Shown here in pieces: positions 1 to 39,647 of a DNA stretch of 39,647 nt; position 1 is the stretch's first letter; each line of letters opens with the position of its first letter. The position numbers and the translations under genes are program-made. Under the pieces are notes generated by a model. It did not search any database. It was not told the origin of the DNA and saw nothing but the letters and a program-made list of their open reading frames with translations. Source of the DNA: Spirochaetota bacterium (GTDB taxonomy: Bacteria; Spirochaetota; UBA4802; UBA5550); the NCBI GenBank assembly GCA_050298055.1, contig JBNKTL010000031.1:1-39647 (forward strand), written 5' to 3'.

Positions 1-444
1 AACCGTGCCCTGGGTATGGTTCTGATGATTGCCTCGGTAGTGGCAGGATTCTTTTTCGTTGCCGGGATGCATCCCGGTTTTCCGCCTGTTACATCCATCC
101 CGGACAGGGTTTACAGAATCTTTGCGGTACCCCTGGGACTGGTAACTCTGGCTCTCTTTGGAAACGTTTTCCGTACCGGTTATATTATACTGACCATCAA
201 GGTGGTACCTCCAATGCCTGATTTCAAAGAAAAAAATGATCTCACAAAACCCAAGGCACTTCTCCTCTGCCTGGTATCCCTGGGACTCATTGCACTGTTC
301 GGTTACGGGATTTACTTGAAAAGCTTCTGGGCCCTGGCCCTGCCGGCAGCATTCGTTGTCCTGGTATTTCTCGGTGCTGTCTTCTGGATAGGGTGGGCTA
401 TCCTGTTCACCAGAACAACTATTCAGGACAAATCAGGGGAATAA
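1..444 (+). CDS. Hypothetical multi-pass membrane protein (probably 5'-partial)
   Basis: Frame is open from base 1 (NRALG-MVLMIASVV...; first ATG at 16, no RBS). About four hydrophobic segments; stop is 13 bp before the glycosyltransferase. Confidence 0.7.
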   Translation, partial: NRALGMVLMIASVVAGFFFVAGMHPGFPPVTSIPDRVYRIFAVPLGLVTLALFGNVFRTGYIILTIKVVPPMPDFKEKNDLTKPKALLLCLVSLGLIALFGYGIYLKSFWALALPAAFVVLVFLGAVFWIGWAILFTRTTIQDKSGE

Positions 445-457
445 CCGGTATCCATCT

Positions 458-1696
458 ATGAGAATCTGCCTGCTTACCTACCGGGGCAATCCCTACTGTG
501 GCGGACAGGGGATCTATATCCGTTACGTGGCTGAGGAACTTGCACGTCAGGGCCACCGGGTCACCGTCATAGCCGGCGATCCGCAGCCGGGCTCCATAAA
601 CGGGGTATTGGTACACCGGATACCCAACCGGAACCATTTTAACAACAGGGATCGCTTCATTGACCCGGAACGTCCCTTCGCGGCACTCTCGCCCCTTGAT
701 ATATACGAGTTTGTCATGTCACGGATGGGTATCTTTGCCGAGATGGAGACCTTTTCCGTGAGAGCATTACCCCTTGTGCGGAAACTCCATCGGGAAGAAC
801 CCTTCGATATAATCCACGATAACCAGTGCCTCGGATACGGCTTCCTCCTGTTCCGGCAGCTGGGAGTTCCGGTTATCTCGACTATCCACCATCCCCTGAG
901 CATCGACAGAAATATCTGGTTTGAGCAGTCGTCGAATTTCCGCACGAAGATGAAACGGGTCCTCTATTACCCGCTCCCTATGCAAAAGATGGTAGCCAAC
1001 AGGATGGACCGGATCATCACCGTATCCCGCAGTGCAGCCGGAGAGATTACCCGGGCTTTTAAGGTTCCCAGGGAGCGTATCAGCGTAGTCTACAACGGTA
1101 TGGACCTCTCTCTGTTCAAACCGGCTGGTGGCCGGCAGCAGGCACGGTCCGGCCTGATTTTTGTGGGGAACGTGGAAGACCGGAAAAAAGGGGTCATCTA
1201 TCTCCTCAAAGCCCTGACCGAAACGAAGCACCCGGTAAGGCTCACTATCGTGGATGGTGGCACGCCTGCGCGGTCACTGATTCCCCGGCTTATTGACAGG
1301 TTTGGCCTTAACCACCGGGTGATCTTCACCGGGAAAATCCCCCTGGACGAACTGCTGCGGCTTTATGGTACCCACCGCCTTGCTGTGATGCCCTCCCTCT
1401 ACGAGGGATTCGGATTTCCCGCGGCAGAGGCCATGGCTTGTGGTCTTCCCGTGATCGCCGCCCGGGGCGGCGCACTGCCCGAGGTCGTTGGGGAACACCG
1501 GGATACAGCCTGGCTGGTCCCGCCCAGGGATTTTCGGGAACTTGCCCGGGGAATCGACTACCTCCTCGATCACCCGGCAGAGACAGCGGCTATGGCCCGA
1601 CGGGGCATGTACAGGATCAGGCGGCTCTTTACATGGAAACAGGCGGTCACAGAGATGGCGGGAATTTACCGGGACGTGATAGATGCTTACCGTTGA
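458..1696 (+). CDS. Glycosyltransferase family 4 (GT-B, retaining)
   Basis: N-terminal MRICLLTYRGNPYCGGQGIY and C-terminal PSLYEGFGFPAAEAMACG (EX7E motif). Confidence 0.93.
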   Translation: MRICLLTYRGNPYCGGQGIYIRYVAEELARQGHRVTVIAGDPQPGSINGVLVHRIPNRNHFNNRDRFIDPERPFAALSPLDIYEFVMSRMGIFAEMETFSVRALPLVRKLHREEPFDIIHDNQCLGYGFLLFRQLGVPVISTIHHPLSIDRNIWFEQSSNFRTKMKRVLYYPLPMQKMVANRMDRIITVSRSAAGEITRAFKVPRERISVVYNGMDLSLFKPAGGRQQARSGLIFVGNVEDRKKGVIYLLKALTETKHPVRLTIVDGGTPARSLIPRLIDRFGLNHRVIFTGKIPLDELLRLYGTHRLAVMPSLYEGFGFPAAEAMACGLPVIAARGGALPEVVGEHRDTAWLVPPRDFRELARGIDYLLDHPAETAAMARRGMYRIRRLFTWKQAVTEMAGIYRDVIDAYR

Positions 1697-1799
1697 TGTG
1701 GATCTCTTCGGTGCAGAACAGGACCACCCGGTGCTGGATGCAGGGTGCGGCATCGCCACAGGTTCCACTCTCTCTGGTGGGACATCTGCTCGATTGTGA
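1683..1799 (+). pseudogene. Truncated/frameshifted class I SAM-dependent methyltransferase (N-terminal remnant)
   Basis: ATG at 1683 overlaps the GT stop and reads MLTVDVDLFGAEQDHPVLDAGCG (SAM motif I), then loses frame and stops at 1797-1799. Confidence 0.75.
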
Positions 1800-1802
1800 G
1801 AT

Positions 1803-1953
1803 TGCACCGGAATGACAATCACCTGACACGGCTCTATCACAGGTTTTTACTCTTCTGTATATACTCACCCCGGCTCGCACAGATGGAACCGTTCTATGAC
1901 TGGTTCTTCCCAGGGAGTGTCATCCTTAATGCCTGGAAGATAATCGCTGATAA
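1803..1953. repeat. ~150-bp non-coding repeat, copy A (copy B 25162..25313)
   Basis: Shared blocks TGCACC-GAATGAC-ATCAC, ACGGCTCTATCACAGG, GTTCTATGACTGGTTCTT, GGGAGTGTCAT, CCTGGAA, TAATCG. Confidence 0.85.
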
Positions 1954-2050
1954 TATATATTATTAGATGAATTATATACTGCATCGAGGTTAACCGATTA
2001 ACTACCAACGATGTCTACAATCAACATGGCATATGAGAATAGTATCAACA

Positions 2051-2310
2051 GAACCGGTGTTTGAATGTTTTAATAGATTAATAGATTATTCGCTTGACAT
2101 ATTTCCCCAATATAAAATATATGATATAATACACTATATTACCGTTCTATAGTATATATCATTTGTCATATATGTCATTATTTTTTTGATTTTTGGAAAT
2201 AAACCATATCTATTCTTTTACGGAAACATATTGGAATAAACACGGGATTGTATTACTTTTTGGAGAAAAAAACACAATTTTATATAAAGAATCGTTGTTG
2301 GCGGGTACCC
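2051..2310 (+). promoter_or_regulatory. Repeated promoter/operator/leader module, copy 1 (upstream of acyl-CoA dehydrogenase operon)
   Basis: TTGACA 2094-2099, TATAAT 2125-2130, operator ATTACCGTTCTATAGT 2138-2153, AAACCATATCTA, CACGGGATT, GGGTACCC 2303-2310. Similarity to copy 6 extends upstream to 1968. Confidence 0.85.
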
Positions 2311-2541
2311 ATGTGAAAATTGCAACCTTCATAAAAAATATTCAGGTATGCGCCTTAATGATATTGAGTGGTGTCAGCTTTGGCAATTCCGCAGGAGTAA
2401 CCGGTGTGAGGTTCATCATCTTTAAAATGAAGAAAAGAAATTTTGAAAACAGTTTCGCTACCCTCTGTGTGGGAGGCGATATAGGTACTGCTGTCGTTAT
2501 TGAAGTATAGTTTTAAATAAAAAAAGTAATAGGAGAAAAAA

Positions 2542-4401
2542 ATGGCGCTTAATCCACTTGTTGATTCCCGGGATACTAGGTTTGTTTTATTTGAATTACT
2601 GGAAATTGATAACCTGACAAAATATGAAAAATTTTCAGAATTTGACAGAGACACTTTTCAGGCTGTTATACAATTGGCCGAACAAATAGCTGTGAATAGG
2701 ATCTATCCTGCCAATGCTGAAGCTGATAAAATCGGCGCTCACTATAATCCGGAGGATAAAACCGTTACAGTTCCTGAAATATATCATACAGTTTTAGCTA
2801 TTGTTAATGAAGCAGGTTTTCCAGGACTCTGTAACGATCCCCGCTGGGGAGGGATGGGAATGCCCGATGTTATTCATCGAACAGTTTTGGAATACTTTTA
2901 TGCTGCAAGCGTGTCCTTTACCATGAATGTTTCTCTCAGTATCGGCGCAACAAATCTTGTTAAAAATTATAGTGAGCATCCTCAACGGGACATGATCCTT
3001 GAAAAAATGATTGCCGGTGAATGGGGAGGTACCATGTGTCTTACCGAGCCCGAAGCAGGTTCCGATGTTGGAGCGTTAAAGACGAAGGCGGTAAAACAGG
3101 CTGACGGTACATATCTTATTACCGGCCAGAAGATATTCATCTCTGCCGGTGAAAATGATTTATATGAAAATATCATCCATCCTGTGCTTGCCCGTATCGA
3201 AGGGGATCCCCCCGGGACAAAGGGGATATCAATATTTTTTGTACCCAAAATCCGTATTAATCCTGACGGATCCCCGGGGGAACCCAACGATGTTGTCTGT
3301 TCGGGAATTGAACATAAAATGGGACTTAAGGCTTCACCTACCTGTACGCTGAATTTCGGTGACAACGGCGCCTGTGCCGGGTGGCTTATGGGAGAACAGG
3401 GAAAAGGTATGAAGATTATGTTTCAGATGATGAACGAAGCCCGTCTCGATGTTGCCGTGCAGGGGCTGGGGGTTTCCAGTTCAGCCTATATGCACGCCGT
3501 CACCTATGCCAGAAACAGGATACAGGGGAGCCTCATCGGGGCAAAGGGAGAGCCGGCCCGGATCATCCGGCATCCTGACGTGAAGAGAATGCTCATGTGG
3601 ATGAAGTCCCATGTTGAGGCCATGAGGATGGCTTCAATGCTTGGCGCTTACCTTACAGATGTAATACACAATGATACAGGTGAAAAGGCAGAAGAAGCAA
3701 AGGCATTGCTTGAACTGCTTATACCAGTTTGCAAGGCCGGCAACACAGACATGGCATGGCTTATCACAGCCGAAGCGATATTGGTCCACGGGGGGTACGG
3801 TTATTGTTCAGACTATCCCGTGGAGCAGCTGGCAAGGGATTCCAAGATACTGGCCATATATGAAGGAACAAACGGCATTCAGTCCATGGATCTTACCATG
3901 AGGAAACTCCTCCTGAATCCCGGGATGTATAATTACGCGGTTTTTAAAAAACGGGTCCGGGAAATAACGGATACAGCCGCCGGTATAGTCGATGAAAAAT
4001 ACGTTAAAACCGTTGAGACAGGGGTGGAAAAAATGGATGAGGTGATAGCGTATCTCGGTAAAATGCTCAATACCGGAAGGATTGATGAAATACTTGAGCA
4101 GGCAGTACCCCTCCAGCAGTCATTCAGGATGCTGGTTTATGCCTGGCTGCACCTCTGGTCAATGACAAAAACAGTTCCGGCCCTTAAGGGAATAGCCGGG
4201 GATATATCAGGAGATAAGGTTGAAGCTCTTGTAAAGGATAATGACGAAGCCGCTTATTATCACGGAAAGATCCTTGCCTCACGCTTTTATCTCGGTTCAG
4301 AGTTTAAAAAGTATTTCGGCAATATTGACAATATTTTGTCTGGAGAAACAGCCCTCACGGAAACTCCGGAACACGTTTTTACCGGCGCTCCCGAAGAGTA
4401 G
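2542..4401 (+). CDS. Acyl-CoA dehydrogenase (long ~600-aa type)
   Basis: GTMCLTEPEAGSDVG, GQKIFIS, EHKMG, HGGYGY, IYEGTNGIQ motifs; AGGAG RBS. Confidence 0.95.
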   Translation: MALNPLVDSRDTRFVLFELLEIDNLTKYEKFSEFDRDTFQAVIQLAEQIAVNRIYPANAEADKIGAHYNPEDKTVTVPEIYHTVLAIVNEAGFPGLCNDPRWGGMGMPDVIHRTVLEYFYAASVSFTMNVSLSIGATNLVKNYSEHPQRDMILEKMIAGEWGGTMCLTEPEAGSDVGALKTKAVKQADGTYLITGQKIFISAGENDLYENIIHPVLARIEGDPPGTKGISIFFVPKIRINPDGSPGEPNDVVCSGIEHKMGLKASPTCTLNFGDNGACAGWLMGEQGKGMKIMFQMMNEARLDVAVQGLGVSSSAYMHAVTYARNRIQGSLIGAKGEPARIIRHPDVKRMLMWMKSHVEAMRMASMLGAYLTDVIHNDTGEKAEEAKALLELLIPVCKAGNTDMAWLITAEAILVHGGYGYCSDYPVEQLARDSKILAIYEGTNGIQSMDLTMRKLLLNPGMYNYAVFKKRVREITDTAAGIVDEKYVKTVETGVEKMDEVIAYLGKMLNTGRIDEILEQAVPLQQSFRMLVYAWLHLWSMTKTVPALKGIAGDISGDKVEALVKDNDEAAYYHGKILASRFYLGSEFKKYFGNIDNILSGETALTETPEHVFTGAPEE

Positions 4402-4478
4402 AAATCGGGCAGTAATATAACAAAACCTATTTTTCAAGCCCCCTCCGGGGGTTGGAAACTGTTAAAGAGGTGTCTGCC

Positions 4479-5945
4479 ATGGCGATGAAAACACCGCAGG
4501 AATACATTAAGAGTTTAAGACAACTTGACCTCGTTGTTTATATGTTCGGAAAAAAACTGGATGATGTTGTGGATGATCCAATTATCAGACCTTCACTAAA
4601 TGCCGTTGCCATGACGTATTCAATGGCAAAAGACCCGAGGTTTGAAGATATTATGACGGCTACATCGCATATTACCGGGAAAAAGATCAACCGTTTTACC
4701 CATATCCATCAAAGTGCCGATGACCTGGTAAAGAAAAGTAAAATGGGCCGGCTGCTTGGAGCTCACACGGGCTGCTGCTTTCAGCGGTGTGTAGGAATGG
4801 ACGCCCTGAACGCCCTTTCCATGACCACGTACGATATTGATCAAAAATTCAACACCGGTTACAACAGGCGGTTTTTAAAATACCTGGAATATGTGCAGGA
4901 AAACGATCTTGTCTGTGACGGTGCCATGACCGATCCCAAGGGAGACAGATCGTTGCCGCCTCACAAACAGGCTGATCCCGACATATTTCTCCATGTTGTT
5001 GACGAAAGAGAGGAGGGTATCGTTGTACGGGGTGCCAAGGCTCACCAGACCGGAGCAGTCAACTCCCATGAAGTTATTGTCATGCCCACGATAAGTATGA
5101 AGGAAGAGGACAAAGACTATGCTCTTTCCTTTGCTGTTCCCAGTAATACCGAAGGTATTACATATATTATGGGGCGCCAGTCCTGTGACACAAGGAAGCT
5201 TGAAAAAGGAAGGATCGACCAGGGAAATGCAAACTTTGGAGGCCATGAAGCCCTGATTGTTTTTGATGATGTATTTGTACCCTGGGAAAGGGTATTCATG
5301 TATAAGGAATATGATTTTGCGGGACAGCTGGTTGAACGCTTTGCGTCATACCACAGGCAGAGTTATGCATGCAAAGTCGGCGTTGGTGACGTCCTTATCG
5401 GCGCCACACAGACTGCGGCAGAGTATAACGGAGCAGCGAAGGCATCTCACGTAAAAGATAAAATTATAGAGATGAACCAGCTTAATGAGACCCTCTACTG
5501 CGGGTCTATTGCCTGTGCAAGCGAAGGGCACAGGGAGCCCAGCGGCACCTATTATGTTGATCCCCTTCTGGCAAATGTTCACAAACAGAACGTAACACGG
5601 TATCCCTATGAGATAGCACGTCTCGCGCAGGATATTGCAGGGGGACTGATGGTGACCCTCCCTTCAGAAGGGGACCTGAACTCCCCGGAAGTCGGGGACC
5701 TGGTGAAAAAATACCTGAAAGGCGCAGGTGATGTACCCATGGAAAACCGCATGCGAATCCTCAGGCTTATTGAAAATATTACCATGGGGACGGCGGCGGT
5801 GGGCTACCTGACAGAGTCAATGCATGGAGCCGGTTCACCCCAGGCACAGAGAATTATGATCTCACGGCTTGTTGATATGGACGGCAAAAAGAAGGCTTCA
5901 AAAAAGCTTTCAGGTATTAAAGAAGATGAAGTAGACAGAAAATAA
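4479..5945 (+). CDS. abfD: 4-hydroxybutyryl-CoA dehydratase / vinylacetyl-CoA isomerase (HpaB family, [4Fe-4S]/FAD)
   Basis: CFQRCVGMDA, YHRQSYACKVG (Cys/His cluster ligands), GAMTDPKGDRS, TESMHGAGSPQAQ. Start set at ATG 4479 behind GAGG. Confidence 0.88.
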   Translation: MAMKTPQEYIKSLRQLDLVVYMFGKKLDDVVDDPIIRPSLNAVAMTYSMAKDPRFEDIMTATSHITGKKINRFTHIHQSADDLVKKSKMGRLLGAHTGCCFQRCVGMDALNALSMTTYDIDQKFNTGYNRRFLKYLEYVQENDLVCDGAMTDPKGDRSLPPHKQADPDIFLHVVDEREEGIVVRGAKAHQTGAVNSHEVIVMPTISMKEEDKDYALSFAVPSNTEGITYIMGRQSCDTRKLEKGRIDQGNANFGGHEALIVFDDVFVPWERVFMYKEYDFAGQLVERFASYHRQSYACKVGVGDVLIGATQTAAEYNGAAKASHVKDKIIEMNQLNETLYCGSIACASEGHREPSGTYYVDPLLANVHKQNVTRYPYEIARLAQDIAGGLMVTLPSEGDLNSPEVGDLVKKYLKGAGDVPMENRMRILRLIENITMGTAAVGYLTESMHGAGSPQAQRIMISRLVDMDGKKKASKKLSGIKEDEVDRK

Positions 5946-5970
5946 TTCATTTTAGACAATACCCGGGGAG

Positions 5971-6867
5971 ATGATATATATACCTCGAAAACAAAAAGTT
6001 AAGAGAGCACTTGTTGTGGAAGGGGGCGGTATGCGGAGTGTTTTTTCCGCAGGCGTTCTCAATGCTTTCGCGTATAAAGGTTTTGATCCTTTCAACCTGT
6101 ATATCGGTGTTTCTGCGGGAGCATGTAATCTTGCTTCTCACCTGGCTGGCCAGTTCGACAGGAATTTTGACATAACCATGGCTTACTCAATTACACGGCA
6201 GTTTATCAATCCATGGCGCTTTCTGGCAATGGGGCACTATATGGACCTGGATTGGCTGTGGGATGTAACAATCAGGGAATACCGCCTTGATCTTAAAAGG
6301 TTATTTGGAAAACTCAAAAAAGAACATAAGCATTTTATTGTTACAGCAACATCCATGCTGAATGGCAAGGCCATGTATCTTGTTCCCAATGAGAATACAC
6401 TGGAACATTACCTGAAAGTATCCAGTTCACTTCCTCTGTTTTACCGGAAAATACTGTATGTTGACAATGAACCCGCCACCGATGGTGGTATCGCCGATTC
6501 CATTCCGGTAATGGAAGCAATACACCGCGGTGCGACGGATATAACCGTCATTCGTTCACGGTCATCAGCTTATATTAAAAAACGAAACAGCTTTTCATTT
6601 ATTTATGGTCTGGTTTTCAGGAAATATCCGCATATTGCGGATGCCATGAAGAAGAGGTATGCAAATTACATGGCTGCTGTGGAGGTCATAAAAAACCCTC
6701 CCCGGGGAGTCAATATTGATGAGATTTCACCCCCCGATGATATTTTTATTGGCAGGACCACTCAAAATAAAGAAACACTGCTGAAAACATATAATACCGG
6801 CAGGAATTATGGAAATAAATATATGGAAGATAAACTGAAGACTCTAAATCAGAGTAAACTGGTATAA
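5971..6867 (+). CDS. Patatin-like phospholipase family protein
   Basis: EGGGMR glycine loop, GVSAG nucleophile elbow, DGG catalytic Asp motif. Confidence 0.9.
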   Translation: MIYIPRKQKVKRALVVEGGGMRSVFSAGVLNAFAYKGFDPFNLYIGVSAGACNLASHLAGQFDRNFDITMAYSITRQFINPWRFLAMGHYMDLDWLWDVTIREYRLDLKRLFGKLKKEHKHFIVTATSMLNGKAMYLVPNENTLEHYLKVSSSLPLFYRKILYVDNEPATDGGIADSIPVMEAIHRGATDITVIRSRSSAYIKKRNSFSFIYGLVFRKYPHIADAMKKRYANYMAAVEVIKNPPRGVNIDEISPPDDIFIGRTTQNKETLLKTYNTGRNYGNKYMEDKLKTLNQSKLV

Positions 6868-7442
6868 AATGTTAATTGATAATTTTCCATCCATGATCTC
6901 AATTCCCTGTTGAATCTCTCCGCCCGTAGTCCCAGAAACCAGCGGAGAGGCTGGGGGTGGGAGGGAAAGAATTGAATGGGGGGAAGAGCCGAACAGAGGA
7001 TATGACGGACCCGGTAACGGTTTTTCAAAAGTTCCCTTACATTGTCCATCATCTTTATCCACTCCCCAGGATCCGTTCCCGAAGTGATATCGTTCACCCC
7101 CAGGGAGATAAGAGCAATATCAAAGATTTCCGGTGATCTTTTCTCCAGGTGTTTAATAGTACCGGCGGTTTTGCCCCCTGTTTTTGCAATGATCTTCCAC
7201 TGGACGGTATAGTTCTTTTCCAGGTTACTCACGATCCTGTAAGAAAGGGCCATCTCCTGGTGTGAAACACCCACACCTACCGCCGCAGAATCACCCATTA
7301 TCAAAAGTCGCAGAATTTCTCCGTTTCCCTTCTCCCCCTCCCTGGCTCCGGCAGGCTCAGGAAGGCGGGGGGTGACCCTCCTCACATAGAGCTCCTGGAT
7401 AAGCAGCAGGGGACCCAGGATTATTTTTATCAAATTTTCCAT
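6849..7442 (-). pseudogene. SGNH/GDSL hydrolase, C-terminally truncated paralog of 23442..24161
   Basis: GDSAAVGVG and LGVND are present. Similarity to the intact copy ends at RELRSW, so the catalytic DGFHP motif is missing. Start set at ATG 7442. Confidence 0.8.
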
Positions 7443-7982
7443 TATTTTATCCCTGGAATTTTCTTGTTTGTATATATACCAAAAGTGTTGCCCAATCTCT
7501 TGAGCCTTCACCCGCGTGGATAGTAACAAAAAAATATTCAAAGAGAACTAATTATTTTAATCCCGTAAAATGCGCTCAATATAACCAAAAATCCAAGAAA
7601 TGCTTCTGTCATTATATGTGCCCCTATTTTAAATGTTAAAGAGATAATCTCAGTATTTTTTATGCATATTTGTACATAAAGATCTGGTTCTGGTTCATTA
7701 AGTCGCAATATTTTTCAATCATCAATAATATTATTCACACAATTGCTTGAAGAATAACACGAAAAGAGCCGTAAATACTCAGTTATGGAAAGATAATCTC
7801 TGATCACATGTATTACAATATCCCCTCTATTTGAAACATTCACAGTACCGCTACAAGGATTAGCCAGTTATTATGGTGTTTTTGGGAATAGAACAGGTTC
7901 AGGACCGTATATTTCCGGGCATCCACATCCGGTTGCAAACTGACTGCCGGTCCTCTTAACATGTCATCCCTTGCACCTGCAT

Positions 7983-8180
7983 AAATGTTTTAATAAAATA
8001 ATCGCTTGACATATATGCCATATATTCTATAAGTAGTATAATACAGATAATTATCGTTCTATAGTATAAATCTTGTTCAATATATAAAATATTTGTAGGT
8101 CTATGGAAATTAACCATATCCAACCTGCTGCATAAACATATGAGAATTTACACGGGATTATATTACTCTTGGGAGAGAAT
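7983..8180 (+). promoter_or_regulatory. Repeated promoter/operator/leader module, copy 2 (upstream of ene-reductase/methyltransferase operon)
   Basis: TTGACA 8006-8011, TATAAT 8037-8042, ATTATCGTTCTATAGT 8050-8065, AACCATATC, CACGGGATTATATTACTCTTGGGAGA. Confidence 0.85.
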
Positions 8181-8191
8181 ACAGAAATGAT

Positions 8192-8225
8192 AAAGAATGA
8201 ACCGCCAGGGCCGTTCATTCTTTTT
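8192..8225 (+). terminator. Terminator-like hairpin in the leader of the ene-reductase gene
   Basis: AAAGAATGAAC 8192-8202 pairs with GTTCATTCTTT 8213-8223 and ends in a T run. The stem is AT-rich. Confidence 0.4.
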
Positions 8226-8289
8226 GGTATAAAACAGGCAAAACAATTGTCTTAACAAAAAAAGATCACATTAAAAAAGGAGGAATAAA

Positions 8290-9708
8290 ATGTCAAAAAC
8301 GCCAAAAAATCTGGATATCAGTCCCATATTCCAGCCAGTCAGGATCAATAAGCTTGAAATAAAAAATAGAATCGCAATGTCCCCGATGAATTGTAATTAC
8401 ACGGATCCGGAGCATTATATCAGCCGTCAGCAGATGGCCTACTATGCAGCAAGGGCAAAGGGGGGAACTGGTCTGATCATCACCGAGGCCCAGGCGGTTT
8501 CAGAACACCCTGTTGCGGACACATACCGCAAATACAACAACCCCTACCTTACTAACTATAAATATGTCCCCACACAGTCTAATTTTGTGGAACATGTCCA
8601 CAGCTTCGGGGCAAAAGTTTTCGCACAACTATTTACCGGGCCTGGCAGGCAGGGCAGCAATGATCTCGGCGCCGCAGATGTTGTTGCCGCTTCCGCCATA
8701 CCCTGGGAGTCCCAGATTAATAAAATCATCAATGGTGTAACAGATGACGTTATAAAAGCTGCCTCCCGCACAGCAGGATATCATGGTGAAATACCACCCT
8801 TATCTGAATTCAATAGATTTATGGAATTCGCAAAAAAAATTCCAAGTCTTCATTTGGTGGGGCAAAAGCCAAGAGAAATTACAAAAGAAGAAATTAAAAT
8901 ACTGGTGAAAGACATGGGGAAGGGGGCTAAAATCGCCAAAATGTGCGGCTACGACGGGGTCGAAGTACATGCCTGCCATGGCTACCTGGTACATACCTTT
9001 TTGTCAGATCGATCGAACACCCGGAAAGACGAATATGGCGGTAGCTTTGAAAACAAGATTCGCTTTATGCTGGAGTTGATTCGTTCCGCAAGACGTGCGG
9101 TGGGTCCGGATTACCCGGTGGGTGTCCGTTTCAGTGCCTCTGAAGATCTGCCTGGGGGATATGATGCTGAAACAGCGGCAAAAATAGCGAAACGATGTGA
9201 AGAAGAGGGTGCGGACTTCATTAATCTTTCCCATGGATCTTATGAAGCCATGAGTGATTTTTTACCAAACGGAGAAGGTGAAGTGATCGACAAAGCTGCA
9301 ATCATAAAATCCGCGGTAAAAATCCCTGTTATGTGTCCTTCGGTTCACGAACCGGAAAATGTCGTGGATGTGCTCAAAAACGGGAAGGCCGATATCGTGC
9401 AGCAGGGCAGACAGCAGATTTGTGATCCGGACTGGGTTAATAAAGTCATGAACCGTCAGTTTGATGATATCATTAAATGCACACGCTGCAACCGGGGATG
9501 TATTCTGCGATTTGTGGGCATGCTGCCCGTTCGCTGCATCCGAAACCCCCGGACCGGCCAGGAAGAGTTTATCGATGAATATATGAAACGGCCGGTTCTT
9601 CCTATCAGGCAGAAAGTCTGGCATGAAATTCAGGAACTGACGGAAAAAAATCCTTCTGAAGTCTGGGAATATACGGAAGAAGAATTAAAAGAAGCCGTCG
9701 AATCCTGA
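8290..9708 (+). CDS. NADH:flavin oxidoreductase (OYE-like TIM barrel with [4Fe-4S] motif), paralog 1
   Basis: KNRIAMSPM, RAKGGTGLIITE, EVHACHGYL, RKDEYGGSFENKIRF, CTRCNRGC-x11-C; AGGAGG RBS. Confidence 0.92.
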   Translation: MSKTPKNLDISPIFQPVRINKLEIKNRIAMSPMNCNYTDPEHYISRQQMAYYAARAKGGTGLIITEAQAVSEHPVADTYRKYNNPYLTNYKYVPTQSNFVEHVHSFGAKVFAQLFTGPGRQGSNDLGAADVVAASAIPWESQINKIINGVTDDVIKAASRTAGYHGEIPPLSEFNRFMEFAKKIPSLHLVGQKPREITKEEIKILVKDMGKGAKIAKMCGYDGVEVHACHGYLVHTFLSDRSNTRKDEYGGSFENKIRFMLELIRSARRAVGPDYPVGVRFSASEDLPGGYDAETAAKIAKRCEEEGADFINLSHGSYEAMSDFLPNGEGEVIDKAAIIKSAVKIPVMCPSVHEPENVVDVLKNGKADIVQQGRQQICDPDWVNKVMNRQFDDIIKCTRCNRGCILRFVGMLPVRCIRNPRTGQEEFIDEYMKRPVLPIRQKVWHEIQELTEKNPSEVWEYTEEELKEAVES

Positions 9709-9753
9709 TTCGGACCTGGCCCGTGATTTTTCAGAAATAATAAACACAAAGCG

Positions 9754-9887
9754 GGATCCCGGCGGAACAGTTAAGGTCATGATAGGGGGAAGCGTTACCG
9801 ACGAGACCCTCAGGGAAGAAATAGGGGCCGATTTTTACGGTGCTGACGCCACCGCGGCAGTGGATCGCACGGGAGGTGTATGTTTGA
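9754..9887 (+). pseudogene. 3' remnant of corrinoid protein gene
   Basis: Nearly identical to 26146..26281 (DPGGTVKVMIGGSVTDETLREEIGADFYGADATAAVD). Has a 2-bp deletion (GTGGATCGCAC vs GTGGACATCGCAC) and no 5' part. Confidence 0.9.
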
Positions 9888-11007
9888 TATGAATGCGAAA
9901 GAAAGAATTGATGCTGTAATTGCTCTGGAACAGCCGGACCGGGTCCCGGTGGCGCCGATGCTTGACCATTTCGCTGCTACCTATACCGATTATACGAACG
10001 CGGAAATCATGAGTGACGGCGAGAAGAGAATTGAAGCGGTCCTTAAAACGGCAAAGGAGTTGGGACCATGGGACATGACTTTTCTTGCGGATCCGGCGAA
10101 TGCCAGGTTGTTGAAATTAGGTGTTCCTTTGAAATTGAAACAGCCCGGTATTGAACTGCCGGATAACGAAATACACCAGTTTGATGAAAAAGAGTTATTG
10201 ACGCCTGATGATTACGACCTCCTTGAACAGGTCGGGGCAATTGGATTCATACAGAATATTTTTGTCCGTAATTACCCCGAGATGAATGGACCGGATGGGA
10301 TACAGGAGATATTGCACAGCAGGGAGGAGTATAAGAAACATTCTTCGCTGGTGATGCAGGAAGGTATTGAAGTTGCTGCCGGTTTTATGCACCCGGGGAT
10401 GCTGTATGATTATTTTTCCTTCGGGAGAGGCATTACGGCTATGAGCGCGGATACCTTTAAACTGGGGGATAAAATAATTTCCGCCAGTAAAGTATGGGCG
10501 GAAGGGACGGCTCAAATAGCCATAGATGCCGCACTGGACGCAAACGTTCCGAGAGTTTTTATCGGTATGGCCCGGTCGTCGCCGGAGTTTATCTCACAGA
10601 AGAATTTCGAAAGATTGGTTCTTCCGGAACTGAGTTATTATGTAAAATCCTTTACTGATGCCGGTATAACCCCGTTGTTCCATTGTGACACCAACTGGAC
10701 GAAATTTCTTGAAATATTCAAGAGTTTTCCGGCAGGCAAGTGCATTATGATGCTGGATAGTAAAACCGACATCTTTAAAGCGAAGGAAATACTGAAAGGA
10801 CATATGTGCATCATGGGGGATGTGCCTGCGGAACTGTTGGCCAAGGGATCGCGGGATGACGTCTTATCTTATTGCAAGAGGCTTATTGATATTGTCGGCA
10901 AGGATGGCGGTTTCATCCTTTCATCCGGCTGTTCGATTCCGGCAAATGCGAAGATAGAGAACGTACGGGCGTTAATGGAGTCGGCTGAAGAATGGGGCCG
11001 GTATTAG
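9880..11007 (+). CDS. UroD/MtaA-CmuA family corrinoid methyltransferase (MT1-like), paralog 1
   Basis: QPDRVPVAP, LFHCDTNW, TDIFKAKEILKGHMCIMGDVP, GFILSSGCSIP. Coupled to the corrinoid remnant and an AcsE-like gene. Confidence 0.88.
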   Translation: MFDMNAKERIDAVIALEQPDRVPVAPMLDHFAATYTDYTNAEIMSDGEKRIEAVLKTAKELGPWDMTFLADPANARLLKLGVPLKLKQPGIELPDNEIHQFDEKELLTPDDYDLLEQVGAIGFIQNIFVRNYPEMNGPDGIQEILHSREEYKKHSSLVMQEGIEVAAGFMHPGMLYDYFSFGRGITAMSADTFKLGDKIISASKVWAEGTAQIAIDAALDANVPRVFIGMARSSPEFISQKNFERLVLPELSYYVKSFTDAGITPLFHCDTNWTKFLEIFKSFPAGKCIMMLDSKTDIFKAKEILKGHMCIMGDVPAELLAKGSRDDVLSYCKRLIDIVGKDGGFILSSGCSIPANAKIENVRALMESAEEWGRY

Positions 11008-11044
11008 GATAACTCAATAATTCTGATCAAAGAGGATACTATCT

Positions 11045-11845
11045 ATGATAATTGTCGGAGAAAGAATAAATTCATCCCGTCAGGAAATAAAAACGGCTGT
11101 TGAAAATCGTGATGAAGATTATATACGGATGGATGCAAGCAGACAATATCAGGCTGGTGCTGATTATATTGATATAAACGCCGGCACCGGGTCTGGAAAA
11201 GAAATTGAGGACCTGGAATGGCTGATTAACATAATACAGGATGAAGTCGATTGTCCCCTTTGTATCGACAGCTCGGACAGTTCAGTCCTGGAGAAAGCCT
11301 TTACAATGGTAAATAAGCCTCCTTTGGTTAACTCAATCAGCCTTGAAGCAAAACGCCTCGGTCCGATGCTTGAATTTTTCAAAGGAAAGGAGTGCAAGGT
11401 TGTCGCCCTTTGCGTGAGCGATGACGGCCTTCCGAAAAGTGAGGAGGAAATATTGGGGAGGACGGTAACATTCGTTCATCGTCTGGAAGATATCGGCATG
11501 AAACAGAGCGACATATATATCGATCCGGTAATACAGCCGATATGTACTGATGTTACGAAAGGAACGATGATTATTAATTCAATAATGAAGATTAAGGATA
11601 TGTTTCCGGATATACATACTATATGCGGCCTTTCCAATGTATCTTACGGTCTTCCCGAACGGAAAGCCATTAATCGTACATTCCTGACGATGATGATGTC
11701 TGCGGGGCTCGATAGTGTTATACTGGATCCATTGGATGAAATGATTATGTCGGCTTATCGAACGACAAAAATGCTATTGGGGGATGATCCATACTGCAGG
11801 GGGTTCATTAAGACTGTGAGGGAAGGAAATAATAAAGCCGGCTGA
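11045..11845 (+). CDS. Methyltetrahydrofolate:corrinoid methyltransferase (AcsE/MetH pterin-binding domain, MT2-like)
   Basis: MIIVGERIN, GADYIDINAG, PLCIDSSD, VNSIS, YIDP, GLSNVSYGLP. Confidence 0.9.
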   Translation: MIIVGERINSSRQEIKTAVENRDEDYIRMDASRQYQAGADYIDINAGTGSGKEIEDLEWLINIIQDEVDCPLCIDSSDSSVLEKAFTMVNKPPLVNSISLEAKRLGPMLEFFKGKECKVVALCVSDDGLPKSEEEILGRTVTFVHRLEDIGMKQSDIYIDPVIQPICTDVTKGTMIINSIMKIKDMFPDIHTICGLSNVSYGLPERKAINRTFLTMMMSAGLDSVILDPLDEMIMSAYRTTKMLLGDDPYCRGFIKTVREGNNKAG

Positions 11846-11875
11846 TTACTGGAATTGGGAGATTCATGTAAGATT

Positions 11876-14029
11876 ATGAAAAGTGAGAAACGTATAATCA
11901 GAAGTGCTTGCCGGATGTGCCATGGTGTCTGTCAGGTTTTGGTACACCTGGAAGGCGACAGGGTGGTGAAGATCACGGGTGATCCGCAGAGCCCAACCAG
12001 CCGGGGATACTTGTGCCATAAGGGAGCTGCCGCACCGGAACTCATCTATCATCCCGATAGAATTCTTCGTCCCTTAAAGCGTGCAGGAAAGCGCGGAGAA
12101 AACCGATGGATTCCCGTTTCATGGGATGATGCCCTTGAAGAAATGGCTGACAGGCTGCGTACTATCAAAGAGGAGAGCGGGTCTGAATATGTGGGAATGA
12201 TCCAGGGGACAGGGCGGCCCTATGAGAATATCTATAACCGGTTCGCAAACGCCTTCGGGACCCCTAACTTTACCGCTCCGGCTCATATCTGTTATCTCCC
12301 TCGAATCGTGGTAAACCTGGTCACAATGGGCTTTCCACTCATGCCTGTCTGTGATGTATATGAACATGAAGGCTCCCGCGATCCGGCGTGCGTGGTTATC
12401 TGGGGTTGTAACCTGACGGGTCCGCTGGGGCATGACTCATCCGACGGTATGTGCGGGGGCATGCTTTCCCGGGCTATTAAAAAGGCTCACCGGGTGATTG
12501 TAATAGACCCGAGAAGGATCAGCCCCGCTGAAAAAGCCGATCATTGGCTCCAGGTGCGGCCTGGTACCGATGGCGCGTTGGCCCTCGCTATGATCAATGT
12601 CATTATTTCAGAGGACCTTTTTGATCATGAATTTGTAGACTCGTACACTATCGGCTTTGACAGGCTCGTTGAGCATGTCAAAGAATTCACCCCGGAATGG
12701 GCCGAGTCCATAACCAGGATCCCGGCAGGTGAGATTCGTTCTGCGGCACATACCTACGCAACAACAAAGCCTGCCTGCATTCAGTGGGGAAACGCCCTGG
12801 ACCAGAGCGCCTGCAATTTCCAGACTTCCAGGTCCATCATGATCCTCAGGGCAATCACAGGTAATTTAGATGTACCAGGAGGTGATTTTTTCCCCACCTG
12901 GCCTGAAGGTATCCATCATAAAACGCCTTTTCTTGATCTGGGATTTGCGGGGATGCAGTACTGTCCCCCTGAAAAAAGAAAACAAAAGGTAGACGGTTCT
13001 GTGTATCCATTGATGATGACTGCCCAGCAGCCTGCGTTTTGGCGGTCGATTGCCACAGGGGAACCTTATGGAATGCGGGCGGTATGGATAATCGGATCAA
13101 ACCCCCTGGTTACGGCAACCCATTCACTGGAAGTCGAAGCAGCTCTCAGGGAGTTGGAGTATATTGTCGTATCGGATTTTTTTCTCACTCCCACAGCACA
13201 GTTCGCAGACCTCGTCCTTCCTGCTGCCACCTGGTTGGAATACGACGAAGTCCATACTTCGGGAGGCCATACCTACAGTATGATAGCAAGGAAAAAAGCT
13301 GTCCAGATCGGAGACACGAGAAGCGACCAGGAAGTCATTATCGACCTGGCCCACCGGCTCGGACTGCATGAAGCGTTTCCCTGGAGAGATCTCGGGGATT
13401 TGAACGAATGGTCGATAAAAGGCACCGGGATGAGCTTCGATGAATTTCTCGAGAAGGGGATCATCGTCCCTGAGCAGAATTATCGAAAATATCAGAATGA
13501 TGGATTTTTCAAAACGCCTTCCGGAAAATTCGAAATTTACTCGGAGAACCTGGAGAATATTGGAATCGCACCGCTCCCCGTCTACCGGGAACCCTTTCAT
13601 ACACCGGTATCAAGCCCTGATATTCTGAAAGAATACCCGCTGATCCTGACAACAGGGGCAAAAATGAAGGATTATTTTCACAGCGAAGGAAGACAGATCC
13701 CCTCCCTGCGAAAGAGGAATCCCGATCCGCTGGTAGAGATCCATCCGGACACGGCTGCAAGTCTGGGAATCGGCAATAATGACTGGGTATGGATTGAAAC
13801 CCCGGTGGGGCGCGTGAGGATGCGTGCGCAGTTCTTTGATGGGATCGCTACGGACGTTGTAAGCGCTCAGCATGCCTGGTGGTTCCCGGAAGAATCACCA
13901 CCTGAATATGGATGGAAAAAATCCAGTGTTAATCTGCTCTTCGGTGATATGGATTATGATCCTGATACCGGCTCCGAGTCGTTAAGGAGCGCGTTATGCA
14001 GGGTATACCCGGTCAATGGGGAAAGATAA
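11876..14029 (+). CDS. Mo/W-bis-PGD oxidoreductase, acetylene hydratase-like subfamily
   Basis: CRMCHGVC...LCHKG [4Fe-4S] motif, NFTAPAHIC (putative Cys metal ligand), RPGTDGALALA, TPTAQFADLVLP, TPSGKFE, C-terminal MopB domain. No Tat leader. Confidence 0.88.
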   Translation: MKSEKRIIRSACRMCHGVCQVLVHLEGDRVVKITGDPQSPTSRGYLCHKGAAAPELIYHPDRILRPLKRAGKRGENRWIPVSWDDALEEMADRLRTIKEESGSEYVGMIQGTGRPYENIYNRFANAFGTPNFTAPAHICYLPRIVVNLVTMGFPLMPVCDVYEHEGSRDPACVVIWGCNLTGPLGHDSSDGMCGGMLSRAIKKAHRVIVIDPRRISPAEKADHWLQVRPGTDGALALAMINVIISEDLFDHEFVDSYTIGFDRLVEHVKEFTPEWAESITRIPAGEIRSAAHTYATTKPACIQWGNALDQSACNFQTSRSIMILRAITGNLDVPGGDFFPTWPEGIHHKTPFLDLGFAGMQYCPPEKRKQKVDGSVYPLMMTAQQPAFWRSIATGEPYGMRAVWIIGSNPLVTATHSLEVEAALRELEYIVVSDFFLTPTAQFADLVLPAATWLEYDEVHTSGGHTYSMIARKKAVQIGDTRSDQEVIIDLAHRLGLHEAFPWRDLGDLNEWSIKGTGMSFDEFLEKGIIVPEQNYRKYQNDGFFKTPSGKFEIYSENLENIGIAPLPVYREPFHTPVSSPDILKEYPLILTTGAKMKDYFHSEGRQIPSLRKRNPDPLVEIHPDTAASLGIGNNDWVWIETPVGRVRMRAQFFDGIATDVVSAQHAWWFPEESPPEYGWKKSSVNLLFGDMDYDPDTGSESLRSALCRVYPVNGER

Positions 14030-14131
14030 AAATCGTATAAACCCACTGGTGATACCGATGGTAACTATTGTTGTCATTTTTGGCATTTCGAATGATCACA
14101 ATACAAGTTTTTTTACTGAATACTGTTAATC

Positions 14132-14860
14132 ATGAAAGAAATTATAAAAGTAGATCCAAGAAGTATTAAAATCAATCTCCTGTCGGATTATGTGTTAAGA
14201 AAACAAGATGAAGGAGCAAGTTTACCTCCAAAGATCAGTCAATCATTTGAAGAAGCGTATGGTCTTTTTTATCAATTAGCCGAACCTGCCAGTTTGGTCG
14301 AGAATATATCATATTTAAGATTCAAATGGATCTATTCAGGGGAAGGGGAAAATGAATCCCGAACACCATTGGATGATTTAATGGCTTATGATGCCTCATA
14401 TTATGTCTTTGCCATGACCCTGGGAGACCGGGTTTCTCAGAGTATTTCGGATATGTTTAAGGAGGGAAAATATTTGCTTGGGCAATTGCTGGATGAAGTT
14501 TGTTCTGCCGGAATAGAAGAGTTCGCTGATTTTATCACAAATAAATATTTACAACGGGAAATCGACCTGGGAAAGCTCAGGGAAAATGATGTCATGCTTC
14601 GATATAGTCCCGGTTATTGCGGGTGGCATATTAGCGGCCAGAAAATATTACATAAGTATTTACACAGCAGCGATATAGGGATCAGGCTTACGAATAACTG
14701 TTATATGGAACCTATTAAGTCAATATCGGGTATAATGATCGGTGGACGGCCCAGAATGCATGATTTTAAAAACAATTATTCCTTTTGCGGCAGCTGCAGT
14801 ACAAAGACGTGCAGAAAGCGTCTGGCAAAGATTTTTTTGAAGAGAAATGCGTCTGGATAA
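14132..14860 (+). CDS. Stand-alone B12-dependent methionine synthase activation (SAM-binding reactivation) domain protein
   Basis: FAMTLG, RYSPGYCGW, IGIRLTNNCYMEPIKSISG, C-terminal CGSCSTKTC. Confidence 0.85.
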   Translation: MKEIIKVDPRSIKINLLSDYVLRKQDEGASLPPKISQSFEEAYGLFYQLAEPASLVENISYLRFKWIYSGEGENESRTPLDDLMAYDASYYVFAMTLGDRVSQSISDMFKEGKYLLGQLLDEVCSAGIEEFADFITNKYLQREIDLGKLRENDVMLRYSPGYCGWHISGQKILHKYLHSSDIGIRLTNNCYMEPIKSISGIMIGGRPRMHDFKNNYSFCGSCSTKTCRKRLAKIFLKRNASG

Positions 14861-14950
14861 TAAACTGAATGATGAGGGAAGGGGACCTCTCGTTATATTC
14901 GAAGGGGAGATATTAATAAAATTTCAAAAATAATTGGGGGGAAGGCTGCA

Positions 14951-15670
14951 ATGAGAAATAAAGACCTTAAAAAAACTATCATCATTCTATTTGTTGTGTT
15001 TTTCAGTTCAATACATGCTTCAGGAATAGAGACATACAACTGGAAGCTTGAGAGCAAAAAAAATGGATGTGTGATCTACACGAGCAGGGTTAAGGGACAG
15101 CCATTCAAGGCTGCCAAATGCGTATCGGTTATTAATGCCCCAATTGAAGTAATTGGAGTTGTACTGAGGGATTTTCCCTCTTACCCGCAGTGGATGGAGG
15201 ATTGTAAAGCAACAAAAATATTAAAGGTCATTAAAGAAACTGACATCAATGATGCTTTAATCGTGTATGTCCACCAGGGAGTGCCTGTAATTTCGGACAG
15301 GGATGTTGTTCTGGAATCAAACGCCAGTTACAATTATAACCGGGGATATTTCAAAATTGAATTCAGGTCCACAAACCAGGTGAAATACGGGCCTATTAAT
15401 GGTAATGTGAGAATGAAGAGGATGGTCGGTATGTGGCGGCTTGACTATATCAATCGGAATAAAACGAGATGCACCTACGTGGTCAATGCTCACCTTGGAG
15501 GCATGGTTCCCGGATGGATTGCAAATCCTGCGCTTAAAAAACTTCCTTATAAAACGATGGTTAACTTGAAAAAGATGGCTCAAAAGGAAAAATACAGAGT
15601 TATTGCAAAAAAATCAAAATACTATAGAAAAATGCAGGAAGCCATAAAGAAAGGATATTTAAAAAAATAA
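14951..15670 (+). CDS. START/SRPBCC lipid-binding domain protein with signal peptide
   Basis: Hydrophobic N-terminus, then WKLESKKNG, YPQWMEDC, SDRDVV, GGMVPGWIAN (START signature pattern). Confidence 0.82.
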   Translation: MRNKDLKKTIIILFVVFFSSIHASGIETYNWKLESKKNGCVIYTSRVKGQPFKAAKCVSVINAPIEVIGVVLRDFPSYPQWMEDCKATKILKVIKETDINDALIVYVHQGVPVISDRDVVLESNASYNYNRGYFKIEFRSTNQVKYGPINGNVRMKRMVGMWRLDYINRNKTRCTYVVNAHLGGMVPGWIANPALKKLPYKTMVNLKKMAQKEKYRVIAKKSKYYRKMQEAIKKGYLKK

Positions 15671-15793
15671 AAATTCGTACCCGGTAATATTATTTTTAGC
15701 CCATCATATGATTGATCCCGTATGAACCGGAACATCCCTGGTATAAAGATGTTAGAGCAGATTAGGGATCAATAAACCTTTTCAAAAATTCAC

Positions 15794-15856
15794 TTGACAG
15801 CTTCGAGATCATTGGTTAAAACGACAAAATCGAATGACGTTCGATAATATCGAACG
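15794..15856 (+). promoter_or_regulatory. Sigma70-like promoter with IclR-type operator palindrome
   Basis: TTGACA 15794-15799, N17, TAAAAC. Perfect inverted repeat CGTTCGATA-A-TATCGAACG at 15838-15856, just before the IclR start. Confidence 0.75.
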
Positions 15857-15873
15857 CTGTTACAGGGAATTAA

Positions 15874-16659
15874 ATGACTATTCAATCAGTAAAAAGAGCT
15901 TTGGACATACTCTCGCTGTTTTCACCTTCCCGGCCCAGCCTGGGGCTGGCAGAAGTCAGCCGGCTGGTGGGGCTGCCAAAACCGACAGTTCATGGATTGA
16001 TACAGACCTTATTGGAGGAAGGCTACCTGAGTCAGGATGTACATACCCGGCAATATTCCGTTGGACTGAGAATTGTTGAAATGGGTACTATATTTTCAGG
16101 TAGCCTGAAGATCAATCAGGTTGCCGGCGATCTGGCGAGGCGCATGGCAGTCAGCAGTGGACAACATGTAAGGATTGCCATCTGGGATAACGATACCATG
16201 CTGGTAACATACAATGCTTTTCCATCCATTGACTATCTGACTTTCCAACAGGTGGGGCCCCGGGTTCCGGCCTATTGTACAGCTATTGGCAAAGCGGCAT
16301 TGTCCACCCTGGATGAGGCCGAGTTTGCCGCCTACCTGGAGCGAACGCCTTTGCAAAGATATACGGCATCGACAATAACCGATATGAAGGTGTTGGAGGA
16401 ATGTCTCAGAAAAGCTGTTACGGACGGTTATGCAACTGAAAACCAGGAGTTTCTGCTGGGAATGAGTTGTGTCGCGGTACCCATATATGATGTGAGCCGC
16501 AGGGCAATAGGCGCAATCAGCCTGTCAGGAACCTCGGATATTCTGGAAAGGAACAGGTTAGGGGAACTGGTTCCGATCCTGGCTCAGACCGGGCGGGAAA
16601 TTTCCAGGCGCATGGGTTTCTTCCCGGAATCCGAGGTGATGGGTGGAATCGTGAAGTAA
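15874..16659 (+). CDS. IclR family transcriptional regulator
   Basis: IQSVKRALDILSLF, GLPKPTVHGLIQTL (HTH), PAYCTAIGKA, CVAVPI, AISLSG. Confidence 0.95.
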   Translation: MTIQSVKRALDILSLFSPSRPSLGLAEVSRLVGLPKPTVHGLIQTLLEEGYLSQDVHTRQYSVGLRIVEMGTIFSGSLKINQVAGDLARRMAVSSGQHVRIAIWDNDTMLVTYNAFPSIDYLTFQQVGPRVPAYCTAIGKAALSTLDEAEFAAYLERTPLQRYTASTITDMKVLEECLRKAVTDGYATENQEFLLGMSCVAVPIYDVSRRAIGAISLSGTSDILERNRLGELVPILAQTGREISRRMGFFPESEVMGGIVK

Positions 16660-16713
16660 TGGGTTTTTTCAATTTCCACATGTGTTCATTTTTTAAGTTT
16701 GGAGGAATCATCA

Positions 16714-17757
16714 ATGCAAATTGCTGGACCAAAGGAGCTGACTGAGCAGGTCCTGGACAGGGACCTGTGCACGGTTTGCGGAGCCTGTGCGGGCATGTGC
16801 CCGTACTTCAAGGTACATGCCGGGAAGCTGGCCAGTATTTTCGACTGTAACCTGGAAAAAGGGCGTTGCTACGCGCATTGCCCTAAAACAGAGGTGGATT
16901 TTGAGCAGCTGGCGCAATCTTATTTTCAACAATCATTTAGTGGTGAACCGCTGGGAATTTATCGCCGCATTGCCGCAGCGAAGGCGGGAAACAGGGTTGG
17001 TTCCGGCAATTTTCAGAATGGTGGAACGGTAACGGCGTTGATAACCTTTGCTCTGGAGAAGGGACTGGTGGATGGTGCAATTTTGACCGGCAGTAAGGGT
17101 ATCATATCGGAGCCAAAGCTGGTAACCCGGCTGGAGGATGTCATTAAATGCTCCTCGACCAAATACATGGCCACCCCTTCTGTCGGCTGTCTGAACGAAG
17201 CGGTGTCCGGAGGAAAAAGCAATCTGGGATTTGTGGGTACGGCTTGCCAGTTGACCGGTGTGGCACAGATGAGGGCCAATCCGCTCAAGAAAGACGGATT
17301 TATCGATCCGGTGGGATTGAGCATCGGACTTTTCTGTACCTGGGCTCTGGATACGCGTCGGTTGAAGGCGTTTCTGGCGTCGAAGGTGGATCTGGACAGC
17401 ATTACGGGAATGGACGTACCGCCTCCACCGGCTGAGATTTTTGTTGTCAAAACCGGTGATTCGACGGTCGAGATCCCGCTGGATGAAATCCGGGCTCTGG
17501 TTCCCAGGGGTTGTTCGGTATGCCCGGACATGACGGCGGAATGGGCGGATCTGTCTGTGGGGGCGTTTGAGGGTAAAAAGGATTGGAATACGCTGATCAT
17601 CCGTACGGAGAAAGGCGAGGGGCTGGTTGAAAAAGCCGTTGCGGACGGATACCTGGTCCTGGATGATTTTCCGGAGGCAAGCCTGGAGCATTTAATACTG
17701 GGGGCCGGTAACAAGAAAAAGCGCGCGCAGGAAAATGTCGCGAAGGAGGAGAAATGA
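16714..17757 (+). CDS. Coenzyme F420 hydrogenase/dehydrogenase beta subunit (FrhB) family Fe-S flavoprotein
   Basis: N-terminal CTVCGACAGMCP...CYAHCP, QNGGTVTA, GTACQ, IGLFC, CSVCPD, ADLSVG. GGAGG RBS before ATG 16714. Confidence 0.88.
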   Translation: MQIAGPKELTEQVLDRDLCTVCGACAGMCPYFKVHAGKLASIFDCNLEKGRCYAHCPKTEVDFEQLAQSYFQQSFSGEPLGIYRRIAAAKAGNRVGSGNFQNGGTVTALITFALEKGLVDGAILTGSKGIISEPKLVTRLEDVIKCSSTKYMATPSVGCLNEAVSGGKSNLGFVGTACQLTGVAQMRANPLKKDGFIDPVGLSIGLFCTWALDTRRLKAFLASKVDLDSITGMDVPPPPAEIFVVKTGDSTVEIPLDEIRALVPRGCSVCPDMTAEWADLSVGAFEGKKDWNTLIIRTEKGEGLVEKAVADGYLVLDDFPEASLEHLILGAGNKKKRAQENVAKEEK

Positions 17758-17987
17758 CCGTTATCGCCAGGAAGTCGCTTGAAAGTGTTATTAGTGATGC
17801 AAATAATATTCTTAATGCGGTCAATGAACAGAAGATCGCATTTGAAGAGGTTTCAAAAAGCGTATCCGTCATCAACGATATCTCGCAGGAAGTATCTTCC
17901 AATTCGCAGACTTTGCTCAACACTGCTAAATCGGTTGCCGATATTGCCTATAATCTGAAAGCCCTTTCCAGCGCAAAGAAATTGTAA
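17754..17987 (+). pseudogene. C-terminal fragment of a methyl-accepting chemotaxis protein
   Basis: NEQKIAFEEVSKSVSVINDISQEVSSNSQTL...AYNLK aligns with the MCP tail [31 protein letters not shown]...ANNLQ of 33367..34980. No signalling hairpin or TM segment. Confidence 0.7.
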
Positions 17988-18195
17988 CAGACATTTGTTA
18001 TCATAAAAAAATACCGGTAAAATAGTAAATTCCAGTTTTATGCTATGCCCCGCAAACCCTACATGAAGACCGGGCAATCCCATTTAATTTCGTTGTGAAA
18101 TTTCTATTCGCCGGCTGGAAGGAAATCCAGGCAGAAGGGCTGAAACATCAGACCTGTCAAACCCGGAATCCCCCGGCGTTTTTATAAATACTATA

Positions 18196-19614
18196 TCACA
18201 TATCAACTGCTTCCATAATCTCCTCATCGGTGTATTCCCAGGTTTCAGATGGGTTCATCTCAGTCAGTTCATGAATTTCATGCCATGGTTTACTTTTTAT
18301 AGGGAGAATAGGCCGTTTCATATAAGCCTCAATGAATTCCTCCTGTCCGACAATAGGATTTCGCACGCAGCGGACCGGCAGCATTGCGATAAATCGAAAG
18401 ATGCAGCCGCGGTTACAGCGGGTGCATTTGATAATATCGTCAAATCGCCGATCGATAACTTTGTTGACCCATTCCGGGTCGCATATTTGCTGGCGTCCCT
18501 GTTGTACCATATCCGCTTTCCCGTTTTTGAGTACATCCACGACATTCTCCGGATCATGGACTGAAGGACAGATAACCGGAATTTTTACGGCTTTTTTTAT
18601 GACAGCAGCCTTGTCGATTACCTGTCCTTCGGTATTTGGCAGAAAATCACTCATGGCTTCATATGACCCGTCTGAAAGATTGATATAATCCGCGCCTTCC
18701 TCTTCGCAACGCTTTGCTATTTTGACTGCAAACTCCGGTGTATATCCATCTCTTAAATCTTCCGAAGCACTAAACCTGACACCCACAGGGTAATCAGGGC
18801 CCACAGCCTTCCTGGCAGATCGGATCAGTTCAAGCATAAAGCGAATCCTGTTTTCAAAACTCCCTCCATATTCATCCTTTCTCTCATTGGCACGTTCCGT
18901 AAGAAATGTATGAACCAGGTAGCCGTGACAGGCATGCACTTCTATACCGTCATAACCGCACATCTTGGCTATTTTCGCTCCTTTACCCATATCCTTTACG
19001 AGGATTTTGATCTCCTCTTTTGTAATCTCACGCGGTATGGTTCCCGTGGCATGCAGGTAAGGAATTTTTTGAAAAAAAGCCAAAAGCGCTTTACCGTCAT
19101 CTAAAGACGGGATTTTTCCATGGTATCCGGCCAGCCGGGCAGCGGCTGCGATAAATTGTTCTCCTGATCCATTAATCAGTTTTCCCCAGTTCTGCTTCCA
19201 TGGGATGGCAGAAGCAGACACGACATCCCCGGCTCCCAGATCATTACTACCCTGTCGTCCCGGTCCGGTGAAAAGCTGGGCAAAAATTTTTGCCCCGAAG
19301 CTATGGACATGTTCCACAAAATTGGATTGTGTGGGAATATATTTGTAGCTGGTCAGATAGGGATTGTTGTATTTCCGGTAGGTGTCGGCAACAGGATGTT
19401 CGGAAACCGCCTGGGCCTCGGTGATGATCAGACCGGTTCCTCCCTTTGCCCTTGCGGCATAATAGGCCATCTGCTGGCGGCTGATATAATGCTCCGGATC
19501 CGTATAGTTACAATTCATTGGCGACATGGCAATTCGATTTTTGATTTCCAATTTATTGATTTTAATTGGCTGTATAATAGGACTGATATCAAGGTTACTT
19601 CTTTTTTTGGACAT
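18196..19614 (-). CDS. NADH:flavin oxidoreductase (OYE-like with [4Fe-4S] motif), paralog 2
   Basis: Same length (472 aa) and motifs as 8290..9708; AGGAG RBS. Confidence 0.92.
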   Translation of the reverse strand: MSKKRSNLDISPIIQPIKINKLEIKNRIAMSPMNCNYTDPEHYISRQQMAYYAARAKGGTGLIITEAQAVSEHPVADTYRKYNNPYLTSYKYIPTQSNFVEHVHSFGAKIFAQLFTGPGRQGSNDLGAGDVVSASAIPWKQNWGKLINGSGEQFIAAAARLAGYHGKIPSLDDGKALLAFFQKIPYLHATGTIPREITKEEIKILVKDMGKGAKIAKMCGYDGIEVHACHGYLVHTFLTERANERKDEYGGSFENRIRFMLELIRSARKAVGPDYPVGVRFSASEDLRDGYTPEFAVKIAKRCEEEGADYINLSDGSYEAMSDFLPNTEGQVIDKAAVIKKAVKIPVICPSVHDPENVVDVLKNGKADMVQQGRQQICDPEWVNKVIDRRFDDIIKCTRCNRGCIFRFIAMLPVRCVRNPIVGQEEFIEAYMKRPILPIKSKPWHEIHELTEMNPSETWEYTDEEIMEAVDM

Positions 19615-19709
19615 AATACGTCTCCTGTAGTTTATATTATTTTATCGAATATTCATATAATTCTGCTATCCAGTTGATTTCTAAAATCCTAAACTTCATT
19701 GAATCTGAC

Positions 19710-20876
19710 TTATCTGTTCCTTCCCAGTCGTTCATGGCTTGTCACCCAGTCTCCTGACATAACAGCGGTACCAAGGGACAGTTCGCCGCAGATTACGGTT
19801 GCGGCAACTATTTCCGCCAGTTTGGTGGCCTTCTCCTTTCCCGCGCAACCGAGCATTTCCAGGCATTCATGCTGGGTGGCAAGCCCCGTTCCTCCCCCAT
19901 GGGTGGCCACAATGAGCGAGGGTATGGTGACGGAAAAATAGTAGTCCTTTTCCGGTGTGATCTCAGCATATACCAGCGCCGCCGAGGACTCGGCAACGTT
20001 CGCCACGTCCTGGCCGGTGGCAATGAACAGCGCCGTGATTCCATTCGCCGAATGAAGACCGTTGTTGTTGGCGCCGGCCATGAAGCTCCCCATTGTTGAT
20101 AACAATCTCATCTGCAGCGCCACTTCCGGGAGGATATTCATATTTTCAATCACGATCTTCCGGGGTATGACGACTTCAGCGGTTACCCTTTTGCCCCTTG
20201 TATGAAGGGTATTCATGTGTGAATGCTTCTTGTCAGTATCGATATTGCCTGAAAGGGCATGATGACGGATCAATTTGTTTTGCTGCAATATCCATTGGCA
20301 TGCGAAATGGGTTGCTTTGCCGACCATGTTCTGACCGGCGGCATCGCCTGTAGTGAAGTTGAATCGCAAATACATTACCTTGCTCATCTGGTACTTTTCG
20401 ATGTTGCGGAGTTTTCCCACGCTCGTTGTCTTTTCCGCGGTCGCTTTTATTGTATCGTAATTACTATCGACCCAGACACCAAACTCACGGGCCTGCCGCG
20501 CATCATCAAATATGAACACCGGTGCCCGCTGCATCACATCGTCCGTCACCGTGGTCTTTATCCCACCTGCCAGTCTTGTCAGTTTCATCCCGCGATTATA
20601 GCTTGCCACCAGCGTCCCTTCAGAAGTCGCCAGGGGGACATAGAATTCGCCCTTTGCGTGCTCGCCGTTTACCAGCATGGGTCCCGCGAGTCCCATCGGG
20701 ACCTGGGCTACTCCCATAAAGCCCTCTATGTTCCCATTCAACAATCCGGGTTCAAAAGAGTAAGCACCCACATGATTCAGGTCTATACCCGTTTTTTCCC
20801 TGGCGAATTCCCTGCGCTCCTGCGCAATCTCCTTCGTGTAATCGTTTTCCGCCGAACGCGGTATTTTATTATTCAT
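19710..20876 (-). CDS. Hydroxymethylglutaryl-CoA reductase, class I-like
   Basis: NIEGFMG, VPLATSEGTLVAS, TGDAAGQNM, SGNIDTDKK, ATGQDVANV, HGGGT, CGELSL, C-terminal catalytic His (SHERLGR). Confidence 0.88.
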   Translation of the reverse strand: MNNKIPRSAENDYTKEIAQERREFAREKTGIDLNHVGAYSFEPGLLNGNIEGFMGVAQVPMGLAGPMLVNGEHAKGEFYVPLATSEGTLVASYNRGMKLTRLAGGIKTTVTDDVMQRAPVFIFDDARQAREFGVWVDSNYDTIKATAEKTTSVGKLRNIEKYQMSKVMYLRFNFTTGDAAGQNMVGKATHFACQWILQQNKLIRHHALSGNIDTDKKHSHMNTLHTRGKRVTAEVVIPRKIVIENMNILPEVALQMRLLSTMGSFMAGANNNGLHSANGITALFIATGQDVANVAESSAALVYAEITPEKDYYFSVTIPSLIVATHGGGTGLATQHECLEMLGCAGKEKATKLAEIVAATVICGELSLGTAVMSGDWVTSHERLGRNR

Positions 20877-21086
20877 CTTCTGCTCCTTTTATTTTATTGG
20901 AAAACGCTTAAATTTTATTAGCACGCTTAAAATACTAACTACAGTTCTATCAGGCATGCTGCTTTTTATATGAATCCGTTTTTATAGTTTTTTGCTTATA
21001 AAAATCTCTCTGCATACAGCCAATAAAACATGTTTATGAACATTCATTAATCTACAGGGTAAATAAACAACACAGGCAGATTCATG

Positions 21087-21701
21087 CTATCTATAGTTTC
21101 TTATCCCATTCAGAGAAAAATTATATATGTAATTGACCATATCTTCTATTGAATATTTCCCCTTTGGGTTAAACCATATTCTCGACCGGGCGATGATTGA
21201 AGCTATACTGTATACAGTTATCTTTTCATCAACCGGAGAAAATATGCCCCTGGCAATCCCCCTTTGTATTATTGCCGTGCCGATATCATCATACTCATCT
21301 CTCAAACCGATAATTATTCTTCTGTTTGCCGGCAATAGATTATTCAGTCCAACATCAAAAAGAAGTTTTGAAGAGCTCATCTCTCCCAGGGTATGAGTTA
21401 AATGGACTTTGATCATTGTATAGAGGGCGTCTTCAGGGTTTATGCTGTCATTGTCTTTAAGGTGCCTTATGGGGATCAGTATATCCAGCATCTCTTCCTT
21501 GAGAATCTCAAAAAGAATTGTTTCTTTGTTCTTGAAAAAATTATAGATATTTGCAGGTCTGAACTTGCATGAATTGGCAATATCCCTCATGCTGGTTTCC
21601 GCGTACCCTTTTTCCCAGAAAAGCATCCGGGATTTGGTAAGAATCTTCGCCTGCTGGGTCTTCCATTCATTTTTCTTTATAATAACAGCACCTGTTGTCA
21701 T
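21087..21701 (-). CDS. TetR/AcrR family regulator, KstR2-like C-terminal domain
   Basis: LFWEKGYAETSMRDIA...ANIYNFFKNKETIL HTH; RDEYD...IIQRGIARGIF...WFNPKG. Start set at ATG 21701 because the longer ORF runs through the promoter. Confidence 0.9.
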   Translation of the reverse strand: MTTGAVIIKKNEWKTQQAKILTKSRMLFWEKGYAETSMRDIANSCKFRPANIYNFFKNKETILFEILKEEMLDILIPIRHLKDNDSINPEDALYTMIKVHLTHTLGEMSSSKLLFDVGLNNLLPANRRIIIGLRDEYDDIGTAIIQRGIARGIFSPVDEKITVYSIASIIARSRIWFNPKGKYSIEDMVNYIYNFSLNGIRNYR

Positions 21702-21745
21702 GATTATATGTCTGTATGTACTAATGAACAATTGATAAATAATAA

Positions 21746-21865
21746 TACAATACAATACATTATCGTTCTATAGTGTCAATCATTTTTATTAATAATATAT
21801 AATTTTTTGCTTTATAGAGATTGACCATATCTAATTCTTTACTAAAACATTTAGGAATATACAAT
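21746..21865. promoter_or_regulatory. Repeated module, copy 3 (partial), overlapping the TetR gene promoter
   Basis: TACAAT 21746-21751, N7, ATTATCGTTCTATAGT 21759-21774. Minus-strand TTGACA at 21779-21774 points to tetR with the operator in its spacer. ACCATATCTAATTCTTT-AAACAT-GGAATATAC follows. Confidence 0.85.
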
Positions 21866-21917
21866 TGAAAAATGGGGGCGTTATTAGGATAACTAAATAA
21901 AGATTAATAAGTGATCT

Positions 21918-21971
21918 CATGCAGGGGACTCCCTGATAACAGAAAATCGTTTGCACGCATTCATATGAACT
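21918..21971. repeat. ~55-bp repeat, copy A (copy B 25050..25102)
   Basis: CATGCAGGGGACTCCCTGATAACAGAAAATCGTTT vs CATGCAGGAAATTCCCTGTCAGCAGAGAATCGTTT. Confidence 0.7.
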
Positions 21972-22122
21972 TTATTTTGTCCTCCGGAATGCAGCTTGAC
22001 TTTACGCCAAATATCGGGAGTGTATCTTTAAATGATAAGCACTGAGTGTTGAAATTTTCAGTTTATACCATATACTTGCGATAACCATTGAGTTTGCTAT
22101 TTATAATATTATCAGGAAAGAA

Positions 22123-23391
22123 GTGATGCTTCCAATACAGAAATTACTAACCAGAAACATATTTATAGAAATAAAACTCTCCCATGAACTTCGGGATAAA
22201 TACAGGGGACATCTTCGGGATATAACCATCGGGAGACTCCGTGTAGCGCTTGCTCTGGCTTTTTTTGTCGTTGTTATGGACTGCGCAGTACAGTATTTAT
22301 TTTTAGGAGGTATGTCACGGGGATTTTTATTGGTCAGGATTGAGACCCTGATAACAAGCATAATCATTCTGCTTATTGCCCAGAAAAAAGTTTTTTCACG
22401 CTTTGCATTTTCGCTCTCGTTAATCGGCATACTGGCCATGGCTGGTTATATAGAAACAGCTGTTGTGGTAACAGGGGGATATCACTCAACCTACCAGACC
22501 GGTCTCTCCCTCCTTATCGTAGCCGCCGGTCTCCTGTTCCCCTATCCCTTCAGGGAAATGGGAATTGCCTGTACCCTTATCTGGCTGGTTTACCTGCTTC
22601 CGGTTCTTACGGGACTGCAGGATTTTAACTGGTCCAACGGGGATCTGTTTGTAAATGGATTTTTTCTCATATGCGCAACCGTTATCGCACTGACGGCAAG
22701 CAGGGTTACGGATCTGCTCCGCCACAGAGAGTTTTACAGCCGGGAAGCACTTGAAGAAGAAGAGAAAAAATCGGAACTTCTCCTGCTGAATATACTACCG
22801 GAAACAATTGCGACACGGCTGAAAAATAATGAAGAGCCCATTACCGACAGGTTCGATGATGTGACTGTCCTCTTTGCCGACATAGCAGGATTTACTGTCT
22901 TATCATCACATATGAAGCCGGATGAAGTCACAGGAATGCTCAATGGTCTTTTTTCCCGTTTCGATATACTTACGGAAAAATACGGTTTGGAAAAGATCAA
23001 GACCATAGGCGATGCATACATGGCTGTGGGGGGCGCTCCGCTGCCAATGAACGATCATGTCCTGGCGTCTGCGGGAATGGCCTGTGAAATGATTGAGGAG
23101 ACCGGGCGGTATAGCAGGGAAACAGGCGCGGCTCTGAATATCCGTATCGGATTAAACAGAGGACCTGTAACCGGAGGAGTTATCGGCAGAAAAAAGTTCA
23201 TCTATGACCTCTGGGGAGACACCGTTAACACGGCTAGCCGCATGGAATCTCACGGTGTCCCGGGAAAGATTCATGTAACGGAATCAATATTCAATCACCT
23301 GAATGACCATTATCATTTCACCAGCAGGGGTATTATCGATGTCAAGGGGAAAGGTCCCATGAATACCTATTTTCTCCTTGGACCAAAATGA
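22123..23391 (+). CDS. Membrane-anchored class III adenylate/guanylate cyclase
   Basis: About six TM segments, LLLNILP, VLFADIAGFT, EKIKTIGDAYM, YDLWGDTVNTASRMES (K and D specify ATP), KGKG. Confidence 0.93.
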   Translation: MMLPIQKLLTRNIFIEIKLSHELRDKYRGHLRDITIGRLRVALALAFFVVVMDCAVQYLFLGGMSRGFLLVRIETLITSIIILLIAQKKVFSRFAFSLSLIGILAMAGYIETAVVVTGGYHSTYQTGLSLLIVAAGLLFPYPFREMGIACTLIWLVYLLPVLTGLQDFNWSNGDLFVNGFFLICATVIALTASRVTDLLRHREFYSREALEEEEKKSELLLLNILPETIATRLKNNEEPITDRFDDVTVLFADIAGFTVLSSHMKPDEVTGMLNGLFSRFDILTEKYGLEKIKTIGDAYMAVGGAPLPMNDHVLASAGMACEMIEETGRYSRETGAALNIRIGLNRGPVTGGVIGRKKFIYDLWGDTVNTASRMESHGVPGKIHVTESIFNHLNDHYHFTSRGIIDVKGKGPMNTYFLLGPK

Positions 23392-23441
23392 CCGTAAATA
23401 TCCGGACATTTAATGAGGCTATGCAAAATATTAAAGAAAAT

Positions 23442-24161
23442 CTACACATTGGATTCTTCTTCCATTAATTTCCTTATGATGTCTGCGGCAGAATCCCCCC
23501 ACAACCTGTAGAGTTCCGGACCAGGATGGAACCCATCCTCCGCGATCATAGTCGTGAACCGGGAGGTATCATGAGAAGTCACAGGTTCGACCAGGTGCAG
23601 ATCCTTATTTATATCTACCCATGATCTCAATTCCCTGTTGAATCGTTCAGCCCGTAGTCCCTGGAACCAGCGGAGAGGCTGAGGCAGGGATGGAAAGAGT
23701 CGCATGGGGGGAAGAACAGAACAGAGGATATGACGGACCCGGTAACGGTTTTTCAGGAGCTCTTTGAGGTTATCCATCATCTTTATCCACTCCCCCGGAT
23801 CCGTTCCAGACGTGATGTCGTTCACCCCCAGGGAGATAAGGGCAATATCAAAGGTTTCCGGGGATTGTTTCTCAAGGTAGTTGATAGTATTGGCGGTTTG
23901 GGCACCTGATTTTGCAATGAGCTTCCACTGGACCGTATAGTTCTTTTCCAGGTTCCTCACAATCCTGTATGCAAGGGCCTCCTCCTGGCGGGAAACACCT
24001 ACACCTACCGCTGCAGAATCACCCGCTATTAAAAGCCGCAGGATTTCTCCTGTTCCTTCTTCTCCCTCCCTGGCTCCCGCAGGCTCGGGAAGGCGGGGGG
24101 TAAATCTCCTCACATAGTGTCTCTGGATCGACAAAAGTGGGCCCAGGATTATTTTTATCAT
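23442..24161 (-). CDS. SGNH/GDSL hydrolase (lipase/esterase)
   Basis: GDSAAVGVG, SGA, LGVND, DGFHP: all four blocks intact. Confidence 0.92.
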   Translation of the reverse strand: MIKIILGPLLSIQRHYVRRFTPRLPEPAGAREGEEGTGEILRLLIAGDSAAVGVGVSRQEEALAYRIVRNLEKNYTVQWKLIAKSGAQTANTINYLEKQSPETFDIALISLGVNDITSGTDPGEWIKMMDNLKELLKNRYRVRHILCSVLPPMRLFPSLPQPLRWFQGLRAERFNRELRSWVDINKDLHLVEPVTSHDTSRFTTMIAEDGFHPGPELYRLWGDSAADIIRKLMEEESNV

Positions 24162-24240
24162 TTTTTCCGTTATGTTATCCTTGGAATTTTCTTTTTTTTA
24201 TGTTTACCGTAATTCTTGCCCAGTATCTTGAGCTTTTGCC

Positions 24241-24385
24241 TGCCCGGTATTGCTTTTCCCCAAAGCATTACCGGGCGCCCTGTCTTCTCTTTTATAATTT
24301 TCAATTACTGGTGGCAATCACATCACATATACGCAGTTATATGTATATGTGTGCTGTGATTTTGCAACAGGCAGGAGAAGACAGG
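24241..24385. other. Two adjacent long inverted repeats (structured intergenic element)
   Basis: GCCCGGTATTGCTTT/AAAGCATTACCGGGC at 24242-24276. CCTGTCTTCTC 24279-24289 / GAGAAGACAGG 24375-24385 encloses AATCACA/TGTGATT and CACATATAC/GTATATGTG. Confidence 0.65.
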
Positions 24386-24408
24386 ACATATGAAACTGTT
24401 ATTTTCAA

Positions 24409-24930
24409 TTAACTACTTTCCACAGTTCTTATTCTTTTAATTATATTCAACATCCATTTTAATCGTGAAAGAATATGTATAATTGATAATATAATGACTA
24501 TCAGTGCAATTTTATCATGAATTTCTATAAATATAGTTCTATTGTTACTTTTCGAATGGATAAATACCCATGAAAACATCGCTGTAAAAGTTGTAGGAAT
24601 AGCCACTAAAAATAAATAATATGATAATGGTATTCTTTTTATTGTTTTTTTAACAAATAATATAGATGAATTTATTTTTATAACGTTCCAATGCAATATA
24701 CAATGGATTATAACACCCATAAAAGAGATAGTTGCGGAAATTTTGTGTAGAACCAGCCAATCAGCCCTGTTTAAGTTAGCTATTAAATAATCATTTGGTA
24801 ATTTAAGCAGATGAAATTCTATTTGAAGTATACTCCCGGAGATAATGAGGAATAAAAATGGAATTATATTTAACAGGTTCACATAAAAATTTGTTTTGAT
24901 AGATTTAGAAATATTATTACATGTTTTCAT
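24409..24930 (-). CDS. DUF4405-like membrane protein (possible heme-binding, cytochrome b-like)
   Basis: Four TM segments with a repeated pattern WLVLHK...HCILHW and EIHDK...IHIL. Very AT-rich. Confidence 0.65.
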   Translation of the reverse strand: MKTCNNISKSIKTNFYVNLLNIIPFLFLIISGSILQIEFHLLKLPNDYLIANLNRADWLVLHKISATISFMGVIIHCILHWNVIKINSSILFVKKTIKRIPLSYYLFLVAIPTTFTAMFSWVFIHSKSNNRTIFIEIHDKIALIVIILSIIHILSRLKWMLNIIKRIRTVESS

Positions 24931-25006
24931 ATCCCAATCCTTCGTTTATAATTTATTTTTTATTATAGTACCTGGAGTAAGATATACAATAAGTAAACAA
25001 ATGTAA

Positions 25007-25020
25007 TTAACAAATGTTAA
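25007..25020. promoter_or_regulatory. Putative Crp/Fnr-family binding site
   Basis: Palindrome TTAACAAATGTTAA 77 bp upstream of the DUF4405-like start; matches the site at 36683-36696. Confidence 0.55.
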
Positions 25021-25049
25021 TCCGTTGCAAATTTCCTTCCATATCCTCG

Positions 25050-25102
25050 CATGCAGGAAATTCCCTGTCAGCAGAGAATCGTTTAAAATATTCAGATAAA
25101 CT
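25050..25102. repeat. ~55-bp repeat, copy B
   Basis: Aligns with 21918..21971. Confidence 0.7.
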
Positions 25103-25161
25103 GTAGTATATTGACTATTTGATTAACATATCACCCGGATGCCAGACATAGGATGTAGGCC

Positions 25162-25313
25162 TGCACCCGAATGACCATCACAGGAAACGGCTCTATCACA
25201 GGGTTTCGTTCTACTGTATCTGCTCACCCCATCTCACATGGATGTAACAGTTCTATGACTGGTTCTTTCCCGGGAGTGTCATTCGCTACTCCTGGAAATA
25301 TAATCGTTTATAA
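25162..25313. repeat. ~150-bp non-coding repeat, copy B
   Basis: Aligns with 1803..1953; both lie just upstream of a module copy. Confidence 0.85.
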
Positions 25314-25335
25314 CCTGTCGTCCCTTACCGCTGTC

Positions 25336-25576
25336 TGAATGTTATAATAGATTATTCTCTTGACATATTTCTTGAATATAAATATGAAGTATAATACTAT
25401 ATATTATCGTACTATAGCGTCAATACTTTTATTGCATATGTCATATTTTTTTAATTTTCTAGATTAAACCATATTTAGTCTTTTTATTACAAAATACGGG
25501 AATATAAACTGAATTATATCACTCTTGGGAAAAAATAATGTAAATATTAATAATGAACTGTGGTCTGCGGGTACCC
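25336..25576 (+). promoter_or_regulatory. Repeated module, copy 4 (upstream of corrinoid protein-MT1 operon)
   Basis: TTGACA 25360-25365, TATAAT 25390-25395, ATTATCGTACTATAGC 25403-25418 then GTCAA, AAACCATAT, ACTCTTGGGA, GGGTACCC 25569-25576. Confidence 0.85.
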
Positions 25577-25645
25577 TTATGGAAATTATAACGTGCATTA
25601 AATTTGTTCACTTTTGGCATAAGAAAAATTTAGGAGAGTTGTATT

Positions 25646-26281
25646 ATGAAAGAAAAATTTGACGAACTGAGCAGAGCACTGCTTGAACTTGAGGAGGATA
25701 ATGTCTTCGAAAAAGTGGATTTACTGCTTTCGGAAAAAGGTGAACCCATGGAGATCATTAGCGCGTTGATCGCCGGCATGGAAGATGTGGGAAAACGTTT
25801 CAAAGCGGGTGACTACTTTTTGAGCGAACTGATATATTCCGGGGAGATATTCAAGCAGGCTATGGATAAGGTCAGACCGCTGTTGGGGGATAAACAGAAT
25901 GAACTTTCCAGGGGTAAGGTGATAATCGGGACGGTAAAAGACGACATCCATGATCTGGGGAAAAATATAGTAATCACCATGCTGGAATGCGCCGGTTACG
26001 AGACTATTGATCTCGGCGTGGACGTGCCTCCTGAAAAATTCACCGATGCGATTAAATCATCCGGGGCTTCGCTGGTGGGTTTGAGCCTGCTCCTGACAAC
26101 AGGATACGATTCTTTAAGGAAATGCGTGAAAGCGATAAAGGAATCGGATCCCGGCGGAACAGTCAGGGTCATGATAGGGGGAAGCGTTACCGACGAGACC
26201 CTCAGAGAAGAAATAGGGGCCGATTTTTACGGCGCTGACGCCACCGCGGCAGTGGACATCGCACGGGAGGTGTATGTTTGA
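25646..26281 (+). CDS. Cobalamin-binding (corrinoid) protein, MtbC/MetH B12-binding type
   Basis: Cap domain GMEDVGKRF...YFLSEL, DIHDLGKNIV (DxHxxG), DLGVDVPPE, SLLLT, MIGGS. Confidence 0.95.
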   Translation: MKEKFDELSRALLELEEDNVFEKVDLLLSEKGEPMEIISALIAGMEDVGKRFKAGDYFLSELIYSGEIFKQAMDKVRPLLGDKQNELSRGKVIIGTVKDDIHDLGKNIVITMLECAGYETIDLGVDVPPEKFTDAIKSSGASLVGLSLLLTTGYDSLRKCVKAIKESDPGGTVRVMIGGSVTDETLREEIGADFYGADATAAVDIAREVYV

Positions 26282-27401
26282 TATGAATGCAAAAGAAAGA
26301 ATTGATGCTGCAATTGCTCTGGAACAGCCGGACCGGGTTCCTGTGGCGCCATTGCTTGACCATTTTGCCGCTACCTATTCCGGATATTCCAATGCGGAAA
26401 TCATGAGTGACGGCAATAAGAGAATCGAAGCGGTCCTTAAAACGGCAAAGGAGTTGGGACCATGGGACATGACTTTTCTGGCGGATACGGCGAATGCCAG
26501 ACTTTTAAAAATCGGTGTCCCGATGAAATTGAAACAGCCCGGTAGTGAACTGTCGGCTAATGAAATACACCAGTTTGATGAAAAAGAATTATTGAAGCCT
26601 GATGATTACGACCTCCTTGAACGGATAGGGGTTAAGAGATTCATGTTGAATGTTCTTGGACGTAATTACCCTGAGTGGAAAGGTTTGAAGGCGTTACCCC
26701 CTTTCATCGGTATCATAAGGGAATATAAAAAACATGCCCGTTTAGTAATGAAGGAAGGCATTGAAGTTGCAGCCGGTTTTATTCATCCGGGGGCGTTATA
26801 TGAGTATTTTTCCTTTGGGAGGAGCATTTCAGGTATCAGCGCGGACACTTTTAAGCTGGGTGATAAAATAGTATCTGCCGGAAAACTATGGGCGGAGGAT
26901 ACGGCTGATACTTTCATACGGATTGCCAGGTACGTAGGTGTCCCCAGGATTTTTATCGGTATGTCCAGGGAATCACCGGAATATATTTCAAAGAAGAATT
27001 TCGAAAGATTGGTCCTTCCCGGACTGAGTTATTTGGTAAATAGATTTATTGATGCCGGCATAACGCCGTTGTTGCATTGTGATACAAACTGGACGAAGTT
27101 TCTGGAAATCTTCAAGGATTTCCCTGCCGGCAAGTGCATTCTTGACCTGGATAGTAAAACCGACATCTTTAAAGCGAAGGAAATACTGAATGGGCATATG
27201 TGCATCATGGGAGATGTGCCTGCGGAACTGCTTGTCAGGGGTTCACGTGATGATGTGTTATCTTACTGCAAAAGGCTTATCGATATTGTCGGTAAGGGTG
27301 GCGGCTTCATTCTTTCATCCGGTTGTTCGATTCCGGCAAATGCGAAGGTTGAGAACGTGCGGGCAATAATGGAATCGGTTGAGAAATGGGGCCGTTATTA
27401 G
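26274..27401 (+). CDS. UroD/MtaA-CmuA family corrinoid methyltransferase (MT1-like), paralog 2
   Basis: Same length and motifs as 9880..11007; start overlaps the corrinoid gene stop. Confidence 0.88.
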   Translation: MFDMNAKERIDAAIALEQPDRVPVAPLLDHFAATYSGYSNAEIMSDGNKRIEAVLKTAKELGPWDMTFLADTANARLLKIGVPMKLKQPGSELSANEIHQFDEKELLKPDDYDLLERIGVKRFMLNVLGRNYPEWKGLKALPPFIGIIREYKKHARLVMKEGIEVAAGFIHPGALYEYFSFGRSISGISADTFKLGDKIVSAGKLWAEDTADTFIRIARYVGVPRIFIGMSRESPEYISKKNFERLVLPGLSYLVNRFIDAGITPLLHCDTNWTKFLEIFKDFPAGKCILDLDSKTDIFKAKEILNGHMCIMGDVPAELLVRGSRDDVLSYCKRLIDIVGKGGGFILSSGCSIPANAKVENVRAIMESVEKWGRY

Positions 27402-27557
27402 GATAACGAAATAAATACTAATTACCGGCGACAGAGCTCTCATTGGACATCCGTAATACATGGAAGCATAAGTGCTGATGTGACACATATGGACAGGACT
27501 TTCAATTTATCTTTATCTATAATCAGGAGCCCTATCCTATAGATGAATGGACACTAT

Positions 27558-28643
27558 ATGAAAATATTATTAAAAATCGCAACAGTTTTAGCAATAGTTA
27601 TAATGTCATTTGTGACACATGCCTGTGCAACAACTGATAAAACATTTAATGTTACAGAGTGGCATAAAAGTATTGTCAATATTAACCCTGAGCGTCTCTA
27701 TGCTCCTCACTATAAAGATGGCTTGTATTTTAATCCCTGGAATAAAATGCAGAAAAAGGGACTGGCAACTTTGTTGGCCTGGAAACTCTCATCCAAGAGG
27801 GAATATACTAAGGAAGAGAAGGAATTTAGCCCTCAAGTGATCCAGGGAGCAAAGGAACGTATTAAACTGACAAAGAGTGATTTTATTATGTGGGTTGGGC
27901 ATAATACTTTTTTGCTGCGGATTAATGGTATTTATTGGATTACCGATCCTATTTTTTCCGAGAAAGCTTTTATAGTACAACGTAAAACCCGTCCCGGTCT
28001 ATCTGTTGAGGATCTGAAAGATGTGACAAATTCAATCAACATTATAATTACTCATAACCATTATGACCATCTCGATGAAGATAGTATTAAGGCTATGCCG
28101 GCTCAAGGTAATGATTTTGTTCCGAAGGGAATAAAGAAATTTTTTCATTCATCAGGAAGGAAAAATGTAGAGGAGATGGACTGGTGGCAGGAAATACAAG
28201 TTGGTAAAGGTGTTAAATTGATATGTTTACCGGCACAGCACTGGTCAAAACGGCTTGGACAATCAGATAATACAACATTGTGGGCAAGTTATATGTTAAT
28301 AACATCTAAACACACTTTTTATATTGGCGGAGATAGTGGATATTTTCCGGGGTATAAGGAGTTTGGGAAAAAATTTAAAAAAATTGACTATGCCTTTTTG
28401 CCTACAACTGCATATCATCCCCGTTGGTTTATGCACTATAACCATATGAATGTAAAAGAAGCATTAATGGCATTTAAAGAATTAGGCGCACAATACTTTA
28501 TCCCAACCCAATGGGGGACGTTTCCTCTTGGGGATGAGCCAATCGGTTATCCCGCGCTTGATCTGCAGCGTCAAATAAAAGAACAAAAGCTTGATAAAAA
28601 GCGTTTTTTTATAATGGATATTGGGGAAATAATTAAAAATTGA
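27558..28643 (+). CDS. MBL-fold metallo-hydrolase (NAPE-PLD/RomA-like), probable lipoprotein
   Basis: WVGHNT, TDPIFS, THNHYDHLD, PAQHWS, GDSGY, HMN. Signal peptide ends in THAC. Alternative start at 27543. Confidence 0.88.
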   Translation: MKILLKIATVLAIVIMSFVTHACATTDKTFNVTEWHKSIVNINPERLYAPHYKDGLYFNPWNKMQKKGLATLLAWKLSSKREYTKEEKEFSPQVIQGAKERIKLTKSDFIMWVGHNTFLLRINGIYWITDPIFSEKAFIVQRKTRPGLSVEDLKDVTNSINIIITHNHYDHLDEDSIKAMPAQGNDFVPKGIKKFFHSSGRKNVEEMDWWQEIQVGKGVKLICLPAQHWSKRLGQSDNTTLWASYMLITSKHTFYIGGDSGYFPGYKEFGKKFKKIDYAFLPTTAYHPRWFMHYNHMNVKEALMAFKELGAQYFIPTQWGTFPLGDEPIGYPALDLQRQIKEQKLDKKRFFIMDIGEIIKN

Positions 28644-29056
28644 TTTGATAAAACGTCATTTTTTTGTTTGTTATGCAGGTATTAACTGTAGTTTAAATAC
28701 AACCATAATAAAAACAGTAAGCTTTTCACATGGGTTCCAGGTATACAGAATATATTGAAAAAGCTGGTCTCCTGATAAAGTCAACAAATCCGCAATTCTC
28801 TCTTACTTTTTGTGTAAAATAACATACCGAAATAACAGGTCGTCGTCAAACTCCTTTTTATACATATCCGTTATAAATTGAGTATCGTTATTACACCTGC
28901 TTTAACTTCTATGTTGTTTATCCTCTTTTGTGTTAATCTCTATAAGCAACAGTATAGGTTTTTCTGTTTTCAAATTTAAATGTAATTCTCCAGTTACTAT
29001 TTATCCAGTAAACCATATGTCTACAGCCATCATTACCCATGAGAAAAGTGCCAGAG

Positions 29057-29255
29057 GAACCGGTGTTTGAATATTTTAATAGATTATTCGCTTGACATAT
29101 CCATCAAATATCGTATGTGTTATATAATACAAAACATTATCGTTCTATAGTGATAATTGCATATGTTATATTTTTTTAATTTAGAAATAAACCATATCTA
29201 TTCTTTAAATGAAACATATGTGAATATACACGGGATTGTATTATAGTGTGGAAAA
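29057..29255 (+). promoter_or_regulatory. Repeated module, copy 5 (upstream of ene-reductase relic and amidohydrolase)
   Basis: GAACCGGTGTTTGAAT, TTGACA 29092-29097, TATAAT 29123-29128, ATTATCGTTCTATAGT 29136-29151, AAACCATATCTATTCTTT, CACGGGATTGTATTA. Confidence 0.87.
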
Positions 29256-29337
29256 ACATAGTATTCACAATACCGGCTACCACCGCTGAGCAATTGTGAA
29301 ACAAACTGAACGAAGTTAAATGAAAGGTGATAACTGA

Positions 29338-29481
29338 AATGTGGTGAATGTATTAAAAGAAGGCAAGGCCCGGATGGTTCTTCAGGGGCGTTAGCAGATT
29401 GCCACGGATTTTGGAGGCAAGAAATTATCCAGGACATTTGAATACGCTGAAGGTGAATTTGAAGAATTCATGAAGCGCTAA
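29338..29481 (+). pseudogene. Relic of a third OYE-like oxidoreductase
   Basis: Translates NVVNVLKEGKARMVLQGR*QIA...SRTFEYAEGEFEEFMKR*. This matches NVVDVLKNGKADIVQQGRQQIC and the tail SEVWEYTEEELKE of the intact paralogs. In-frame TAG at 29392-29394. Confidence 0.8.
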
Positions 29482-29536
29482 GGGGAAGGATTCGGATAAT
29501 ATATTAAATTTAATACCAACACAAAGGAGTAAGCCA

Positions 29537-30565
29537 ATGACAACAGATGACGGATATTTTAAAATTGACCCGGAACCCCACCTCATCGGGACAAATGGAT
29601 CACACTATGAATATTTTCCGGGATACAAAATGTGGTGGACGGCGATTGCGAATATCGCAAGGCCTTTAATCACAGGCACACATCCCGAACTACTCACAAA
29701 AGCTGTGGAAGGTATGGAGGAATGGGAGATGGAGAAAAATGCGGACCCGGCTAATCTTCTGCGTGCCATGGACAAATATGGCGTGGATGTTGCCTGTCTG
29801 CTGCCCGAATCATGCATGGACACCTGCGGCTATTCAGGCAGGTTCTGCAGTAATGGGGAGATGGCCGAGATCGTGGAATCAAATCCCGATCGATTTATGT
29901 ATCAGCCAAATATGTCCCCAATCAAATTCAAGGGGGTACAGAATACCATCAGGGAGCTGGAATACTGGGCAAAGGAAAAAAACGCGAAGATATTCAAATA
30001 TCTTTGCACCGAGGATACCTATATCAATGATCCGGAGTTGTGGCCGTTCTATGAGAAATGCCAGGAACTGGAAATCATTCTTGATATTCACACCGGCATG
30101 TCCTGGTGCCCTCCCCAGGCCAGCAAGTATGCGCATCCTGTGTTTCTGGATGATGTGTGCAGGGATTTCCCCGATTTGAAGATTGTTGCATTTCATATGG
30201 GATATCCTTATTGCGATCAACTGAACATGGTGGCAATGGGACACGCCAATCTGTATGTCTGCCTCAGCCTGTTGGTTCCCTGGGCGATTACAGCCCCGCG
30301 CAAATTTGCGAAAATCATCGGTGAAGCCCTGCGATGGGTCGGTCCGGATAAAATTATATGGGGAACGGATTATGCTGGATTTGGTGCACAGGTAAAAACT
30401 GCTGTGGAAGGGCTGCGAAATTTTCAAATCCCGGAGGATATGCAATTGGGTTATGGTTATCCGCCAATAACGGATGAAGACCGGCGGAAGATTTTCGGCG
30501 GTAACCTTGGTCGGCTCCTGGAAATCGATACCAGCAAACGAAAAGTGAACGGCATATCCATGTAA
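29537..30565 (+). CDS. Amidohydrolase family 2 protein
   Basis: LRAMDKYGVD, PELWPFYEKCQEL, DIHTG, LDDVCRDFPDLKIVAFHMG, KIIWGTDY, KIFGGN; AAGGAG RBS. Confidence 0.9.
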   Translation: MTTDDGYFKIDPEPHLIGTNGSHYEYFPGYKMWWTAIANIARPLITGTHPELLTKAVEGMEEWEMEKNADPANLLRAMDKYGVDVACLLPESCMDTCGYSGRFCSNGEMAEIVESNPDRFMYQPNMSPIKFKGVQNTIRELEYWAKEKNAKIFKYLCTEDTYINDPELWPFYEKCQELEIILDIHTGMSWCPPQASKYAHPVFLDDVCRDFPDLKIVAFHMGYPYCDQLNMVAMGHANLYVCLSLLVPWAITAPRKFAKIIGEALRWVGPDKIIWGTDYAGFGAQVKTAVEGLRNFQIPEDMQLGYGYPPITDEDRRKIFGGNLGRLLEIDTSKRKVNGISM

Positions 30566-30614
30566 TAAAAGGATTTACATCTGCCCGGACAAGCAAGCCG
30601 TTGTGATGCCGGCA

Positions 30615-30651
30615 CCCCTTGCCCCTGATGGCCATTCCCAGGGGTAAGGGG
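30615..30651 (+). terminator. GC-rich hairpin after amidohydrolase (terminator or 3' stabiliser)
   Basis: CCCCTTGCCCCTG 30615-30627 pairs with CAGGGGTAAGGGG 30639-30651. No T tract. Confidence 0.45.
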
Positions 30652-30768
30652 CTCATCATGGATCTAAACTGAATTATTCAAATGGTGAATTATATTCTGG
30701 ACCGAGGTGAACCGATGAACTACCATCGATGTCACCTGTCGTTACGGTACAAGAGAAAAGTGACAACG

Positions 30769-31019
30769 GAACCGGTGTTTGAATGTTTTAATAGATTAAT
30801 CACTTGACATTTATATCCAATTGTAGATATATTGTATAATACTGAAAGTTATCGTTCTATAGTCATGATATGATTTATTGTATATATATTATTCATTTTA
30901 GATCTATGGGGCTTACCCGTATCTAATTTTTTAGTGAAACATGCGGGAATGTGCACTGGATTGTTTTTCTCTTGGGAGAAAACAGAAAGATTATATTGAA
31001 TCACGGACGGTGGGTACCC
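30769..31019 (+). promoter_or_regulatory. Repeated module, copy 6 (upstream of acetoacetate-CoA ligase)
   Basis: TTGACA 30804-30809, TATAAT 30835-30840, GTTATCGTTCTATAGT 30848-30863, CTCTTGGGAGA, GGGTACCC 31012-31019. Similarity to copy 1 extends upstream to 30686. Confidence 0.85.
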
Positions 31020-31218
31020 TTGTGTATAGGGTGAAAAGAAATAGAGATTAACCGGCCTCCAACAAGCCAAAAGAAAATATTGTATCGTTCATTAAAATTA
31101 TTCAATATTGACATCGGGTTATCGGGAATGATACTCCTTTATTAAAAACCGCTCCTATGAATATTGTTTTCTGTCATCCGGAAACGGTTTAATGTTTTAT
31201 ATAAGCGAGGTAACTGTT

Positions 31219-33174
<1,956 letters not shown>

Positions 33175-33366
33175 GGGTTTTTTAACAGCCTTGTTTTGGA
33201 TTATCCCTGGCGGATATCGGTATCGAAAAATTGAACTGTGCGGACTGTTGTCTTAAGAGATGAAAGTCCCGGTGTTACAGGTTTTTGCACAGTGGATGGC
33301 AGTGGTAAGACTGCAGGTTGCGGGGAGATCGATATCAAGTAAAGATATACCGAGAGGATGTAAACT

Positions 33367-34980
33367 ATGACTCTGAATAAAAGATTTGCTCAATATTTCC
33401 TTAAGAATTATAAGGATGAAACCTATTTAATACGACTGAAAGCCTATGTATGGATGTACCTGACACTCATCTGTCTTGTACTTTTAATACTATTAAATAC
33501 ACAATTTTTACTTTCAGGTGAAAGCCAGGCAAACATATACGTTGCTATCGGTGGTATAGCAAGTCTTATCAGCTTTTTGATAAGCATAATAATTTTTAAA
33601 ATGGGAAAGTTCAGACTTTCTATTAATTTTATGACTTTATTTCTGGCAATTCTTACGTGCCTCTCCATTAATTTCGACACCATAAGAAGTGAATATTCCA
33701 TGCATTACATCAATTGGCTCTTCATAATGTTCGTAGAAATAGTTATAACAGCGGTATTTTCAAATAAAAGATGGCTCACCTTCATTTTATGTTTAATAAT
33801 TGCTTCAACCGGCATATATTTTTACCGGGCATTTGACAATAATGTCTTTGATCAAGCAGTTGCTCTTGGGGCGAAGCGGGGCATTCCGCTCTTTACTTTT
33901 TCCATATTGATTGTCTATGTTATGTCAATTTTATCGGATATTATAAACAAAAAAACAATCGACAGGTCGGAAAGTGAGGCGAAAAAGAACAAGGAACAGA
34001 GTGTTATCATTGAGAGCATCCATAAGACTATTTCAACCGTTTCGGAGCAATTGTCCGTGAGCGCTCGCAACCTCGCGGAGGAAGCACGTGTTTTTACAGA
34101 ACAGTCGCAGGGGCAGGCGGCGACGATAGAAGAAATTTCTTCAGCGTCCGAACAGATATTGAGCGGCGTCGATATAGTCGCTGACCGTGTGGTGAAACAG
34201 AACCAGAACATGAATGCGCTTTCAAAAAGAATCCATGAGCTATCAATATCTATCGGTGAAATGAACGAGAAGATCCATTCCACCATGGAGATTACCGGTA
34301 ATATCTCCAGCATCGCTAATGCGGGTGGGGATGTATTGAATGCCATGAACGAGAGCTTTACGAAAGTGAGTGAGAGTTCAAACCTTATGAATAATATTAT
34401 TAAAATGATCGATGACATTTCTGACCGCACGAATCTGCTTTCCCTGAACGCTTCCATTGAGGCTGCCCGGGCTGGCGAAGCGGGAAGAGGTTTTGCCGTT
34501 GTGGCTGAAGAAATTTCAAAACTGGCTGATCAGACAGCAGCCAGCATCAAAGAGATAGATCAGCTTATCAAAGGTAATATCGATGAGATAGATACCGGCA
34601 TGAAAAATATCAATGAAACGATTAACACTATTATGAGCATAATATCGGGGGTTAATTCGATAACCAATAAAATAAATGATATTTCAGAATTTATGAAGAA
34701 TCAGAGTAGTGTTAATAATCAGGTCACCAATGAGGCGAATGCGGTTCTGGAGCTGTCAAATGAAATCGAGGATTCCATGGCTGAGCAGAAAAACGCTATG
34801 AATGAAATTGCCAAATCAATTTATACCGTTAGTGAAACAACACAGCAGTATACAATGGGTTCTGATAAGTTATCTACCAGTTCAAAGGATCTGGAAGAGC
34901 TGGCCAACAATCTTCAGTTACTCTTGAAAAAGAAAAGTGAAAGCTCATTGGATGACATCTTCGAGGACAATATGTCTTAG
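33367..34980 (+). CDS. Methyl-accepting chemotaxis protein with multi-TM sensor
   Basis: Five to six N-terminal TM segments; [33 protein letters not shown] signalling hairpin. Confidence 0.95.
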
Positions 34981-35047
34981 ATCTTATGAATGAGAAATAA
35001 ACAAAGATGAACCTGTCATGCTGCTTTCATTGCCGTTTAACAATGCT

Positions 35048-35635
35048 TTACATTTTTGAAAATTTCAATTCAATATTTTTCAGCCATTTTTTTCTCTTTT
35101 CATCTGAAGCCATTTTTACCATGTGAAGATTTATCCATTTCCTTTTGCCATAGCCCGTTTTCCAGAAGGTGCCTTTCAGGAGAGCGTTTTTTATCGGATT
35201 GCCAAAAATTAACCGGTACAGAATTTTAGGTGTGTTCATAGTCGTGACAACGGTTACACCTTTTAAATTTTTTAACAAAGGAAACATGCTGATTCCGTTT
35301 GGCTTATAGTCGTAAGCAACACCGGGGAAAATAACTTTATCAATAAATCCCTTTAACAATGCGGGCATAAGTTCCCACCAGATAGGGAATATAAAAATCA
35401 GATGATCTGCTTTCTCAAGCCGACCCTTGTACTCGATAACCTTGGGGTCAATGGGATTTTTGTCCCTAAACGCTTTTAAATCGGCAGCTGTCATGACAGG
35501 ATTGAAATTTTCTTTGTCAAGATGTATCAAATCAATGTTATGCTGTGCTTTTTTAAGTCCGCTGGTAACTGATTCCAGGATAGCATTACAGTAACTTCCT
35601 GAATAAGGATGATTAAATACAATTAATGTGTTCAT
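35048..35635 (-). CDS. NAD(P)H-dependent oxidoreductase, flavodoxin-2 (MdaB/KefF-like)
   Basis: NHPYSGSYC, FNPVM, ADHLIFIFPIWW-MPALLKGFIDKV. Confidence 0.9.
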   Translation of the reverse strand: MNTLIVFNHPYSGSYCNAILESVTSGLKKAQHNIDLIHLDKENFNPVMTAADLKAFRDKNPIDPKVIEYKGRLEKADHLIFIFPIWWELMPALLKGFIDKVIFPGVAYDYKPNGISMFPLLKNLKGVTVVTTMNTPKILYRLIFGNPIKNALLKGTFWKTGYGKRKWINLHMVKMASDEKRKKWLKNIELKFSKM

Positions 35636-35700
35636 TTTAAACCTCTATACCCAAATTATAATTGTTTTTTGTTTTAGTAAGAAATAAATCATTAGACTCT

Positions 35701-36609
35701 TTATTTTTCTTTTGTTTCGTTCAAACCGGCTTCCATGCGGGTAACTTCATATGTCGCACACCAGTCCAGATCTTTCATGCCATTGGCAATGGCGGATATG
35801 TGTTTGTTTTTGCAAATGTTTATAATACCGGGAATCACCTGTACGTCGGAAAATGCCTGTTGAAACAGGCTAATATCCTTTAAACCGGCCGCCATATCAA
35901 AACCAACATTTTCAAAATCTCTTTGCCGTATTTTTTCGGCATACATTTGCAGTGTGGGATCGGCATAAGTCATTTTCAATGCAATGAGTATTATGTCGGG
36001 ATTTAATCCGCTCTTTTCGGCAAAAGTGTATATCTCGCCCATCATCTCTATTTGAGTCGCCGCAATATAATTGGCGCAAATCTTCATGCTGTTGGCAGCG
36101 CCGGGGTCTTCTCCCAGGTTCATGGAAAAATTTGTATATGATTCAATAAGCGTCTTGCAGTTTTCAATAATTTCAGGATTCCCCGATAAAAAGGTCTTTA
36201 ATTCCCGCTTTTCTGCCGCGTCTGGTCTCCCGAGTACCGGCCCGGCAATGTAATATGTACCGGTTTTCTTATGCATCTCTGCCAGTAAACGGGCCGTTTT
36301 GGGCAGTATAGTAGAAAGGGAGATATGCACCCCGTCCTTTTTTAATCCTGCAATAATACCATCGGGACCTCCGGTTACACTGAGTTCCGTATTATCATCC
36401 ATCAGGCTTGTAAAAACAATATCAGCCCTGGATGCCACATCACGGGGAGATGATCCTCTTTGAGCACCTTTTTTTATTAACGAATCGATCTTCGAGTTAT
36501 CAAGATCATAAACTGTGAGCTTAAATCCATTTTGAAGGATGTTCCCTGCTATGGCCGTACCCATCCTGCCAAGCCCGATAAATCCAATTGATGGTGTTGG
36601 AGTATCCAT
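35701..36609 (-). CDS. NAD(P)-dependent oxidoreductase, beta-hydroxyacid dehydrogenase family
   Basis: IGFIGLGRMG Rossmann motif, SLSTI, AGPVLGRP, MKICAN (catalytic Lys). Confidence 0.9.
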   Translation of the reverse strand: MDTPTPSIGFIGLGRMGTAIAGNILQNGFKLTVYDLDNSKIDSLIKKGAQRGSSPRDVASRADIVFTSLMDDNTELSVTGGPDGIIAGLKKDGVHISLSTILPKTARLLAEMHKKTGTYYIAGPVLGRPDAAEKRELKTFLSGNPEIIENCKTLIESYTNFSMNLGEDPGAANSMKICANYIAATQIEMMGEIYTFAEKSGLNPDIILIALKMTYADPTLQMYAEKIRQRDFENVGFDMAAGLKDISLFQQAFSDVQVIPGIINICKNKHISAIANGMKDLDWCATYEVTRMEAGLNETKEK

Positions 36610-36682
36610 AGTATTTTCCTCATCTCGTTTATATGTATGGGAATATAATATCCTTATAATACATAAAAACAGACGTATGTCG

Positions 36683-36696
36683 TTATCATTTGTTAA
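36683..36696. promoter_or_regulatory. Putative Crp/Fnr-family binding site
   Basis: Minus-strand TTAACAAATGATAA between the Crp gene stop and the oxidoreductase start (74 bp upstream), at class II activator distance from TATTAT. Confidence 0.55.
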
Positions 36697-36717
36697 TTTG
36701 GGATGTTTTTTGGGAAA

Positions 36718-37257
36718 TTATCGGATATTTTTTTTCAGTCGGCTCAGCGAAACCGGGGTTATCCCCAGGTAGGATGCGATGTAATGCTGGGGAACTCTTT
36801 CCGCTATTTGGGGATAGCGTTCAATGAGTTCAATGTACCGCTCTCCTGCACTGTCCTTGATACGGGAAAGAAAAAGCCTGGTATAGTTTTCCAGCCTGAG
36901 GAGGAGTATTTTCTGGAAAGCCTCCTTCATTCCGGGTTTTCCCTTTAGCAGCAGGTCAAAATCATCTTTATGAATTGCTATGACACGGGAAGGTTCGATG
37001 CTTTCCATGTAAAAAAGGCTGGGAATTCCGTTCATAAAGCTTTCCATGGATGATACTGCCTGGTTCTCGAAGAAAAACTGGAAGGTAATATCTCTGCCGT
37101 TCTTGTTGAACCAGAGACGGAGACAGCCTTCCCGGATGATATACATGAAGTGCGAGATTTCACCCTCCTGCAGAAGCGTTGTTTTTGCGTCAATATGTTT
37201 CTCTTTAAGGAGGTGAGGGTATTCCTCACCAAGACTGTCGAGGAGATTTTTCAGCAT
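36718..37257 (-). CDS. Crp/Fnr family transcriptional regulator
   Basis: LLQEGE, YIIREGCLR cNMP-binding fold; RVPQHYIASYLGITPVSLSRL HTH. Confidence 0.92.
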   Translation of the reverse strand: MLKNLLDSLGEEYPHLLKEKHIDAKTTLLQEGEISHFMYIIREGCLRLWFNKNGRDITFQFFFENQAVSSMESFMNGIPSLFYMESIEPSRVIAIHKDDFDLLLKGKPGMKEAFQKILLLRLENYTRLFLSRIKDSAGERYIELIERYPQIAERVPQHYIASYLGITPVSLSRLKKNIR

Positions 37258-37293
37258 TGCGAAAACCTGTAATAATATTTTATAAAGAACTTC

Positions 37294-39015
37294 TCATCTC
37301 GCCTGCTTTGTTATCCCTTCATCTAATATTTTTTTGGATATTGCTAATATCTCCTTAGCATCATAACCGCATTCATGCACCAGCCATGCGCCGTATTCAG
37401 CCATTCCCATCAACAAATGTGCAGTTCCATAACAATCAAATTTTTTATTGATAATCCCTGCTTTTTGCATATTTTCAAGATCATGTGCAATTGGCGTGAT
37501 GATTTTATTCAAGACATCCTTGAATTTTTCTTTTATCAATTCATTGTCAGTAACTGTGGCTGAGTAGCGGATGAGATTCATCATCTCTGCCCATTTAGGG
37601 TACGATTGGATGAAAGCATCTCCACGTTTAATGATTCGTTTTCTCAAATCACGTTCATCTTTAATTTCATGCCATACATGATTATACATCTGATTCATTG
37701 CTAAGTCTGCGCTGTTTATGAATAATTCGTCCTTGTTTTTAAAGTATGCATAAAAAGTGCCTTTGCCAATTTTTGCTCTGTTTACGATATCATCAATACT
37801 TGTATCTCTAAGTCCTTTTTCAATAAAAAGATCAATAGCGGCAGCCATTATACTATGTTGTTTCTTACTGGAGGCGACTATTGCATCGGCAGGTACTTTT
37901 TTGACGGGTAACTGTTTGAGATTTTTCTTTATTGATGAGAGTGACTGTCCTTCTTCTGTTTGAAGCATCTTTATTAATTTTAATCTGTTCAGGTGATCAT
38001 CGGTATAAACTGCCGATTTTGTTGAAGCTATTATCGGCTGGGGGAGTAAATGCTGGTTTATATAATACCTGATAGTGGTTGCGGGAGTAGATGCTTTTTT
38101 TGAAAGTTCTGACATTTTATAATAATTGGTAACATTATCTACAGGGGCAGTTTTGGGATTGCTTTGCGCATATTGATGGTTGATTGTGCCCGGTTTAAAA
38201 CCATGCACAAAGAGGTCAATTGAGGTTTCAATGAATTTGGTTTTTTCCGATTTTGTTTTACCTTTTAAATAATAAGTACCATATTCAGCGGATCCGATGA
38301 GCAAATGGGATATAATGAACGTATCAATTTTTTTGAATTTACCCTGATTAATGCCAGTCTCCAGGTCGTCAGTGACTGGTTTGGCCAGGTTGGATATGAG
38401 TAACTTTGTTCTCGCTTTATTGTGTGGCATGGCTGCCGGGGATATCCCGCGAGCAATATTAAGCATGTCGATAAAACGTCTGCTGACTGTTATAAAAAGT
38501 AAAGCTCGAAGTTTAATCCTTTGAATAGGATTTGAATCCTGTATGATTTGATCTGAATTATTGACAATGTCTGAACATACCTGGTCGGCGCAGTCAAAAA
38601 AAAGGTCTTCTTTATTGGAATAGTATTTATAGAAGGTATTATTGCTGATACCTGCCTTTTCGGTTATATCCCTTATGCTGATAGAGTCATATGCCTTGCT
38701 CCTGAACATATCAATTGCTGACAATTTAATATCCTGCTTCCTGTCTGACTGGGCGGGCAAAATTGATTTGTTTCCATCGCTTATGGCGGGGGAGTATTCG
38801 ACAATATTTTTTATTTCAACAAGTGATAATTTTCCCTTGCCCTGAAGTTTTTTAATGTTCTTCAATTGCATAATATGTTCTTTGTTGTAGTATGCCCGCG
38901 TCTTCCCTTTTTTGAGGGGTGGTGTGATTAATCCTTCCCTCAGGTAGAACCTGATAGTCGTAGGGGGTATTCCTGAAATGCTGGAAAGTTCGGAAATCGT
39001 TATATTATCTTTCAT
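37294..39015 (-). CDS. Tandem MerR-TetR-MerR-TetR transcriptional regulator
   Basis: Two MerR HTHs (ISELSSISGIPPTTIRFY; MSELSKKASTPATTIRYY) and two TetR HTHs (ISIRDITEKAGISNNTFYKYYSNKEDLF; TSIDDIVNRAKIGKGTFYAYFKNKDELF), each followed by a ligand domain. Confidence 0.88.
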   Translation of the reverse strand: MKDNITISELSSISGIPPTTIRFYLREGLITPPLKKGKTRAYYNKEHIMQLKNIKKLQGKGKLSLVEIKNIVEYSPAISDGNKSILPAQSDRKQDIKLSAIDMFRSKAYDSISIRDITEKAGISNNTFYKYYSNKEDLFFDCADQVCSDIVNNSDQIIQDSNPIQRIKLRALLFITVSRRFIDMLNIARGISPAAMPHNKARTKLLISNLAKPVTDDLETGINQGKFKKIDTFIISHLLIGSAEYGTYYLKGKTKSEKTKFIETSIDLFVHGFKPGTINHQYAQSNPKTAPVDNVTNYYKMSELSKKASTPATTIRYYINQHLLPQPIIASTKSAVYTDDHLNRLKLIKMLQTEEGQSLSSIKKNLKQLPVKKVPADAIVASSKKQHSIMAAAIDLFIEKGLRDTSIDDIVNRAKIGKGTFYAYFKNKDELFINSADLAMNQMYNHVWHEIKDERDLRKRIIKRGDAFIQSYPKWAEMMNLIRYSATVTDNELIKEKFKDVLNKIITPIAHDLENMQKAGIINKKFDCYGTAHLLMGMAEYGAWLVHECGYDAKEILAISKKILDEGITKQAR

Positions 39016-39263
39016 AAAAACACTCTTTAATTTATTAATAACCAGTTTTCAATATGTTGATAATCCTTTATTATGATCAAATTATTACAAAATGTATAAT
39101 GAGGGATAATGCTTTCAAGTCAATAAATAATAAATGAGAAATATTTTGAAAATAAATTGAATAAATCAGGTTCAAATTCCTGTTGTATGGATTCCCTCTG
39201 GTTGCAACGGTGTTAGTATATTAGTGAAAGACTTCGTTTAATATTGAGTATTTCTTACCCTTA

Positions 39264-39503
39264 TACCCGCTAATACTTCCAACTGTTACGAGTCACTCAA
39301 TAGTTACTTCGTTTACTCCCAGGAGTAATGTATCTCTGTGTGTATTTCAATGGGTATTGGTAAAGGATCAGGTATGGATAATTCTCATAAATCTGAAAAA
39401 TACCAAAAATTCAATAAAAAAGCTTGACACTATAAAACGATAATTAGTAGTATTATATTATATATGATTGCTTGGTTAATATGTCAAGTAAATAATTTAT
39501 TAC
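39264..39503 (-). promoter_or_regulatory. Repeated module, copy 7 (inverted), between the MerR-TetR gene and the thiolase
   Basis: Minus strand: TTGACA 39487-39482, TATAAT 39457-39452, ATTATCGTTTTATAGT 39444-39429, ATCCATACCT, ATTACTCCTGGGAG 39329-39316, GCGGGTA. Plus strand: TTGACA 39424-39429, N18, TAGTAT toward the thiolase. Confidence 0.85.
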
Positions 39504-39528
39504 TAAATCATCATAGGGGAAAGAGATC

Positions 39529-39647
39529 ATGAGCAGCGAAAAAATAGCAATAATTGGTATTGGCGAAGTCCCTACGGCGACTATGCCGGAGCGGACACGA
39601 TGGGATATTCTTTATGAGGTGTGCATGCAGGCGGTGCGGGACTCGGG
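39529..39647 (+). CDS. Thiolase family protein (SCP2/Ltp-type), 3'-partial
   Basis: MSSEKIAIIGIGEVPTATMPERTRWDILYEVCMQAVRDS; AIIGIG and A-x-D-S/A fit a thiolase N-terminus. AGGGG RBS. Runs off the window. Confidence 0.7.
   Translation, partial: MSSEKIAIIGIGEVPTATMPERTRWDILYEVCMQAVRDS

Follow-up and report, generated by a model that had tools for sequence, protein, structure and literature searches.

Similar upstream regions preceding non-paralogous genes of a single genome have been described as putative mobile promoters and viewed as a route to regulatory rewiring (PMC3575422). Their families are mostly pairs, average 92% identity, lie between -150 and -50 of the start codon and arise by a mechanism that is unknown; the underlying screen asked for 80% identity or more across a minimum of 50 nt, with the match inside that interval (PMC3575422). 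The same article also summarises promoter capture by citT of E. coli, a gene placed under another gene's promoter by rearrangement (Blount et al. 2012; PMC3575422). At the Borrelia erp loci, one conserved promoter, operator and leader heads diverse, co-expressed coding sequences, the loci being allelic on separate cp32 prophages and having a signal peptide in common (PMC10016077).

Here we analysed a 39,647-nt stretch of a Spirochaetota bacterium genome (the window), in which a first-pass annotation had noticed one non-coding module at the head of most catabolic units. As with putative mobile promoters, similar DNA lies upstream of non-paralogous genes (PMC3575422), the genes behind the copies belonging to different Pfam families. 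Unlike them, the module has nine older copies (about 60-76% identity) lying 240-430 nt upstream, its donor is identified, both of its faces are predicted to be used and its scars point to duplication and deletion. Measured against the mobile-promoter screen, some stretches reach 81% (M1/M5, over 91 nt) and 82% (M1/M6, over 115 nt) while whole-module pairs show 69-76% identity, and the 16-mer in each copy lies 240-429 nt before the forward start codon, outside the screened interval. The module works like a putative mobile promoter but falls outside that screen's definition. As with erp and its upstream homology box, one conserved promoter, operator and leader precedes diverse coding sequences (PMC10016077). 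Unlike the erp loci, the copies here lie in one chromosome region, have no coding sequence in common and head metabolic enzymes. The citT capture, which reportedly arose by tandem duplication, is a single laboratory event with measured expression, whereas here at least six natural, fixed events would have drawn on one donor.

In our judgement it is reasonably likely that the module is a two-way regulator/thiolase control region, present in nine copies, spread by local duplication and deletion and predicted to be under MerR-TetR control. A segment bearing the control region would have been duplicated locally and repeatedly; at each inferred capture, whatever separated the module from a new gene would have dropped out of the duplicated segment, and that gene could then be read from either module face. 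Genes now facing modules are predicted to be under MerR-TetR control. The features concerned are the following:

1686..1940, plus strand: SAM-methyltransferase gene, internally deleted, directly 5' of M1
1968..2344, plus strand: module M1 (TTGACA 2094, TATAAT 2125, 16-mer 2138-2153, leader; reverse -35 decayed)
2367..2504, plus strand: 3' stump of a deleted thiolase gene, separating M1 from the acyl-CoA dehydrogenase gene
2542..6867, plus strand: putative captured unit of acyl-CoA dehydrogenase, HpaB-fold gene and patatin (Pfam)
7957..8202, plus strand: module M2 (TTGACA 8006, TATAAT 8037, 16-mer 8050-8065)
8290-9708: ene-reductase OYE1, headed by M2
9754..9880, plus strand: 3' stump left from a corrinoid-protein gene, followed by UroD-family methyltransferase 1; shows 95% identity with 26146-26294
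21087..21701, minus strand: TetR-family gene that has been displaced from its operon and would now be read by the reverse face of M3
21721..21738, minus strand: decayed native TetR operator (TTAATG-N6-CATTAA in orthologues), right half alone recognisable
21736..21864, plus strand: partial module M3 (forward TTGACA lost; reverse TTGACA-16-TATTGT, 21779 to 21752, faces tetR)
21865..21908, plus strand: UroD-family gene stump (last codons), joined to the M3 leader and followed by the cyclase gene
25154..25298, plus strand: 3' end of the methyltransferase gene, present here a second time (in-frame stop) and brought along with M4
25311..25610, plus strand: module M4 (TTGACA 25360, TATAAT 25390, 16-mer 25403-25418; reverse TTGACG-16-TATAGT)
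29017..29256, plus strand: module M5 (TTGACA 29092, TATAAT 29123, 16-mer 29136-29151)
29334..29442, plus strand: OYE1-type ene-reductase gene reduced to an internal stump, with M5 before it and the amidohydrolase gene after it
30686..31024, plus strand: module M6, heading acetoacetate-CoA ligase (TTGACA 30804, TATAAT 30835, 16-mer 30848-30863)
37294..39015, minus strand: 573-aa MerR-TetR-MerR-TetR fusion regulator, candidate module binder (Pfam MerR_1 x2, TetR_N x2)
39253..39530, minus strand: module M7, by synteny and site conservation the native control region that separates the regulator gene from the thiolase operon (TTGACA 39487; 16-mer 39429-39444; reverse promoter TTGACA-18-TAGTAT, 39424-39453 on the plus strand)
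39529..39647, plus strand: start of the thiolase/ChsH2-OB-fold/ECH/ACAD/CoA-ligase/OYE/amidohydrolase operon, which continues past the window

All seven copies reported by the first-pass annotation were located, each with the 16-mer at 0-2 mismatches, on the plus strand in M1 to M6 (starting at 21759 in M3) and on the minus strand in M7. Two partial copies on contig C56 bring the total in the 4.7-Mb genome to nine, confined to 2 of 199 contigs. The core agrees with its earlier description: GAACCGGTGTTTGAAT, assigned to three copies, occurs exactly three times in the 4.7 Mb, every time inside a module, and the TTGACAT and TATAATAC blocks are exact in six of the seven copies, the 21.7-kb copy being partial, as described, without TTGACAT and with TACAATAC in place of TATAATAC. 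Farther downstream the blocks vary more than had been claimed (exact AACCATATC, CACGGGATT and GGGTACCC in 3/7 copies each, TACTCTTGGGA in 1/7), and the supposedly fixed spacing holds for the core, constant to 1 nt, but not for the leader, which varies by ~13 nt. The module pattern had no match in 121 other genomes of the same order, and BLAST of one module against 60 relatives likewise returned none.

Homology above chance extends beyond the core, as had been proposed. Leader-only alignments, from which the motifs were excluded, scored 44-121.5 for the 21 window pairs, whereas 3000 AT-matched intergenic controls had a mean of 13.1 (sd 9.2, maximum 44); over its ~115 nt the leader is thus common to the copies (z 3.4-11.8). 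Against 12 orthologous leaders the mean score was 12.6, equal to the null, indicating that the leader is not conserved in relatives. To judge from these alignments, the non-native copies share the M7 core and leader by descent. By synteny, the copy at 39.3-39.5 kb (M7) is the native one, since relatives carry the region once, at the same thiolase/MerR-TetR position: it is single-copy in G007, G024, G045 and G049, between the thiolase operon and MerR-TetR regulator genes, and synteny and site are conserved in these four genomes and in metagenome loci. MerR-TetR genes are divergent from the thiolase orthologue in 4/4 same-order genomes having that orthologue and in 12/21 metagenome loci, and orthologues of the thiolase operon are 77-91% identical in G007 and G049. 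The 16-mer lies directly 5' of GTCAA, as in G024 (13/16 matches) and G049 (12/16), while none of 1632 background GTCAA sites had 12 or more matches; agreement is weaker elsewhere (8/16 in G007 and L089, 3-6/16 in eight others). None of the five inner branches of the module tree was supported, so the order of copying is not given.

The genes downstream of the modules, earlier described as unrelated, are only partly so, several being accessory genes of one pathway. The orthologous operon elsewhere includes CoA ligase (L080) and corrinoid/UroD genes (L083). PDB matches were too distant to name a substrate.

The first-pass annotation had suggested that one regulatory cassette was copied in front of different genes, and both the donor region and deletion scars were found. 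Four module copies adjoin stumps of deleted genes (thiolase, ene-reductase, methyltransferases). The 1686..1940 frame matches an intact paralogue (C26:12378-13079) at its start and 3' end (50% over 62 aa, E 5.7e-17), and the thiolase stump matches the L010 thiolase (tblastn, 49% over 49 aa, E 2.9e-10). Orthologues of the M1 unit, whose HpaB-fold gene we take to be 4-hydroxybutyryl-CoA dehydratase-like, are 60-81% identical in L010 and L011, where they stand behind a TetR gene in an intact TetR-ECH-thiolase-ACAD operon. Judged against these two loci, M1 has replaced, at 2.1 kb, the TetR gene, the hydratase and most of the thiolase that they keep. In the same two loci the ACAD operon begins with an orthologue of the displaced 21.1-kb TetR gene (66% and 59%). 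The corrinoid stump is identical to 26146-26294 at 142/149 nt, the UroD stump to 27379-27422 at 39/44 nt and the methyltransferase copy at 25154..25298 to 1803-1953 at 121/152 nt; M4 itself heads a corrinoid protein and a UroD-family gene. The OYE stump beside M5 matches the OYE of L088 (53% over 36 aa, E 1.7e-4), where an intact OYE gene is followed by the amidohydrolase gene. No gene stumps were found beside M2 or downstream of M4 or M6. Strains about 90-95% identical to this one occur in X3 and X5, and a related strain appears to lack one module-bounded unit, the 6.1-kb M1 unit. The module is repeated and often adjoins remnants of lost genes, so many catabolic genes have likely come under one predicted regulator through duplication and deletion.

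Whether a regulon grew through short sites that emerged in situ or through copies of whole promoters is usually hard to see in nature because the traces decay. Promoter reuse is already known; in this case the donor, the scars and the outgroup state can all be made out. Within 50 kb one can read the donor, the single-copy state in relatives, the stumps, a displaced regulator with its half-lost operator and a strain without a unit, so that repeated promoter capture can be put to the test in a natural example. Since the process is of a known kind, its value is that of a clear example, not of a new system.

The first-pass annotation implied a TTGACA/TATAAT promoter, but a spacing of 24-25 nt in all six full copies rules the pair out as one canonical sigma-70 promoter. 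Spacers of this genome's promoters peak at 16-17 nt, with no enrichment at 24-25, and only M6 has an alternative forward pair (TTGACA-18-TATATT). In the reverse direction, M3, M4 and M7 carry promoters of canonical sigma-70 type by consensus match only (10/12 positions, spacers 16-18 nt), and the module is predicted to be bidirectional, with either face usable. The 16-mer would fill the spacer of these reverse promoters (21759-21774 in M3) and, in the forward direction, would overlap a start site 7 nt after TATAAT; both would be repressor positions. In the divergent control regions of tetR-tetA and merR-merT, opposed promoters overlap and an operator lies between the -35 and -10 elements; the opposed promoters here, with the 16-mer in the spacer, appear analogous.

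It is unlikely, in our estimation, that the copies are instead passive leftovers of segmental duplication, some of them perhaps plain promoters, with no common regulon. Identity among the leaders (59-76%) is similar to what co-duplicated genes show at their four-fold sites (66% and 69%); this accords with descent by copying but is also a neutral level that would suit such leftovers, as would a region rich in duplicated and broken genes and the loss of the orthologues' main operator. Against this, the 16-mer keeps 11/16 columns invariant even in copies with a decayed reverse -35, compared with 0/5 in the 5-nt gap beside it and 4/24 in the spacer, and the modules sit at the heads of units rather than at random sites. 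Across six copies, 25/30 motif columns are invariant versus 28/115 leader columns, a difference whose significance is overstated because the motif columns were picked after the alignment was inspected and the copies are non-independent. The reverse -35 is retained in 5/6 copies facing a gene start versus 0/3 not facing one (Fisher p 0.048, which overstates the case since module copies are not independent).

Under the MerR-TetR reading that we prefer, the 16-mer is probably bound by the fused MerR-TetR protein or by an unfused MerR-TetR pair further along C31, as gene order suggests. The two halves of the fusion cluster, though on long branches, with regulators A and B from orthologous loci, and its PDB matches cover the TetR part alone. 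MerR-TetR fusion regulators were not found described in a literature search, and the locus offers their first candidate operator and target set. A helix-turn-helix domain of MerR type, together with TAY repeats at a 5-bp period, recalls BldC-type binding to direct repeats (PMC5859096). Unlike the tetR, merR and BldC systems, the regulators here are MerR-TetR fusions, one a four-domain tandem fusion. A more ambitious version, which we regard as doubtful, would make the locus an integrase-free gene-capture platform: a portable two-way promoter would bound interchangeable gene units, gained and lost by strains as blocks, and a fast-evolving four-helix-turn-helix MerR-TetR-MerR-TetR protein with a changed recognition helix, having evolved together with the drifted site, would bind the 5-bp periodic array and drive the promoter with the 24-25-nt spacer. 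Classical MerR promoters have a shorter spacer, of 19-20 nt.

Somewhat harder to credit is a real regulon in which another protein (the 21.1-21.7 kb TetR, IclR or a global factor) reads the 16-mer. The 16-mer lies 57 nt before tetR, and it fits the MerR-TetR site-1 matrix poorly (-4.4 to +4.4 bits). None of the copies, M7 included, keeps site 1, the strong operator that follows the forward TTGAC in orthologues; what ties the module to MerR-TetR is thus its position and two close relatives, G024 and G049, whose MerR-TetR locus has a 16-mer-like site that argues against another binder. The 21.1-kb TetR in particular was rejected: TTAATG-N6-CATTAA, a different operator, lies upstream of 3/3 close orthologues having upstream DNA, without the 16-mer. 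Scanning the genome with the site-1 matrix showed no enrichment in the island, although its training sites had themselves served to seed the matrix by eye and the scan is no independent test; the site-1 pattern with its -35 occurs 0 times in G000 and 1-3 times in each of four relatives.

The first-pass annotation had also offered a non-autonomous element, and we consider it very improbable that the module is one or was moved by the island's rolling-circle transposase or integrase. A fragment of an IS91-family transposase occupies C31:52431-53375, an integrase relic adjoins a C56 copy, and one-ended transposition would give ragged ends; but both module ends vary among full copies (left -58 to -170, right +72 to +208), no TIR or TSD is common to the copies, stumps of flanking genes were duplicated along with the module, and transposase and integrase are both single-copy fragments. 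Genome-wide, only the nine copies were found, on two contigs, rather than the dispersed copies unlinked to gene starts that an ordinary MITE would give.

The suggestion that the leader is a conserved structured RNA, riboswitch or attenuator is largely refuted and barely credible: two of six leaders fold better than shuffles (z -2.29, -2.38), but the other four do not (z -1.11 to +1.78), RNAalifold gave no consensus pairs, an Rfam scan of the whole window had no match to E 1 and the 12 orthologous leaders show no conservation. Shared among copies yet absent from relatives, and without a common fold or fixed ends, the leader is neither a leader RNA nor a MITE. A coding origin is also disfavoured: six-frame searches, which covered the flanks, had no match inside the module, and 1-2-nt indels argue against a frame.

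No end overlap was found between C31 and C56, leaving a single tRNA-Arg island unproven. Misassembly was ruled out for junctions bridged by contigs, in a check that used X1, which may be the source sample; among the X1 pieces listed, none spans the whole of M6. Two joints that looked like rearrangements, 30800 to 29180 and 2102 to 8037, proved to be other module copies aligned there.

The recurring non-coding module described in the first-pass annotation was borne out at all seven positions. A profile built from the copies recovered them (M1-M7, in window order) at E 1e-15 to 1e-46 in the 4.7-Mb genome, together with two more partial copies on a second contig, C56 (E 7.6e-10 and 0.004); beyond these, the genome yielded no further match below E 0.27. 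The core pattern occurred at 9 sites in this genome; 121 further genomes of the order, all from other genera, gave no match. With motifs excluded, the 113-nt leader scored 44-121.5 over 21 window pairs, compared to a null of 13.1 +/- 9.2 (maximum 44), and the module was the sole intergenic repeat family with at least 5 members restricted to one contig. The downstream leader blocks that had been annotated were exact in only 1-3 of 7 copies. Public contigs of sequencing run X1, possibly the source sample itself, span M1 to the acyl-CoA dehydrogenase (ACAD) gene, M2, M3, M4, M5 and M7 with 0-6 differences, while ~95% identical strains from other studies span the tetR-M3 (run X5) and M6-ligase (run X3) junctions; since these junctions are bridged, an assembly artefact was ruled out as the cause of the layout. 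Elsewhere in the genome, at C7:118411, TTGACA is followed by a 14/16 match to the 16-mer where the other parts of the module are missing; this may simply reflect overlap with a TATACT -10. In addition, ~110-nt dispersed repeats are common to a cluster of 521 intergenic regions.

M7 is located between the MerR-TetR-MerR-TetR fusion gene and the thiolase operon. Among 121 genomes of the order, 4 hold a close orthologue of the thiolase, as do 21 metagenome loci. MerR-TetR genes were divergent from it in 4/4 genomes and at 12 metagenome loci, of which 3 repeat a locus already counted among the genomes; the other 9 metagenome loci were too short or distant (4) or had another gene or no usable upstream DNA (5). 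In the orthologous control regions a pair of TTGAC elements face opposite ways, separated by 60 nt in genomes G007 and G049 and by 52 nt in M7; a palindromic site (site 1) comes after the forward TTGAC. The 16 nt preceding the reverse TTGAC match the window 16-mer at 13 positions in G024 and 12 in G049 (background, 0/1632 at 12 or more), at 8 in G007 and locus L089, and at 3-6 in eight other loci. The control region is single-copy in G007, G024, G045 and G049, additional matches being short dispersed repeats within the leader; those of G007 and G049 (L062, L063) are unrelated to the ~110-nt repeats of the present genome. We consider it very probable that the copies descended from an M7-type region. 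Leader conservation was sought in 12 orthologues (96 pairs) and none was found (mean score 12.6). Since the leader is alike among the copies and not conserved in orthologues, sequence comparison indicates that it is common to them through descent in their own lineage, not cross-species function. The operon itself (L007:530-9554, or C31:39529-48553), encoding thiolase/ChsH2-OB-fold, enoyl-CoA hydratase, ACAD, CoA ligase, ene-reductase (OYE) and amidohydrolase, is conserved at 70-91% identity in many sediment-type loci, and its nearest solved thiolases are distant.

The spread of the module is best read as a form of promoter capture whose fossil record is unusually complete. Homology ends differ among full copies (left, -58 to -170; right, +72 to +208 of the 16-mer), with no shared terminal repeats at their module ends. 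An internally deleted methyltransferase precedes M1, its last 150 nt recurring with M4 at 80% identity, and a thiolase 3' end follows M1 (E 2.9e-10). Loci L010 and L011, titled as Spirochaetes and Leptospiraceae MAGs, share the order TetR, enoyl-CoA hydratase, thiolase and ACAD, followed by patatin (L010) or an HpaB-fold gene (L011); in the window the hydratase of such an operon was not found, no more than a stump of the thiolase is left, and the TetR gene, 19 kb off behind M3, retains just the right half of its own operator TTAATG-N6-CATTAA. Because M5 is followed by an OYE1-type stump and then the amidohydrolase, OYE1 proper sits after M2, and locus L088 keeps both genes intact and adjoining (89% and 73%), this arrangement suggests duplication with reciprocal loss. 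The M3 leader is fused with the terminal codons of a UroD-family gene (39/44 nt), and leader identity (59-76%) approximates four-fold-site identity of the duplicated UroD (77/117) and GDSL (54/78) genes. In run X5, a single contig (depth ~6, with ~200 bases unaligned) lacks the 6.1-kb M1 unit: there the glycosyltransferase end and the relic of the methyltransferase run on to M2-OYE1. Further observations in this region were as follows.

1500-8491: the related X5 strain appears without the 6.1-kb M1-ACAD-patatin-GDSL unit
Methyltransferase gene: the X3 and X5 strains bear a different deletion
6849-7541, minus strand: GDSL lipase copy, 3'-truncated relative to 23442-24161
9754-9900 and 26146-26294: 149-nt tract, 95% identical, possibly recent gene conversion; adjoining UroD-family genes, 81% only
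21915-21974 (M3 downstream) and 25047-25105 (M4 upstream): 60-nt non-coding stretch, 73% identical

The downstream genes had been read as unrelated to one another. This held for some, but several are members of the donor pathway at other loci, namely acetoacetate-CoA ligase (L080) and the corrinoid protein with the UroD-family gene (L083). The ACAD unit, tetR unit and cyclase would have been taken from other regulation or are without traced source. The module is a real feature whose first interpretation was partly supported.

The proposal that TTGACA and TATAAT form a canonical pair failed, their spacing being 24-25 nt in 6/6 full copies; across intergenic DNA of the genome, TTGACA-N-TAnnnT is commonest at spacings of 16 and 17 (86 and 107 counts), compared with 25-43 at 22-26. 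By consensus match only, canonical-looking promoters sit on the opposite strand in three copies, with the 16-mer inside each spacer:

M3, reverse: TTGACA-16-TATTGT, toward tetR
M4, reverse: TTGACG-16-TATAGT
M7, reverse: TTGACA-18-TAGTAT, toward thiolase

The reverse -35 was kept in M3, M4, M7 and both C56 copies, every one of which faces a gene start (tetR, DUF4405, thiolase, FadL-type porin and radical SAM gene), and had decayed in M1, M5 and M6, facing gene ends, and in M2, facing the truncated GDSL copy (p 0.048, for copies that are not independent). Among the six full copies, invariant columns, picked after the fact, numbered 6/6 in TTGACA, 8/8 in TATAATAC, 11/16 in the 16-mer, 4/24 in the spacer, 0/5 in the gap and 28/115 in the leader. 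Because a 5-bp periodicity of TAY triplets extends over TATAATAC and the 16-mer (one phase holds 31/59 in the copies and 17/20 in four orthologues), TATAATAC may be part of a predicted protein-binding array, not solely a -10. Joint regulation of the copies is likely.

We somewhat favor MerR-TetR as the binder of the 16-mer. None of the copies retains site 1, the site most strongly conserved among orthologues; on the site-1 matrix the 16-mer scored -4.4 to +4.4 bits. The regulator at 37294-39015 (minus strand) is a fast-evolving protein with four HTHs in which the two MerR-TetR paralogues are fused, its halves having long branches (0.89 and 0.68, versus 0.3 for the unfused pair, which lies at C31:48616-50331). 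Its first TetR domain reads GISNNTFY, a stretch we take to be the recognition helix; the first N is lysine in the other rows (25), except two from L088 with isoleucine or serine. A shift in specificity of the fused regulator is possible. Comparable fusions at L078 and L082 group with another clade; no paper on MerR-TetR fusion regulators was found, nor any literature on the locus itself.

With respect to known systems, the module works like promoter reuse (PMC3575422) but fails the position rule of that screen. The Borrelia erp loci (PMC10016077) have a similarly shared promoter/leader, but also prophage allelism and a shared peptide, both absent from these copies; BldC (PMC5859096) is an analogy only, for repeat binding.

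If C56 and C31 join, the nine modules may lie within one tRNA-integrated island; a contig overlap was looked for and not found. The 3' part of tRNA-Arg(TCT) with downstream DNA is present as a 92% identical copy at L007:12554-12672 (C31:51553-51671) and L008:6830-6947, and an integrase relic adjoins the C56 tRNA. Judging from titles of the best TetR matches only, a free-living spirochaete is the probable host; runs X3, X5 and X7 carry sediment-metagenome labels. Beyond the att-like site lie a single-copy IS91-family transposase fragment (L007:13432-14376) and, near it in AT-rich DNA, an excisionase-like HTH frame.
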